This document shows, piece after piece, positions 1-64,000 of a stretch of 64,000 nt of DNA. Source of the DNA: an uncultured Acidimicrobiales bacterium (lineage in GTDB: Bacteria > Actinomycetota > Acidimicrobiia > Acidimicrobiales > SZUA-35); the NCBI GenBank assembly GCA_963751955.1, contig CAVVWM010000014.1, forward strand, positions 8,680 to 72,679, read 5' to 3'. The stretch's first letter is position 1. Every line of letters begins with the position of its first letter. Below the pieces are notes generated by a model. It had not been told where the DNA came from and ran no database searches. It worked only from the letters and a program-made list of their open reading frames with translations. Position numbers and translations under genes: made by a program.

Positions 1-2374
1 GAGGACTATGCGGGTCTTAATTCGGCGGAGTCTCGTGTTGGCTCTGTCGAAATGTTCTTCCCGGCGACTGTGGCCTATGGCGGTATTGTCTATACCGGTG
101 TTCAGGTCAAGATCCGTGGCGGTAGTTGGGCTCGAGCCAACAACGCCAAACAGGGGATCTCGGTCGAGTTTCCCAGCGGCCACGACTTTGTGGCCCCTGA
201 ACTGTTCCCGTATCCCGTTGATGAGTTCGCTCTCAAACATGATTTCAGTGTGTCTCGGGCGATTGTGTCCTGGGATGTGTTCGATCAGGCTGGTTTCGCT
301 GATTACACCACCTTCAAGGTGCGGGTCCAGAAGAACGGTGTGTTCCATGCCCAGTATCGGGTGAAAGACAAACTCGATGGGACCTGGCGATCCGAACAGG
401 GATACGACACCGGACAGTTCTTCAAAGCCGACGGCGGCTTCAAATACGAATACGGCGACAACGGCGGTTTCGATAAGAAGAGCCCCGACGACGGCGACTA
501 CACCGATATTGATGATCTCGTGGATCTGGTGAAGGACAATCCTTCGGCAGCGGTGTTGTGGGAGACCTTTGATGTGCCCAACATCGTTAACTACTGGGCT
601 GTGTCAGCGGTGATCCGCCACCAAGACCAGGATTACCACAATTGGTACATCTACTTCGATGAGTTCGGCACCGGAGAGTGGAGCCTTGTGCCCTGGGATC
701 TCGATCACACGTGGGGTTCCAACGGTAACGAACCATGCCGTGGACAGTCGATGGTCACGTTGAGCTGCCTGGAAAATCCGTTGTTCGATGTGTTCTGGGA
801 TGTCCCGGAGTTCCGGACCATGTATTTCCGGCGTATCCGGTCTCTGCTTGATGGCCCGCTCGCTCCGCCCCGGATCGAGAACCTCAACGCCGCCATCCGT
901 GCCGGTTTGGAAGCTGACGCCGAGGAAGAACGCCTCGAGTGGGGCGAGAACCCGCTGTGGGGCGATGATCTGGACTTCCTTGGTAACGTGCAGGATCGTC
1001 GGGACCTCTTCGAGGCCGATAGTCGGGTGCCCGGCTCACAGCCAGTCGGCACCGGGCATTGTGATCAATGAACTTCATTACAACCCGATCGATGGGTTCC
1101 CTGAGTTCCTGGAGTTGTTCAACACCACCGATGAATGGATCGACCTTTCACTTTGGGAGTTGGACGGCACCGGGCTCACGATCCCGGGTGGCACCATTGT
1201 TGAACCCAACGGTCACATCGTGTTCACCGATGACCTGCCCCTGTTCCGCTCCGTCCACAACCCTGGGGCTGACTACCTCGTGGTCCAGTATCCCGGCGGT
1301 CTCAAAGGCGGAGGAGAACTCATCGAGTTGCGCACCCCCGATGGCACGGTCATCGACTCGGTCGAATACGACGACGTCGATCCCTGGACACCTGTGCCCG
1401 ACGCAGGTGTCTACTCGCTTGAACTGACCGGTCCCTCAATTGACAACCACCTGCCGTCGGCTTGGAGTGCTTCGGTGGCCGAGGGCGGCACCCCCGGTCA
1501 GATGAACGCCATCGAAGACCCGGTTGATCCTGTTGATCCGGTTGATCCGGTTGATCCGGTTGATCCGGTTGATCCGGTTGATCCTGTTGATCCTGTTGAT
1601 CCGGTTGATCCGGTTGATCCGGTTGATCCTGTTGATCCGTGTTGATCCGGTTGATCCGGTTGATCCTGTTGATCCTGTTGATCCTGTTGATCCGGTTGAT
1701 CCGGTTGATCCGGTTGATCCGGTTGATCCGTGTTGATCCTGTTGATCCTGTTGATCCTGTTGATCCTGTTGATCCGGTTGATCCGGTTGATCCTGTTGAT
1801 CCTGTTGATCCGGTTGATCCGGTTGATCCGGTTGATCCGGTTGATCCTGTTGATCCGGTTGATCCGGTTGATCCTGTTGATCCGGTTGATCCTGTTGATC
1901 CCGGTCGACCCGGTCGATCCAGTAGATCCAGTTGACCCTCCGGATACCGGAGAGAACACCATCGCAAACGCTACGACGCTGGCCGAGATCATGGCTTCGA
2001 TCGACTACAACCAGGCTGAGCACGAAGACATCCTCCGGTTGTATGCCGCTTTCTTCAACCGTCAACCCGACGCCGCCGGTGCACGCTATTGGATCGTCGA
2101 CATCTACGAAGGACTCGGAGCCAACCTCGACATGATCGCAGCCGAGTTCGCTCTCAGCCAAGAGTTCCAAAACACCTACGGGTCAGTAAACAACGAGGAA
2201 TACCTCCGCATTCTTTACCAGAACGTGCTCCTCCGGCCACCAGACACCACCGGTTTCAACTACTGGCTATCACTACTCCAGAACGGCCAACTCAACCGAG
2301 GATCAGTAGTCCGATGGGTCGCCGCCGGCGAAGAATTCCAGACCAGAGTCCAATTCCCCAAACTCACCCCCTAG
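1..2374 (+). pseudogene. Secreted LTD/CotH-like/LTD/(PVD)n/DUF4214 protein, paralog 1 (5' end outside window; frame broken at least 4 times)
   Basis: Frame 1 from nt 1 (EDYAGLNSAE..FFPATVAYGG..WDLDHTWG..YFRRIRSLLDG) matches the CotH-like core of the 2799..5617 paralog at roughly 9 of 10 residues by eye. There is a stop at 1069-1071, but frame 2 continues with a lamin-tail-domain motif (IVINELHYNPIDGFPEFLELFN). Further +1 shifts occur at about 1640, 1731 and 1900 inside the 9-bp repeat. The C-terminus (ILRLYAAFFNRQPDAAGARYW..GFNYWLSLL) is DUF4214-like, ending at TAG 2372-2374. Confidence 0.65.
1520..1936 (+). repeat. 9-bp in-gene microsatellite, about 46 units of ccg/cct-gtt-gat (Pro-Val-Asp)
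   Basis: I counted 42 near-perfect units that differ only by ccg versus cct, then 4 degenerate units. Three units are 10 nt long: ccgtgttgat at 1637-1646 and 1728-1737, and cccggtcgac at 1900-1909. Each shifts the frame by +1. Confidence 0.95.
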
Positions 2375-2429
2375 AGCGCCAGACCCTGGAACAGAAACAG
2401 GCAAGGCAGCAACAGACTGTCAACACCCG

Positions 2430-2460
2430 GACGCTGGTCGAACTGTCCACGACCAGCGTC
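2430..2460 (+). terminator. Hairpin downstream of CotH paralog 1 (11-bp stem gacgctggtcg/cgaccagcgtc, 9-nt loop)
   Basis: Perfect inverted repeat read directly from the sequence. No U-tract follows, so terminator function is inferred only. Confidence 0.35.
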
Positions 2461-2521
2461 AGCCAGGGGTACAACAGACCGTGTGTGGCCCAACGGCCCT
2501 TGCCTGGTGAATCCCGAACTA

Positions 2522-2549
2522 CAGCTGCCAATTCCAATAGTGGCAGCTG
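2522..2549 (+). terminator. Second hairpin downstream of paralog 1 (9-bp stem cagctgcca/tggcagctg, 10-nt loop)
   Basis: Perfect inverted repeat with no U-tract. Confidence 0.3.
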
Positions 2550-2798
2550 AAGCGAATTGTCTTCGGTTCGAGCTACGAGCAGGTTGCAGATCCGCTGTCG
2601 TGAACGGTGCTTCCAGTGTCGAGGAATTGCCAGGAGAACGAGTTCGCGAGCATTGCCGGGGCCTGCGTGTTCAGTTTTGGGGGTCTTGGTTCGTGGTTGG
2701 GCTGCTTGCCTTATGTGGCGGGGGCCGCTGTGCTCAGTCGGTTGGTTGGTTTGGGTGTGACACTCGCTAGTCAACTGGTTTCTTTGAGGTGGTTTGGT

Positions 2799-5617
2799 AT
2801 GCGAAAGTTCGTGGTGTTTGGTGTGGTTCTTGCGGTGTTTGCTGCGACGGCTGCACCGGTTGGGGCTGCGACCGGTTCGGTGGTGATCAATGAGATCATG
2901 TACAACCCGGCGTCCGATATCGATGGGCACGAGTTTTTGGAGCTTCATAATCCGGGTGATACGGCGGTCTCGCTCAACGGGATGTCTTTCACTGAGGGTA
3001 TCGAGGGCACGTTTGGGGATGTCACCCTTGGTGCTGGTGAGTATGTGATTGTGTCGCCGTCGTCGACGACGAGTCAGAGTGTGTATGGGGTTGCGGCTGT
3101 GCTGGAGTACACCGGCAAGATCGGGAACGGTGGGGAGACTGTGACCCTTACTGCTGCGGATGGGGTCACTGTTGTTGATTCGGTGACCTATACCGATGAT
3201 CCTCCGTGGCCGTTGTCACCTGATGGGGATGGTCCGTCGCTGGAGTTGATCAACCCTTTGTTCGACAATGACGTTGCGGCCAGTTGGGGCGCATCCACGA
3301 CCCCGACTCCGGGCGCTCAGAACAGTATCTATGGTGACGCACCGTCGGTTCAGTTCGGGCCCGTCACGGTTGCCCCCGCATGGCCCGAGGCCAATGTCCA
3401 AACCACAATCTCGCTCGACATTCCGAACACCGGCAGCGCGACGTTGTTTTATCGGGTGATGTTTGGTTCTGAGGTTTCGGTTCCGATGTCGAAGTCGGGT
3501 TCCAGGTTTTCGGCTACAGGTTCCGGGTCAGGCCGCGGGCTCACTGGTTCGATATCGAATCCAGACCAGTACTGGGCGCCACTGTTGCCGAGTGCTGATG
3601 ACAGCATCTCGGATCTCGGGTTTGTGGTGAAGAAGCCGGTGACGACGAATCTGCCGACGTTGGAGTGGTTCATCACCGACGAGGACTATGCGGCTCTCAA
3701 TTCGGCGGAGTCCCGCCTTGGTCCGCTCGAGCTGTTCTTCCCGGCAACCATTGCGTATGACGGTGTTGTGTATACCGGGGTGGAGGTCAAGATCCGTGGC
3801 GGCGGCTGGGCCCGGGAGAACAATGCGAAACAAGGGATCTCCGTCGAGTTCCCCAAAGGGCACGACTTCGACGCCCCCGATCTGTTCCCTTATCCCGTCG
3901 ACGAGTTCGCTCTCAAATACGACTTCAGCGTGGCCCGGGGGATCGTGTCCTGGGATGTGTTCGATCAGGCCGGTTTCGCTGATTACACCACCTTCAACGT
4001 GCGGGTCCAGAAGAACGGTGTGTTCCATGCCCAGTATCGGGTGAAGGACAAGCTCGATGGGACCTGGCGATCCGAACAGGGATACGACACCGGACAGTTC
4101 TTCAAAGCCGAGGGTGGTTTCAAATACCACGACGACAACGGCGGTTTCGACAAGAAGAGCCCCGACGACGGCGACTACACCGACATCGACGATCTCGTGG
4201 ATCTGGTGAAGAGCAATCCATCCGCAGCCACGCTGTGGGAGACCTTCGACGTGCCCAACATCGTGAACTACTGGGCCGTTTCAGCGGTGATCCGTCACCA
4301 AGACCAGGACCACCACAACAAGTACATCTACTTCGACGAGTTCGGTACCGGGCAGTGGAGCCTCGTGCCGTGGGATCTCGATCACACCTGGGGCTCGGAG
4401 GGGAACGCGCCCTGCGCGGGCCAGTCGATGGTGACGCTCACGTGCCTGGGTCATCCGCTCTACGACGCGTTCTGGGATGTCCCCGAGTTCCGCACGATGT
4501 ATTTCCGGCGTATCCGGTCCCTGCTTGACGGCCCGCTCGCTCCGCCCCGGATCGAGAACCTCAACGCTGCCATCCGTGCCGGTTTGGAAGCTGACTTCGA
4601 GGAAGAACGCCTCGAGTGGGGTGATAACCCGTTGTTTGGCAACGACCTGGACTTCCTCGGTAACGTGCAGTCCCGTCGGGACCTCTTCGAAGCCGACAGC
4701 CGGGTGCCCGACTCCCAACCATTGGTGCCGAACATCGTGATTAACGAACTGGTGTACAAACCGATCGATGGGTTCCCCGAGTTCCTGGAGTTGTTCAACC
4801 CGACCGATGAATGGATCGACCTCTCACTTTGGGAGTTGGACGGCACCGGGCTCACGATCCCAGGTGGCACGGTCATCAAGCCCAAGGGCTACATCGTGTT
4901 CACCGATGACCTGCCCCTGTTCCGCTCCGTCCACAACCCTGGGGCTGACTACCTCGTGATCCAGTATCCGGGCGGACTGAAGAGTGCCGGGGAAATGGTG
5001 GAGCTCACCACTGCCTCCGGAGCTGTCGTGGACAGCGTGGACTACAAGTCCGTCGCGCCGTGGCCGACCTTGCCGCTCGAAGGTCAGTACTCACTGGAGC
5101 GCAAGGACTCATCATCGGCCGCCGGTTCGGCCTCGGCATGGCGTTCGTCGATTCCTGTCGGTGGAACACCGGGTACCACAAACTCCCCCGGCCAGCCCCG
5201 GATAGCCGATGCTACGACGCTTGTGGAGGTCCAGCAGGCTCGATCGACTACAACCAGGCTGAGCACGAAGACATCCTTCGGTTGTATGCCGCTTTCTTCA
5301 ACCGTCAACCCGACGCCGCCGGTGCACGCTATTGGATCGTCGACATCTACGAAGGACTCGGAGCCAACCTCGACGTGATCGCAGCCGAGTTCGCTCTCAG
5401 CCAAGAGTTCCAGAACACCTACGGGTTAGTAAACAACGAGGAGTACCTCCGCATTCTTTACCAGAACGTGCTCCTCCGGCCACCAGACACCGCCGGTTTC
5501 AACTACTGGCTATCACTACTCCAGAACGGCCAACTCAACCGAGGATCAGTAGTCCGATGGGTCGCCGCCGGCGAAGAATTCCAGACCAGGGTCCAATTCC
5601 CCAAACTCACCCCCTAG
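2799..5617 (+). CDS. Secreted LTD/CotH-kinase-like/LTD/DUF4214 protein, paralog 2 (one frame break near 5240)
   Basis: ATG 2799 follows gaggtgg. Signal-peptide-like MRKFVVFGVVLAVFAATAAPVGAATG. LTD motif VVINEIMYNPASD..FLELHNPG, CotH-like core, then a second LTD (IVINELVYKPIDGFPEFLELFNP). The frame-0 ORF runs off into nonsense after ADATTLVEVQQ. Frame 2 continues IDYNQAEHEDILRLYAAFF..(DUF4214) to TAG 5615-5617. Compared with paralog 1 (gct tcg atc gac), one t is missing here (gct cg atc gac). Confidence 0.8.
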
Positions 5618-5797
5618 GGAAAGAAATCCTGGGCATAAAGAACAATCTGAAGATCCGCTTTCGTACACGGTGCTTTCAGCACCAGGAAATTGCCACGAGA
5701 AAGAGTCGGCGGTGAGATCTAGGGCTGGTGGCACACGTTCCGCTTTCGGATCGGTTCAGGGAGACGAAACCAGCCGTACTGAACTACCGTCGCCGCC

Positions 5798-6883
5798 ATG
5801 GCACAAGAAGTACGTGGAGTTATTGCCCGAGCGAAGGGCGAACCGGTCACCATCGAAACAATCGTCGTTCCCGATCCCGGCCCGGGCGAGGCGGTGGTGA
5901 AGATCCAGGCCTGCGGGGTCTGCCACACCGACCTCCACTACCGCGAGGGCGGGATCAACGATGAATTTCCGTTCCTGTTGGGTCACGAGGCAGCCGGAAT
6001 CGTGGAGTCGGTTGGTCCCGATGTAACCGACGTTTCGCCCGGTGACTACGTGATTCTCAACTGGCGAGCGGTGTGCGGCAACTGCCGCTCGTGCCTGAAG
6101 GGCAAACCCCAGTACTGCTTCAATACCCACAATGCCACCCAGAAGATGACCCTCACAGACGGGACCGAACTCTCACCGGCGCTCGGAATTGGAGCGTTCT
6201 GCGACAAGACGCTCGTGGCCAGTGGCCAATGCACCAAGGTAAACCCCGCCGCCAAACCAGAAGTAGCCGGCCTGCTGGGCTGTGGGGTGATGGCAGGTCT
6301 CGGTGCAGCCATGAACACCGGCGAGGTTGGCCGAGGGGATTCGGTGGCAGTGTTCGGTTGCGGCGGAGTTGGCGATGCGGCAATCGAAGGTTCTCGCGTT
6401 GCGGGAGCGTCGACGATCATCGCTGTCGACCTGGATGACACCAAGCTCGAGTGGGCAAAGGGCTTCGGGGCCACCCACACGATCAATGCAACCAAAGAAG
6501 ATGCGGTTGAGAAGATCCGTGAGTACACCGGCGGCAATGGAGCCGATGTGGTGATCGAGGCCATCGGGTTGCCCCAGGTCTATGAACAAGCCTTCTATGC
6601 CCGCGATCTTGCTGGCACTGTGGTTCTCGTCGGAGTACCGAATCCCGAAATGAAGATCGAACTCCCCTTCATTGACATCTTCGGGCGAGGCGGAGCGCTC
6701 AAGTCGTCGTGGTATGGCGACTGCCTCCCGAGTCGAGATTTTCCGATGTTGATCGACCTCTACCTCCAAGGGCGACTTAACCTTGACGGGTTCGTTTCAG
6801 AGACGATCGGGCTGGAAGACGTTGAAGCTGCTTTTCACAAGATGGAACAAGGCGGCGTACTGCGCAGCGTGGTGGTGATGTAA
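5798..6883 (+). CDS. mscR: S-(hydroxymethyl)mycothiol dehydrogenase / class III Zn alcohol dehydrogenase
   Basis: 361 aa. [40 protein letters not shown] and a C-terminal VLRSVVVM closely resemble my recollection of mycobacterial MscR (Rv2259). Confidence 0.85.
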
Positions 6884-7500
6884 TGACCGCACGAATCGAC
6901 CGCGTCATCACCTCCGGGATCTTCAGCTTGGACGGCGAAGACTTCAACGTGGACAACAACGTCTGGCTCGTCGGCGACGACGACGAGGTCGTCGTCATCG
7001 ATGCCGCCCATGACCACGAGCCGATCCTCGAGGGGATCGCAGGGCGAAAGGTCAAAGCGATCGTCTGCACGCACGGCCACAACGATCACATCAATGCAGC
7101 CGGCGCTCTCTCGGACGAAACCGGCGCTCCAATTCTCCTGCATCCTGACGACGAGATGTTGTGGCAAGTCGAGTATCCCCACCGTCGCTTCGATGACTCG
7201 TTGCGGGACAGTCTCAAGCTTGAAATCGGCAATCACGAGATGGACGTGCTGCACACCCCCGGCCATTCGCCCGGTGGTTGTTGTCTTCATCTGCCCGGCG
7301 ACGGTGTTGTGTTCAGCGGCGACACGCTGTTCAACGGTGGCCCCGGCGCCACCGGTCGGAGTTTCAGCAGCTACGAGGTAATCGTGGAGAGCATTACCAA
7401 CCGGTTGTTCACCCTGCCGTATGACACTGTCGTGAACACCGGCCATGGCCAGTCGACGACGATCGGTGCCGAAGTAGTGAATCTGGCCAAGGCTGACTGA
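6883..7500 (+). CDS. MBL-fold metallo-hydrolase
   Basis: 205 aa with the THGHNDH (HxHxDH) motif. Its start overlaps the mscR stop by 1 nt (taATG). It has the same pairing as mscR/Rv2260 in mycobacteria. Confidence 0.8.
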   Translation: MTARIDRVITSGIFSLDGEDFNVDNNVWLVGDDDEVVVIDAAHDHEPILEGIAGRKVKAIVCTHGHNDHINAAGALSDETGAPILLHPDDEMLWQVEYPHRRFDDSLRDSLKLEIGNHEMDVLHTPGHSPGGCCLHLPGDGVVFSGDTLFNGGPGATGRSFSSYEVIVESITNRLFTLPYDTVVNTGHGQSTTIGAEVVNLAKAD

Positions 7501-7513
7501 GCGCATTCAGGCA

Positions 7514-7545
7514 GGCTCCAACGATCAGGTATGACCGTTGGAGCC
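7514..7545. terminator. Hairpin between convergent genes (10-bp stem ggctccaacg/cgttggagcc, 12-nt loop)
   Basis: Perfect inverted repeat located between the MBL stop (7500) and the stop of the minus-strand gene (7579). Confidence 0.45.
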
Positions 7546-7578
7546 TTGATGCCCGCACGGCCCAGGACCGCAGCGGAT

Positions 7579-8904
7579 TCAGCCCAAGGTGTGAGCGTGT
7601 GCAGCGTTCTGTGGTGCAATCGGAGGCTGCGTCGCGGCGTGTGAATTGATGGCTGTGCCGTTGCGGTCTCCTAGCTTGAGTACCGATGCGGCAAACCGTT
7701 CCGCCAGCTGGTCTGCCCAGCCAGTCACGCGGACGTCGTCGGTCATGATGATGATCTGACCGGTGTGAGCGTGGTCGGTAATGATAGAAAGTGCTGCGGC
7801 AACGTCGAAGTCATCGAGAATGGTGAACGGTTCGTCAAGGATTACCGGGAGTGACTCGCCGAGCTGTGATCCCGCCCGGTCGAGATGGCGGTGGATTCGT
7901 TCCACCATCTCGGCCGGGTCGGTAATCGGGGCGGCAACCCGATAGTGGCCACGTGCTGCAGCTTCGATCTCGCGGCGGTGAGTGACGGCCCATTCGAGGG
8001 GCACAACACCCACGAGGTCTTGCCAGCACTCCTTCGCAAAGCGGTGGATTTCGCGCAGCTTGATGATTCCGGAACTGTGCTCTGGTCGTGCAGTGAGAGC
8101 TTCGACCTGGATGAGTTGAAGATTGAAGTAGCTCTTCACTCCAGCCTCGTTGAGGATCAGAATCTCAGCCTCACGGGCCTGTTCGAGCTGCTGGTAGTTG
8201 ACGAAGCTGGCGCCTGCACACGCCATCGAGAGAGCAAGAAAAGGGATTGCGGCCAACGGGTGGAGGATGAGGATACCGATGAAGGCCAGTAGCGCTAAGG
8301 CGGCTGAGCTCGCCATCAGCGCAGCCCGCGAATTCTCCATTCGCTCTTTGGCTCGCTCGACCGCGAGATGGCAGTCCTCGATCGCATCGACGTAGGTCTC
8401 GTAGCTGTCTGAATTCTCGGACACGCCGGACTGGTTGGCAACTTCAACCTCGACCTCGGCCAGAGTGAGCGCTGCGGACCACAGCTCGTCTTGATTCAGG
8501 CGCCCCAACCGGCGAATGAGGTCGTCGATGCGCGCTTCAGCTTGGATGCTTGCGACTCCGAGCCGCATGAAGGAAGGAAGGTCCTTCCGGCGAACGCCGA
8601 GGCCCCCGGCAATCGAAATCGAGCCGTCTTCTGTCCGGAAGCTTTCACTCACGTCATCTCCGTTGAGGGCATCGACAACGCGGTTTGGTCCGTCGATCGG
8701 GCGTTCGAGCAACAAGATCCGACCCGTATCTTCCAGCAATTCGGCGCTCAGACCAGGGCGCCCGGCGCCCATCGCTGTTGCGATTTCTGCCGTCAGCGCG
8801 TCGCGCTCCAGCTGGCCCAGTCCGGACACAAGCGTTATGCGAGGGTGCAGACGCATCTCCATCTTTTCGGTCGATGTCTCTAGCTTCAGAAGATCGATTC
8901 GCAT
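7579..8904 (-). CDS. SMC/RecF-like ATPase-fold protein with degenerate P-loop and a central membrane hairpin
   Basis: 441 aa. The N-terminal head-like segment (ITLVSGLGQLERDAL) sits where a Walker A would be but lacks GK[ST]. There is a central hydrophobic stretch (ALMASSAALALLAFIGILILHPLAAIPFLALSMACAGA). The C-terminal PVILDEPF is Walker-B-like and is followed by QIIIMTDD. Confidence 0.5.
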   Translation of the reverse strand: MRIDLLKLETSTEKMEMRLHPRITLVSGLGQLERDALTAEIATAMGAGRPGLSAELLEDTGRILLLERPIDGPNRVVDALNGDDVSESFRTEDGSISIAGGLGVRRKDLPSFMRLGVASIQAEARIDDLIRRLGRLNQDELWSAALTLAEVEVEVANQSGVSENSDSYETYVDAIEDCHLAVERAKERMENSRAALMASSAALALLAFIGILILHPLAAIPFLALSMACAGASFVNYQQLEQAREAEILILNEAGVKSYFNLQLIQVEALTARPEHSSGIIKLREIHRFAKECWQDLVGVVPLEWAVTHRREIEAAARGHYRVAAPITDPAEMVERIHRHLDRAGSQLGESLPVILDEPFTILDDFDVAAALSIITDHAHTGQIIIMTDDVRVTGWADQLAERFAASVLKLGDRNGTAINSHAATQPPIAPQNAAHAHTLG

Positions 8905-9171
8905 GACCTAGTGCTTCGGCCAAAAGGCCCACTCGACTTGAGTCGTTTGCACCATTTTTGGTGGTCCCTGGGAACTATTACCTAGTTCCGCAACCCATAT
9001 GTTGGTGTCGGTCCACGGCTCTGCACCTTCCACGGGCTCGTGAGGGGCGTTGTGGCCCAATGAGGTGCCCGAGCCTCTCGGTAGTCTTGTGCGCTTGCCC
9101 GACGCAGAACTCAAAACGACACCAAAGGAACTGTCGGCCGCCGGTTTGGTCGGTCTAACCGCAGGAAAACC

Positions 9172-10266
9172 GTGGTCAACATGGGTATTCGCTGGATCCC
9201 ATTCTTCCTCCCGAACCTGGGGCGAGCCCTTGGTGCTTCGACCGCAGGCCTCACGACCGTTCTGGGATTAGGTGAAATGGCCGGTCTTCTAACCGCCGCG
9301 ACCGGGCGTCAGCTTGATCGAGGGAGAGAACGGCTCATCATGACGGCGGGAATGGGACTCGTGGGCCTTTCGACGATGCTCGCGATCCTCGGAACTTTCA
9401 TGCTCTTTGCAGTGAGTCAGTTCCTGCTGATTCTCGGCTTGTCCCTCTACACCGTGGGTGGTCATTCATACATCTCGCGCCATGTGTCCTTTGCTCGGCG
9501 TGGGCGTTCGATCGGGATCTTCGAGGTCTCCTGGGCCCTTGGACTGCTTGTAGGCGCTCCCCTCGCGGCGCTGCTCATCCAGGGAATCTCATGGAGGGCA
9601 CCGTTCGTGGCGGTTGGCATCATGTCGTTCATCGCCTGCGTGTTTCTGATCCGCACGCCCGAAGATCCAGCTCTGGTACAACCCACTCGACCCACTACCC
9701 AACCAACTGCTCGACTGAATGCCAACGCATGGTTTGCCATTGGGGCATCGGCAGGAATTGCGCTGGCCGGTCTCACCACGATCGTGATCGCGGGGACCTG
9801 GATGGAAGACCGTCTCGGGGTCTCAACCGGTGGAATCGGGGCCGTGGCGATGGGTTTCGGGGCAGTCGAGCTCATGTCCTCGTCCAGCTCGGCCCGTTTC
9901 TCAGATCGGCTCGGGAAGAATCGCTCGACCCGGGCTGCACTCTTGCTGCTCTGCGGTGGCCTTGCGGTGATGGCTGTCGCGCAATCCTCGCTGCTGGTAG
10001 GAGCGGTTGGTCTGGTGGTCTTCTTCGGAGGATTCGAGTATTCGATTGTCACGTCTTTTTCGGTGGTGTCGGAGGCTCTTCCAGCGGCTCGGGGCCGAGT
10101 GCTTTCGGTGAACATGGCGGCTGGCACTGTGGCACGGGGCGTCGGGTCGATCGCCAGCGGATTCCTCTACGAAACCACGGGCATACGTGGGCCGGCGACG
10201 CTATCGGCGTTCGGTGCCCTGTCGGCCTTCGTCCTCATGGGCCGCGTCGCTAGCGATGAGCACTGA
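9172..10266 (+). CDS. MFS transporter (5' end uncertain)
   Basis: Multi-TM protein with MFS motif-A-like GRQLDRGRER after the first visible helix. TM1 seems to be missing. The adjacent frame (ELSAAGLVGLTAGKP, ORF 9050..9271) could supply it if one base is missing in the A-run at 9166-9169. Confidence 0.65.
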   Translation: MVNMGIRWIPFFLPNLGRALGASTAGLTTVLGLGEMAGLLTAATGRQLDRGRERLIMTAGMGLVGLSTMLAILGTFMLFAVSQFLLILGLSLYTVGGHSYISRHVSFARRGRSIGIFEVSWALGLLVGAPLAALLIQGISWRAPFVAVGIMSFIACVFLIRTPEDPALVQPTRPTTQPTARLNANAWFAIGASAGIALAGLTTIVIAGTWMEDRLGVSTGGIGAVAMGFGAVELMSSSSSARFSDRLGKNRSTRAALLLLCGGLAVMAVAQSSLLVGAVGLVVFFGGFEYSIVTSFSVVSEALPAARGRVLSVNMAAGTVARGVGSIASGFLYETTGIRGPATLSAFGALSAFVLMGRVASDEH

Positions 10267-10495
10267 GAAGATCCGATAATCCGCTCAGAAACATCACAAT
10301 CGGCCGAAACGACCGGAGGGCGCAAGGGCCATGATGCGAGGGCTCTCGGGACCGCCATGAGAACACGGCAACTACGGCGAGTGGAGGCCCCATAGGGGCG
10401 GCCGCAATTGTCCAAGGAATTGGTTGGGCGGACCCGTTCGCCGTGGCAAACTATCCCGGTCCGCAAACACGCCGGAGTGCTTGAACGCGGTCGCT

Positions 10496-10571
10496 GCCTC
10501 CTTAGCTCAGTCGGTAGAGCGCTTCCATGGTAAGGAAGAGGTCAACAGTTCAATTCTGTTAGGAGGCTCCA
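10496..10571 (+). tRNA. tRNA-Thr (anticodon GGT), CCA encoded
   Basis: Hand-folded cloverleaf: gcctcct/aggaggc acceptor, gctc..gagc D arm, cttcc-atGGTaa-ggaag anticodon arm, aacag-ttcaatt-ctgtt T arm. 76 nt. Confidence 0.9.
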
Positions 10572-10664
10572 CTAACCAACTCGGCACCGGCCTCGGCCCG
10601 TTGAGTTGGTCCCTCGGTCCAGTGCCGAGAATGTCGCCTGGCTCGCCGAGCGATACCAAATCCT

Positions 10665-10738
10665 GGCGACGTAGCTCAGCTGGTGAGAGTGCTCGACTCA
10701 TAATCGAGAGGTCGTGGGTTCGAGTCCCACCGTCGCTA
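10665..10738 (+). tRNA. tRNA-Met (anticodon CAT), elongator-type
   Basis: Cloverleaf: ggcgacg/cgtcgct acceptor (G1-U72 wobble), ctcga-ctCATaa-tcgag anticodon arm, gtggg-ttcgagt-cccac T arm. There is no GGG/CCC run in the anticodon stem, so it is not initiator-like. Confidence 0.85.
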
Positions 10739-10824
10739 CTGCTCATCGCACCCCTTTGGGGGTGTGGTGGCAACCCGCAGAAACCCGTCGACCGACGGAT
10801 CTCAACAAGGAGACTCCCGCCCCA

Positions 10825-12012
10825 ATGGCAAAGGAAAAATTTCAGCGTACGAAACCGCATGTGAATGTGGGGACTATGGGTCATATAGACCATGGGAAGA
10901 CCACGTTGACGGCTGCGATTACCAAGGTGTTGGCTGAGCGTGTTGCGGGTAACACTGCGACTGAGTTCGCGAACATCGACAAGGCTCCTGAGGAGCGTGA
11001 GCGTGGGATCACGATCAATGTGTCTCATGTTGAGTACGAAACCGAGAAACGGCATTACGCGCATGTTGATATGCCTGGGCATGCTGATTACATCAAGAAC
11101 ATGATTACTGGTGCTGCTCAGGTTGATGGGGCAATCCTGGTTGTGTCTGCTGCTGATGGTCCGATGCCCCAGACCCGCGAGCACGTGTTGTTGGCTCGTC
11201 AGGTGGGTGTTCCCGCGATTGTGGTTGCTTTGAACAAGGCGGACATGGTTGATGACGAGGAGCTTCTGGAACTGGTGGAATTGGAGGCTCGTGAGTTGTT
11301 GACCGAGTACGAGTTCCCTGGTGATGATGTGCCGGTTGTGCATGTGTCGGCGTTGAAAGCGTTGGAGGGTGACGCTGATGCTGCTGAAAAGATCATGGAG
11401 TTGATGGATCAGGTTGATACCTATATTCCTGAGCCCGAGCGTGAGTTGGATAAGCCGTTCTTGATGCCGATCGAGGATGTGTTCTCTATCACTGGTCGCG
11501 GCACCGTTGTGACCGGCAAGGTCGAGCAAGGGATTGTCAATACCGGTGACTCGTTGGAGATCATCGGTATCCGGGACACTCAAAAGACCACCTGTACCGG
11601 TGTGGAGATGTTCCGTAAACTGTTGGATCAGGGTCAGGCTGGGGACAACATTGGTGCCCTGTTGCGTGGCATCGGAAAAGATCAGGTGCAGCGTGGCCAG
11701 GTGCTGGCTGCCCCCGGTTCGATCACTCCTCATACCGAGTTCGAGGCACAGGTGTATGTGTTGACCAAGGACGAGGGCGGCCGCCATAAGCCGTTCTTTG
11801 CTAACTACAGGCCACAGTTCTATTTCCGGACTACCGACATCACCGGTGCTGTCACACTGCCAGCCGGCACCGAAATGTGTATGCCCGGGGATAACACCGA
11901 AATGACAGTCGAACTGATCAACCCGATCGCCATGGACGAAGGCCTCCGGTTCGCAATCCGCGAAGGCGGACGCACCGTAGGCGCCGGCCGAGTCACCAAA
12001 ATCCTCAAATAG
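10825..12012 (+). CDS. tuf: Elongation factor Tu
   Basis: [31 protein letters not shown].., 395 aa, with aaggag about 11 nt upstream of ATG 10825. Confidence 0.97.
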
Positions 12013-12204
12013 TTCCCTCCTGCAGGCTCGTGCCTGTGCCGAGGTCGACCCCGGCGGTGGCCGCGCCGGTGGTCTGCGAATCATGACCGGGGCCGCCGGA
12101 TTTGGCTTCGATGCGAGCATCCCGGGCGAGTACTTGATCATCATTTCGAGCGAGGTCAGCTCTTCGTAGGAATTGACGGTGGTCGGAACGGGGTAGATTC
12201 TTCG

Positions 12205-12981
12205 ATGGCTCCAACGATCTTTGGTCGCTTTTTCTCACCGGGTAAGCGTGCGCGGGTGAGTGGAAAGCCGACCTCGTCCAACGGCGCATCCAGTTTTCAT
12301 CTGTTCTGGGATGTTCCGCCGGAACCACTTCGAGCTGTCGCCGTCACGCTGACGGTCCTCGAACCTCCGGCCACACCGGACCTCTATTTCTGGGCGTTGC
12401 AGGCGTCGTTTCTGGACGCTGATCGGCGCAAAGGCGCAGCGCATCTCGGACTTCAACACCATCCGGGCTACCCGGGGTCAACAGCGGCGAACTGGGGTGG
12501 TTATGACAGCGATGGGCAGGAACTCGACGGCCAATTGCTCCTGTCCTCGTCGTTGAGCAATCCCAACACGTGCGACTTTCCGTGGGTCGCCGGCGTTAGC
12601 TACCGGCTCCGAATCGAGCCTTCGCCCGACAACGGTTGGCGCGGGAGCATCACCGATCTTTCGACTAGCTCTGAGATTGTGCTCCGCGACCTCAACGGGG
12701 GCGGATCAGCGCTTGGCAGCCCCATGGTATGGAGCGAAGTGTTCGCGGACTGCGGTGCCCCCTCAACAGCAGTTCGGTGGAGCGAACCCACTGTTGAGAC
12801 CGTGTCGGGGTACCTCATCCGGGTCACCTCCGCACGCGTGAACTATCAATCCGAGGCCGCCGGTGGGTGCTCGAACACGACAGCTGCAGCGCTCGATTCA
12901 GGTGTGCTTCAGCGCACGTCATCGGATCGTGTAGTCCCACCCAACACATTTGTGAGTTTCTACGACGATCAGGATCGCTGA
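12205..12981 (+). CDS. Hypothetical protein
   Basis: 258-aa ORF with plausible composition and no family I can name. Confidence 0.4.
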   Translation: MAPTIFGRFFSPGKRARVSGKPTSSNGASSFHLFWDVPPEPLRAVAVTLTVLEPPATPDLYFWALQASFLDADRRKGAAHLGLQHHPGYPGSTAANWGGYDSDGQELDGQLLLSSSLSNPNTCDFPWVAGVSYRLRIEPSPDNGWRGSITDLSTSSEIVLRDLNGGGSALGSPMVWSEVFADCGAPSTAVRWSEPTVETVSGYLIRVTSARVNYQSEAAGGCSNTTAAALDSGVLQRTSSDRVVPPNTFVSFYDDQDR

Positions 12982-13032
12982 CCCATGCTGGGGTAGCTGT
13001 CCCAAGAAAGTGCTTGTCGGCGTGAAGTACCC

Positions 13033-14478
13033 TTGTCGGTCGAAGGCGATGCGGTAGGTGGAGATCTTGGTCGAGACAAGTGCTGGGAAGAGAACGTGCT
13101 GACGGGCGCACTCATGCTGCTCGCGCTCGCAGGTGCTGGAATCGCTATCTGGCAGGCGAGGCTCCTGATCAACCGGCCCCCGCTCGGGATCCTTTGGTTG
13201 GTTGTGTTGGCACCCTTCGACGGTGTTTTGGTCCTGTTCGATCTGCCCGGATTCATCGCCGGGTGGAAAGAGGGACTTGTGCTCGGAGTCTTCCTTCTCT
13301 CCTTCCTCCAGAGAGACCGCTACGAGCGGCCACCTCTACCGCGCTGGCTTGTCCCTGCCATGACGCTGCTCGGCTTCTCCGTTCTATCGTCACTGTCCGA
13401 TCCGTCGTTCGGGTCGCTCCTAGGCCTCAAGGTCGGGTTCTACTACTTGCTTGTCCCGTGGGCCCTTTGGTGGGTGCCATTCAATGCGGTCGAACGAGAT
13501 CGACTCGTATCTGTCCTCATGGGCGTGGGCGCCGTGGTGGCGCTCCTTGGGATCGCCCAACAGATCGTTGGTGCTCCAGCTCTGGTGTCGCTGGGGTATG
13601 AGTACAACGAAACGGTCCGGTTCGCGTCTGGGATCCTGCGGTCGTTCTCCACCTTCAACCAACCGTTTGCGTTTGCGTTCTTCGTCATGACCGTTCTGCT
13701 TGTCGGGATTCCCGTCGCACTTGATGAGCGCCGCCGCCGCCGCAACGTGATCTTCATGGCGTTCGTCCCGATTCTGCTGATTGGTATGGCGTCGGCAGTC
13801 GTGCGGGCGGCGTTCCTCGGCCTCGGGTTTGGTGGTTTGTGGCTTGCCGCCCACCGTTATCGATTCGTGGGACACGTGCTTGTTCCTGTGGCAATCGCCC
13901 TCATGCTCCTGCCTGCAGGTGTTGCAGCGGCAACGTTCTCTTCCACCAGCCTCCTGCAACGGACCACAGGGTGGACTGAGGCACTCTTGGAAGAGGGTGT
14001 CGAGCCCTTTGGTAGAGGTGTCGGTTCGGTTGGCGCCGTTGCCGAGCGGCTCGAGTCCGATCTGTCAGCGGCAGATACTGTGTTCCCATCTCCAACTGAT
14101 GGAGAGCGCTATCAGCCCGACAACTACTACGTGAAGACCTTGATTGAGCTTGGGCCCATTGGTCTCTGGCTACTTGTAAGCACTATGGGATTGGCGGTGA
14201 TCGCAGCTCGCTCAAAGAGCATTTGGGCTGTTGACCGCCGCGATGCAAGCCTCGCCGCCGGTATCACAGCAGCAACGATTGCTGCCATTGCTACTGCACT
14301 GGTGAGCGCGTACTGGGAGATATTTCCGTCTGACCTACTTTTCTGGCTTTTGTTGGGAGTCCTGCCATCGATCACGTCTACTTCAACGCTGTTGCCCTCG
14401 TCCCATCCGGAAGCGGAGTCCAGACCTATGCTCGGGAACTCATCTCGGCTCTCGCAACCGGCTCCGACATTGACATGA
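13033..14478 (+). CDS. O-antigen ligase/polymerase-like (Wzy_C-type) polytopic membrane protein
   Basis: About 10 or more hydrophobic helices with a larger loop region, typical of O-antigen ligase family proteins. The start is uncertain. The last approximately 40 codons (SITSTSTLLPSSHPEAES..) look like out-of-frame sequence (see findings). Confidence 0.6.
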   Translation: MSVEGDAVGGDLGRDKCWEENVLTGALMLLALAGAGIAIWQARLLINRPPLGILWLVVLAPFDGVLVLFDLPGFIAGWKEGLVLGVFLLSFLQRDRYERPPLPRWLVPAMTLLGFSVLSSLSDPSFGSLLGLKVGFYYLLVPWALWWVPFNAVERDRLVSVLMGVGAVVALLGIAQQIVGAPALVSLGYEYNETVRFASGILRSFSTFNQPFAFAFFVMTVLLVGIPVALDERRRRRNVIFMAFVPILLIGMASAVVRAAFLGLGFGGLWLAAHRYRFVGHVLVPVAIALMLLPAGVAAATFSSTSLLQRTTGWTEALLEEGVEPFGRGVGSVGAVAERLESDLSAADTVFPSPTDGERYQPDNYYVKTLIELGPIGLWLLVSTMGLAVIAARSKSIWAVDRRDASLAAGITAATIAAIATALVSAYWEIFPSDLLFWLLLGVLPSITSTSTLLPSSHPEAESRPMLGNSSRLSQPAPTLT

Positions 14479-15446
14479 GCGCCCGTGTCCAGGAACGGAG
14501 CGTCACCCTGCTTCCCCAACGAGTTCAACGCCACGTGGTGCCTAACAGCGACGGCGTCCGGCGAGCCGTACAAGGCCTGAAGCCGATCGAGCGGAGCGTT
14601 CCTCACGATCACACGGTTGTGCATGGGCTCGATGTTGATCTCCCACTCGGTCGCTCCAGGCCCACGGTTGCGACCGTTCATGATCTCTCCGTGTTCGATG
14701 TCCCATGGACCTTCGACGGACTTCGGTCGCGGGGGGAGCGGGCTCTGCTCTCGTTCCATCTGAAGCGCGCCGATGCGCTGATCTCTGTGAGCAACTTCAC
14801 CGCCGAGCGATTGATGGACCGGTTCGGACTCGAATCCACCGTCGTTCACATCGCACCCTCCACCGAAGTCGTAGGACCAACCGAGGCCCAGGTCGGTTCA
14901 GTTCGGAGCCGGTTTCAGCTCCCGGATCGATTCGTGTTGTTCGTCGGCACGGTCGAACCACGTAAGGATGTTGCGGCACTTGCCGACGCATGCCGACGGA
15001 TCGGGATCCCGCTCGTTGTGGCGGGTCGTCGGATGAGCTCAGTGCCAAACGAAGAGGGCGTTCGATTCCTCGGCTATGTCGACACTGCGGATCTCGCCCC
15101 GCTGATGGTCGCCTCTACTGCGGTGAGCTATCCGTCGGTCTATGAGGGTTTCGGCTTGCCGCCTCTCGAAGCGCTTCAGGTTGGAGCGGTGAGCGTCGCA
15201 ACTTCGGTGGGGGCGTTACCCGAGGTCCTTGGCTCCTACGGTTATCCGTTGGTTCCCGCCAGCGACCCTGGTGCCCTCGCGGAACTGCTTGGCGACGTTG
15301 TCGGCGATGACATCCTCCGCGGGGCCATGCTCGCAGCCGGCCGAGATGCGCTGAGCCATCTCAGCTGGGAACGGGTGGCGAGCGAAACCATGCAGGTCTA
15401 CGCCGGAGTTGCATCGTCGACGGTCGAGGGAGGCAACAATGGCTAG
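14475..15446 (+). CDS. GT4-family glycosyltransferase (true 5' end probably upstream of first start codon)
   Basis: C-terminal GT-B motif YPSVYEGFGLPPLEALQVGAVSVATSVGALPEVLG. ATG 14475 overlaps the upstream stop (ATGA). However, the same frame is open back to 14334 and encodes a typical GT4 N-terminus (AIDHVYFNAVALVPSGSGVQTYARELISALA) with no ATG/GTG/TTG. Confidence 0.75.
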   Translation: MSARVQERSVTLLPQRVQRHVVPNSDGVRRAVQGLKPIERSVPHDHTVVHGLDVDLPLGRSRPTVATVHDLSVFDVPWTFDGLRSRGERALLSFHLKRADALISVSNFTAERLMDRFGLESTVVHIAPSTEVVGPTEAQVGSVRSRFQLPDRFVLFVGTVEPRKDVAALADACRRIGIPLVVAGRRMSSVPNEEGVRFLGYVDTADLAPLMVASTAVSYPSVYEGFGLPPLEALQVGAVSVATSVGALPEVLGSYGYPLVPASDPGALAELLGDVVGDDILRGAMLAAGRDALSHLSWERVASETMQVYAGVASSTVEGGNNG

Positions 15447-16548
15447 AGGAGCCGGGCAAGCCAGCAAGAACTTGGTGGTCGATGTCATCACAGAGCCATC
15501 GGCCGCTCGCCGGCTGGAACAGGAATGGAATGCTCTTGCGGTGTTGTGCGAGGCCCAGCCCTTTGGGTTGCCTGCGCTTGCTCTCCGGTGGTGGGAGCAC
15601 CTCGGGAAGGGACAACTTCGGATCGCCACGGTGCGGCATGGCGACGGTAGGTTGGTTGGACTTGCGCCGCTGTATGAACGATCCCGTGTCGGCGTTCGCA
15701 CGACTCGTTTTCTTGGATACGGGTTGGGGGCAATCGGTAGCCTGCTTTCGGTGCCGAGTCGGGCCAATGTGGACGGTGCGCTGTGGGAGGCGGTGCTCGG
15801 CGACGAGCGATCGACGCTGGTGCTCAATGACTACCAGTCCCACGCCGCTGGCTTCGACATGCTGCGTCGTTCGGACCGTTGGGCGTTCCGTGCCGAGCTG
15901 AGCGATGAGTGCCCGATCACCGACCTCGCCGAGTTCCCCGGTACCGACGTACTGCTCAAGGATCCATTGAAGTCTGGTGTGCGGAAGAAGTTGGCCCACG
16001 CTCGTCGAAACGCAGCGACCGAGCAGGTCACAGTCACGGTCGTTCAGAATCCTGGCGAGGTGCAGGTGGCGATGGACCGTGTCGGGCCTCTTTACGATCG
16101 AGCCGAGGACTTGAACCCGCGGCTGCATCTCGATCAGGCTCCGTACAGGCAGTTCTTCCGGGCCGCCCTCAGCGCCCTCGCTGATCGAGATCAGGTGGCG
16201 GTACTAACTCTCGACATCAACGGCGAACCTGCCGCGTTCGACGTGTATGTTCTCGTCGGTACGGTTGCCTACGCGATTCTCGGTCGCTACGACCCTCGCT
16301 GTGCCGACTTCTCACCCGGGCTGCTGCTCATGGATCGCGGCGTGCAGTGGGCTGTGGACCAGGGCATCCGCCGGATCGACTGGCAGCTTGGAGCCGACCC
16401 TTACAAGCTGCGTTGGTCGACCGATACCTACGACACATTCAACATCATGGCCGGGCACCCGGCGCGAACCAGGGCAGCTCGGCCGGTAATATCGGTGGCC
16501 GAGGTTGCCTACGACCTGAAGGAGCGAGCTACATCGTGGCGGACCTGA
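15439..16548 (+). CDS. CelD/BcsL-like (FemAB/GNAT-fold) acyltransferase
   Basis: MARGAGQASKNLVVDVITEPSAARRLEQEWNALA.. resembles cellulose-biosynthesis CelD-like acetyltransferases. gggagg lies 5 nt upstream of ATG 15439. Overlaps the preceding GT4 by 8 nt. Confidence 0.6.
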   Translation: MARGAGQASKNLVVDVITEPSAARRLEQEWNALAVLCEAQPFGLPALALRWWEHLGKGQLRIATVRHGDGRLVGLAPLYERSRVGVRTTRFLGYGLGAIGSLLSVPSRANVDGALWEAVLGDERSTLVLNDYQSHAAGFDMLRRSDRWAFRAELSDECPITDLAEFPGTDVLLKDPLKSGVRKKLAHARRNAATEQVTVTVVQNPGEVQVAMDRVGPLYDRAEDLNPRLHLDQAPYRQFFRAALSALADRDQVAVLTLDINGEPAAFDVYVLVGTVAYAILGRYDPRCADFSPGLLLMDRGVQWAVDQGIRRIDWQLGADPYKLRWSTDTYDTFNIMAGHPARTRAARPVISVAEVAYDLKERATSWRT

Positions 16549-17393
16549 TTCACCTTCCCACAACCATCCGTTCGCTTGCGGATTTCCAGAACGGCTTCGC
16601 TGTCCAGCACACGTTGGCCGAGCTTGAACTGCTGAACCCCGCTGGGGTACAGGATCTGGCCGATCGGCTCCCGCCGGGAAGTGCGGAGCCCGGTCGGAGT
16701 GGGTTGGTTGCCGAGGGAGGGCTGGGGTACATACGCGGTCCTATGACCGACGCCGGCCCGGCGGTGCGCGCCCTCCCGGGCAAGAACGCCTCGGTATATC
16801 TGTACAACGTCGAGCAAGACCCCGAGTATGGCCACCTCATCAGTCGCATCCTCGGTGAGGTGTCACACAAACTGGGGATGGCCGACAGCGACATCAAAAC
16901 TCACGAGGGCTACGTCTTTCTCACCGGGGGCGCTGCCACCACTTCGGTGCACGTTGACCACGAATACAACTTTCTCCTGGTCGTCAGAGGCCACAAACGT
17001 GTCTTCATAGCTGACGTACCCAGCGAAGAGGGTGAACGGGCTCTCGAGTCCATGCACAGCGGTGGGTACGGGACATGTGACTCGATTCCTACCTCGGGAA
17101 CAATGTTCGAGATCGGATCTGGTGAGGGCGTTTTTATTCCACCGCGAGCAGCCCACTACGTAGAGAACGGTCCCGGGCCCTGCGCTGCTCTGTCGGTGGT
17201 CTTCTCCACTGCAGAACTCGAGGCTGAGGCCAAGATGTACCGAACCAATGCGTTGCTGCGCAGAGTTGGGTTCGACCCAAAGAGTCCCGGTGTTTCCCCC
17301 AAGTTCGATCAGGGCAAGCGTTTGTTTGCCGATGTTGCGATGACAATCCGACGAGCTGGGCGAGCCATCACCAATCTTCGCACGGCCAATTGA
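16536..17393 (+). CDS. JmjC/cupin-type Fe(II)/2-oxoglutarate oxygenase-like protein
   Basis: HxD...H triad candidates (SVHVDHEY ... PPRAAHYVEN) in a cupin-like context. I chose GTG 16536 (aaggag upstream, overlaps the CelD-like stop) rather than the ORF-track start at 16347. Confidence 0.55.
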   Translation: MADLIHLPTTIRSLADFQNGFAVQHTLAELELLNPAGVQDLADRLPPGSAEPGRSGLVAEGGLGYIRGPMTDAGPAVRALPGKNASVYLYNVEQDPEYGHLISRILGEVSHKLGMADSDIKTHEGYVFLTGGAATTSVHVDHEYNFLLVVRGHKRVFIADVPSEEGERALESMHSGGYGTCDSIPTSGTMFEIGSGEGVFIPPRAAHYVENGPGPCAALSVVFSTAELEAEAKMYRTNALLRRVGFDPKSPGVSPKFDQGKRLFADVAMTIRRAGRAITNLRTAN

Positions 17394-18469
17394 TGGGTTC
17401 TCCGAGCGCCTTGGACTGAAACTCGTCTACAGCGGTAGCCGCGAGTTTTGGTGCTCCGTCAGAGGCGAACAGTCCAAAGTTGTCTTCGATGTCCTCAGGG
17501 TCGCCGTCGACTCGATCTCGAAGGTTGTACAGGAACAGTACCTCGATCCAATCGGTCTGATTCGCGCAACCCAGAGCGTCTGAGACCAGCCGCTCCTGCG
17601 TAGGCTGCGACACCGCTCGAGATGCGGTCCCGGTCGGTGCCCCGTACTCAGTTATCCAGAGCGGCATGAACTCGCCGGTCGACTCCGTGGCGAAGGCTTG
17701 GATCTGGGGAAGACGCCCAAAAAGATTCCACGACTTGGACGTGTCACCGGGCGAAGCCGGGTAGCTGTAGGGATGTATGCCGATCGCATCAATTGTTCCA
17801 GGCTCAATTGAGGCAAGAAAGCCCTCCAGGAACGTCTCGGGTGAGAGCTCCTCCCCGCGAGTCGTCGACTGCGGGCGCGAGGCCCCCGCTGATGATCTGA
17901 GCGCTGGGATCGATGCCTCTGATCGATCTGGAGGCCGTGGTCACGAGCGCAGCGAACTTCTGTGGATTCGGACCCGAGGATGCCGACCAGAACGAAGCCA
18001 CGTTGGGTTCGTTCCATATCTCCCAGGATTTGACCCCCCGGTCGCTGTATCTCTGGGCCGCAGTGGCCACAAATGCTCCGAAGTCGGTTGGGTTGGTGGG
18101 GGGATGTTTGTCGGTTGTGCCCGGCGGTCGTGCCCACCTGGGCGTATACGCGACGAGGGCGTGGACGGCGATATTGCGGGACTCGGCGGCCTCCACGATG
18201 CGATCGAGATCCGACCAGTCGTAGTCGCCCGCTGATCGTTCAATCCTCGACCAATCGAAGTCCAGGCGAAGATGCGTGAGATTCAGGTCGCTCATTCGGT
18301 CGAGGTCATCGGCGAGTGTCTCTGGGTCGAGATCCAGAATTCGCGAGCCGGGCGACATGCCCAGTTCCATTTGGTTCTTTGGGGCCTGTGGAACTTCTGG
18401 TCTGTTCAGGGAAAGGACGCCAATGACTGTCAAGAGGATGATGATGGCAATCAACTGAAGGCGCTTCAT
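17368..18469 (-). CDS. Clan GH-A glycoside hydrolase (GH5/GH39-like), signal-anchored; one frame break at the C-run 17853-17856
   Basis: N-terminal anchor MKRLQLIAIIILLTVIGVL, acid/base motif WEIWNEPN, nucleophile motif LWITEYG. The two ORFs (17804..18469 and 17368..17667) are bridged by the in-frame peptide EELSPETFLEGFLASIEPGTIDAIGIHPYSYP once one base of the gggg run is removed. Confidence 0.75.
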
Positions 18470-20368
18470 CCCGACGACAAATCACCAACGGTGGCCAGCT
18501 GGTGATCGGGCCAGGATCGCTGTGGACGAAGAAGGTGGTACAGGAACCGTGCCGGAGACGAGTGAGCACCCATGGTCAATCGAGGAAGGCGGAGATTGTC
18601 GACCCCGCCGGTGGCACGGCCATTCAGGAACGTGCACGCTGAGGTATATCCGGCGTCTACGACTGCGGCGCGAACCGACGGATCGTGGTGCCCGCTGGGA
18701 TAGGCCATGGCTTGGACCCGGCGATCGGTCAGCTCCTCCAGGGCGAGTCTTGAGCGACGCAGCTCATCGTCAACCTCGCAGTTCTCGAGGGCTACGAGAG
18801 AACGGTGGGTGGCCGTGTGGGAGCCGAGAGAATGGCCGGCTGCTACGGCCGAGCGCAGTTCCTCCGAGGTCATCGTCCTCTCGGCACCGGGCCAAAAGGC
18901 TGGCGGCTCTCCGGGGTGGTCGGTGGGAACGAAGATCGTGGAGCAGATTCCGGCGTCGTTGAGGACGGGGAGCCCCACACGGGAAACCCCGGCCAGCGCG
19001 TCGTCAAAAGTGACAGCGAGAAGTCCGCCGGGGTCCTCCCCGGATGAGACGAGCTGAGCCATGAAAGAAACATCAACGACCCGCAGCCGGAGTGCTCGGA
19101 CAAGGCGGAGGTGTGATCGAAGTTGAGATTCGGTCACGGTGAACTCGTCGATACCGGGCTTCAGCGGCGTGTGGTCTTCCACCACGTTGTGGTAGGCGAG
19201 GATGACCCCACCCCTCGGGGTGAATTTCATCGCCGTATTTCCCCGGTGGTTTTGTGCCGCAATGGCCTGTTCGAACACGTCGGTGAGCGCCTCGATAGCC
19301 ACGGCCATATCGTACCGTTCCTCGAAACGACGGCGTGCTGCGGCCCCCATCCTGCGACGCAGGTTCTCGTCGTCCATGAGGGTCTGAATGGCTGCTTGGA
19401 GCGCCTTGCTGTCATTGGCTTCGATGAGAAACCCGGTCTCGCCGTGCGCAACCATCTCGCCGACGGCGCCAGTGTTGACTGCAACCACGGGCAAGCCGGC
19501 TGCCATCGCCTCGAGCACGGCATTTGGTGCTTGATCGATCGAGGAGGGAAACGCGAATATCGAGCAACGTCCGAGTAAGTCCCATAGGCGGTTGTCGCCC
19601 TGTTCGAGGTCGGAGACAACCGAGATGTTTTCTGCCGCGTCCATGGGTTCAGTGGTGACGATGAGCAACTGAGCCGGCCCCGAGAGTTGCGAAAACGCTT
19701 CGAGGAGCACTTCGCCACCCTTGGCCTTGAATTGACGGCCGATGAAGCCGATCGTTGGTGCATCGGTCCTGCCAACACCGGTGGTGGGAGAAGGAATGCT
19801 CCACGAAATTCCAAACGGAATTGTCCTGAGTTTGTCGGGTCCGACTGCGTACTCGGTCGACAGCGATTCACGCGCCCAGCTCGAGTTGGCGACGACGACT
19901 GTGCTGGCGTGTAATGCTCGCCGTTCGATCGGCTTTGGTAAGGGCGACGGTTAGCCGCGTGAATCGGGTAGGCATTCGCTGAGGGATGCGATAGGCGTTG
20001 TGGACATTGGTGGTATCCGTGCTGATCACCATCGGTGTCTCGGGTGTCAGGAGGAGAGCGGCGTTCTGGGTGTATACGTGAAGAGCGTCGTAGGTTCCGC
20101 GGCGATGGCGAACGGCGCGTCTCACCCAGTAGCTGAGAGCGAGCTGGGCACGCAGCGGCTGGAGGTCGAGATCGAGGCGAGCGAGCCCGGGAATCCGCGC
20201 ACCAATCAGGCGCCTCAAGAGGCCCGGCTCGGGAACGTCGAGGAACGTTGCGTCGATACGTGGATGATCGCGAAGACCAGCCCTCAGGTGGTTGTGTACG
20301 GTCGCATGTCCGCCAATGTTCTCGTTGACGAACAGCACTCGGATTCTGGCTACTGACTGATCGGTCAT
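18466..20368 (-). CDS. Bifunctional GT4 glycosyltransferase / NodB-type polysaccharide deacetylase (frame break between 19871 and 19950)
   Basis: ORF 19868..20368 is the GT4 N-domain. The 18466..19710 frame is open upstream to about 19950 (KPIERRALHASTVVVANSSWARESL..GFIGRQFKAKGGEVLLEAF). It continues through the GT4 C-domain (AFPSSIDQAPNAVLEAMAAGLPVV) into a NodB-like domain (VTFDDALAGV..GSHTATH). ATGA overlaps occur at both ends (20365-20368 and 18466-18469). Confidence 0.75.
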
Positions 20369-21495
20369 CGGGTCACCGCGCTGGAGATCACCGAAGCAAA
20401 GTGAGCCCTTGACCGGGTGATCGAATAGTTGTCTTCGACTTTCTGCCGACCCCGCTGGCCCAGCTCGCTGCGACGGTGCGGATCGGTGAGCAGCGTCGAG
20501 ATGGCCTGTGCCAACGCCTCAGCATCTCCAGGGATGACGTTGACACCGGCGGCGGCCAAAACCTCCGGCGCTCCGCCATGGTTGCTCACCACCACCGGTA
20601 TGCCCAAGCTCATCGCTTCCAAAACTGACAGAGGCCCAGCTTCTGGCTCGATGCTGGCTGACACCGCAATTGACCACCGCCGCATCACCTCGAGTGGCGT
20701 AGCGGAGTGGCCAAGGAACCGAACCCGTTCGTGCAATCCCAGGGCACGGACAGTTTCGCGAAGCTCGGCCTCATAGGGTGCGTCGCCGGGAAAGGTTCCG
20801 CCGAGAATCTCGGCAGCAAACGGGTGCTCGATCCGGGACATCGCTTCGAGGAAGACGCGGTGCCCCTTCCATTCTGTGAGCATCGCATTGATACCGATGA
20901 TCGGCGGGTCCTCAGCGGGTCGGGCGGGTGGGACCGGCCAATTCACACCGTTTCGCACGACGGTGGATTGGATCCCGAGTCTCTCGGGTAGTGTCATCGA
21001 TACATCGGAAACTCCGATCGCCAGCGTGACCGCCCGAGCTCCGAGCCGTGCAACGAGCTCGAGATCTTTCCGGGTGATGACATCGTGAACCAACCAGCAC
21101 ACCGGCGGTGTGACCCGTGCCGGGACCAGTGCAGGAAGCGACATGACGGAATTGGCAACGATCACGTGAAATTGGCGTGAGTGGCGCCGCAACAATCTTG
21201 CCATTGCGATGTTCTTGCGGGCCAGGGAGAATGCCGACCGCGCCTTGGAGCCCCCGGTCAGACGTAACTCGGGCGTCTCTATCCACGAGACGCCTGTTTC
21301 GTGAATGAGTTGGGCCAATGGTCCCGGTGGGCAGCCGAGCGACCATCGTTCGCCCCTTGCCACACCTGCCGACGCGTAGTCGATGAGAACTCGCTCGGCT
21401 CCCGACACGAGCGATGTTGGCGAGAGAGCGAGCACTCTGAGTGGTGGTGCATCGGCCTCGACTTGTTGCACGTGACCCCTGTCCTTCATACTCAA
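20365..21495 (-). CDS. GT4-family glycosyltransferase
   Basis: 376 aa. EAMSLGIPVVVSNHGGAPEVL GT-B C-terminal motif. Confidence 0.8.
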   Translation of the reverse strand: MSMKDRGHVQQVEADAPPLRVLALSPTSLVSGAERVLIDYASAGVARGERWSLGCPPGPLAQLIHETGVSWIETPELRLTGGSKARSAFSLARKNIAMARLLRRHSRQFHVIVANSVMSLPALVPARVTPPVCWLVHDVITRKDLELVARLGARAVTLAIGVSDVSMTLPERLGIQSTVVRNGVNWPVPPARPAEDPPIIGINAMLTEWKGHRVFLEAMSRIEHPFAAEILGGTFPGDAPYEAELRETVRALGLHERVRFLGHSATPLEVMRRWSIAVSASIEPEAGPLSVLEAMSLGIPVVVSNHGGAPEVLAAAGVNVIPGDAEALAQAISTLLTDPHRRSELGQRGRQKVEDNYSITRSRAHFASVISSAVTR

Positions 21496-21594
21496 CGGCT
21501 ATGGACGGAGTGGCGGCTCAGTCTGAAAAGCCACTCGAGCTGAACGTCAAACGCTGTACGTGGTTGCTGGGCCGGCAGCACGGTCGGCATCTCT

Positions 21595-22152
21595 GTGGTC
21601 AGTTACGCAATGCATCTGGTAACAATGGCAGCCGACACCGAGTCGATCGCGACCCTGGACGTGGGCGATGAGGTGAGTATCGGCACGTGGTTCGGGAGCT
21701 TGCTCTTCCTTCTGGCCGCGGCGGCTCTCTTTCTTGCAGGACGGCAAGAGCCACGGCCCAGTCGATGGTTGGGATGGAATTCGCTGGCGGTCGTGATGGT
21801 GGCCTTGTCGATCGACGAAGCGGTCTCGCTTCACGAGCGCTTCGGAAACGTTCTCGAGGAGGTGGTGGGGAGTGGCGGCTACCTGCATTACGTCTGGGTT
21901 GTACCTGGCATGATTTTCACCGTTGGTGTCCTGGTCGCGCATCTTGGTTGGCTTCGCTCGGTCCGGCCTGCCACCAGATTCGGAATGGTCGTGGGAGGCG
22001 CGTTGTTTGTGCTGGGAGCCGTCGGACTCGAGATTGCAGCGGGTCCCCTGGCCGAGGCCCAGAAGGACGGCACATTGGCCCTGGTCACATTGATCGCTAT
22101 CGAGGAGTTGCTCGAGATGGCGGGTCTGACGGTGTTCACAGTGGCTGTTTGA
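21595..22152 (+). CDS. Hypothetical integral membrane protein
   Basis: 185 aa with about 5 hydrophobic helices. It is the only plus-strand gene inside the minus-strand GT block. Confidence 0.45.
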   Translation: MVSYAMHLVTMAADTESIATLDVGDEVSIGTWFGSLLFLLAAAALFLAGRQEPRPSRWLGWNSLAVVMVALSIDEAVSLHERFGNVLEEVVGSGGYLHYVWVVPGMIFTVGVLVAHLGWLRSVRPATRFGMVVGGALFVLGAVGLEIAAGPLAEAQKDGTLALVTLIAIEELLEMAGLTVFTVAV

Positions 22153-22209
22153 GGCATCTCCGCGGAGCTCATGATGGCCTGTTGATCGGCTGAGGGGACC
22201 ACTGATCGA

Positions 22210-23337
22210 TCACGGAGTCCGCAGCGGCCTCGACAGCAGCCGATCCGTCTCTTCGACCATCCGTTGTGCAAACGCTTCTTCGGAGAACGACGACGCATGT
22301 TTGATGATCAGCGACTGATCGAACGGTAGATCGGGCGTTGTGAGCGCTCGGGCAAACCGAGCCACCAATTCCTCCCGTTGCCCGCTGTCTTCCAAGAGAA
22401 CACCGGTGGAGCCCTCAACCACCGTGTCGAGGAGACCGCCACGATTCACGCCGATCACCGGAGCGCCATGGGCCATCGCTTCAACAGGAACGATTCCGAA
22501 ATCCTCCACGCCTGGAAAGACCAGCGCCTGACACCGGCGATACAGATCGTGGAGTTCACCGTCGGAGACAACACCCAGGAAACGAATAGTTGGGCCTGCG
22601 ATCGTTTCGCATCGGTCGCGGAACCTCCCGTCGCCGGCCACCACCAGCGGAACACCAGCACGGGTGGCGGCTTCAATCGCAATGTCGGTCCGCTTGTATG
22701 GGACCAGCCGGCCAGCGAGCAGGAAGAAGTCCTCTCGGGCCGTGTTCTTGGTGAGATCGGGGTCTTCGTCGAGGGCAACCGGAGGTGGAATCACAATGCT
22801 CGAACGGCCCCACCACCGTGAGATGCGGTTCGAAACCTCGCTGGAGTTGGCGACGAGGAGATGTGGCTTCTGGGCGGCCGAGCGATCTGCCCGTCGTAGC
22901 GTGGCGGCGAAAGCCGAGAGCACCGCATTGGACACCGGTCCGGGCGCATCGGCGGAACGAAGCATTGGATCCCACATCCAGCGAGCCGGGCTGTGAACGT
23001 AACTCATCGTGGGAACGTCGCTGCCGATCCGCACGCGATGAGAGAACGCATGGTGGCTGAGGATCGCCAGGTCGGTACCGGCGGGGACCTCGAGGCTCGC
23101 CATCGCTGCGGGCAGCAGTGGCAAAAGGTGGCTGTATTCGCTGTCGCCTCGATAGAGACGCTCCAACCAAGAAGTGGAGGTTTCAAGGGCTTGGAGTTCG
23201 GGGCCGAGGATCTTGCGGTCGATAATCGGCGCCAGCAACGTTGAATGTGGCCAGATACGAGCTAGCGCCTCGACGACCTTCTCCGATCCACCCATCTCGG
23301 TGAACCGTTCATGGACGATCGTGACTGCAGGACTCAC
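22210..23337 (-). CDS. GT4-family glycosyltransferase
   Basis: FPGVEDFGIVPVEAMAHGAPVIGVNRGGLLDTV motif. I prefer GTG 23337, which forms a GTGA overlap with the upstream stop at 23334-23336, over the ORF-track start at 23364. Confidence 0.8.
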   Translation of the reverse strand: MSPAVTIVHERFTEMGGSEKVVEALARIWPHSTLLAPIIDRKILGPELQALETSTSWLERLYRGDSEYSHLLPLLPAAMASLEVPAGTDLAILSHHAFSHRVRIGSDVPTMSYVHSPARWMWDPMLRSADAPGPVSNAVLSAFAATLRRADRSAAQKPHLLVANSSEVSNRISRWWGRSSIVIPPPVALDEDPDLTKNTAREDFFLLAGRLVPYKRTDIAIEAATRAGVPLVVAGDGRFRDRCETIAGPTIRFLGVVSDGELHDLYRRCQALVFPGVEDFGIVPVEAMAHGAPVIGVNRGGLLDTVVEGSTGVLLEDSGQREELVARFARALTTPDLPFDQSLIIKHASSFSEEAFAQRMVEETDRLLSRPLRTP

Positions 23338-24640
23338 GCTGGATCGACCGCGGTGGAGGGCCACGCTGCCGATCGACGCCCCATGCGGAATCCACCGTCG
23401 CTGTACAACACGATGCCGGCGAGTCGAGCTCCGACCGACCGCATTCGATCGATCAAATCAACAACTTCGGCTTCCTTGAGACGCACTGGGTCGAACGCAA
23501 GCACGGTGGCGTCACCAAAGTGGCGGGTGACAAGCAGTGTGTCATCGAGCGATGAGTTGGATGTTGTGCTGAGCACGACACAGTCGGCGCCCGAAGCACT
23601 GACGAGCTCATGGGTTGCATGTACCCTGTCGAAAGCCGACAGGTCCGTTGGCGTTGAGCCCGCACTGAGCACGGCGGCCGGGTTGGAGTCGCTCGCTCGG
23701 CGCACGACTGATCCCAGCGGCTCACCTCCCGTCAGGACCTCGGCGAGACCGGGTGTACGCGGGTGACCGAAGTGTCGATGCAGGATCGGCTGGGCGAGGT
23801 CGGCGTCGATGAGTAGCACTCGGCTGTTGAGTCCGGCCGCGGTCCTGGCCAGTAGGGCGGCTGGTTCGGTAGAGGGCTCCGGGCCGCGTTGCACGATGGT
23901 GATGAGCGGTCGTTCTGAGAGGTGGTTGGAAAAGAACGGAAGAAGCGAACGATTCTGGGATCGTTCCGAACGCAAGTCGGCAACGGGGATCCCTGTAATA
24001 CCTTCGAGGACCGGAGCGGGATCGACCGGGTTGATATGGCCCCTCAACTTCCTCCACACCACCACCCCCTCCGCGGACAGAAGGCCACAGATCACAGCTG
24101 CCACCGCTGCATCCGCGAGCGGACGGGGCGAGACCGGTGAGTTTGGAGAGTCTGCGGGGGATATTACGGCGACGACCACCCCGGTTTCGGGCGACGTGCC
24201 TTCGGCGGCAAGTTCGTCGGCCAACGCCTGGGCCAGCTTCGATGCCTGCTCGCCTGTGCTCGCGGCCGCGGTGATCTCGAGGAAGCCCGGTGTTTCGCGC
24301 TGTTCTACCACGACGCGATCGCCGACGTCGGACGGGTCGAGGCCGGTGTCTCCGGCTGTCACGTTCGCTGCGTCGAGGACCGCGGGGAAAAGGCAAGTTC
24401 GGCGAGCGATCGGGTTCTGAAGCGGGTTGTGGAGCCGTCGTCAAACAAGTCCTCGGGCAACTGGACCCGCACGACCGCTGTCGACTCATACCGCGGCTCC
24501 GCCGAGTTGCTCCACAGGTACATCGCGGTACCCGCCGCAGCGGTGATGAGGAGGATCAGGACCCAATGGCGTGCCATCTCACGGACATGACGGCCAAACT
24601 CCGCTTCGGGTGGCTTCACTGTGGCGTAGGGCGCAGTCAT
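23334..24640 (-). CDS. Polysaccharide co-polymerase (Wzz-like N-domain plus BY-kinase-like domain with degenerate Walker motifs); frame break at the G-run 24384-24387
   Basis: N-terminal TM plus YESTAVVRVQLPE (Wzz-like). Adding one c joins AELAFSP to AVLDAANVTAGD. The C-domain has LLIDADLAQP (Walker A'-like). Where GxxGxGK[ST] is expected it reads QRGPEPSTEP, and where hhhhDTPP is expected it reads CVVLSTTS. ATG 24640 overlaps the WbaP stop (ATGA). Confidence 0.7.
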
Positions 24641-26154
24641 TTCACTGATCGCGGGAGCAATTCGCGAAGGGTTCGCATGACGATCCGCAGATCTCCCATC
24701 AGTGACCAAGACTCGACATAGGTGTTGTCGAAACGCACCCGCTCGGCTATCGAAGTGTCACCCCGCAGTCCACTGACTTGGGAGAGGCCGGTGAGGCCTG
24801 ATGGCACTCGATGGCGGTGGTGATAGCGGCGGTTGAGGGTGGCGAACTCTCCGACGAAGTGCGGACGTTCGGGGCGCGGCCCCACGAAGCTCATCTCGCC
24901 CCGGAGGATATTGACCAACTGAGGCAGCTCATCCAATGAGCTAGCACGCAGGAGTGCTCCCAGTCGCGTAGGTCCTCTGGTGGACTCGCCGGCCCACTCG
25001 GTGTCGGCGGTCTCGGTCGATGCGTTGGGCAAGGAACGGAACTTCAGCATCTGAAATTCTTGACCGTCGATGCTGACACGTACCTGGCGAAATATCACCG
25101 GTCCCCCCATCGTGATACGTATGGCGATCGCAATCGCCAACAGCAGTGGGCTGAGGGCGAGCAGTAGGATCGCGGCGAGGAGGCGATCCAGAATCAGCTT
25201 GACCTTCCATGCAATGGTTCGATGTGCTGCACGGCGAAGTCTGCGCAGGGAAATCGATCGAAGTCGCTCGACCTCGGCTGGGGCTCCCCAGTCGAGTTCG
25301 TACAGCCTCGGCACCAAGAAGAACTCGGCCCGCTCTCGGTGATACCGCTGTAGGTATTCCACGAGCTGGGAATCCGGAAGTGAGGAGTATCCGATCACAA
25401 CGACCGTTGCACCCGTTTGCTGAATCGATCGGCCCAGACTTGTGGAGGAGAACACGGGCAGGTGACGCTTCACACCCCTGAGAGGCTCCGGATCATGGAA
25501 TGCCACGGGTGTCAATCCGTACTCGGGATACGACGAGAGTGTCTCCGCGATCTCGGCTCCGACCAATCCGGCGCCGACGATGAGGGTTCGATGGCTGACT
25601 ATTCCGGTCCGCCGCACGAACCGAAGGAGCCAGCAGCCAACCGCTCGGACAATCACGATGGCCCCAGCGGCCGCCGCTACGGCGACCCACCAGCTACGGC
25701 CGTACTCACCGCCCAGCTGAGGGATCGTGGCCGTTCCGTTCTGGCTCAGCATGTAGATGAACGATCCCACAACCAGCACGCCACCGATCAGTGCCGGGGC
25801 GTCGTCGACCGTGCTGGGCGCAAGGCGGGATCTGTACAGTCCACGGGACCCATTGAGAGCCAAGACGCAGACGGCAGCTATAGCTATTCCGGTCGGATTT
25901 TGGCCGAACAGCGCCAACGTCACGACGAACGCTGTCATTTCGCCAATCATGAACCACGGCGGTGTGCCAAAGCTCGCCAGGTTGCGCCCAACGCTGGTAG
26001 AACCGGTCCCGGGAGCGACTACTTGCCGTCGGGATTCGAAAACATCGATCTCGGGATTCCGCATGTCGAGTTGCGTTGCCGTCGCCCGAAGTGGGGTTTC
26101 GTCATCGCTGGAGTTCTCGCGCCCCCACTCTCGGGTTCTATGAAGTAAAACCAT
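24637..26154 (-). CDS. Polyprenyl-phosphate sugar phosphotransferase (WbaP/bacterial sugar transferase family, priming enzyme)
   Basis: 505 aa with N-terminal TM helices and a C-terminal PVIFRQVRVSIDGQEFQMLKFRSL .. ELPQLVNILRGEMSFVGPRPERP. Confidence 0.85.
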   Translation of the reverse strand: MVLLHRTREWGRENSSDDETPLRATATQLDMRNPEIDVFESRRQVVAPGTGSTSVGRNLASFGTPPWFMIGEMTAFVVTLALFGQNPTGIAIAAVCVLALNGSRGLYRSRLAPSTVDDAPALIGGVLVVGSFIYMLSQNGTATIPQLGGEYGRSWWVAVAAAAGAIVIVRAVGCWLLRFVRRTGIVSHRTLIVGAGLVGAEIAETLSSYPEYGLTPVAFHDPEPLRGVKRHLPVFSSTSLGRSIQQTGATVVVIGYSSLPDSQLVEYLQRYHRERAEFFLVPRLYELDWGAPAEVERLRSISLRRLRRAAHRTIAWKVKLILDRLLAAILLLALSPLLLAIAIAIRITMGGPVIFRQVRVSIDGQEFQMLKFRSLPNASTETADTEWAGESTRGPTRLGALLRASSLDELPQLVNILRGEMSFVGPRPERPHFVGEFATLNRRYHHRHRVPSGLTGLSQVSGLRGDTSIAERVRFDNTYVESWSLMGDLRIVMRTLRELLPRSVK

Positions 26155-26331
26155 TAGTCGCCATTCCGCTTTTACTTGAGTTCTTTTTCTATCGCAGTTG
26201 CGCCTCAGAATCTACGAGGTCCTTGCAACTCTGCCACATCATCGATCACTATATGTGGTCAATGGTTGGTCGCTGACTGCCACCAGCAAAACGACCGGCT
26301 TCGGCGGCGGCGTCAGAGACTTTGAGGTTGC
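26155..26331. promoter_or_regulatory. AT-richer divergent intergenic region (probable promoters for the WbaP operon and the plus-strand unit)
   Basis: The composition is visibly lower in GC (cttttacttgagttctttttctatcg, cactatatgtgg) than the surrounding sequence. No confident -35/-10 pair could be assigned. Confidence 0.3.
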
Positions 26332-26652
26332 ATGGTCTCGGACTGGATTGCATGCCGAACGTATTCAGAAAACAAGGAGGTACTTATCACTACCAAGCGT
26401 GACCAAGGAGGGAGTTCCGCAGATCATGTGAACTTGGACACTGAGCCTGCCGACGAGCACGTTTGGAACGACTTCGAGGCCCTAACGGAGGAACGCGATT
26501 CGCTGCTGGCCGGGCTTGCGGCCCGCACCGGCCAGTTGCAGGCGGCACTTGGAGAGCTACATGAGGCTCAGGCTCAGCTGGCCCGCCTACGGGCCGAGAA
26601 CGATTCGAGAGCGTCGACCGTGGACTGGAAGCGCATTCTGAACCCCGAGTAG
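26332..26652 (+). CDS. Small coiled-coil protein A (hypothetical; start uncertain)
   Basis: Heptad-like LLAGLAARTGQLQAALGELHEAQAQLARLRAEN and C-terminal DWKRI. aaggagg at 26374-26380 lies inside the ORF, so the real start may be later. Confidence 0.4.
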   Translation: MVSDWIACRTYSENKEVLITTKRDQGGSSADHVNLDTEPADEHVWNDFEALTEERDSLLAGLAARTGQLQAALGELHEAQAQLARLRAENDSRASTVDWKRILNPE

Positions 26653-26850
26653 CCGACGTGGCACAAGCCAGATCTTGGCCTCGATCCATTGCGGCCTTCC
26701 CAAAAAGCGATCTGAAGTAGGACCAGCACGACCGGAAACCGAGGAGATTTTGCTGCCTACAGCAACCACGGACGTTGGTAGTCTCTTCCAATCCGAGTTT
26801 GGCGGCGGCTCACGCAGAACGATGGTCGGGCGTCCGACGACTTTGTCGCC

Positions 26851-28026
26851 GTGCTCAGGGCTTCGACAGCAACGCTCCTCGGCCGAAACCTCGGGCCGTT
26901 CCTGTCGTCGGCGCCGGTCGAGCGCATTCGAAGAGTGCTCTTCCAGGTTGGCCTCGACGATGTCGTCGAGATCGCCGATTCGCTCACCGGCGGCTGTGTT
27001 GGCTGGTGGCTCGCCGGCGGTTGGGGTATCGACGGTCTCCTCGGCTCGCAAACCCGCCCCCATGAGGATGTCGACATTTGCATCGACGTCGCCAACGACG
27101 GCGAGCAACGTGCCGTTCGGCTACTTGGCGGCCTCGGGTTTCAGCTCGTAGAAACGCGCGCTCGGGGCGGCCGATACCTTCCCGTGCGTTGTATTCTGCG
27201 TAATCGGGCCGGGCGTGCCATTGATTTACTGATGGTGCAACGGGAGGTCGACGTCGCACCGCCCGATCCACTGACGGGCTGGGCGATTCCAGTCCTGACC
27301 GAAACCGATATAACCAGTGGTGAGATCGATGGCCACCGGTTTCCTGTGCTCAGCGTCACCGCCCATCTCGAAGCTCGTTCGGTGTACCAACCAATGGCCC
27401 GGGACCATCGCGACATGGTGCGGCTGTGCGAGGCCTACGGTCTCGAGCTTCCTGCAAACTATCTGTCGAGAACGCGTCGATACATCGACGGTTCGAAACG
27501 GCTGTTGGGCAGGTTCCAAACAGCGAGCGCCCTTCTCATCGCAGTTCCCGAGGTTGGGGTTGTGTTGGCCGACCTTGATGCCGAGGACTCGGGTTTGCCG
27601 CCCCACATCACCGTGCTCTACCCATTCAAGAAACCCGGCCAAATCAAGTCGCCCGACGTCCGAAAGCTGACCGAGCTGGCACGGTCGGCGGAGTCGCCAA
27701 TCCCTTTCGAACTCGACAAGGTCAGAGACTTCAACGGTGACGCATATCTGGCACCAAATCCTTCCCAGCCCTTTGTTGAGCTAACCCAGACAGCTTCTGA
27801 GATCTGGCCGGACCACCCGCCCTACGGCGGCAAGTTCGACGACATCGTTCCCCATCTCACACTTGGGGTTCGAGATCTTTCGCCGGTCGAGATCGACGAA
27901 CTTTCCAACAAGCTTCCGGTGTCGGCTTGCGCCACCGAACTTCTGCTTCTCACCCGGAACCGACGGGGCCGATGGACCGAGCACTCACGGTTCTCGATCG
28001 GGTCCAGGTCGGAGTCGAAGCGGTGA
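26851..28026 (+). CDS. Fusion of a Pol-beta-type nucleotidyltransferase (ANT(2'')-like) and a 2H phosphoesterase (LigT-like)
   Basis: N-domain: LAGGWGIDGLLGSQTRPHEDVDICI (G[GS]..DxD) and a later IDLL acidic residue. C-domain: two HxTx motifs (PHITVLYPF and PHLTLGV). Confidence 0.7.
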   Translation: MLRASTATLLGRNLGPFLSSAPVERIRRVLFQVGLDDVVEIADSLTGGCVGWWLAGGWGIDGLLGSQTRPHEDVDICIDVANDGEQRAVRLLGGLGFQLVETRARGGRYLPVRCILRNRAGRAIDLLMVQREVDVAPPDPLTGWAIPVLTETDITSGEIDGHRFPVLSVTAHLEARSVYQPMARDHRDMVRLCEAYGLELPANYLSRTRRYIDGSKRLLGRFQTASALLIAVPEVGVVLADLDAEDSGLPPHITVLYPFKKPGQIKSPDVRKLTELARSAESPIPFELDKVRDFNGDAYLAPNPSQPFVELTQTASEIWPDHPPYGGKFDDIVPHLTLGVRDLSPVEIDELSNKLPVSACATELLLLTRNRRGRWTEHSRFSIGSRSESKR

Positions 28027-29458
28027 CCGACAAACCCGTCGGTTTGCTAACGAATGCTTCTGCGCTGCTCTCAGGTCGTCTCGCTATTGCGGTCATGGGC
28101 TGGGCGGGAACGGTCATCATCGTTCGGACGCTGTCCGAGACCGGATTCGGCTATTTCACACTCGTCTTCAGCATTCTTGGTATGGCCTCGATAGTCACCG
28201 ATTTCGGGCTCGGACGGGTCGCGATCAGTGGAGTGCTCGCCCCCGAGGCCGACGCAGGTTCCTTCGCAGGGACCTATGTGGTTTTGCGGACACTCCTCGG
28301 CGTTGTCGGCTATGCCCTCGCTGTCCTTTTCGTCGTCATCGGGGGTTATCCCGAGACCGTCGTGAGAGCCACGGCGCTGGCTGGTGTGATGGTTCTGATT
28401 GCAACCCCGTCCAATGCGTACGACCTCGCATTTCAGGCGCACATGCGAATGCCGCTCGTCGCGGTTGCTCAGGTGGCGGGCCAGGCCGCTCAGCTAGGTC
28501 TTACCGTTGCAGTAGCGGTCGCAGGTGGCGGGCTCCTCTGGTTCGTCGTCCCCGCGGTCGTGGCAGAGGTGGTGATCCTGGCCATCAAGATAGGACCCGC
28601 CCGAAACTCATCGACTTCCGGTATGCGATCAGATTGTCTGTCTGGCTGGCTCTCATGAAGGAAGCCGTCCCCCTCTCGATCGGTGGAGCGCTGGTCACGC
28701 TTTACACCCGGGTCGATGCAGTGATGCTGTCGCAGTTGGATACTTTCGCCTCGGTTGGCGTGTACGGGGTCGCCGCCAAGTTCGCTGATTTGGCGAGATT
28801 TGTCGCATCCGCTTTGACGGTTCCGATTCTCACGTTGTTTGTGAGCGCATGGCCCGACCGCATCAAGGAGTTTCGATCTGCTTTGGTCAAGGGTTGCATG
28901 TTTCTTGGTTTCTTCGGAGGCGCAATTGTGGTGGAATTCACCCTCTTCGCTGACGATGTGATCGAACTCTTGTACGGGCCAACGTTTCGCGTCGGCGGTA
29001 CCGCCACGAAACTGCTGGTGCTCGGCGCCACTTTGGACTTCTTCACCACGCTCGCGTTCAGCGCGCTGGTGGCCATGTCTCGAAATCGGGTTTATCCACT
29101 CACTGCCCTGCTCGGTCTGGTTGTGAATGTCGGACTGAACCTTTGGCTTATTCCGCTCTATTCCTTCGAAGGAGCGGCGGTCGCCACAGTGGCGACAAAC
29201 ATCCTGGTCGTGGCCGTCATCTGGGCTCAGCTGCTCCGGCTGCCGGATTTGACGCCCCTCAAGCTCGGGTTTCTCAGTGGAGTTTTGCCGGCCATGGCGG
29301 CAGCCGGAGCGACCGGATGGGTAACCAATCGCTACTTGCCGTGGCCGATTGCTGGAGCGATCACGATGGCGGTCTATGTTGGGGGCGTCGAAATCACCGG
29401 AGCCGCCGGCCCCGGCGGGATTCGCCTGATCCTCGCTCGTGTCGGGCGCCGACAATGA
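28023..29458 (+). CDS. Wzx-type (MOP superfamily) polysaccharide flippase; frame break at the A-run 28604-28606
   Basis: The frame-0 ORF (..LTNASALLSGRLAIAVMGWAG..AEVVILAIKIGPAR) joins the frame-2 ORF (KLIDFRYAIRLSVWLALMKEAVPLSIGG..) if one a is added. About 12 or more helices. The start is either GTG 28023 (GTGA overlap) or ATG 27972. Confidence 0.75.
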
Positions 29459-29492
29459 CGCCTTGTAGGGTTGGGGATTACTGTAGGCGTTC

Positions 29493-29879
29493 ATGCACAA
29501 CGCAGAAGTTCCGGTGCCGTCGGGTTCGGTTGAAAGGTGGCATTCGGTGAAGCGGCGTCTCCGCATTCCTTGGGAGGAAGGCGCGTCGAGTCCGCTGGAC
29601 CCGGAGCCCAAGTTCAACCCCCCGTCTTCTGATTCGGGTATCGGGTACGCCCAACGCGAGGCCGAATCGCTCCAAGCCGAGATCGAGCAGTTGCAGGATC
29701 TGTTGGCTGCCCGGACTGCAGCCTGGCGAGAGGCCCTGCGACAACTTTCCCAGGTTCAGGACGAAATCGATGCGGCCGGCCAGAGCTCGCTGGAGAATCG
29801 CCGGATTCAACCTCTGTCCGAAGAGGACTGGGTGCGGATTCATAGCAATAGCTTGAAGCCGAGGGGCCAGCGGCGCTGA
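29493..29879 (+). CDS. Small coiled-coil protein B (hypothetical; paralog of 26332..26652)
   Basis: LQDLLAARTAAWREALRQLSQVQDEI .. EEDWVRI parallels protein A (LAART, AL..L...Q, DWxRI). The stop TGA 29877-29879 is the first bases of the 19-bp array. Confidence 0.4.
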   Translation: MHNAEVPVPSGSVERWHSVKRRLRIPWEEGASSPLDPEPKFNPPSSDSGIGYAQREAESLQAEIEQLQDLLAARTAAWREALRQLSQVQDEIDAAGQSSLENRRIQPLSEEDWVRIHSNSLKPRGQRR

Positions 29880-30379
29880 TCTAACCCAGCTGTGCTGATC
29901 TAACCCAGCTGTGCTGATCTAACCCAGCTGTGCTGATCTAACCCAGCTGTGCTGATCTAACCCAGCTGTGCTGATCTAACCCAGCTGTGCTGATCTAACC
30001 CAGCTGTGCTGATCTAACCCAGCTGTGCTGATCTAACCCAGCTGTGCCGATCTAACCCAGCTGTGCTGATCTAACCCAGCTGTGCTGATCTAACCCAGCT
30101 GTGCTGATCTAACCCAGCTGTGCTGATCTAACCCAGCTGTGCTGATCTAACCCAGCTGTGCTGATCTAACCCAGCTGTGCTGATCTAACCCAGCTGTGCT
30201 GATCTAACCCAGCTGTGCTGATCTAACCCAGCTGTGCTGATCTAACCCAGCTGTGCTGATCTAACCCAGCTGTGCTGATCTAACCCAGCTGTGCTGATCT
30301 AACCCAGCTGTGCTGATCTAACCCAGCTGTGCTGATCTAACCCAGCTGTGCTGATCTAACCCAGCTGTGCTGATCTAAC
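29876..30379. repeat. 19-bp perfect tandem array, 26.5 copies (unit ctgatctaacccagctgtg)
   Basis: Read directly: 26 full units plus 10 nt, with a single substitution (T to C at 30048). Each unit contains GATC and CAGCTG palindromes and stop codons. A period of 19 is not a multiple of 3. There are no spacers. Confidence 0.97.
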
Positions 30380-30517
30380 AATGAGTGCTGGCCCAACTCT
30401 CTCCGTCACATGTTCGCAACATCTCCAATTGGGCTGCTACCCTCTCACCATCGTCTGAGCCGTGAAGTTCTTGTGACCGATCGGTAACCAATTCAGGACC
30501 AGAGGGGTCAAACAGTC

Positions 30518-31096
30518 GTGTCGAAAGAGATCGACCAACTTGTAGAGAAGGCCAGAGACGGTGACCACCGCGCCTTTGAACAACTTGTTCGAGAAACCTA
30601 TGTCGACACGTATACCTTGGCCTTCCGGTTGACCGGGGATCCAGAAGATGCACGCGATGTGGTGCAGGAGGTGTACCTGAGGGTGCACAAGAGCCTGCGC
30701 CGATTCCGTGGTGACTCGCAGTTCAAGACCTGGCTGCATCGAATCACTGCGAACTGCGCAAGCACACTTCTGGGACGGCGCACAAAGCACCGTCACGACC
30801 CGATGCCTGAAGATGCACCAATCGCCGACAACAACCCTGAGCTGGATCCAGCTGCAAGGGCAGACACCGGCGTACTGCGAAACCAACTCACTGATGCCTT
30901 GAGGGGCCTTCCCCCCAAGCTCAGCGCGGTTGTGGTTCTGCGAGATATCTACGATTTCTCACACGAAGCCATTGCCGCCGAACTCGGTATCTCAGAATCT
31001 GCTGCCAAGGTACGTCTCCACCGGGCCCGCAAGCGCCTGCGCGAGATTCTCCGTACGCACGAAGATTCTGAAGAGGCCGAGGCGCATGCAGTGTGA
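30518..31096 (+). CDS. ECF-type RNA polymerase sigma-70 family factor
   Basis: 192 aa. Region 2 (HRAFEQLVRETYVDTYTLAFRLTGDPEDARDVVQEVYLRVHK) and region 4 (AVVVLRDIYDFSHEAIAAELGISESAAKVRLHRARKRL). GTG start. Confidence 0.85.
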   Translation: MSKEIDQLVEKARDGDHRAFEQLVRETYVDTYTLAFRLTGDPEDARDVVQEVYLRVHKSLRRFRGDSQFKTWLHRITANCASTLLGRRTKHRHDPMPEDAPIADNNPELDPAARADTGVLRNQLTDALRGLPPKLSAVVVLRDIYDFSHEAIAAELGISESAAKVRLHRARKRLREILRTHEDSEEAEAHAV

Positions 31097-31448
31097 CGAC
31101 GTAATCCTTCACCTCGCACAGTCGCCCGATGAGGCGTCGAATGACTACCTTCGGTTGCCGGTGCGACATCACCTCGCTACTTGCCTGTCCTGTCAGGCGG
31201 AGCGGGCTCAGTACCGTCGACTGCACCGAGAGCTTCAGACGCTGCGCTACGACGTCGTGATGCCCGACGATCGACTACTGGTCGATGTCCTCGATAGCGT
31301 CCGTCCACCGGCAACGGTGACACAACTGAGGCCGAGCCGCCGCAAAGCGTATGTCGGCGGCATCGCTGCCGCAGCAACCGCAGGCGCAGCAGGAGCGCTC
31401 GTGCTGGTATCCAAACTCAGCTCCAAGGGTCACCGTCTAGCCGGATAG
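31086..31448 (+). CDS. zf-HC2 anti-sigma factor, single-pass
   Basis: HHLATCLSC fits Hx3Cx2C. C-terminal TM (GGIAAAATAGAAGALVLV). Overlaps the sigma gene by 11 nt. Confidence 0.7.
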   Translation: MQCDDVILHLAQSPDEASNDYLRLPVRHHLATCLSCQAERAQYRRLHRELQTLRYDVVMPDDRLLVDVLDSVRPPATVTQLRPSRRKAYVGGIAAAATAGAAGALVLVSKLSSKGHRLAG

Positions 31449-31534
31449 CCGTCCCGGTGTCTGATTCAGAGCGCTCGCTACGCCCATATCGAAGCCAGAT
31501 CGTCAGCGAGCGCTGCTATCCTTCAGCTTCCCCA

Positions 31535-31607
31535 AGGGCACTAGCTCAATTGGTAGAGCACCGGTCTCCAAAACCGGGTGTTGGGGGTTCAAGTCCCTCG
31601 TGCCCTG
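31535..31607 (+). tRNA. tRNA-Trp (anticodon CCA)
   Basis: Cloverleaf: agggcac/gtgccct acceptor, ccggt-ctCCAaa-accgg anticodon arm, ggggg-ttcaagt-ccctc T arm. 73 nt with no encoded CCA. Confidence 0.9.
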
Positions 31608-31692
31608 CTATCGGCCTACCTCAGCCAAACTTGTGGAATGCTTGTTCAACCAGAACCAGCCGCGTTGAAACCTCACGAAAGTAACTCGACTC

Positions 31693-32007
31693 ATGGCGAT
31701 GAACCGCGAACAACGGCGGCTCCTGCAGAAGCAGGGTCATCTCGATGCTGAAGGCAACCCCGTAAGCGGTGGCGGCCGATCTCGCGACGAAGCACGCGCT
31801 CCCGCCCGCGGCGAGCGAGTTGGACCAGCCCAGTACATGCGAGAGGTCAATACCGAACTTCGCCGCGTAAACTGGCCGACGAGACAAGAGGTCATCAACT
31901 ACTCCTTCGTCACTCTCCTGACGTTGTTGTTGTTCATGGTGATGGTCTCCGGTTTTGATTTTGTATTTGGCGAGGGGATCATCCAGATCCTGAAACTGGC
32001 GAACTGA
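31693..32007 (+). CDS. secE: Preprotein translocase subunit SecE
   Basis: 104 aa. [35 protein letters not shown]. Position between tRNA-Trp and nusG. Confidence 0.9.
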
Positions 32008-32012
32008 GACCC

Positions 32013-32834
32013 ATGACTGACCTGACAAACACCGAAGCTGCTGAAGACGCACCCGTCGAGGAGCCCACTCGTGCCGACGAGCCAACTGCTCCCGACGAGC
32101 CAACTGCGAGTGTTGCTGCGAGCAAATCCTCAGTTGGATCTGACCCTGAGGAAGCAACCGGTGATGTCGAGAGCACAGAGGGACCTGCGCCAGCCCCGGC
32201 TGAGTCCGATACGGCTGGGGCTGATGAGGCCGAACCAGAACTCGACGAGACCGACCAGGAGGAGGTCCCCGAGCCCAAGGTTTCACCGTATGACCGTCCC
32301 GGCAAATGGTATGTGCTTCACACCCAATCCGGGTACGAAAAGAAGGTCAGAACCAATCTCGAGGCCCGCACGTCATCGATGAACATGGAGCATCGAATCT
32401 TCGAAGTGGTCATCCCAACCGAAGAAGTCGTCGAGTTCAAAAACGGCGAGAAGAAGGTAGTTCCCAAGAAGATGTTCCCCGGATACCTTCTGTGCCGGAT
32501 GCGTCTCGACGACGACTCGTGGTTCGTTGTGCGCAACACCCCCGGGGTCACCGGCTTCGTCGGTGCGGGCAACAAGCCTTCGCCGCTGCCTCGCAAAGAT
32601 GTCGAGTTGTTTTCGTCCGAGGCCGACGAGGCAACCGATGCTGTGCGCAAGGGTCGTCCCAAGATGGAGTACGAAGTGGGAGAGACTGTGCAGGTCAAGG
32701 AAGGCCCATTCGCCGACTTCGAGGGACAGATCGAAGAGATCAACGTCGAGCAGCTCAAACTCAAAGTGCTCGTCAACATCTTCGGGCGCGAGACCCCAGT
32801 CGAACTCGAGTTCGGCCAGGTTCGCAAGCCGTAA
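32013..32834 (+). CDS. nusG: Transcription termination/antitermination factor NusG with acidic N-terminal extension
   Basis: [15 protein letters not shown].. NGN domain and a KOW domain ([23 protein letters not shown]). About 90-aa D/E/P/A-rich N-terminus. Confidence 0.95.
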
Positions 32835-33248
32835 TTTCGCCTGCAGCGGGCCCGTTCCTGGCAACTCGTCGGCCTGACGGCCTTTGGAGTTGCTTGAGGT
32901 TCCGTTGACTTCGCTCGTTCCTGCGGGCCCACGTTCTCACTCGCTGGCGCTCGCTTCCTGGTCCCTCCGGATCTCGACCCGTACCGGGTGGCTAGCAGCT
33001 CAGATGGGGAGCGCTGTGGTCGGCCGCGGTGAGGTGCCGCCGCGCCAGCAAGGCAGCACGACGGTCCTACTCGGCTCCGTGCCAACGTGGCCGGAGCGAC
33101 CCGACCAGAGGCGTTGTGAACTGAGCCCCGACAACGGTCCCAGCACGCCTGCATTCGCCACGCACCGCTGGAGGCGAGCGCAGGCAATGCGAGCAGAAGG
33201 CTGTATGATATTCAGTCGCTCTAACACTAGAAGTTGTAGGAAGTCGCC

Positions 33249-33674
33249 ATGGCCAAGAAAAAGGTCCTTGCAGTCGTAAAGATCCAGATCCCCGCTGGCC
33301 AAGCGTCGCCAGCCCCGCCTGTGGGTACCGCACTCGGTCCCTACGGTGTCGCCATCATGGATTTCTGCAAGGACTACAACGCCCGTACCGAAAGCCAACG
33401 CGGCAATATCGTCCCGGTCGAGATCTCGGTCTTCGAGGATCGTTCGTTCAGTTTCATTCTGAAGACACCCCCTGCGGCGGCCCTGATCAAGAAGGCGGCT
33501 GGCATCGTCCAGGGTGCATCGAACCCCAAGACCGACTCTGCCGGCTCGATCACTGATGCCCAGCTCACCGAGATCGCCGAGCTGAAGATGCCCGATCTGA
33601 ACGCCTACGACATCCAGGCCGCCAAGCTGCAGATCGCTGGTACCGCACGCCAGATGGGCGTCGAGATCGTCTGA
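33249..33674 (+). CDS. rplK: 50S ribosomal protein L11
   Basis: [34 protein letters not shown].., 141 aa. Confidence 0.97.
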
Positions 33675-33770
33675 TTCAACGGCTACTGCACCTAGCTCAC
33701 GCATGCGGAAGGTTCACCTCGCCCCGCCTCTGTGAATTCCGAGGGAGCCGAAAGGCGGAAGGAGCCAGAA

Positions 33771-34475
33771 ATGGCAGCAAAAGGCAAGCGTTACACCGAT
33801 GCCGCAAAGAAGTACGACCGAGACCAACTCTTCGGACCAGCTGAAGCACTAGAAATCCTCGCAGGTCTTCCATCGGCCAAGTACGACGAGTCCGTCGATG
33901 TTGTGTTCCGCCTCGGTGTTGATCCCCGAAAGGCCGACCAGATCGTTCGCGGAACCGTTTCCATGCCAGAGGGCACGGGCAAGACCGTGCGAGTTGCGGT
34001 TTTCGCCAAGGGTGAAGCCGCGACCGCAGCAAAGGAAGCAGGCGCCGATCTCGTGGGGGCCGACGACCTAGTGGCCCAGGTAGAGGGCGGAATGCTCGAT
34101 TTCGACCTCGCAATCGCAGCTCCCGACATGATGGCTCAGGTGGGAAAGCTAGGCCGTGTGCTGGGCCCTCGCGGCCTCATGCCGAACCCCAAAACCGGCA
34201 CCGTCACCCCCGACGTGGCCAACGCGGTGACCCAGTTCAAGGGTGGGACGGTGGAGTACCGCACCGATCGCTTCGCCAACGTGCATGTGTCAATCGGCAA
34301 GAAAAGCTTCACGCCCGAGTCGCTGCACAAGAACTTCGCAGCCCTGGTGGAAGAACTCAACCGAGCCAGGCCTGCATCGGCAAAAGGCCGTTACATGAAG
34401 AAGGCGTCGGTGTCCTCCACCATGGGCCCCGGCATCAAACTCGACCCCACCAGGCTCGAGGACGAACCCGCCTAG
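33771..34475 (+). CDS. rplA: 50S ribosomal protein L1
   Basis: [21 protein letters not shown].., ggaaggag upstream of ATG 33771, 234 aa. Confidence 0.95.
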
Positions 34476-34709
34476 CCATCCGGCAGCGGAATGCCGATGA
34501 TGGTTCGCTACCATCACCGGTTCACAATCTGATGAAGTTCTCGCCCTAGACCTTGGGTTTGTGTCCTTTCGGACAACACGAAGCGAGCCGTTTCGGCGGT
34601 TGAGCCCAACGAGGCGGTTTGCGAATGTCCTCACCCTCCTTTCGGTGTGTGCGGGTGTGATGCGGATCGGCGACGAATCTGCATCACCTACCCATTGAAA
34701 GGAGGTGCA
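34476..34709 (+). promoter_or_regulatory. Possible L10(L12) autoregulatory leader upstream of rplJ
   Basis: 234-nt untranslated gap with local hairpins (for example gtgtcctttcggacaac). The position matches known rplJ leaders, but I did not verify the structure. Confidence 0.3.
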
Positions 34710-35486
34710 ATGAGCACAGGAAGCACAACCACAGGCGAAGGACGTCCGGCCAGGCCGGAAAAGATAGAGGCAGTCAACGAGATTCAGGGTCGTTTCACCG
34801 ATTCTGAGGTCGTTCTGGTGTCGGAATACCGTGGACTCTCCGTGTCGGACCTGGCAGATCTTCGGATCAGCCTACGTAAGGCTGGGGGCAGGCACCGGGT
34901 GTACAAGAACACCTTGGCTCGGCGGGCCGCAGCCCAGGCTGAGCTCGACGAGTTGTTTACCGACCTACTCGTCGGCCCTACAGCCCTGACCTATTCCGAT
35001 CAAATTGATGGCGTCGATGTCGACGTCGTCTCCATCGCCAAGGCGCTGAAAGACTTCGGAAAGGCAAACGAGAACCTGGTGATCAAAGGTGGCCTTTTCG
35101 AAGGTCGCTTCATCGATGTCAGCGAGGTGAATCGACTCGCAGAGATCGAACCACGCGACGTACTGCTGAGCAAGCTGGCTGGCCTTTTGGCGGCCCCCAT
35201 GCAGCAGTTCGCTGGTCTTCTCCAGGCGGTCCCTCGGGAATTTGCCGGCCTGCTCAAGGCACTTATCGACGAAGGCGGCGCCCCGGGCGCTCCCGCTTCA
35301 GAACCGGCACCGGCCAAGGAAGAAGCGGTCGCTCCAGCTGCCGACGACACCCCCGCAGCATCAGAGGCTTCCGCCTCCGACGCTGCTGAAGAAACCGCCG
35401 CAGAGGACGCTGCACCCGCAGAAGACGCTGCACCAGAGAACACTCCCGAGGCAGACGCCGAGGGCGAGAACGAAGAGAGTGAGTAA
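34710..35486 (+). CDS. rplJ: 50S ribosomal protein L10 with long acidic A/E/P-rich C-terminal tail
   Basis: aaaggaggtg upstream of ATG 34710. 258 aa. The L10 core is followed by about 70 residues: [37 protein letters not shown]. Confidence 0.93.
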
Positions 35487-35490
35487 CAAA

Positions 35491-35865
35491 ATGTCCAAAG
35501 AAGAAATCCTCGATGCCATCGCGAACATGAGCGTGCTGGAGCTATCAGAGCTCCTCACCGAGTTCGAAGAGAAGTTTGGTGTTACCGCCGCTGCTCCAGT
35601 GGCAGTTGCTGCGGTCGCTGCCGGCGGCGGCGAAGCTGCTGAAGCCGAAGAGAAGACCGATTTCGATGTCGTTCTCACCGGCGCCGGCGACAAGAAGATC
35701 CAGGTGATCAAGGCCGTCCGCGAGCTCACCAGCCTGGGCCTCAAGGAAGCCAAGGAACTGGTGGAGAGCGCCCCCAAGGCCGTTCTCGAAGGCGCCAACA
35801 AAGACGACGCCGAAGCCGCAAAGGCCAAGCTCGAAGATGCTGGTGGTGCAGTTGAACTGAAGTAG
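35491..35865 (+). CDS. rplL: 50S ribosomal protein L7/L12
   Basis: [31 protein letters not shown].. ..[14 protein letters not shown], 124 aa. Confidence 0.97.
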
Positions 35866-35881
35866 TTCAGCTTCTTCCAAC

Positions 35882-35912
35882 AAAAGGCCCGGTGCTTCGC
35901 ACCGGGCCTTTT
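35882..35912 (+). terminator. Rho-independent terminator after rplL
   Basis: 13-bp stem aaaaggcccggtg/caccgggcctttt with a 5-nt loop. The T-run is on the 3' arm. Confidence 0.8.
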
Positions 35913-35964
35913 GTGCTCTCTGGCCCGTGCCAGTCCCGACGCCGTAGCGTTGCTTGAACACCGC

Positions 35965-36371
35965 AAGGCTGCGGAGGGACCGAGCAGCAGGGGGGTCGTT
36001 GGGGTTTGATTGAGCGGAGCGAGACCGGAGCGACCTGGAGCGAGGAACGAGCGCGGGGGTGTGGGTGTGTAAGGCTGCGGAGGGACCGAGCAGCAGGGGG
36101 TCGTTGGGGTTTGATTGAGCGGAGCGAGACCGGAGCGACCTGGAGCGAGGAACGAGCGCGGGGGTGTGGGTGTGTAGGGCTGCGGAGGGACCGAGCAGCA
36201 GGGGGGTCGTTGGGGTTTGATTGAGCGGAGCGAGACCGGAGCGACCTGGAGCGAGGAACGAGCGCGGGGGTGTGGGTGTGTAAGGCTGCGGAGGGACCGA
36301 GCAGCAGGGGGGTCGTTGGGGTTTGATTGAGCGGAGCGAGACCGGAGCGACCTGGAGCGAGGAACGAGCGC
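35965..36371. repeat. Approximately 106-bp G-rich tandem repeat, 3.8 copies
   Basis: Units start at 35965, 36071, 36176 and 36282 (lengths 106, 105, 106, then partial). Differences are limited to one G in a G-run and one a/g change. The array ends 22 nt before the DMT start codon. Confidence 0.93.
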
Positions 36372-36393
36372 AGGCGAGCGGAGGCATATAACG

Positions 36394-37217
36394 GTGGGTG
36401 TGGTGTTCGGCCTGTTGACGGCCCTTGCGATCGGGACTTCGGACCTCTTCGGTCGACGGATCGTGCATGCTCAGAGCCCTATCACCGCTGCGGTTCCGAT
36501 GCAGTTCTTCGGAATACTCACCGCGGCGGTGACGATGGTGTTCGTGTCGAGCGACATCTCGTTGCGCGACAGCTTTTCGGCCTGCTGTCCGGTCTCGGGT
36601 TTGCTGTGGGCTTGGGGTGTTATTACACCGGCCTCAGCAGGGCGTCGTCGGCACTCATCGCACCGACTGTCGCCATGCTCAGTGCCGTCGTGCCCTTCGC
36701 CTACTCGGTGTTCCGCGGATCTGAGACCTCGATCGTCACCCTCGGTGGAGCCGCTGTCTGTGTGATCGGCCTGGCGGTGGTCACCATCAATCGGTCCGCG
36801 GTGGCGGTTGACTGGGTTGCGCTGCGGTGGGGGACCCTCTCCGGGCTTGGATATGCGACCGGCTTGATCGCCCTGATCGATGTCGCTGATCAGGCCGGCA
36901 CGTGGCCCGCAGTTGTGCAGCGCACCACGGCTTGCCTTGCCCTTGCGGTCGTGGCTGCCAAGATCAAGGTTCCGGTGTGGCCCGCTCCCAACCTCCGATT
37001 GTCAGCAGTTCTGGCGGGGATAGCGGTAGGCCTCTCGACCGTATTCTTGTTGTCGGGGCTCGAGATTGATCCGACGCCGACGGTAATCGCGTCGTCGACC
37101 TTCCCAGCCGTAACCGTTTTTGTCGGGCTGTTGGTCTATGGCGACTCGGTCCGAACCCACCAATGGTTCGGTATCGCCATTGTGATCCTCGGCATCATCG
37201 GCGTTTCGGCCGGCTAG
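36394..37217 (+). CDS. DMT-superfamily (EamA-like) transporter; frame break at the T-run 36574-36577
   Basis: GTG 36394 follows ggagg. VGVVFGLLTALAIGTSDLFGRR.. (frame 1) joins LFGLLSGLGFAVGLGCYYTGL.. (frame 0) if one t is added. About 10 helices. Confidence 0.7.
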
Positions 37218-37506
37218 TTCCTCAGGCTTGGCTGTGGGAGCTAGCGAAGCGTTTGGAGCGACTCCGAGCGCAATCAAAAGGCAGGGCGCTTGACTTTTGT
37301 GGCCCTGGTTGGTTCAATCTCGGCCATAACCGAGTGAATCTGGGATTAGTGCGTTGTGTTGTACGCGCAGGTGGCACTAGCCTTGTATCAGTCGTGCCCG
37401 CTTCGTTGACCCTCGTAACCGCCTAAAAAACGTTCCATCGTCTTCGTCGCGTCCGTTCGACCGACTCCTTGGCCACAAACTCAAGCCTTACACCAGGTGG
37501 TGACCC

Positions 37507-40500
37507 TTGCCTGCACGTACCGTTGCTCGCGACCGTTATTCGTTCGGAAAACTGGAAGAGGCATTGCCTCTTCCAGACCTAATTTCGATACAGCGTGATT
37601 CGTTCAAGTTCTTCCTAGCCGAAGGCCTCTCGAACGCGTTCCGGGATATTTCCCCGATTCGCGATTTCACCGAGACCCTCCACCTGGAGCTCGAGTTCGA
37701 TCCAGAAGACGAAGACCTCAAGCCGATTCCGAAGTACTCGGTGGAAGAGTGCCGCGAAAAGGACATGACCTACGCCGCACCGATCTTCGTTCGGGCACGG
37801 TTCATCAACGCCAACACCGGCGAGATCAAGGAACAGACGGTCTTCATGGGCGACTTCCCGATGATGACCGAGAAAGGCACGTTCATCATCAACGGCACTG
37901 AGCGTGTCGTGGTGTCTCAGTTGGTGCGCAGCCCCGGTGTCATCTTCCAACCGGGTGAACGTTTCCGTCTTCGTAACTTGGCCAAGCATCAGATGGTCAC
38001 CGGCACCATTCATCCCTATCGCGGTGAATGGATCGAGTTCGATGTCGAGCACAAGACCGGCAAGCACCCCACAGCCGGTGTTCGGGTCGCACGCAAGCGC
38101 CGGATCCCTGTGTTCACCATCCTCCGTGCCCTCGGCCTCGACGAGGAGAACGCACCAGGGTTCCTCGAGGCATTCGTGGACCACTTCGACTTCCTCGAGG
38201 GCCAGTGGGAAAAGGAAGCGGAAAACGCTCCAACCCAAGAAGAGTCATTGATCGAGATATACAAGCGAGCCCGTCCCGGTGAGCCCCAGACCGCCGAGGC
38301 AGCCCGCAGCTATCTTCGCAATGCGTTCTTCGAGACCCGACGCTACGACCTGTCTCGGGTAGGTCGTTACAAGCTGAATCGTAAGCTCGGACCCGAAATC
38401 GAGAAGCTCACCGAAATCTTCCCGATGATCGCCGGTTTGATCGAACGCCCCGAGGAGGATCAGGCGGTTCTGTCGCCGGTGGAAATCGTGGCGGCTTGCA
38501 CCTACCTGCTGCACCTCATGCAGGCCGAACCTGGCTACCGCCTCGACGATCAGGATCACTTCGCCAATCGTCGTGTCCGCTCTGTTGGCGAGCTCATTCA
38601 GAACCAGGTTCGCATCGGCCTGTCCCGTATGGAGCGAGTGGTTCGGGAGCGCATGACCACCCAGGACGTTGAAGCGATCACCCCTCAGACGCTCATCAAC
38701 ATCCGCCCGGTCGTAGCCGCGATCAAGGAGTTTTTCGGAACATCCCAGCTGTCCCAGTTCATGGATCAGGTGAACCCACTTTCGGGCCTCACCCACCGCC
38801 GGCGACTTTCTGCCTTGGGCCCTGGTGGGCTCAGCCGTGACCGCGCCGGCTTCGAAGTTCGCGACGTTCACTTCAGTCATTACGGCCGCATGTGCCCGAT
38901 CGAAACCCCCGAAGGCCCGAACATCGGCCTCATCGGCTATCTGTCGAGTTATGCCCGGGTCAACGAGTTCGGGTTCCTCGAGACGCCCTATCGCGAAGTC
39001 GTCAACGGTCGAGTGACCAACGAGATCCGCTACATGACCGCTGACGAGGAGGAGGAATACGTCGTTGCCCAGGCGAACGCCCGTGTGAGCGCCGACGGCA
39101 CATTCCTCGATGACCGAGTACTAGTGCGCCGTTCACCCCAGGCTGCTTCGCTGCATGACCTCAAGCTTCAGCTCGAACGCGACATCTTCTTCGGCGCAAC
39201 AACCGAGATCTCGTCGGTACCACCGGCTGATGTCCAGCTCATGGACGTGTCCCCGAAGCAGATCGTTTCGATCGGTACGGGCCTCATCCCCTTCCTCGAG
39301 CACGACGATGCCAACCGAGCGCTCATGGGCGCCAACATGCAGCGTCAGGCCGTGCCGCTTCTCACCCCAGAGGCCCCCTACATCGGAACCGGAATCGAAG
39401 GCCGTGCCGCCATCGACGCTGCCGACACCATCTCCGCCGAAGAAGACGGCGTGGTGGTCGAAGCTGATGGAAACGAACTGGTGCTCGAATACAAGACCAT
39501 GGGGCGGGTTGTGCATCGTCTCATGAAGTTCCGTCGCTCGAATCAGGACAGCTGCATCAACCAGAAGCTGAGGGTGAGCGCCGGTGACCGCTTCAAGAAG
39601 GGTGACCTTCTCTCCGATGGCCCCTCCACTGACAACGGTGAACTTGCATTGGGCAAGAACCTCGTCGTCGCTTTCATGCCGTGGGAGGGCTACAACTTCG
39701 AAGACGCCATCATTCTCAACGAACGCCTCGTGAAGGACGATGTTCTCACCAGCATCCACATCCACGAGCACGAAATCGATGCTCGCGATACCAAGCTGGG
39801 CCCCGAAGAAATCACCCGGGACATCCCCAACCTGTCCGACGACATCCTTGCTGATCTCGATGAGCGAGGAATCATCCGGGTAGGAGCCGATGTCGGCCCA
39901 GGCGACGTGTTGGTCGGCAAGGTGACCCCCAAGGGCGAAACCGAACTCACCCCCGAAGAGCGCCTCCTGCGGGCCATCTTCGGTGAGAAGGCACGCGAGG
40001 TTCGTGATACCAGCCTGAAGGTCCCCCACGGCGAGACCGGCAAGGTCATCGATGTCAAGGTCTTCCATCGCGATGACAGCCACGAACTGCCGCCCGGTGT
40101 GAACCAACTGGTCCGGGTCTACGTGGGCCAGAAGCGCAAGATCAGCGTCGGCGACAAACTCGCCGGACGTCACGGCAACAAAGGTGTCATCTCCCGGATC
40201 CTGCCCCCCGAAGACATGCCATACATGGCAGATGGCACGCCGGTGGACATCATCCTCAACCCCCTCGGCGTTCCTTCTCGAATGAACGTCGGTCAGGTGT
40301 TGGAAGCCCATCTCGGCTACGCCGCCCGCTGGGGTTGGAACGTCGGCGGAGAACGTGTCGGCGAAGAGCCCCTGCGCAACAATGTCAACAAGACCCGCCC
40401 CTTCACCACTCCCTCCACGCTCGTTGCCACCCCGGTGTTCGATGGTGCCAAGTGGGACGAAACCGAACTGAGCGGCGATAAGCCGACAATTCAGAGCATC

Positions 40501-41103
40501 TTCGAGAACCTCAATCCCGAAGCGGCAAATGGGCAGCGTCTCATCGGCAACGATGGCAAAGCGACTCTCTTTGATGGTCGAAGCGGTCAGGTGTTCGACA
40601 ATCCCATAACCGTCGGAATCATGTACATCCTGAAACTCAGCCACCTGGTTGATGACAAGATCCATGCCCGCTCCACGGGCCCGTACTCAATGATCACCCA
40701 GCAGCCGCTCGGTGGTAAGGCACAGTTTGGTGGTCAGCGTTTCGGAGAGATGGAAGTGTGGGCCCTCGAGGCCTACGGAGCTGCCTACTGCCTGCAGGAG
40801 CTGCTCACCGTCAAGTCCGACGACGTGCTGGGTCGGGTCAAGGTCTACGAGGCCATTGTGAAGGGCGAGAACATTCCCGAGCCCGGCATTCCCGAGTCCT
40901 TCAAGGTGCTCATCAAAGAGATGCAAGCGCTGTGTCTCAACGTTGAGGTCCTGTCCAAGGACGGCAGCGAGATCGAGATGCGAGAGCTCGACGACGAACT
41001 CTTCAGAATTCCTGAAGAACTCGGAATCGACCTCTCCCGCCCCGAACGGGGATCCGACGAAGAAGACGCAGCCCGCGCAGCCGCTCGTGCGGCTCGCGCC
41101 TGA
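37507..41103 (+). CDS. rpoB: DNA-directed RNA polymerase subunit beta
   Basis: 1198 aa. TTG start immediately after an in-frame stop, with aggtgg upstream. Canonical motifs ([22 protein letters not shown]). Confidence 0.97.
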
Positions 41104-41211
41104 GCGAGGCGCAGCCGTGGCCTGAGCGGCCCGGCGAAGCCAAGAGCGGAAGGAAGCGCTCGCACAATGACGATGACAGTAGGAAGCACAAATCCGAGGG
41201 AACTCAACTAG

Positions 41212-45181
<3,970 letters not shown>

Positions 45182-45377
45182 GCCTTTCTCCATTGCTTCC
45201 ACTCGCCTGCGCGGCGGCAACGTGGCCGATTTGGACAACGACCCAATTGAGTCCATGAGTGGCATGCGAGGTACGAGCAAACCACTCTCGCTCCCGGGCG
45301 ACCCGAAGGGCCGGTTCGTCAAGCGAGGCGCGCCAGCGCCGAGTGAGAAGACGAACAGGAAGGCCCGTAGGCGAGCG

Positions 45378-45399
45378 TGGAGGGCCCCCGGAGGGAATT
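45378..45399. repeat. 22-bp element tggagggcccccggagggaatt (copy 1)
   Basis: Exact match to 46643..46664. It overlaps the stop codon of the aminotransferase gene. Confidence 0.9.
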
Positions 45400-46570
45400 A
45401 GCCGTAGGCGGTGATCAGGCGGTCGCCGGCTTCGGCCAGAAACGCATCGGACTTGGCGAAGCAGAAACGGATGTGGTCTTCACCCATGCGGTCGTCCTGG
45501 TAGAACACTGAACAGGGGACGGCGACGACGCCGGCCTCCTCGGGAAGTGCGAGACAGAACTCCACACTCTTCTTCGTGGTCACCGGGGAGATATCGGCGG
45601 TCACGAAGTAAGTGCCTTCGGGTTCGAGCACTCTGAAGCCTGCCTGATCGAGTTTGCCGCACAGGAGGTTCTTCTTGACCTCCATTTCGATGCTGATCGA
45701 ATCGAAATAGTCGTTCCCCAACCGAAGGCCGACCGCGACTGCCGGCTGGAACGGCGCACCGTTCACGTAGGTGAGGAACTGTTTTGCCGTGCGGATTGCA
45801 GCGAGAATGGGTGCTGGGCCGGTGGCCCAGCCCACCTTCCAGCCAGTGAAGCTGAAAGTCTTACCAGCCGATCCAATAGTGATGGTTCGCTCGAACATGC
45901 CGGGGATGCTGGCGATGGGGACGTGGGCGCCGGAGAACACCATGTGTTCATATACCTCGTCGACGATGGCGATCACGTTGTGTTCTTGACACAACTCGGC
46001 CAGCAGCTGGAGTTCGGAGGGGGTGAACACCTTGCCGGTCGGGTTGTGAGGCGTATTGAGAACCAAGAGGCGGGTCTTCGCTGAAAAGGCACGCCGCAAC
46101 TCGTCGTCGTCGAAACCGAAGGTGCCGTCCTCCAGAGGTCCAAGCGGTACGGCTTTCAGCACAGCCCCGGCCATGGCGATCCCAGCGCCGTAGCTGTCAT
46201 ATGTCGGGTCGAAAGCAACGACCTCGTCGCCGACCTCACACAGTCCCAGAAACGACGCTGCGAGCGCTTCGGTTGCGCCGGCGGTGATCAGAACCTCGTC
46301 GTTGGGATCGAGTTCGAAGTCGTAGAACCGCTTCTGGTGTTCGGCTACGGCTTTGCGGAGGTCCATAGTTCCAGGCCCGGGCGGGTACTGGTTGACGCCT
46401 GCGAAGATCGCGTCGATTGCGGCCTGTTTCACTTCGTCGGGGCCGTCGGAGTCGGGAAACCCCTGTCCCAGGTTGAGGGCGCCGGTCCGCGCCGCAAGAG
46501 CCGACATCTCCGAGAAGATGGTGGTTCCAAAGCCCTGTAATCGAGCGGCAAGGTAGGGCCGACGTGGCAT
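45398..46570 (-). CDS. Class I/II PLP-dependent aminotransferase (DapC/YbdL-like)
   Basis: MPRRPYLAARLQGFGTTIFSEMSALAARTGALNLGQGFPD.. and a SAGKTFSFTGWKVGW Lys motif. I chose ATG 46570 rather than the longer ORF start at 46705. Confidence 0.8.
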   Translation of the reverse strand: MPRRPYLAARLQGFGTTIFSEMSALAARTGALNLGQGFPDSDGPDEVKQAAIDAIFAGVNQYPPGPGTMDLRKAVAEHQKRFYDFELDPNDEVLITAGATEALAASFLGLCEVGDEVVAFDPTYDSYGAGIAMAGAVLKAVPLGPLEDGTFGFDDDELRRAFSAKTRLLVLNTPHNPTGKVFTPSELQLLAELCQEHNVIAIVDEVYEHMVFSGAHVPIASIPGMFERTITIGSAGKTFSFTGWKVGWATGPAPILAAIRTAKQFLTYVNGAPFQPAVAVGLRLGNDYFDSISIEMEVKKNLLCGKLDQAGFRVLEPEGTYFVTADISPVTTKKSVEFCLALPEEAGVVAVPCSVFYQDDRMGEDHIRFCFAKSDAFLAEAGDRLITAYG

Positions 46571-46642
46571 TGGCGTAAAGAGTAGGGGAGTGCGGCGTGG
46601 TCGTGTCAGATCAAGCACGGTCTCGCTCTGTGGTGGTGAGCA

Positions 46643-46687
46643 TGGAGGGCCCCCGGAGGGAATTGGTGGAGGACCCCCGAAGGAATT
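46643..46687. repeat. 22-bp element copy 2 plus an adjacent degenerate copy (tggaggacccccgaaggaatt)
   Basis: Read directly. Lies in the gap between the aminotransferase start and coxS. Confidence 0.9.
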
Positions 46688-46768
46688 GATTGTGTCATTG
46701 GTCATATGGCGATCGCTGTGAAAGACTCATCGTGTTACGGATGTCACCGACGAATTTGAAGGGGGATC

Positions 46769-47221
46769 ATGCAGATCCAAATGAATGTGAACGGGGCCGA
46801 TCGTTCAGCCGACGTTGAACCCCGCACGCTGCTCGTGCACTTCCTGAGGGAAGATCTTGGCCTGACCGGCACCAACGTGGGTTGCGACACCTCCTCGTGT
46901 GGGGCGTGCACGATTCACGTCAACGGTGAGTCGGTGAAATCCTGCACGATGCTGGCGGTGCAAGCCGATGGCCAATCGCTCACAACCATCGAGGGGCTCG
47001 CCTCAGGGGGCCAGATGCACCCCATGCAGCAGAGCTTCATGGAGAACCACGGCCTTCAGTGCGGCTACTGCACTCCGGGCATGGTCATGGCCAGCGTGTC
47101 ATTCCTCAAAGAGAATCCCAGTCCATCCGAAGCCGAGGTGCGAGAAGGGCTCGAGGGCAACCTCTGTCGTTGCACCGGCTACCACAACATCGTCAAGGCC
47201 GTTCTGGCCGCCGCGCAATAG
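46769..47221 (+). CDS. coxS: (2Fe-2S)-binding small subunit, CODH/xanthine dehydrogenase family
   Basis: 150 aa. [10 protein letters not shown] and [14 protein letters not shown] cysteine motifs. Confidence 0.9.
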
Positions 47222-47230
47222 GAGAAGACC

Positions 47231-49599
47231 ATGACAGCAGTGATGGGAACACCCCGCCTCCGCAAAGAGGATCCAAAGCTCCTCACCGGTGAGGGCAAGT
47301 TCGTCGATGACATCCAGGTGACCGGTCAGTTGTGGATGGGCATGGTGAGATCACCGTTCGCCCACGCAAAGGTGAACGGCATCAACACCGAGGCGGCAAA
47401 GGCAATGCCCGGCGTGCACGCCGTTTACACCGGTGCCGAACTCATGGACATGGGCCTGTGGGTAGCCCCGCTTCCGTGCGCCTGGCCTGTGACACCAGAC
47501 ATGGTGAATCCCGAGCACTACCCGGTCGCTACCGGCGAGGTTCACCACGTGGGTGAGATCGTCGCTGTCGTACTTGCCGAGACCCGCTATCAGGCGGTCG
47601 ACGCGGTTGAGAAGGTCGAAGTCGACTACGACGAACTGACCGCCGTGGGAAGCATCAATGCGGCGATGGCCGACGCTGCCACCGCCCACAGTGACCACTC
47701 CACCAACAAGGCGTTCGCATGGGCCCTGGAACCCAACCCCGACGGAGTCAACGCAGCGTTTGCCAACGCAGCCCACACTGTCACCGGCGAATTCGTTCAG
47801 CAGCGCCTGATCCCATGTGCGATGGAACCCCGAGGTGTACTGGCGATCCCGTCTCCCGCCGGCGGGGAGGTCACCCTCTACAGCGCCACCCAGGTGCCCC
47901 ACATCCTCAAGGTGATGATGGCGGCCACAACCGGGATCAGCGAGGCCAAGATCCGAGTGATCGCTCCCGCAGTTGGTGGCGGTTTCGGCGCCAAGCTCAA
48001 CGTCAATCCCGATGAATCATTGGCGCTCACGCTCGCCAACAAACTCGGCCGCCCGGTTCGCTGGACCGAAACTCGGACCGAGGCCGCTTTTCCACCCACC
48101 AGGGTCGGGCCCAGCAACAGAAGATCGAGGTGGCCGCCGATGGCGACGGCAAGATCACCGGTGTCCGGGTGCACCTCGACGCCGACATGGGCGCCTACAT
48201 GATGCTGATCACACCAGGTGTGCCGCTGCTCGGTAGCTTCCTGTACACCGGGGTCTACGACGTTCCCGCCTTCGGCTTCACCTGCGACGGTTGGTTCACC
48301 AACCTCACACCCACCGATGCCTATCGAGGAGCCGGCCGACCCGAGGCTTCCTACGCAATCGAGCGGGCGATGGACATGCTCGCCGGGAAGGTGGGGGTCA
48401 CCCCCGAAGAGATTCGCCGCCGGAACTACCTCGCTGGGGGAGATGCCTTCGAGAACCTCGAGGTTGCGTCCACGCTGGTGTTCGACAGCGGCAACTACAA
48501 CCCGAATCTCGATATGGCGCTCGACATGGCCAAGCTCAGCGATCTCCGAGCCGAGCAGCAGCGCCGCCGCGATGCAGGTGAGACCAAACAACTCGGCATC
48601 GGCCTCTGCACTTATGTGGAAATCTGCGGTCTGGCACCCAGCCGTGCGCTCGCCGGCCTTGCCTATGGCGCCGGTGGCTGGGAGGCAGGCACGGTTCGCA
48701 TGCTCCCCACCGGCAAAGTGGAGGTCGTCACCGGCTCCACCCCCCATGGTCAAGGCCATGAAACCTCATGGTCGATGATCGTGGCCGACAAGCTGGGCGT
48801 CGATCCCGACGATGTCGAGGTCCTGCACTCCGACACTGCGATCAGTCCGCTGGGGCTTGACACCTACGGCTCACGTTCGCTGGCCGTGGGTGGCGTGGCG
48901 ATCTCGATGGCCTGTGACAAGGTGATCGACAAGGCACGACTCATCGCAGCCCACCAATTGGAAGCGAACCCCGACGACCTCGAGTTCGAGAACGGTCGAT
49001 TCGGGGTGAAGGGGTCGCCCGACAAGGGGCTCCTCATCCAGGAGGTCGCCTACGGGGCCTTCACCGCCCACAATCTCCCCGATGGCATGGAGCCGAACAT
49101 CAACGAGCAGATGGTGTTCGACCCGCCGAACTTCGCCTTCCCGTTCGGCACCCACGTGGCGGTTGTCGAGGTCGATGAAACCACCGGCGAAACCAGACTT
49201 ATCGACTACATAGCGGTTGACGACTGCGGAAATCAGGTGAACCCGCTCATCGTTGAGGGACAGGTGCATGGAGGCATCGTCCAGGGCGTAGCCCAGGCGC
49301 TGTGGGAGGGTGCGGTGTATGACGAAGATGGGCAATGCAAGAACCCGTCGTTCCTTGATTATCTGGTGCCTTCTCCCACCGAGGTGCCATCGATCCAGAC
49401 CGGCTACACCTACACACCGAGCACCTCGAACCCCATGGGTGTGAAGGGAGTCGGCGAGGCCGGCACCATCGGGTCCGCAGCGGCGGTCATCAACGGCATC
49501 TGCGATGCTCTCAGCCCTCACGGCATCACCGATATCAAGATGCCGGCCAGTCCCATGAGGGTCTGGAAAGCCATCCAAGACGCAAAGGCAGGTCAGTAA
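47231..49599 (+). CDS. coxL: Molybdopterin-binding large subunit, form-II CODH-like (frame break near 48085)
   Basis: ORFs 47231..48202 and 48130..49599 join at ..RWTETRTE/..FSTHQGRAQQQKIEVAADGDGKI. The active-site loop reads AYRGAGR (form II) rather than AYRCSFR. About 789 codons. Confidence 0.85.
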
Positions 49600-49600
49600 A

Positions 49601-50431
49601 GTGATTCCTTCGAGCTTCGACTACGTAGCGGTTGATTCCGCCGATGCCGCCATTGCGGCCCTCACCCAACACGGCGATGAGGCCAAACTCATGGCCGGCG
49701 GGCACAGCCTGATCCCCCTGATGAAGTTTCGTCTTGCCAACCCGACGGTCGTTATCGACATCGGCAACGTGCAGGATCTGAGCTACATCCGTGACGCTGG
49801 CGATCATGTGGCGATTGGTGCTCTCACCCGTCATATGGCCGTTGAGACCAACGACCTGCTGAAAGCCGACATTCCCCTCTTGGCTCATGTTGCGGCTCAA
49901 GTCGGTGATCCATCGGTGCGCCATCGAGGAACGATCGGTGGATCTTTGGCCCATGCCGATGCGGCCTCGGATCTTCCCGCAGCTCTCCTTGCTTTGGGCG
50001 GCTCGGTGATTGTCCGAGGTCCAAACGGCGAACGAGAGGTGAAGGCTGATGATCTCTTCACGGGCTTCCTCGAGAACTCGCTGGCTGATGACGAGATGAT
50101 CACCGAGGTTCGGGTTCCGAAGGCAACCGGTGCCGGCTGGAGTTACCAGAAGTTCAACCGTCGGGCCCAGGACTGGGCAATCGTCGGTGTCGCCGCCGTC
50201 CTCAACGGTTCACCCGGAGTTTCTCTGGTGAACATGGGCGCTACGCCGATGCGAGCCGCCGCAGTGGAAGACGCTCTGAACTCCGGGGCCTCTCATTCGG
50301 ATGCGGCTCAGAAAGCAGCCGACGGTGGCACTCCGCCAGAGGACTTGAACGGCGATGCCGAATACCGCACTCACCTCGCCAAGGTTTTGGTAGAGCGCGC
50401 CCTCACCGAGGCTGCGGGCCGCAAGGCCTGA
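49601..50431 (+). CDS. coxM: FAD-binding medium subunit, CODH/xanthine dehydrogenase family
   Basis: 276 aa. MAGGHSLIPLMKFRLA motif. GTG start 1 nt after the coxL stop. Confidence 0.88.
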   Translation: MIPSSFDYVAVDSADAAIAALTQHGDEAKLMAGGHSLIPLMKFRLANPTVVIDIGNVQDLSYIRDAGDHVAIGALTRHMAVETNDLLKADIPLLAHVAAQVGDPSVRHRGTIGGSLAHADAASDLPAALLALGGSVIVRGPNGEREVKADDLFTGFLENSLADDEMITEVRVPKATGAGWSYQKFNRRAQDWAIVGVAAVLNGSPGVSLVNMGATPMRAAAVEDALNSGASHSDAAQKAADGGTPPEDLNGDAEYRTHLAKVLVERALTEAAGRKA

Positions 50432-50451
50432 CGTACACCACAAGAAACATC

Positions 50452-50489
50452 GGGTTTGATCCCCTCTCGACTGGGAGGGGATCAAACCC
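50452..50489 (+). terminator. Strong hairpin after coxM (15-bp stem, 8-nt loop)
   Basis: gggtttgatcccctc / gaggggatcaaaccc is a perfect inverted repeat. No clean U-tract follows. Confidence 0.5.
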
Positions 50490-50509
50490 CACTTGGTTTT
50501 GGAGCAACG

Positions 50510-51313
50510 ATGCCGGTCTATGAAGCCGATGAGGTTCGAATCAACTATGAGGTATCTGGTAATGGTCCGCCGGTCTTGCTCATCGCGCCGGGCGGTCTCG
50601 ACTCGAACATCTCCAAGTGGGCGATTTCGCCGTGGCACCCGGTCGAAAGGCTGCAATCGCAGTTCACCGTAGTCGCCATGGACCAGCGAAATTCCGGTGG
50701 GAGTTTCGCCCCTGTCGGACCTGAGCAGGGGTGGAACGATCATCTCGCCGACCAATTGGGGTTACTCGATCACCTTGGCATCGAACGTTGTCACATGCTG
50801 GGCATGTGCATCGGTGGGCCTTACATCGCCAATGCCATGAAGCGTGCCCCCGAGCGTGTAGCGAGCGCAGTTCTACTGCAACCGGTTGGAATCAACGATG
50901 GCAACCGGAGAGATTTTCATGAAATTTCCAACGCCTTTGTTCAGGGACTCGCTGCATCGACACACCCGGACGTGCCGTCACAAACCTGGCAGTCGTACCT
51001 GGACAACATGTGGGGCGGCGAGTTCCTTCTCACCGCATCGGACGACGACGTCGCCGCCATGCTGACGCCGATGTTGATCTTCATGGGTGACGACAACTAT
51101 CACCCGCAGTGGACATCTCGCCGCATCGCCAAACTCGCACCCAATGCAGAACTGGTCGAACAGTGGAAGGATCCAGCTCTAATCTCTCAGGTGCATGATC
51201 AGATTGTCGGTTTTCTCGTCCAGCCACCGCGTCTAGGGGCCTCGAGCTGTTGTGGTTGTCGTCGTGATCAACTGGGGATGCATGAAGATTGGAGCGGACC
51301 GATCGGTGGTTGA
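50510..51313 (+). CDS. Alpha/beta-fold hydrolase with a Cys at the nucleophile elbow
   Basis: MPVYEADEVRINYEVSGNGPPVLLIAPGG... The elbow reads G-M-C-I-G-G (GxCxG) instead of GxSxG. ggag lies upstream of ATG 50510. Confidence 0.7.
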   Translation: MPVYEADEVRINYEVSGNGPPVLLIAPGGLDSNISKWAISPWHPVERLQSQFTVVAMDQRNSGGSFAPVGPEQGWNDHLADQLGLLDHLGIERCHMLGMCIGGPYIANAMKRAPERVASAVLLQPVGINDGNRRDFHEISNAFVQGLAASTHPDVPSQTWQSYLDNMWGGEFLLTASDDDVAAMLTPMLIFMGDDNYHPQWTSRRIAKLAPNAELVEQWKDPALISQVHDQIVGFLVQPPRLGASSCCGCRRDQLGMHEDWSGPIGG

Positions 51314-51975
51314 CCGGTCAGTTTCTGGAACATGAGGTAGCGATCTTCGCATGTCATGTGCTCCAGGACTGGCCGATCCAGCTGATCGAGAAGCCCCCAA
51401 GTGATGATCATCGCTACCCGTTCCTCGTGGCGGTCATGTGCAGGCACGTTGCCGTTGTCGTACACGCCACCCACGATGGCGGAATAATCAGGCCACGTCG
51501 TACCCTCACCCCGCGACCAATGCCAGATATGGGCCAGTTCGTGAAGGATCACCAGCTTCTGATCATCTAGTGCAGCCGAAGTTTCGATCTCCTCGGGTCC
51601 GCACACATAGAGGGCTGGAATGTCTTGGTCCGGGCGACACTCCCCCACCTCTCCGTGGCACATCGACCGAGCTTCATCGAAGATCGCTTCGATCTTGGGG
51701 GGCAGCTTCAAACCGGCTGCGTCGAAACGAGCCAGAGACCAATCGACTGCTTCTCGCTGATCTTGGGTCAGCCGGTTCGTGGAAAGCACGATCCCTGCGA
51801 CAGCATCGACCCGCCGACCGGTGACCTCAACCTCTGCGGCGGCGACCAATCCATCGGTTTCGCAGTCGATTTCGATTGTCGTCTCAACGCCAGGTGCCGC
51901 GACGGTCTGGCCGCTGCCGCCGGAACAGGCGGCCAGCAGACTCACTGCAAGAATTGTGCTTACGAGCCGTGCCAT
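51268..51975 (-). CDS. Lipoprotein with HExxH zinc-metallopeptidase motif
   Basis: Lipobox LLAAC|SGG after MARLVSTILAVS, and an LHELAHIWH motif. Confidence 0.6.
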   Translation of the reverse strand: MARLVSTILAVSLLAACSGGSGQTVAAPGVETTIEIDCETDGLVAAAEVEVTGRRVDAVAGIVLSTNRLTQDQREAVDWSLARFDAAGLKLPPKIEAIFDEARSMCHGEVGECRPDQDIPALYVCGPEEIETSAALDDQKLVILHELAHIWHWSRGEGTTWPDYSAIVGGVYDNGNVPAHDRHEERVAMIITWGLLDQLDRPVLEHMTCEDRYLMFQKLTGQPPIGPLQSSCIPS

Positions 51976-52053
51976 GATTCAAGGTACGGCAAGGGCTGTT
52001 TGTGGGGTAGAGGCCTTGGTCTCGCAAAACGTTGTTTGGTTTCGGCTCCGGGA

Positions 52054-53563
52054 TCAGCTGGGCAGGTAGGGGTTGGAGCGGACTAACTCGGCGCCGAGTG
52101 CCACATAGAAGACCACATCGGCTCGGTCACCCTTGGCCAGGTCGGGGTTGAGCCCGCTGGCGTTGGTTCCCTTCAGGATGTCGAGCCAGTAGGCGTATCC
52201 GCTGGGGTCTGACCCCCGGCCGAGGACGTTCTCGTAGACCCGGGTGAGGAACGCTTCGTCGCTGGGCGCATTCTGGTAGAAGTTCTGGAACTCCGCAGAA
52301 CTTGTGGTGAAGAACCGCGCAATCTCGATGTTCTGGTAGGTCTTGCCGTCGACCTCGCCTTTGCTCACACCGATCCAGTACTTGCCACCGGCCACGTCGG
52401 GGACACGGTTGAAGAACGCGTTGTACAGTCGCAGAATCTCAGGGTCGGTACCGGGTCGGTAGTCCTCGGCGTTGATGATCTGGCTGAGCGTCGTCGCCTC
52501 GGCCACCGGACCAGGTTCGACCTCGCTTGCCTTGTCAACCAGGCTGAGACAGGCCGAAGGAGTCATCTCCCGGGTTTGGAGCTGGCCCGGGACCCGGTCG
52601 GTTGGCCCGCCTTCGAGGCCCATGACCACGATGCCGTAGTCCTTGACGGCGTTCGGGTCGACGCCGGGGATGATGAGTGATCCAGAGACGTTGAGGCTGT
52701 CACTGCCGGAGATAGGGCTCCGCGGGTACACCTCTACCAGCTCGACTTGTGTGGTAGCGGCCGCAGTGGGTCGGCCGAAGTTGGTGAAGGCGGCAACTGT
52801 GTTGGTAAGGGCGTTGGCGATGGTGCCATCGCACGCGTCAGTGCTGCGCAGTTGAATCACGTGGTTCTGAAGGCCACCGCCGGGAGCGCTGATCAGGTCC
52901 TCGCCTCGAAGCGTGAAGTTATAGGTGAGAAGGGAGCCGGTCAGGTTCACCTGGCCAGAGACCCGTACGTCGCTGCCGTTGATCACCTGTGGGTTTGCAC
53001 CACCAACACGGGCCAGCGGGAAGCTTCGGCTGGTGGGGTTGGGAAGTGCGTTGGCGGATCCACCGAGTTCGGCGCAGGCGACAATCTGCCCACCGATGGT
53101 CGTGACCACGATTGCCGGCTCGCCGTTGTTAACTTCAGCGACCCGAACGCCGGTGAAGCTGGCCATCTCGTCATAGGTCCAGCGCAGGACGCCCTCGACG
53201 CCGGAACTGAATTGTGTTGCCGCCAACCAGGAACTCGCTGGTGTCGGCGGTGAAGGGCGCAAGGGATGCCGGGTTGCCCGAACATGTGGTCGGCGTGGTG
53301 TTTCCATCCTCGGGTCCGGCGATACGGACCTTGTAGTCCGTGTTAGGCGTTAACCCACTGATTTCCACCGAGAGGGTTGGACCCGATCCCGAGGTGGGCG
53401 CCGCGAGGTAGCCAACGCCATTGGCTGACGCTCCGCTGTAGCCTTCGAACTCGAGTTCATAGAGGTTGGCCGACAGCGGAACCGGATCGACCGCCGCTGC
53501 CGGGGCGACCACGCCCAAGATCATGCTCAGTCCGAGCCCTATCGCCACCGATGTCTTCTTCAT
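52054..53563 (-). CDS. Secreted protein with C-terminal DUF4214 module (frame break near 53220)
   Basis: Signal peptide MKKTSVAIGLGLSMILGVVAPAAA. ORFs 53171..53563 and 52054..53307 join at ..FTADTSEFLV/AATQFSSGVEG... The C-terminus reads ILRLYNAFFNRVPDVAGGKYW..SGYAYWLDIL. Confidence 0.7.
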
Positions 53564-53739
53564 TATTCCTCGATTTGTGAGTTGTGCGCCGACAGCTGAA
53601 GCTACTGCCTCAAAACCTCAGCGGGATGTCGGATTCTGAGGGAGGGAACAATTGCCCGGCGGCTACTCCCGAGACGGACTGGATCCGGGATAACTCGCAC
53701 CGTGCGGGTCTGGGAAGCGCTGCCGATTACGCTGGTGCG

Positions 53740-54651
53740 ATGCCGCTAGCGGAGAGTGTTGAAGAGGTCGAGCGAGCGCTGGCTGAACACGAATACTTGG
53801 CCGATATTGGACTAGCTACGAGCATCTATCTGGCGCTCACCCTGGAACGTCCCCTCTTTCTTGAAGGTGAGGCTGGGGTGGGCAAGACCGAGGTGGCGAA
53901 GGTGCTCAGTCGCTGGACCGGTGGTCGGCTCATCCGATTGCAGTGCCACGACGGGATCGACGCTTCTCAGGCGGTTTACGAATGGGATTACGCACGCCAA
54001 CTCCTACACCTCCGCACGGCCGAAGCAACGGGGCGGGCGGCGACGGGTGATGTCGAAGAACTGGAAAACGAGCTGTACAACCCACGGTTCCTGATCCGCC
54101 GACCTCTGCTTGAAGCGCTGAGCCCCACCGAAGGTCCGCGCCCGGTGCTACTCATCGATGAGATCGATCGAGCCGACGACGAATTCGAAGCGTTCCTGCT
54201 CGAAGCTCTCAGCGACTACACGATCACGATCCCCGAGATCGGAACCATCCACGCCGAGAGGCCGCCTATCGTCATCCTCACTTCCAATCGGACCCGTGAT
54301 GTGCACGACGCATTGAAACGACGCTGCCTCTACCACTGGGTAGAGCATCCAACGTTCGAGCGAGAGGTCGAGATCGTCAAAATGAGAGCTCCGGGCGTAA
54401 GTGATGCACTGGCCCGCCAGGTTTCAGCGATGACAGAGGCGATGCGAGGATTCGGGTTGTACAAACCGCCAGGGATTGCCGAGACGATCGACTGGAGTCT
54501 TTCACTTGCAGCTCTTGGTCGTATGGAACTTGACGACGACACGGTGAGTGCCACCTTGGGAACAGTGCTCAAATACCGTGAAGATCAGGCGAAACTGCAT
54601 CAACAGGGTGTGCACGAGATGGTGAAGAACGCCCTCTTCAAGGCCAAGTAG
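53740..54651 (+). CDS. MoxR-type AAA+ ATPase (CoxD-like)
   Basis: Walker A GEAGVGKTE, Walker B VLLIDEIDRA, LIRLQCHDGID. I chose ATG 53740 (303 aa) over the ORF start at 53584. Confidence 0.85.
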   Translation: MPLAESVEEVERALAEHEYLADIGLATSIYLALTLERPLFLEGEAGVGKTEVAKVLSRWTGGRLIRLQCHDGIDASQAVYEWDYARQLLHLRTAEATGRAATGDVEELENELYNPRFLIRRPLLEALSPTEGPRPVLLIDEIDRADDEFEAFLLEALSDYTITIPEIGTIHAERPPIVILTSNRTRDVHDALKRRCLYHWVEHPTFEREVEIVKMRAPGVSDALARQVSAMTEAMRGFGLYKPPGIAETIDWSLSLAALGRMELDDDTVSATLGTVLKYREDQAKLHQQGVHEMVKNALFKAK

Positions 54652-54766
54652 CGAGCGAAGCGAAATGGTGCCAGCCCGGCGCTGAAGGACAGATGGTCGA
54701 CCCGGTATCTGTCCGGATGGGTCGCCCGTCCCTGCTCATCGAGTTCGGGGCGGGCATCATTGGTGG

Positions 54767-55324
54767 ATGCGAAGAGACAGCATCGAGGGAGTCATCGCGT
54801 TCACACCCGAGCGATTTGGCGATGACCGCGGCTACTTCGCCGAGGTGTACAGCAAGCGGGTCTGGACCGACCTGGGACTCAGTGTCGACTTCGTTCAGGA
54901 CAACGAAAGCCTGTCGGCAAAGACGGGCACCATACGCGGGATGCACTTCCAAGTAAGCCCATCGGAGCAGGGCAAACTGATCCGCTGCCAAAAAGGCGCC
55001 ATCCTCGATGTCGCAGTCGATATCCGCGACGGATCCCCCACGTTCGGAGATCATGTCGCAATCCGCCTCGATCCCGATCAGGGCGCTCAACTGTGGGTGC
55101 CACCCGGGTTTGCACACGGGTTTTGCACATTGGAACCCAACACAATGATTGCCTACAAGGTTACCTGCTACTACGACCCCGATGCCGATCGGGGAGTCCG
55201 ATGGGACGATCCCGCATTTGAAATCGATTGGCCTGTCAACTCTGCCGATGCGCTGCTGTCGGCCAAGGACAGGGCGGCTCCGACGCTGCACGAATTTGGA
55301 ACGACCGCAGGACTGTTCTCTTGA
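54767..55324 (+). CDS. rmlC: dTDP-4-dehydrorhamnose 3,5-epimerase
   Basis: FGDDRGYFAEVY..IRGMHFQ..QGKLIRCQKGAILDVAVDIR..WVPPGFAHGF, 185 aa. Confidence 0.9.
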   Translation: MRRDSIEGVIAFTPERFGDDRGYFAEVYSKRVWTDLGLSVDFVQDNESLSAKTGTIRGMHFQVSPSEQGKLIRCQKGAILDVAVDIRDGSPTFGDHVAIRLDPDQGAQLWVPPGFAHGFCTLEPNTMIAYKVTCYYDPDADRGVRWDDPAFEIDWPVNSADALLSAKDRAAPTLHEFGTTAGLFS

Positions 55325-56172
55325 GAGTCCTGGTCACCGGTGCCTCTGGTCAGGTTGGGCTCGAACTCGGTCGGACCCGATGGCGCGGAGACGTCGAGTT
55401 GAGGCTCGCAGATCGCGCTGAGTTGGACATCACCGACTTCGATCAGGTCACGGTCGCAGCTGAGTGGCGACCCGAGGTCATCGTGAACGCTGCGGCGTAT
55501 ACGGCCGTTGACCGAGCCGAGGAGGAACCTGACCGGGCAGAGGCGGTGAACTTCCAGGGTGTTGCCCACCTGGTCGCCATCGCAGAAGATCTCAACGCAA
55601 CGCTCATCCAACTTTCGACCGACTACGTGTTCGACGGCTTGAAAGACGGGTGGTATGTAGAAGACGACGAGCCATCACCGCAGGGTGTGTACGGCCATAC
55701 CAAGCTCGCTGGCGAGATGGCAGCGTTGAGCGCCCCCAAGTCGATCGTGCTTCGTACCTCGTGGGTGTACGGAGCTCTCCAGCCCAACTTCGTCATGACC
55801 ATACGACGCCTGGCGTGTGACCGCGAGGAGCTCGGGGTGGTTGCGGACCAGTTCGGCTGCCCAACCGCAGCGGCCGACATCGCCTCGGCGGTCTCGGCGA
55901 TCGTCGCAGCGGGGGCTGAACATCGTGGGATCTTTCACGTGGCTGCTCCCGACGATGCCTCGTGGTGGGATCTCGCCAGCAAGACGATCGCACTGATGCG
56001 CCCGAGCCGTTCCCCACGTCTGAACAGGCTGACTACCGATCAATATCCAACGCTGGCCACAAGGCCACCGAACAGCCGATTGAACTCGGCCAAACTGGCA
56101 AGCGCGTATGGCATTCGACTTCGACCCTGGCGCGAAGCCCTGGCCGATGTGTCCGACGAACTCAACGTCTGA
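55321..56172 (+). CDS. rmlD: dTDP-4-dehydrorhamnose reductase
   Basis: TTG 55321 overlaps the rmlC stop (TTGA). RVLVTGASGQVG, LSTDYVFDG, YGHTKLAGE (YxxxK). Confidence 0.85.
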   Translation: MRVLVTGASGQVGLELGRTRWRGDVELRLADRAELDITDFDQVTVAAEWRPEVIVNAAAYTAVDRAEEEPDRAEAVNFQGVAHLVAIAEDLNATLIQLSTDYVFDGLKDGWYVEDDEPSPQGVYGHTKLAGEMAALSAPKSIVLRTSWVYGALQPNFVMTIRRLACDREELGVVADQFGCPTAAADIASAVSAIVAAGAEHRGIFHVAAPDDASWWDLASKTIALMRPSRSPRLNRLTTDQYPTLATRPPNSRLNSAKLASAYGIRLRPWREALADVSDELNV

Positions 56173-56234
56173 GCCGACCGCTGGCCAGGCGATTTCGCAG
56201 GCGAATCAGAGGGCTGCGTCGTTTGCCTCAGTAC

Positions 56235-57537
56235 CTACAGACGTGTGACTGTGGGACCGCTCATGGTGTTTCGAGTGTCGAAGATCGCCTTGGCGTTTGC
56301 CTGAATCATCTCGAGATCGAAGTCGCGATGATTCGTCAGCATGATCACCAAGTCAGCCGAAGCAATGATTTCGGGAGTGAGGGTGACCTGTTGTGTCGAG
56401 ATCGGGAACTGGGATGGATCTACCCAGTCGTCGGCGCACTGCACCTCGGCTCCCATGTCGTTTAGCGCATTGGCTATGTGGATCACTGGAGTCTCCCGGC
56501 TGTCACCGCTGTTGGGTTTGTAGGCCAGCCCCAGGAGTAGAAGTTTGGAACCCTTGATCGAGCGCATTTGATCGTTGAGAATCCGGGCAATTCTCGAAAC
56601 AACGTGGTCGGGCATGTGCTCGTTGATGTCGTTGGCCAGATCGACGAACCGAAATGAGTGGCCAAGCGACTGCTTGACCTGCCAGCTGAGATAGCTGGGG
56701 TCGATCGGAAGGCAGTGACCTCCGACGCCAGGGCCGGGAGTGAACTTCATGAATCCAAACGGCTTGGTGTTGGCCGCATCGATTGCCGCCCAGATGTCGA
56801 TGTCCAATTCTGCAGCAAACATGGCGAGCTCGTTGATGAGAGCAATGTTCACATGGCGGAACGTGTTCTCGAGCAGCTTGGCGAGCTCGGCTTCCTTGGT
56901 AGAAGGAACCGGAACCGCTTCGGTGACGAGGTTGTTGTAGAACTCCTCAACGATTGCCAGCGCCTCAGGAGTTGTGCCTGAGACGACTTTGGGAGTGTTC
57001 TCGAAACGGTAGGTCAAGTTGCCGGGATCGATCCGTTCAGGGCTGTACCCAACATGGAAGTCGACGCCACACTTCAGCCCCGAGCCTCGTTCGAGGATTG
57101 GAACGAGGAGTTCTTCAGTGGTTCCGGGGTAGGTCGTCGATTCCAGCACGACAGTTGCGCCGGCTCTGAGAAAGCGAGCGAGGTCGGCACCGGATGCCTC
57201 GATGTAGCTCAGGTCTGGCGCGCCGTCGCGGAGGGGTGGGAACGGTGATCACCGCGATATCGAATCCGGCGACTGAGGACAGCTCGTCGGAAACAGCGAA
57301 GCGTCCGGTATCGAATGCGGCTGCGAGTTGGTCCGACGGGACGTCTTCTACGAAGGAGTCACCGTTGACGAGTCGCCCGATACGGTTCTTGTCGATGTCG
57401 TAACCGACGACTGTGTATCCCACCTCCACCGCACGCACTGCGAGCGGAAGTCCTACATAGCCCTGTCCAACGACGACAATCTTGGTTGCGGCAAGATCAG
57501 CATTCGCTTCGGTGTTCATGTTTTCCTCGAAGTTCAC
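56235..57537 (-). CDS. NDP-sugar dehydrogenase (UDP-glucose/GDP-mannose dehydrogenase family); frame break near 57230
   Basis: N-terminal KIVVVGQGYVGLPLA Rossmann motif. ORFs 57115..57537 and 56235..57149 join at ..AVITVPTP/RDGAPDLSYIEASGADLARFLRAGATVVLESTTYPGTTEE. Confidence 0.8.
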
Positions 57538-57680
57538 AATTTCTCCTAGTGGAAGGCCTCTTCGCTTTCGGTGCCAAGACGAAGGAAAGGGTCATTTCTA
57601 TCTTCGGCGGAAATGCTGCAGTCGAAAGTGGTCCGATTCCGCTTGTTCGCCGCTCAAGTATAGGAAGTTGCGAGCCGATC

Positions 57681-57723
57681 GAACTGCTGGATGAACTGGA
57701 TGAACTGGATGAACTGGATGAAA
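57681..57723. repeat. Short 9-bp tandem (gaactggat, about 4 copies) in a divergent intergenic region
   Basis: gaactgctggat gaactggat gaactggat gaactggat gaa, read directly. Confidence 0.85.
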
Positions 57724-57859
57724 GCCTTCGGCGACCCCTCTGGGCCGGCTGGCTCATGGGCTGAGAGCGATTGCCCAACGACGCAGGGCACTGCCGTCGC
57801 TGACAATGATCGGTACCGGTTACGTACTGGCGGAAGTTGAGAACCATGGCGGTAGCAGG

Positions 57860-59113
57860 ATGAAAATCGCGCTCGTCTCCCAATTCGTATATCCCCACGG
57901 TCATGAGATTCGTCTGAAGAAGATCAGCCAGACGCTCGTGAACGATGGCTACGACGTGGTCGTGCTCTGCAAATGGGAAGCAGGGCTGCCCGTCTTGGAG
58001 AGTCTTGACGGAATCGAAATCCATCGAAACGCGCCTGCTCGCTGGGCTCCCAAGCTGAACGCCGCGCTCACGCTGCATCTCGCCTACAACCCGGTCTGGT
58101 TCATCTGGCTGCTGCTGAAGTGCCGAGCTTTGGGCGTGGACACCCTGATCGTCCGCAACCTCCGACTGGGACTGCCTGCGATCCTTGCAGCCCGAGTTCT
58201 CGGGTTGTCGATGATTGCTGATCTGAGCGAAAACTACCCGGCGCTTGCCACGATCGAAGGCAAAGACCGACCTCAAGACGTCTTCACCCGAACCCGGGCC
58301 GTCGAAGCGTTCTTTGAGAAGTGGACGGCGCGCCTGGCCGATCATGTGTGGGTCGTAGTCGAAGAGAACAGAGATCGCCTCGTCAATGAGGTCGGCATAG
58401 CCCCCGACAAAGTCTCGGTTGTCAGCAACGTCCCGACGGCGGAATCAATGGACGATCTCTTTCGATTCCGAGCGGAGCGTGAGACGGCGCCTGACCAGCG
58501 GCTCACGTTGGTATTCCTCGGCATCGTCGACTCCCTCCGTGGGCTGGACGTGCTCATTCAGGCAGCTGCTGAAGCCAACCGACGTGGCGCCGCAAAACGA
58601 ATACGGCTCCTGGTGATCGGCGATGGTCCAGCCCGGCCGGATCTCGAGTCCCTGATGTACGACCTGGGCGATGACGCCGACGTCGAGTTCACAGGCTGGA
58701 TCGACTCCAAGGATAAGTACCGCTTCCTTGCCCAAGGAGACTTCGGCGTGATTCCCCACGTCAATTGCGAACTCTGCCAAACCACGATCCCCAACAAACT
58801 CTTCGACTATCTCGGAGCAGGAATTCCGGCGCTCGCAACCGATCTCGCTCCCATCCGGCGTGTCATCGAGGCCCACGACTGTGGCGTTGTCGTTTCGTGG
58901 AGTCGCGATGACATGGCGACCGATCTCATGCGGCTCTCGGAGCTTTCGCTGGATGAACTCCGCGAGATGGGTGAACGGGGCCGAGAGGCCGTTCTCTCCA
59001 CATACAACTGGGGCTACGAAGAGGCCGCAATTCGAACGACCCTCAAACGAATCGCCGACCGACGCGCCATTGCCTCGGATCCTGATGATCCTGATATGGA
59101 GCTACAACGATGA
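57860..59113 (+). CDS. GT4-family glycosyltransferase
   Basis: MKIALVSQFVYPHGHEIRLKK.. N-domain and a GT-B C-domain (LLVIGDGPARPDLE..TTIPNKLFDYLGAGIPALAT). Confidence 0.75.
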   Translation: MKIALVSQFVYPHGHEIRLKKISQTLVNDGYDVVVLCKWEAGLPVLESLDGIEIHRNAPARWAPKLNAALTLHLAYNPVWFIWLLLKCRALGVDTLIVRNLRLGLPAILAARVLGLSMIADLSENYPALATIEGKDRPQDVFTRTRAVEAFFEKWTARLADHVWVVVEENRDRLVNEVGIAPDKVSVVSNVPTAESMDDLFRFRAERETAPDQRLTLVFLGIVDSLRGLDVLIQAAAEANRRGAAKRIRLLVIGDGPARPDLESLMYDLGDDADVEFTGWIDSKDKYRFLAQGDFGVIPHVNCELCQTTIPNKLFDYLGAGIPALATDLAPIRRVIEAHDCGVVVSWSRDDMATDLMRLSELSLDELREMGERGREAVLSTYNWGYEEAAIRTTLKRIADRRAIASDPDDPDMELQR

Positions 59114-60297
59114 TCGAAGTTCGGGACTCCCAAGACGATCGTAAAAGGGTTCTCGTCGTGATGGGCACACGACCCGAAGCGATCAAGATGGCACCTGTCA
59201 TCGATCGGATCGAACGACACAGGGATCAGCTGCGTCTCGAGGTCTGCGTGTCAGCACAACACCGCGAAATGCTCGACCAGGTTCTGGACATCTTCAAAAT
59301 CGTTCCAACCTATGACCTGGACCTCATGAAGCCCGGTCAGAACCTCTTCGACCTAACGGCGAAGTTGATCGTCGAGTTTCGAAACGTGCTCGAGGCATCC
59401 CGGCCTGACTACGTGCTCGTTCACGGCGACACCACAACGACGATGGCGGCGAGCATTGCCAGCTTCTACCACGGCGCCACGGTTTGTCACGTAGAGGCTG
59501 GACTGCGGACCCACGACAAACGTGCTCCGTTTCCCGAAGAGGTCAATCGGTTGATCACTGACTGCATTGCCGATCACTATTTCGCCCCGACCGAGAGTGC
59601 CAGACAAAACTTGCTTGCAGAGAACATTCCTGATGACCGGATCGTCGTGACCGGTAACACCGGCGTCGATGCGCTTCTCGACGTAGCTGAATTCGTCGAG
59701 ACCTCATCCGACCCGATGATCTCCGAGCTGAGAAGGCTGATAGATCCCCGAAAGGAGCTGGTTCTCGTCACGGCCCACCGCCGGGAGAACCACGGGGCGA
59801 ACTTCCTACAGATCTGCGATGCCATCACAGAGATCGCCGAGCGGCCCAACACCCAGGTCGTCTACCCCGTGCATCCCAATCCCAATGTGCAGGGCCCAGC
59901 GCGAGAGCGGCTCGGGCACCTCCCAAACGTGCTGCTCATTGACCCGCTGTCATATGTTCCCTTTGTCTGGCTCATGAAACGAGCCGAACTGATCCTCACA
60001 GATAGCGGCGGCATTCAAGAAGAAGCACCGAGCCTCGGCACACCCGTGCTGGTTCTGAGGGAAACGACCGAGCGCCCCGAGGCGGTTGAGGCAGGTACGG
60101 CGTTTCTGGTAGGAACCGACACGGAGAGAATCGTTTCAACCGTGGCCCATCTCCTGGAGGACGCCGATGCGTACAACGCAGTTGTGGCCCGAGAGAACCC
60201 CTACGGCGATGGGCGGGCCTCGATGAGGATTGTCGACTACTTGATTGGCTCTTCGATGATCGAAGACGCCCAACTCGCCACCAGTGGGCAGGAGTAA
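59110..60297 (+). CDS. wecB: UDP-N-acetylglucosamine 2-epimerase (non-hydrolysing)
   Basis: VMGTRPEAIKMAPV..HVEAGLRT..PFPEEVNR..VTGNTGVDAL. ATGA overlap with the preceding GT4. Confidence 0.88.
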   Translation: MIEVRDSQDDRKRVLVVMGTRPEAIKMAPVIDRIERHRDQLRLEVCVSAQHREMLDQVLDIFKIVPTYDLDLMKPGQNLFDLTAKLIVEFRNVLEASRPDYVLVHGDTTTTMAASIASFYHGATVCHVEAGLRTHDKRAPFPEEVNRLITDCIADHYFAPTESARQNLLAENIPDDRIVVTGNTGVDALLDVAEFVETSSDPMISELRRLIDPRKELVLVTAHRRENHGANFLQICDAITEIAERPNTQVVYPVHPNPNVQGPARERLGHLPNVLLIDPLSYVPFVWLMKRAELILTDSGGIQEEAPSLGTPVLVLRETTERPEAVEAGTAFLVGTDTERIVSTVAHLLEDADAYNAVVARENPYGDGRASMRIVDYLIGSSMIEDAQLATSGQE

Positions 60298-60302
60298 CGC
60301 CA

Positions 60303-61394
60303 ATGGCTAGCAATCAGTGCACCGAGATCGACGCTCGGCTCGAAGAGCTTCAGGACTGGTTTCTGACCTCACCGATCTATGTTGGTAGCGGCGCCTATGC
60401 GCAGTTCTACAGAGGCCAAGAACAGGGCCCGGTCTATCCCGAAATCACGGCCTATGCGATCACCGTTGGCGCCCGGCTCTTCGAAGCAACCGGCCGAATC
60501 GACTTCCTCGAACGGGCCCGGGCTGCAGCTGAGTACATGATCGAGATCGGTAGCCCGGCCGTGCCAGGAATCGACGGGGAAACAAAATACACCTTTGACA
60601 CGGGCATCATGATCGACGGCTTGCTCACCTTGGCTTCCATCGACCCCGAACAGGCCGCACGCTGGACTCACTACGCCGTGATCGGGCTGGAATGGCTCCA
60701 TGCGGCCTACTCAGGAGGCAGCTACCCGCCGGCGGTTCCGTTGCCACCCACAGAAGAGGTCGGACCCTATGACTGGCATCTGGCCCAGGGTGTCCACCTG
60801 GGCAAGAACGCAATCCCGTTCATCAAGGGCGGTCTCGCCACCGGCAACGAGGCGTATGTGCAGATGGGTCGAGAACTTCTCGATTGGAGCCTCACGCTCC
60901 AGCTTCCGGAAGGACGGTTCAGAATCCACGCCGACAGCCGGAAAACTCGTCTTCATCCCCACTGCTACATCCTCGAAGGCCTCCTCTATGCCGGCGTCGC
61001 GCTCGAGGATCAGAAGTACACCGACGCGGCGCGTCGAGGCGCAGAGTGGCTGGCCACTGTGCAGCATCCCGATGGATCGTTCCCACAGTGGTTCCCATCG
61101 ACCGACGGGCCCCTACCCAGGCGAGTGTTCGACCGGCTGACAAATCTTCGCGTTTGCGACGTTCCGGCCCAGTCGATCAGAGCATGGAAGGTCTTGGCGA
61201 TGGCCGAGGAACATATCACCAAAGCTGAGGCGTTTCTCGAAGAAATGAGGAACGAAGGCCTGCCGCTCCGGTCTCATCAGGTCGTCGGTCGAGAGCTCGG
61301 CACACCGGCGATCTTCTCCTGGCCGACCTTCTTCTATCTTCACGCGTGCATGCTTCGCAGCGGAGAACCAGACCGAGGAATCGAACTTTTCTGA
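60303..61394 (+). CDS. Hypothetical protein, possibly alpha/alpha-toroid (squalene-cyclase/prenyltransferase-like repeats)
   Basis: 363 aa. QW-like segment WLATVQHPDGSFPQW and repeated helical pattern. The family assignment is weak. Confidence 0.45.
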   Translation: MASNQCTEIDARLEELQDWFLTSPIYVGSGAYAQFYRGQEQGPVYPEITAYAITVGARLFEATGRIDFLERARAAAEYMIEIGSPAVPGIDGETKYTFDTGIMIDGLLTLASIDPEQAARWTHYAVIGLEWLHAAYSGGSYPPAVPLPPTEEVGPYDWHLAQGVHLGKNAIPFIKGGLATGNEAYVQMGRELLDWSLTLQLPEGRFRIHADSRKTRLHPHCYILEGLLYAGVALEDQKYTDAARRGAEWLATVQHPDGSFPQWFPSTDGPLPRRVFDRLTNLRVCDVPAQSIRAWKVLAMAEEHITKAEAFLEEMRNEGLPLRSHQVVGRELGTPAIFSWPTFFYLHACMLRSGEPDRGIELF

Positions 61395-61413
61395 TCCGGG
61401 GATCGATCAGGGC

Positions 61414-62805
61414 TCACCCGCCAAGAGCAGCGGGAATATACGGATGGTCTGCGATGAACTCTTCCCCGTCGGTGATCCATCGGATCACTTCGGAACGGCT
61501 CAGGGTTTTGTCGTCCAGCAGCCTCAACCAGTACTCGTACCCGGCTCGGTCATACTCCCGGCCGAGAAGATTTCGGTAGATTCGGTCGATGTAGGCGGCG
61601 TTGGATATGTCTTGATATTCGTCTCTGAATTCATCCGAATCCGACATGAATGCGGCGATCTCGTCGAGTGAGAATCCCTGACGTCGGACACCGAGCCAGT
61701 ACTTGGCCCCTGCGAGGTCGGGAACACGATCGAAGTAGCCGACATAGAACCGGAGGATCGGGGCATCGAGGCTGGGGACGAAGTCGATCGCTTCGACCAG
61801 TGCTCCAAGCGTCGGAGCGTCGGCGTAGCTTTTCACGCTCCGGTCTGGGTTGGTGATCTCAAACGGTTCGGTGTAGAACTCATAGCCGCCATCGGGTGAC
61901 AGTTCGGTGAGGACGGTCACGGCAAATCGATAGTTGGGGCCGGGCGGAATGGGGTGGAGTAGCTGATTCGGGACTTCGCAGGTCCTGGTGTCGGCTGAGC
62001 TGACGCAGGCGATCTCGTCGTAGCTCCACCGGGTTGCGCCAGAGATCCCGGCCAACCGATCGGGATGTTCCATCCGTAGGCGGGTCAGATAGCCGGTCAC
62101 TTTCGAACCTCCGTCGGAAATCGGCGGTTGCCAGGAAAGCCCGAAGAAGCTCTGAGCCTTGGTGACCGAAACCGACCGAGGGACTGTGGGTGGCGCCGGG
62201 TTCACTTCGTAGGCGAGCTCGGCCGACTCGGTGAATGGCTCACCGTTCTCCACGAAACTGCCAGAGGTGGTGACCTGGTTGGTTGAAGGCCCGACCGGCT
62301 GATCGAAACGCAGGGACATGCGCACCACGACGGACTCGCCCGCCCCCACCCGGTCGAAGGATCGTTCCGATGTCCACTCTGCAACCGGACCAACGCCCGG
62401 ATTGATGGTGGAGAAGTCGAGCTGGACCTCAGACAGATCCCGGCCGGAGGTGTTCGTGAACTCAAGAGCAATGTCGCAGCTGTCGCCCGAAGCCACAACC
62501 CGTCCCTCGTCCTGTTCTCGGAGGAAACAACCCACGAACGGACCGAACTGGAACGGGCTTCGATCATCGACGTTTATGGTTCCGGTCGGGGCCCGGCTTT
62601 GGGCGTACCGAACACCGGTTCGACCGACAAAGGTTGCCTCCAACCTGTAGCTGTCGTTGTCGAGATCGTAGATATTTCCGGTTGCACCGAACTGCGGCGA
62701 TGCTGCCAACGGCACCGCAGCAAACAACGTGAGGGCGGCAACGGTTACCCACGCCACTGGCCATCTGTTAGGAGCCGAACTGCCTAGGATGTTTCGCCGG
62801 TTCAC
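61414..62805 (-). CDS. Secreted FN3-containing protein with C-terminal DUF4214 module
   Basis: Signal-like WPVAWVTVAALTLFAAVPLAA. FN3 signature LSWQPPISDGGSKVTGY. C-terminal ILRFYVGYFDRVPDLAGAKYW..AGYEYWLRLL. Confidence 0.75.
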   Translation of the reverse strand: MNRRNILGSSAPNRWPVAWVTVAALTLFAAVPLAASPQFGATGNIYDLDNDSYRLEATFVGRTGVRYAQSRAPTGTINVDDRSPFQFGPFVGCFLREQDEGRVVASGDSCDIALEFTNTSGRDLSEVQLDFSTINPGVGPVAEWTSERSFDRVGAGESVVVRMSLRFDQPVGPSTNQVTTSGSFVENGEPFTESAELAYEVNPAPPTVPRSVSVTKAQSFFGLSWQPPISDGGSKVTGYLTRLRMEHPDRLAGISGATRWSYDEIACVSSADTRTCEVPNQLLHPIPPGPNYRFAVTVLTELSPDGGYEFYTEPFEITNPDRSVKSYADAPTLGALVEAIDFVPSLDAPILRFYVGYFDRVPDLAGAKYWLGVRRQGFSLDEIAAFMSDSDEFRDEYQDISNAAYIDRIYRNLLGREYDRAGYEYWLRLLDDKTLSRSEVIRWITDGEEFIADHPYIPAALGG

Positions 62806-63075
62806 GTGCTTCCTCCGTCCGGTTTCCCCACGGGCAACCCTAGTCGGAGGCGTAGATCTTCTCGCCGGATTGGTCCTCAGGTCCTAAGGCACAACCCCCG
62901 AATGCTAAACCGACCCATCTGGCCAATTGATCCGCTAGATCGTCAGTGAGCACCGAACCGCTTGGGAAGCAGATGCTGCGTGCGAAGAGATCCTTTACAG
63001 ACCTCGAGGTCCCCGTCGGTCAGGACCGAACCGCTCGGCAAGCAGATCCCTGGGCGTAGCCGACCGCTAGAATCG

Positions 63076-64000
63076 CTAACGTGCCGTGGATCGCGACACG
63101 ATGCCGGCGAGGTGTTCGAGGGATCGGTACGAGTGGCCGGACAGGAACAGATCGGTGTGGGGAAGAGCGGCCGCCATCCCTGCCGCTACCGGTGCGTACC
63201 CTTCCGACGCCTTCAGCGGGTTCACCCAAATCAGCTGGTGGGTGACCCGATGAAGCCGTTCCATTTGTTCTCCGAGCACTTCGGCGTCGCCGCGGTCCCA
63301 GCCGTCCGATACGACCACGACTACGGCACCTCGGGCCATACCCCGTATCGCCCACAGATCGTTGAACTCAGCGAACGTGTCGCCCAGCCTGGTTCCTCCG
63401 CTCCAGTCCTTGACTTCGGGTGTCGCAGCTTGCAGTGCAACGTCGGGGTCGCGATTGCTGAGGAAACGGGTGAGTCGGGTGAGCCGGGTCCCGATCGAAA
63501 AAGCCTCGACCCGACCGCGAGCGATCAGCGCAGCATGGCTGAACCGGAGAAAGGCGCGGGCGTAGGGTTCCATCGAACCGGACACATCGAGGATCATCAC
63601 GAGCCGTCGGGGTTTCACCGAATTCCTTGTGAACTTGCGGTGAACCGGTTCGCCCTGGTGCTTCAGAGCGGATCGGATCGTGCGACGCAGGTCTGGCGCG
63701 GTGCCGTTCCGCTTGGTCGGGACTTGGCGCCGACTGCGTTGGGCATGGGACGTGAAGCGCATCTGAAGCATCATCTGCTGGAGTTCCCGTAGCTCGGCCT
63801 CAGAGCACTCGGCGAAGTCCTTGTCCATCAGAATCTCGGCCCGGCTGAAACGAACCGACTGGAGGTCGTCGTCGCTCTCCTCCCGATCTTGTTCGGCCCC
63901 ATCGTCACCTTCGTCGTCGGTATCGAGTGCCAGCGTGGCCGAAGGAGGCTCACCCTCGACGTTCATCCACTCGCCGTACTTCTGTTCCCAGAAGGCCGCA
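63076..64000 (-). CDS. VWA-domain CoxE-like protein (5' end beyond window)
   Basis: MIDAS-like LVMILDVSGSM, VVVVSDGWDRGD, LIWVNPL. The frame stays open upstream of ATG 63966 to the window edge (AAFWEQKYGEW). Confidence 0.8.
   Translation of the reverse strand, partial: AAFWEQKYGEWMNVEGEPPSATLALDTDDEGDDGAEQDREESDDDLQSVRFSRAEILMDKDFAECSEAELRELQQMMLQMRFTSHAQRSRRQVPTKRNGTAPDLRRTIRSALKHQGEPVHRKFTRNSVKPRRLVMILDVSGSMEPYARAFLRFSHAALIARGRVEAFSIGTRLTRLTRFLSNRDPDVALQAATPEVKDWSGGTRLGDTFAEFNDLWAIRGMARGAVVVVVSDGWDRGDAEVLGEQMERLHRVTHQLIWVNPLKASEGYAPVAAGMAAALPHTDLFLSGHSYRSLEHLAGIVSRSTAR

Follow-up and report, generated by a model that had tools for sequence, protein, structure and literature searches.

A probable lineage-specific Wzx/Wzy-type glycan cluster in a variable gap between tuf and tRNA-Trp-secE in an uncultured Acidimicrobiales bacterium

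How did a long run of glycan-related genes come to lie inside the array that joins tuf to secE and rpoBC in an uncultured Acidimicrobiales bacterium (source genome G000; G001 and similar labels denote the relatives compared)? The window, the whole 64,000-nt stretch of DNA analysed, has 19.5 kb between tRNA-Thr/tRNA-Met/tuf (10496-12012) and tRNA-Trp-secE-nusG-rplKAJL-rpoBC (from 31535). The original prediction, made from the sequence alone, was that a multigene glycan block interrupts the array here. The interruption is real; deeper relatives have no such block at this place. Our preferred reading, with a probability of about 0.7, is that of a chromosomal Wzx/Wzy-dependent glycan cluster in a variable gap between operons, non-mobile and specific to the lineage of G000 and G003. 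The features that frame the gap are:

10496-10571, plus strand, tRNA-Thr(GGT) (ARAGORN on the window)
10665-10739, plus strand, tRNA-Met(CAT) (ARAGORN on the window)
10825-12012, plus strand, tuf (EF-Tu), a tufB-like second copy (Pfam GTP_EFTU, domains D2 and D3)
12205-12981, plus strand, g258, conserved ConA-like jelly-roll protein (weak DUF3472 match)
30405-31448, plus strand, conserved promoter region, ECF sigma and anti-sigma
30518-31096, plus strand, ECF sigma (Pfam Sigma70_r2 and r4_2)
30930-31448, plus strand, anti-sigma (weak match)
31535-31608, plus strand, tRNA-Trp, opening the resumed array
31535-45181, plus strand, tRNA-Trp, secE, nusG, rplK, rplA, rplJ, rplL, an EamA transporter gene, rpoB and rpoC

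Pfam identified secE, nusG, rplA, rplJ and rplL; the predicted rplK, rpoB and rpoC genes were assigned by similarity to the array in relatives. The rpoC frame is broken in the window, which indicates indels in this assembly. The tRNA-Thr/tRNA-Met pair also lies upstream of tuf in G002, G007, G019, G037, G040, G032 and G005 and is the ancestral arrangement across the order. The tuf gene had been described as standing alone, without rpsL-rpsG-fusA. This is explained by another copy on the contig, 64.9 kb further downstream (G000:C14:84435-85619), which closes rpsL-rpsG-fusA-tuf. The two copies differ by 2 nt inside the CDS and their identity ends near the CDS ends. The tuf beside the block is a second, gene-converted copy, a finding that the first description had named as one that would speak against its reading, and the pair evolves in concert like Salmonella tufA and tufB.

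The 19.5 kb interval is not a single insert. The AlphaFold model of g258 (pLDDT 82) gave as its top Foldseek match the putative sugar hydrolase 4qhw (E=5e-10), with the HC7 O-glycopeptidase and glutamic peptidases next in rank. The g258 gene comes after tuf in G005 and directly before the ECF gene in G004 and G001, three congeners with no cluster at the site. It is therefore a pre-existing resident of the tuf/ECF gap in part of the genus. The ECF sigma/anti-sigma pair had been listed among the inserted genes and was considered as block cargo; this was rejected, since the pair is found at the equivalent position in eight genomes with no block at the site (G001, G002, G004, G005, G007, G010, G019 and G037). 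Six congeners have the pair in the interval from tuf to tRNA-Trp, as do a second genus of the family and a second family of the order. The ECF gene adjoins tuf in G002, G007, G019 and G037 and is upstream of tRNA-Trp-secE in G004, G010 and G005; in G001 the ECF and anti-sigma genes follow g258. The pair is ancestral at this site. With the ECF pair ancestral and g258 resident without the cluster, the true variable segment is reduced to 12982-30404:

12982-30404, lineage-specific segment of 17.4 kb and about 16 genes (glycan cluster, accessory genes and tandem repeat)
29867-30379, 513 bp at the right edge of the segment, 27 near-perfect tandem copies of the 19-bp unit CCAGCTGTGCTGATCTAAC

On the left the segment is bordered by the g258 stop codon, and on the right it ends where the conserved ECF promoter region begins. 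The borders are drawn from G004 and G001, in which DNA homology skips from g258 (window about 12.9 kb) to window 30404-30515 (about 30.4 kb); junction sequences and promoter alignment show g258 directly abutting the ECF promoter in both. The segment sits between operons, with tuf, ECF/anti-sigma, tRNA-Trp and secE-nusG intact and colinear around it. No tRNA gene is found at either junction. On the left the nearest ones are 1.3 kb away, with tuf in between, and on the right the nearest is 1.1 kb away, past the ECF pair, which does away with the original picture of a block bounded by tRNA genes on both sides. The tandem repeat (TRF: 27.0 copies, 99% match) is unique in the G000 genome and absent in all fetched relatives.

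Composition and mobility signals were then compared with what a genomic island would carry. The GC content of the block (0.61) equals that of the genome with a flat profile, and its tetranucleotide distance falls in the 3rd to 45th percentile of 1473 genome windows; both are native. The only clear GC dip is the tandem repeat (0.53). A divergent, AT-richer promoter region had been proposed inside the block; 26155-26850 has a slightly lower GC content (0.573 against 0.61), a marginal dip. In agreement with the first reading of the sequence, a domain scan of ORFs in 12.0-31.5 kb detected no integrase or transposase, nor any recombinase or relaxase. A search for tRNA-fragment repeats was also negative: there are no att-like direct repeats at the borders (longest shared word 9 bp) and no tRNA fragments inside the block (tRNA matches of 12 bp or less). 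The block is not a self-mobile island. A classical horizontally acquired island, integrated at a tRNA gene by a site-specific recombinase, was implied by the first description, and the tRNA genes within 1.3 kb on either side and the absence of the block from most relatives would fit it. We consider it extremely improbable, given the native composition, the lack of recombinase-type domains and border repeats in the searches above, and junctions placed at a stop codon and a promoter, with tuf and the ancestral ECF pair between them and the tRNAs.

The genes of the segment are as follows:

13033-14478, plus strand, g481, polytopic membrane protein, putatively WaaL/Wzy-like (O-antigen ligase/polymerase type; Foldseek to WaaL)
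14334-15446, plus strand, GT4 glycosyltransferase (Pfam Glyco_transf_4, Glycos_transf_1)
15409-16548, plus strand, Acetyltransf_6 (FemAB/GNAT-like) acyltransferase (Pfam PF13480, E=7.6e-25)
16347-17393, plus strand, cupin/JmjC-like putative oxygenase (weak Cupin_8 and JmjC_2 matches, below the Pfam cut-off)
17371-18469, minus strand, TIM-barrel glycoside hydrolase, frame-split (N-half GH42, GH5, GH10; C-half Glyco_hydro_cc)
18466-20368, minus strand, GT4 glycosyltransferase, then CE4 polysaccharide deacetylase (Pfam Glycos_transf_1, Polysacc_deac_1)
20365-21495, minus strand, GT4 glycosyltransferase (Pfam)
within the minus-strand region 20365-23364, small ORF between the GT4 genes at 20365-21495 and 22210-23364
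22210-23364, minus strand, GT4 glycosyltransferase (Pfam)
23334-24362, minus strand, putative PCP/BY-kinase-like protein, chain-length regulator type (NCBIfam EpsG, Wzc, eps_fam)
24637-26154, minus strand, WbaP-like polyprenyl-phosphate sugar-1-phosphate transferase, initiating enzyme, 505 aa (Pfam Bac_transf, E=3.9e-56)
26851-28026, plus strand, nucleotidyltransferase (ANT(2'')/Lnu-like)-2H phosphoesterase fusion (Pfam PF10706, PF13563; NCBIfam Lnu-like)
28030-29458, plus strand, putative Wzx-type flippase (NCBIfam Wzx_EPS; weak MurJ and Pfam Polysacc_synt matches)

Pfam bears out much of the gene content that had been read from the sequence: the WbaP-like transferase, four GT4s, the CE4 deacetylase, the glycoside hydrolase, Acetyltransf_6, the NTase-2H fusion and the ECF sigma. 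For the oxygenase, PCP, flippase and ligase/polymerase, resembling proteins are present and the matches are weak or sub-threshold, or come from a low-confidence model in the case of the ligase. The PCP-like protein matches EpsG (E=2e-14), Wzc and eps_fam, all far below the cut-offs. The flippase matches Wzx_EPS (E=1.4e-6, 27 bits against a cut-off of 800, profile positions 194-477) and Polysacc_synt (E=1.2e-3, below cut-off); its listed ORF starts at 27863 and the true start probably follows the NTase-2H stop codon. The g481 protein has no Pfam, NCBIfam or PDB sequence match. Its model, of low confidence (pLDDT 52), contains helices only, and the sole outstanding Foldseek match to this model is the WaaL ligase 7tpg (E=5e-3, TM 0.41-0.45). 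The protein is conserved across 78 Actinomycetota loci.

Several genes differ in structure from their counterparts in relatives. The glycoside hydrolase is one ORF of 370-381 aa in G003, G015 and G019 and is broken in this assembly. The minus-strand GT4 next to it is frame-broken by comparison with G003: the N-domain is at 19868-20368 and the C-domain and the deacetylase form one in-frame fusion (18466-19710), while relatives have a single GT4 ORF of 415-452 aa and a separate deacetylase ORF. The frame of the GT4 at 14334-15446 is open from 14334, with its first start codon at 14475 (ORF structure against G003). The four GT4 genes of this assembly include one with a broken frame and one that has no start codon. 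Across the cluster, frame breaks affect at least three genes, which makes function uncertain. If functional, the block would form a Wzx/Wzy-type pathway for an exopolysaccharide or cell-wall polysaccharide, judging from gene content. The WbaP-like transferase would begin a lipid-linked repeat unit, the four GT4 enzymes would lengthen it, and the Acetyltransf_6, cupin-type and CE4 enzymes would modify it. Wzx would flip the unit and the WaaL/Wzy-like protein would polymerise or ligate it; the PCP-like protein and the glycoside hydrolase would control or trim chain length.

Among the relatives, G002, G007, G019 and G037 show the order tuf-ECF-(anti)-tRNA-Trp-secE, and in G040 and G032 tuf is directly followed by tRNA-Trp. 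The tuf to tRNA-Trp distance is 0.4-1.6 kb in order-level outgroups. From these gene orders, tuf beside ECF or tRNA-Trp is the ancestral state. The segment is absent from the corresponding junction in these six genomes and in G004 and G001. The closest congener, G003 (rpoB 98% identical), is the only one that shares the cluster after g258. Its contig C10 is collinear with G000 from g258 through WbaP, at 65-81% aa and about 71% nt identity, a divergence that matches the fast-evolving flank gene orf441 (75%). The flippase gene is inverted in G003, and homologues of the cupin/JmjC-like gene and the NTase-2H fusion were not found on C10. The next-closest genomes, G004 and G001 (rpoB 97%), carry a giant FG-GAP/PKD protein gene (1529 aa) and g258 at the site and have no close WbaP orthologue (best matches 36-37%). 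Synteny thus upholds the absence of the block from deeper relatives and takes g258 and the ECF pair out of the insert; the block is shared by G003 and probably carried in a different form by G010, not by all close relatives. The tuf/ECF gap is variable within the genus. The module itself occurs widely across Acidimicrobiia and Mycobacteriales. Of the 78 Actinomycetota loci that conserve it, no other one has tuf, ECF or secE within 10 kb.

Only this assembly shows the right junction (cluster-repeat-ECF), as the G003 contigs end before it. An assembly or binning artefact could in principle have brought an unrelated glycan locus into this ribosomal-protein region, had sequences been chimerically joined at the duplicated tuf or the tandem repeat. 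The two tuf copies of the genome are almost identical, indel errors reach even the essential rpoC gene, and a 513-bp repeat lies within the right junction. We rate such an artefact as very improbable. The left-side joins recur in independent assemblies (tuf-g258 in G005 and G004, g258-cluster in G003), G010 independently has a cluster GT4 beside ECF, and composition agrees with that of the genome at large. The 19-bp repeat has no second occurrence in the genome and so could not mediate a false join.

G010 (rpoB 96%) bears on the age of the cluster at this site. A type-A GT4, 54% identical to GT4_323, lies immediately upstream of its ECF gene, and its GT4, GT4 and WbaP proteins fall in the type-A clade with G000 and G003 (98 SH-aLRT). 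With a GT4 by ECF and proteins of the same clade, the cluster may have been at the site for longer, with later loss in G004 and G001. On this history it would be ancestral at tuf/ECF for the whole subclade of G000, G003, G004, G001 and G010, with divergence or rearrangement in G010, and G000 would be a case of retention, not insertion. The native composition also fits long residence. We regard this history as unlikely. G010 is not sister to G000 and G003 in the cluster tree (exclusion support 83, weak), its proteins are 52-55% identical against 73% for a fast-evolving flank gene, and its GT4 is in the opposite orientation and matches the opposite cluster end. No cluster remnants are present in the 100-165 bp between g258 and ECF in G004 and G001, and the site is empty in the deeper congeners G002 and G007 and in outgroups.

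In the cluster tree, G000 and G003 group with G015 (another genus) and the further loci L049, L051 and L052 (support 100/100), apart from the clusters of the congeners G002 and G005. With seven concatenated proteins, an AU test rejects a tree in which the genus forms one clade (p=2.8e-5); the tested group was set after the trees were seen, and G002/G005 are on a long branch. Under the preferred reading of a lineage-specific cluster, the direction of the event would be gain rather than loss. The ancestor of G000 and G003 would most likely have received the cluster from a related Acidimicrobiales lineage through recombination, or relocated it within its own genome. The cluster would have entered, or stayed, at the exact point where the g258 stop codon gives way to the conserved ECF promoter, a position that leaves neighbouring expression signals untouched.

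Multigene insertions between operons of the tufB-secE-rpoBC-str supercluster have been documented earlier in Gammaproteobacteria and Bacilli, with a small number of inserted genes as the first step (PMC6735719, PMC8046335). The 2021 paper of these two favours transposon or segmental duplication mechanisms; neither is visible here. As in the published cases, the genes are placed between and not within operons, at the tufB/secE junction, and the flanking operons are colinear. The G000 lineage also has an rpoBC/str insertion and a gene between rplL and rpoB, which fits the pattern of stepwise disconnection in lineages with relaxed constraint. Unlike those cases, the host belongs to the Acidimicrobiales (phylum Actinomycetota), the insert is large (17.4 kb, about 16 genes) and the gap had earlier taken in the ECF pair and then g258, which makes the events nested. 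The tuf/ECF cluster is a lineage-specific rearrangement of a kind described in other bacteria.

Wzx/Wzy capsule and O-antigen loci sit between conserved flanks, as with cps between dexB and aliA in Streptococcus pneumoniae and the locus between galF and gnd in E. coli. The present cluster resembles them in its initiating phosphotransferase, several GTs, modifying enzymes and candidate Wzx, Wzy-like and PCP-like proteins (sub-threshold matches or a low-confidence model). It also resembles them in a chromosomal site fixed by conserved flanks, the absence of mobility genes, and different or no cassettes at the site in related strains or species. It differs in that the flanking genes (tuf, ECF sigma, secE) serve translation and transcription, the alternative occupants include the non-glycan giant FG-GAP/PKD gene, and the host is a monoderm actinobacterium. 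With tRNA-targeted integrative islands it shares a multigene block near tRNA genes that is absent from relatives, but there is no integrase, att repeat or compositional deviation and the block is not at a tRNA gene.

It is a tentative and rather doubtful idea that the tuf/ECF-tRNA-Trp gap serves this Acidimicrobiales genus as a dedicated hotspot where cell-surface genes are exchanged as cassettes. It would be occupied by alternative glycan clusters, the 1529-aa FG-GAP/PKD surface protein and the ConA-fold protein, and anchored by ultra-conserved flanks, namely secE-nusG and a tuf that gene conversion keeps uniform. By analogy with cps and O-antigen loci, such flanks would permit homologous recombination across species. 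The adjacent, deeply conserved ECF sigma might then sense or regulate the envelope state altered by the cassettes.

The array is interrupted between tuf and tRNA-Trp-secE in the source genome (G000), as originally predicted, and the boundaries of the interruption are now refined. The span from tuf to tRNA-Trp is 19.5 kb (coordinates refer to the window, G000:C14:8680-72679, unless a contig is given). Pfam and other profile matches showed that the first gene inventory was essentially correct. It also holds that the block lacks mobility genes: no integrase or transposase domain was found among the ORFs of the 19.5-kb span.

Features from tRNA-Thr to the rpoBC region (tRNA genes by ARAGORN)
10496-10571, tRNA-Thr
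10665-10739, tRNA-Met
10825-12012, tuf, encoding EF-Tu (Pfam)
12205-12981, g258, 258 aa, without family assignment
Within the 19.5-kb span, g481 (polytopic membrane protein), four GT4 glycosyltransferases, WbaP-like initiating transferase, PCP/BY-kinase-like protein, TIM-barrel glycoside hydrolase (GH), CE4 deacetylase, one Acetyltransf_6 enzyme, NTase-2H fusion, cupin/JmjC (weak match only), Wzx (weak match only)
30518-31448, ECF sigma and putative anti-sigma, within the same span
31535-31608, tRNA-Trp
Past tRNA-Trp, secE, nusG, rplA, rplJ, rplL and an EamA-family transporter (Pfam); rplK, rpoB and rpoC (similarity to the array in relatives)

Three cluster genes are frame-broken when compared with intact ORFs in the closest congener (G003) and in two genomes of the family from outside the genus (G015 and G019): GH (17371-18481), one GT4 (~19871-19950) and the N-terminus of another GT4 (14334-14475). 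rpoC, too, is split: near 44168 it lacks 1 bp that G002 (a congener) has. Because this essential gene is affected as well, the frame breaks are most likely long-read indel errors in the assembly and not gene decay.

The proteins of the window were compared with the tuf regions of relatives by tblastn, supplemented with tRNA scans.

Gene order at the tuf site in relatives
G040 and G032 (other families of the order), tRNA-Thr-tRNA-Met-tuf, then tRNA-Trp-secE no more than 0.4-0.5 kb away
G037 (another family), tuf-ECF-anti-sigma-tRNA-Trp-secE
G019 (same family), tuf-ECF-tRNA-Trp-secE
G002 and G007 (same genus), tuf-ECF-anti-sigma-tRNA-Trp-secE
G004 and G001 (same genus, rpoB 97% identical to G000), tuf-[1529-aa FG-GAP/PKD protein]-g258-ECF; tuf itself is visible only in G004, as the G001 contig begins within the giant ORF
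G005 (same genus), tuf-g258, then contig end

These arrangements show the ECF pair to be an old resident of the tuf-tRNA-Trp gap. By the same comparison g258 is a younger resident than the ECF pair, yet older at the site than the glycan genes. The ECF sigma/anti-sigma pair, first counted as part of the inserted block, is excluded from it since it already lies beside tuf in relatives without the block there; g258 is likewise excluded. In G004 and G001 the DNA similarity to G000 leaps from g258 to 30404-30515. By the junction sequences, the G000-specific segment (17.4 kb) follows the g258 stop codon (12981) and reaches to ~30405, where a promoter region conserved in the genus starts; neither junction carries a tRNA.

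The gene for the FG-GAP/PKD-repeat protein lies just 5' of g258 (locus L031, G004:C66, 7765-12351; locus L032, G001:C147, 2-3586). In G004 its other neighbour is tuf. It is surface-type cargo of a different sort and occupies the same site. Another small presence/absence difference is found at the left end of the array, where an MFS transporter gene (9172-10266) lies between orf441 (a fast-evolving gene) and tRNA-Thr; G003 and G005 have this gene too, and G002 lacks it at that position.

The block had been read as a tRNA-bounded island. This interpretation was rejected: GC is flat at ~0.61, and in tetranucleotide distance to the genome mean the 5-kb windows of the block fall at the 3rd to 45th percentile of 1473 windows, so that no compositional deviation is seen. 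The only tetranucleotide outliers are windows with the tandem repeat of the right edge or ribosomal genes. The longest word shared by the two borders is 9 bp, and no tRNA fragments were found there. The right edge of the inserted segment is a 19-bp near-perfect tandem repeat of 27 copies (unit CCAGCTGTGCTGATCTAAC, 29867-30379), which stops 25 bp short of the conserved ECF promoter region. This repeat occurs once in the genome and in none of the relatives that were fetched, and a false assembly join could not have arisen through it.

Other tandem repeats were seen. A 106-bp repeat of 3.8 copies and an EamA/DMT transporter gene lie between rplL and rpoB (35965-37217), and the transporter gene is found at this position also in G002 and G003. 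Many intergenic repeats of 90-200 bp across the genome share a GGAGGGAC(G/A)(A/G)AGCAGC-like core, e.g., G000:C14:44644-45050, 113966-115499 and 136850-137195. The tuf-ECF spacer of G002 is filled by a related two-copy repeat (locus L009, 7400-7690). The 9-bp unit CCGGTTGAT forms three arrays of 46-51 copies each (window 1520-1935; G000:C14:1400-1857 and 5233-5648), which presumably encode tripeptide repeats.

The region 5' of the ECF sigma gene (30405-30517) is kept across the genus and carries an inverted repeat (GTCACATG...CATGTGAC). The sequence GGTAACC-N17-GGGGTC ends ~10 nt before the GTG start, a layout suggestive of autoregulation from an ECF-type promoter whose leader is very short. 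Shared control of the cluster by the adjacent sigma factor was tested by scanning the window for GTAACC-N15-19-GGTC. It was not borne out: the motif matched only the promoter of the sigma gene itself and, at 37110, a single site close to chance expectation. Scans of the block for sigma-70 promoters and terminators gave sites no commoner than in shuffled sequence.

In G003 (rpoB and tuf 98% identical to G000) a contig starts ~70 bp past the expected tuf end and runs through g258 into a collinear cluster; another contig stops inside the anti-sigma gene, which leaves the right junction unassembled. The cupin and NTase-2H genes are missing from the G003 cluster, in which the flippase gene has the reverse orientation. 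The two clusters share 65-81% aa and ~71% nt identity. This divergence matches that of the flanking orf441 (75%), and ordinary vertical descent from a common ancestor would be sufficient to explain the likeness. No close WbaP orthologue was found anywhere in the G004 or G001 genomes (best matches 36-37%). In G010 (a congener, rpoB 96%), the gene directly upstream of ECF, on the opposite strand, encodes a GT4 with 54% identity to GT4_323 of the cluster, and WbaP and GT4 genes of 52-55% identity lie on another contig.

In trees of g481, GT4_384 (a cluster glycosyltransferase) and seven concatenated proteins, G000 and G003 group with G015 and loci L049, L051 and L052 (support 99, 96 and 100/100). 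Gene order is the same in G015 and L051, and in L052 up to the contig end. The cluster of G002 and G005 is shorter, has another gene order, lies elsewhere in the chromosome and falls outside this group. Forcing the four same-genus clusters together cost 102 log-likelihood units (AU p=2.8e-5, the group having been chosen with the trees already in view and G002/G005 having a long branch). G010 belongs to the same clade but is not sister to G000+G003 (exclusion support 83). We favour acquisition from a related Acidimicrobiales lineage by the common ancestor of G000 and G003. Less probably, the cluster resided longer in the subclade and was later lost in G004 and G001; the native composition fits gain and older residence alike, since a donor, too, would be closely related. 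In the search for an empty donor site, the ORFs beside the homologous G002 cluster (contig C5) had no syntenic counterparts in G000.

A profile of g481 homologs retrieved 78 loci in GTDB species genomes, from Acidimicrobiia and from Williamsia, Gordonia, Nocardia, Mycolicibacterium and others. The recurring module is g481, GT4, GT4, (GT4 plus deacetylase), GH, GT4, (PCP-like), WbaP. G003 aside, none of these loci has tuf, ECF, secE or nusG within 10 kb. Sequence searches of g481 and g258 against PDB gave no match for either. The g481 model is all-helical and of low confidence, and its sole outstanding structural match, WaaL O-antigen ligase, is suggestive only. The g258 model is confident and shows a ConA-like jelly roll, with a DUF3472-type putative sugar hydrolase and glycopeptidases as nearest structures. 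Judged by protein family, the WbaP-like transferase would start a glycan, the GT4 enzymes would extend it, and after modification it would be flipped by Wzx and undergo Wzy-type polymerization or ligation under control of PCP and GH. A literature search for exopolysaccharide clusters of Acidimicrobiia found nothing relevant.

The tuf gene beside the block does stand apart from rpsL-rpsG-fusA, as first described. It is not the lone copy: a second tuf, which the original prediction itself had named as counting against it, is found 64.9 kb further downstream in this contig (G000:C14:84435-85619), where it closes rpsL-rpsG-fusA-tuf with the S10 operon next. The copy at the block is therefore the tufB-like one. 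The two coding sequences differ by 2 nt and identity ceases near their ends, which indicates that gene conversion acts on these direct repeats over a distance of 65 kb. Concerted evolution is known for tufA and tufB, and this pair bears its signature (PMC6735719). Three outgroup families have the two tuf copies 18-21 kb apart; the distance is 26 kb in G019, 65 kb in G000 and 76 kb in G002. A second and larger gap in the array separates rpoC from rpsL by 27.5 kb of unrelated genes (45182-64000, continuing along the same contig to ~72655), including an aminotransferase, Mo-hydroxylase subunits, a MoxR-like AAA protein, a DUF4214 protein, a GT4 and a UDP-GlcNAc 2-epimerase. rpoC and rpsL are contiguous in the order-level outgroups G040, G037 and G032 and ~50 kb apart in G002.

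In Salmonella, tufB-secE contiguity is selected via a terminator-promoter overlap that leaves a neutral insertion window of only 13 nt (PMC6735719). A survey of 204 genomes found 163 alteration events, which usually start with a small between-operon insertion and are concentrated in particular lineages (PMC8046335). The G000 insert is an alteration of this kind in the tufB-secE-rpoBC-str supercluster of another phylum. It fits exactly into the space from a stop codon to the promoter that follows and is nested on older insertions, and the same lineage also carries the transporter gene at rplL-rpoB and the 27.5 kb at rpoC-rpsL. We conclude that a conventional glycan cluster has, specifically in this lineage, come to lie at a weak point of a conserved operon array, a type of site already known. 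It seems rather unlikely that the tuf-secE gap is a hotspot for surface-gene cassettes, with tuf and secE as its anchors and possibly a link to the adjacent ECF sigma. No new kind of mobile element or mechanism is revealed. The documented inter-operon splitting of this ancient supercluster in particular lineages is now extended to Actinomycetota, with nested insertions at tuf|secE, a gene at rplL-rpoB and a ~27-kb insertion at rpoBC|str in the G000 lineage. A glycan-synthesis module common to Acidimicrobiia and Mycobacteriales has also been mapped, and it could be studied in cultivable Gordonia, Williamsia and Mycolicibacterium strains.

Follow-up and report, generated by a model that had tools for sequence, protein, structure and literature searches.

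A long, nearly pure 19-bp tandem array at the junction of a variable EPS gene cluster and a conserved ECF sigma factor operon in an uncultured Acidimicrobiales bacterium

How did one 19-bp unit, repeated almost without change over 504 bp, come to fill the space between the last gene of an exopolysaccharide (EPS) cluster and the gene of an ECF sigma factor in an uncultured Acidimicrobiales bacterium, and does it do anything there? The locus lies within a stretch of 64,000 nt, referred to here as the window, whose host is assigned to the Acidimicrobiales (Actinomycetota) by comparison of loci anchored on NusG. The array and its immediate surroundings are as follows.

29493..29879, + strand: gene B, encoding a small coiled-coil protein of 128 aa, the last gene of the EPS cluster (ORF)
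29867..29875, + strand: degenerate partial unit CCAGCGGCG, 7/9 identical to CCAGCTGTG (start reported by TRF; in-phase comparison)
29876..30379, no strand: tandem array, 19 bp × 26.5, unit CTGATCTAACCCAGCTGTG, one substitution at 30048
30380..30398, no strand: weak candidate for a decayed terminal unit, identical at 11 of 19 positions when offset by 1 nt

The array is made up of 26.53 (∼26.5) head-to-tail copies of the unit, and its sole deviation is a T to C change at 30048, where unit 10 reads CCGATC. TRF (period 19, 27.0 copies, 99 % matches, score 1005) places the start at 29867, because the 9 nt that precede the array are themselves a 7/9 copy of part of the unit. These 9 nt encode the last three codons of gene B, Q-R-R, and are probably the seed or the edge of the array, whose first full unit contains the TGA of gene B (29877–29879). 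At the other end, the candidate decayed unit resembles the array unit with p ∼0.013 against random 19-mers from the window, and shows no homology to relatives in the upstream alignment described below. Chance cannot produce such a repeat. The extent, period, copy number and single substitution given in a preliminary description of this locus were thus reproduced from the sequence and by TRF, as was the start of the array at the stop codon of a coiled-coil gene, for which family evidence from phmmer is given below.

In all three frames of both strands a stop is reached within ∼13 codons, so the array is non-coding, as the same description had held, and a coding repeat is ruled out. The units abut with no spacer between them, which rules out a CRISPR array with its unique spacers. 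The unit contains 32 % C and 21 % G, and each copy carries two palindromes, GATC and CAGCTG, which occur 27 and 26 times, respectively, in the array. Because of these two palindromes per unit, single strands of the array fold better than shuffled controls (z = −3.1 for a DNA strand of 133 nt and z = −4.6 for an RNA of 721 nt), and the predicted RNA centroid of the region is a long imperfect hairpin. Folded single-strand structures of this kind favour slippage. The array has no match to a known structured RNA family, and in a search of the window with the Rfam covariance models only three tRNAs reached the gathering score.

Gene B has no match in Pfam or NCBIfam, and a word-indexed search returned only its own protein. 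An exhaustive phmmer search, however, recovered small homologues of 73–129 aa (E 4e-11 to ∼1e-3), which rules out a spurious ORF. The family alignment has invariant residues L60, E63, L67, L71, R74, L85 and W113 and the core L..EI..L...LA.RTEAWR.ALRQLS ... EPLSD.DW. A small ORF elsewhere in the window shares these invariant residues and is a paralogue, so that the window holds two members of the family, and the members located are the following.

Window, 26332–26652: paralogue of gene B
Window, 29493–29879: gene B
Contig L041, 6001–6306: homologue
Contig L042, 6001–6363: homologue

The homologues P0129 and P0132 are encoded divergently from a Bac_transf gene in similar EPS clusters on other contigs, and the paralogue at 26332–26652 occupies this same position. 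Members of the family are thus typically encoded divergently from the Bac_transf priming glycosyltransferase in EPS clusters of Actinomycetota. There is no tandem array near the homologues at L041–L043, which rules out that protein family and array form a pair of binding protein and binding site.

Comparison with relatives placed the array at the edge of a much larger feature that was not part of the preliminary description.

12900..30400, no strand: lineage-specific insertion, an EPS/glycan cluster, with the array as its right edge (blastn synteny, Pfam)

This insertion introduces ∼17.5 kb of EPS genes between tuf (∼10.8–12.0 kb in the window), together with gene X, a conserved gene of 258 aa at 12205–12981, and the sigma gene. 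In relatives whose sigma factors are 88–96 % identical (L004, L005, L007, L033 and L035), tuf and the sigma gene are only 0.1–5 kb apart, hence the tuf-sigma interval is a hotspot of variable content. By blastn, homology with the relatives resumes at 30403–30405, 24 bp past the end of the array, which therefore marks the right border of the insertion. According to Pfam, the cluster encodes GT4 glycosyltransferases, a polysaccharide deacetylase, a GNAT protein, the Bac_transf priming transferase and a Polysacc_synt flippase, and it also includes a nucleotidyltransferase/2H-phosphoesterase fusion. Some of its ORFs appear truncated or fused, namely a glycoside-hydrolase fragment (17804–18469) and the C-terminal half of a GT1 enzyme joined to a polysaccharide deacetylase (18466–19710), and these odd ORFs may reflect either further frameshift errors or real gene decay. 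The GC content of the island is that of its flanks, and a comparison of its two borders revealed no shared 11-mers of note and no obvious flanking direct repeats. Insertion of a mobile element with direct repeats or foreign composition is rejected on these grounds.

On the other side of the array lies a conserved region with the following features.

30403..30425, + strand: first conserved block, CCGTCACATGTTCGCAACATC, where homology resumes (blastn and alignment of nine relatives)
30433..30444, + strand: second conserved block, GCTGCTACCCTC, containing TACCCT, which is TAnnnT-like (alignment)
30471..30512, + strand: conserved ECF-type promoter, TGTGACCGATC-GGTAACC (30483–30489), 17-nt spacer, GTCAAA (GTC at 30507–30509)
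30518..31096, + strand: ECF sigma factor, 192 aa (Pfam Sigma70_r2 and Sigma70_r4_2; in NCBIfam, the sigma70-ECF superfamily only)
31086..31448, + strand: putative anti-sigma factor, 120 aa, with H-x3-C-x2-C (ORF; weak NCBIfam match, E 1.6e-4)

The sigma factor has thousands of homologues at 68–97 % identity. The putative anti-sigma ORF overlaps the sigma stop, its position is conserved in relatives, and it is followed by tRNA-Trp, secE, nusG, rplK and rplA. The GTG start at 30518 is separated from the end of the array by 138 nt, as described previously, and the identity of the sigma gene is borne out by Pfam and NCBIfam. The 170 nt before the sigma start were aligned with those of nine Acidimicrobiales relatives, and this revealed three conserved blocks, all of them downstream of the array, while nothing upstream of 30403 is conserved. 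The core of the first is GTCACATGnnCGCAACAT at 30405–30425. The hexamer of the second reads TACCCT, TACGCT or TACCGT in the relatives, and to judge from this pattern it is a candidate housekeeping −10 element, although a scan with the sigma-70 consensus did not call it. The third block (30471–30512) has the pattern TGTGAC...TCGGTAACC-N-GGGGTC(A/T)AA. Its GGTAACC-N-GGGGTC(A/T)AA is present in L003, L004, L033, L035, L036, L037 and L038, and L005 and L007 have the variant AGTAACC...GGGGTCCAA. A promoter candidate, GGTAAC-N18-GTC at 30483–30509, had been proposed at this position and called weak; the position stands, but conservation in nine relatives shows that it is not weak. The GTC lies 8 nt before the GTG start, which suggests that the sigma transcript is probably leaderless or nearly so, and an ECF-type promoter at this distance implies that the transcript is autoregulated.

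Because the array stops 24 bp short of any conservation and 104 bp upstream of the −35 element, the number of units cannot alter the spacing of the sigma core promoter, contrary to an earlier suggestion. It can only alter the distance to the upstream DNA, which here is the end of the inserted EPS cluster. Nor do the units themselves contain promoters. Each carries GATC..TAACC, which is similar to GATCGGTAACC at the real −35 of the ECF promoter, but its TAACC has ATC after it at 11 nt, whereas the conserved promoter has GTC at 17 nt, and a sigma-70 consensus scan of 29300–30700 found no sigma-70-like sites. In the same interval no intrinsic terminator was predicted, including between gene B and the sigma gene; by contrast, a textbook terminator is predicted after rplL, at 35883–35914.

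The array is confined to one species-level lineage. Allowing up to 3 mismatches, there is no other copy of the unit in the 64-kb window, and the 19-mer is absent from the GTDB genomes (one genome per species), from viral contigs (IMG/VR) and from the 72,556 plasmids of PLSDB, where no similar array was found either. A single match in JGI metagenomes, to a eukaryotic tropomyosin transcript in an unrelated contig, is due to chance. On the coverage of the window and these collections, we reject a dispersed repeat family, which the preliminary description had named as a possible refutation of a link to this locus. There is no comparable array in 345 kb of related loci, and the relatives with sigma factors 88–96 % identical to that of the window lack it. 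Its restriction to one lineage, together with its purity, argues for a very recent origin, as had been proposed from purity alone; it is missing even where the sigma factor is 96 % identical.

Which class of repeat does the array belong to? In Actinomycetota, MIRU elements are tandem repeats located between the genes of an operon-like arrangement, where they overlap the stop codon of the preceding gene, and the array shares both of these properties. MIRU units, however, are 40–100 bp long, with few copies per locus and many dispersed intergenic loci per genome, whereas here 26 copies of a 19-bp unit occur at one locus with no dispersed copies found, and MIRU is rejected on these grounds. The array has the properties of a VNTR or minisatellite: units in the range of ∼10–100 bp are arranged head to tail with high identity (1 mismatch in 504 bp), and they occur at a single locus as far as the window, GTDB genomes, viral contigs and plasmids are concerned. 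In this it resembles the VNTRs used for MLVA typing of Burkholderia pseudomallei, which are locus-specific head-to-tail arrays of 9–100 bp units in tens of copies, with very high unit identity, often intergenic, and originating by slippage or unequal exchange (PMC1853098). It differs from the VNTRs of typed pathogens in its host, an uncultured environmental member of the Acidimicrobiales, in its location on the border of a genomic island and in that its polymorphism is unproven. Although unusually long and pure, it has the appearance of a common type of VNTR and not of a novel class of element. The likely explanation is a real, non-coding minisatellite of very recent date, particular to this lineage, that arose by slippage or unequal exchange and was seeded from the 3′ end of gene B.

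Whether the copy number really varies depends on other assemblies of the same locus. Two further public contigs, one from JGI and one from Logan, encode a protein identical to that of gene B, and a search for exact matches to the sigma and anti-sigma proteins led to no contig other than this one from JGI. The JGI contig (Ga0484979_0003972, L038) is 99.75–99.8 % identical to the window over 12.9 kb, and its 27 substitutions indicate that it comes from a different population. Its array is built from the same unit and has left and right junctions identical to those of the window, but with only 5.5 copies (105 bp). The Logan contig (L039, from SRR35386096) has the same left junction and ends 29 nt into the repeat, the behaviour expected of a k = 31 graph. 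The left junction is therefore reproduced in three assemblies, including the window, and the right junction in two, and the array is not the invention of one assembler. The length of 105 bp, however, is the shortest that is at least k−1 and congruent with 504 modulo 19 for any k of 88–106, so that 5.5 copies are also what a short-read k-mer collapse would give. A second array in this contig, with a 106-bp unit, is likewise shorter than in the window by exactly two units, and its 195 bp are the minimum traversal for k of 91–196. With both arrays at the minimum traversal length, their short versions may be collapse artefacts. Variation in copy number, from 26.5 in the window to 5.5 in the JGI contig, is thus likely but unproven.

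TRF found two more long arrays within the 64-kb window. The array with the 106-bp unit is near-perfect, G-rich and intergenic (35965–36371, 3.8 copies), lies between the rplL terminator (35883–35914) and an EamA-type gene that starts at ∼36394, and has 1.84 copies in the JGI contig. The other is coding (1520–1935, 9 bp × 46) and specifies a (Pro-Val-Asp)n linker in a large secreted-type protein. The frame is broken within it (ORFs 788–1645 and 1730–2374), probably by assembly indels. Three long arrays in 64 kb indicate a genome that is prone to tandem expansion.

An alternative to a merely young minisatellite is a contingency-type regulatory VNTR, in which copy number would change frequently and thereby control either how strongly the ECF sigma operon is expressed or how the EPS operon is processed at its 3′ end. 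This might happen in two ways. In the first, upstream elements would be shifted in distance or helical phase relative to the conserved promoter region, as in Neisseria meningitidis nadA, where a (TAAA)n tract acts by changing the spacing of distal and proximal operator sites (PMC2791445). Like that tract, the array is located upstream of a core promoter; unlike the 4-bp tract, which has conserved operators on both sides, it has nothing conserved on its distal side, where the DNA is a lineage-specific insertion and hence holds no old element for which spacing could be important. In the second, transcription of the array would give a long untranslated RNA that folds into a hairpin, as for the (ATCTTTC)n tract of Haemophilus influenzae hmw1A and hmw2A, where expression is inversely related to repeat number (PMC12721329; PMC8262952). 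The two have in common a long array (>10 units) upstream of a gene and, perhaps, its transcription into such an RNA, and the predicted hairpin (z = −4.6) and the lack of a predicted terminator between gene B and the sigma gene speak for a regulatory role. The hmw tract, however, is built of 7-bp units and belongs to the 5′ UTR of the gene that it regulates, downstream of the promoter (PMC12721329; PMC8262952), whereas the conserved promoters here are downstream of the array, which could appear in RNA only on read-through transcripts of the upstream operon.

A third precedent comes from within the Actinomycetota. The promoter repeats of Mycobacterium tuberculosis dop, lpdA and cysG are also found upstream of leaderless or near-leaderless genes, their copy number is likewise obscured by short reads and revealed by long ones, and phase-variable copy number has been proposed for them (PMC12817950). 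Their 54–58 bp units contain the promoter and lie 12–29 bp from the gene, so that extra copies add promoters (PMC12817950). The array differs in having a 19-bp unit with no promoter and in ending 138 bp upstream of the gene, outside the conserved promoter region, and a repeat of the M. tuberculosis type is rejected since the unit is shorter than the distance from −35 to −10, contains no sigma-70-like site and has its ATC at 11 nt. Together with these precedents (PMC2791445; PMC12721329; PMC12817950), a regulatory role gains from the position of the array only 24 bp upstream of a conserved regulatory region and from the difference of 21 units between two assemblies of populations that are 99.8 % identical. 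Contingency tracts switch expression through unit changes within an ORF, a core promoter or a 5′ UTR, whereas the array begins at a stop codon, ends 104 bp upstream of the −35 and stays clear of every conserved promoter block and any ORF. Its unit is far longer than those of typical contingency tracts, k-mer collapse at k of 88–106 would give just the size of the 5.5-copy form, and the host lineage is free-living and environmental, with no known phase variation. A contingency locus is, on this evidence, unlikely.

It might also be argued that the assembler created the array or exaggerated its length. The window and the short-read contigs differ by three indels, each of them a single-base homopolymer deletion in the window.

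28604: A4 in the short-read contigs, A3 in the window
36096: G6 in the short-read contigs, G5 in the window
36574: T5 in the short-read contigs, T4 in the window

Noisy long reads typically give such errors, a consensus error could account for the single substitution at 30048, and the independent JGI assembly has 5.5 copies only. The same pattern, however, points to a long-read assembly as the source of the window, and single reads would then have spanned the 504-bp array. Moreover, assemblers collapse tandem repeats rather than expand them, an argument also made by others (PMC12817950), and since both arrays of the JGI contig are at the minimum traversal length (105 bp for k of 88–106, and two units fewer in the array of 106-bp units), it is the short version that is the more suspect. 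A pure artefact, an option left open by the preliminary description, is contradicted by the recurrence of the unit and left junction in two independent assemblies and of the right junction in one, and inflation of the array is very unlikely. The A-run deletion at 28604 also splits the Polysacc_synt flippase (∼27927–29458) between two frames; the JGI contig has A4 and encodes an intact protein of 495 aa, and the Logan contig has one gap somewhere in the same stretch. The flippase frameshift is thus likely a long-read consensus error and not a pseudogene.

Most improbable is that the 26 phased CAGCTG/GATC sites recruit a DNA-binding protein (a nucleoid protein, a partition/iteron-type protein or, through the −35-like CTAACC, the ECF holoenzyme) or, as a patch of Dam-type methylation, insulate or silence the junction. 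The two palindromes per unit and the likeness of GATC..TAACC to GATCGGTAACC are in its favour, but a 19-bp period is not helically phased, the units have no GTC at 17 nt from their TAACC and hence are not promoters, and a dedicated binding protein is unlikely for an array so young and lineage-restricted. GATC is ∼2.6-fold over-represented throughout the window (632 observed versus ∼230 expected from base composition), so such sites do not set the array apart. Next to the array there is no rep or par gene, nor another gene for a DNA-binding protein (the neighbours are EPS enzymes, the small coiled-coil protein and the sigma gene), homologues of gene B elsewhere lack arrays beside them, the context is that of the chromosomal core (tuf, secE, nusG and rplK), and no similar array occurs in 72,556 plasmids. 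Plasmid iterons and partition centromere arrays of the parC or sopC type are rejected by these neighbours, which further include ribosomal protein genes, and by the lack of a PLSDB match.

The interpretation that remains preferred, that of a young minisatellite, leads to the following scenario. A 19-bp segment, CCAGCGGCG|CTGATCTAAC, comprising the last three codons of gene B, its stop and the 6 bases that follow, would first have been duplicated, and the duplicated unit would then have been amplified and homogenised by replication slippage, unequal recombination or both. The GATC and CAGCTG palindromes probably helped this expansion because they allow single strands to fold back. It would have taken place at the junction of a recently acquired or variable EPS cluster with the conserved block of ECF sigma, anti-sigma, tRNA-Trp, secE and nusG genes. 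The array itself would have no sequence-specific function and would act as a hypermutable untranslated spacer of 0.1–0.5 kb. Since no intrinsic terminator is predicted after gene B, transcripts that read through from the EPS operon would include the array, as untranslated RNA that is structured and slightly richer in C than in G. Through its length the array could have a modest effect on the amount of upstream transcription that enters the sigma operon. The conserved promoters of the sigma gene, lying wholly downstream, would stay untouched.

Against a neutral interpretation it must be counted that a perfect array of 26 copies beside a regulator gene could be maintained by selection. Quite unlikely, in our view, is that the array is a selected, copy-number-variable cis element in free-living Acidimicrobiales, serving either as a structured untranslated buffer of 0.1–0.5 kb that tunes read-through from the EPS genes into the ECF sigma/anti-sigma operon or as 26 −35-like CTAACC/GATC sites that sequester a factor. 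If this were true, the expression of cell-envelope polysaccharide and an envelope-stress sigma circuit would become linked, or unlinked, in a stochastic manner.

If the array is only a young VNTR, it provides a hypervariable strain marker for an uncultured Acidimicrobiales population and shows where a variable EPS island, inserted between tuf and a conserved ECF sigma operon, has its border. It would also be a case in which a long-read assembly resolves 26.5 copies where short-read metagenome assemblies break (Logan) or give a perhaps collapsed 5.5 copies (JGI). Should copy number affect read-through, repeat-based stochastic regulation would extend from host-adapted pathogens and M. tuberculosis to environmental Actinomycetota.
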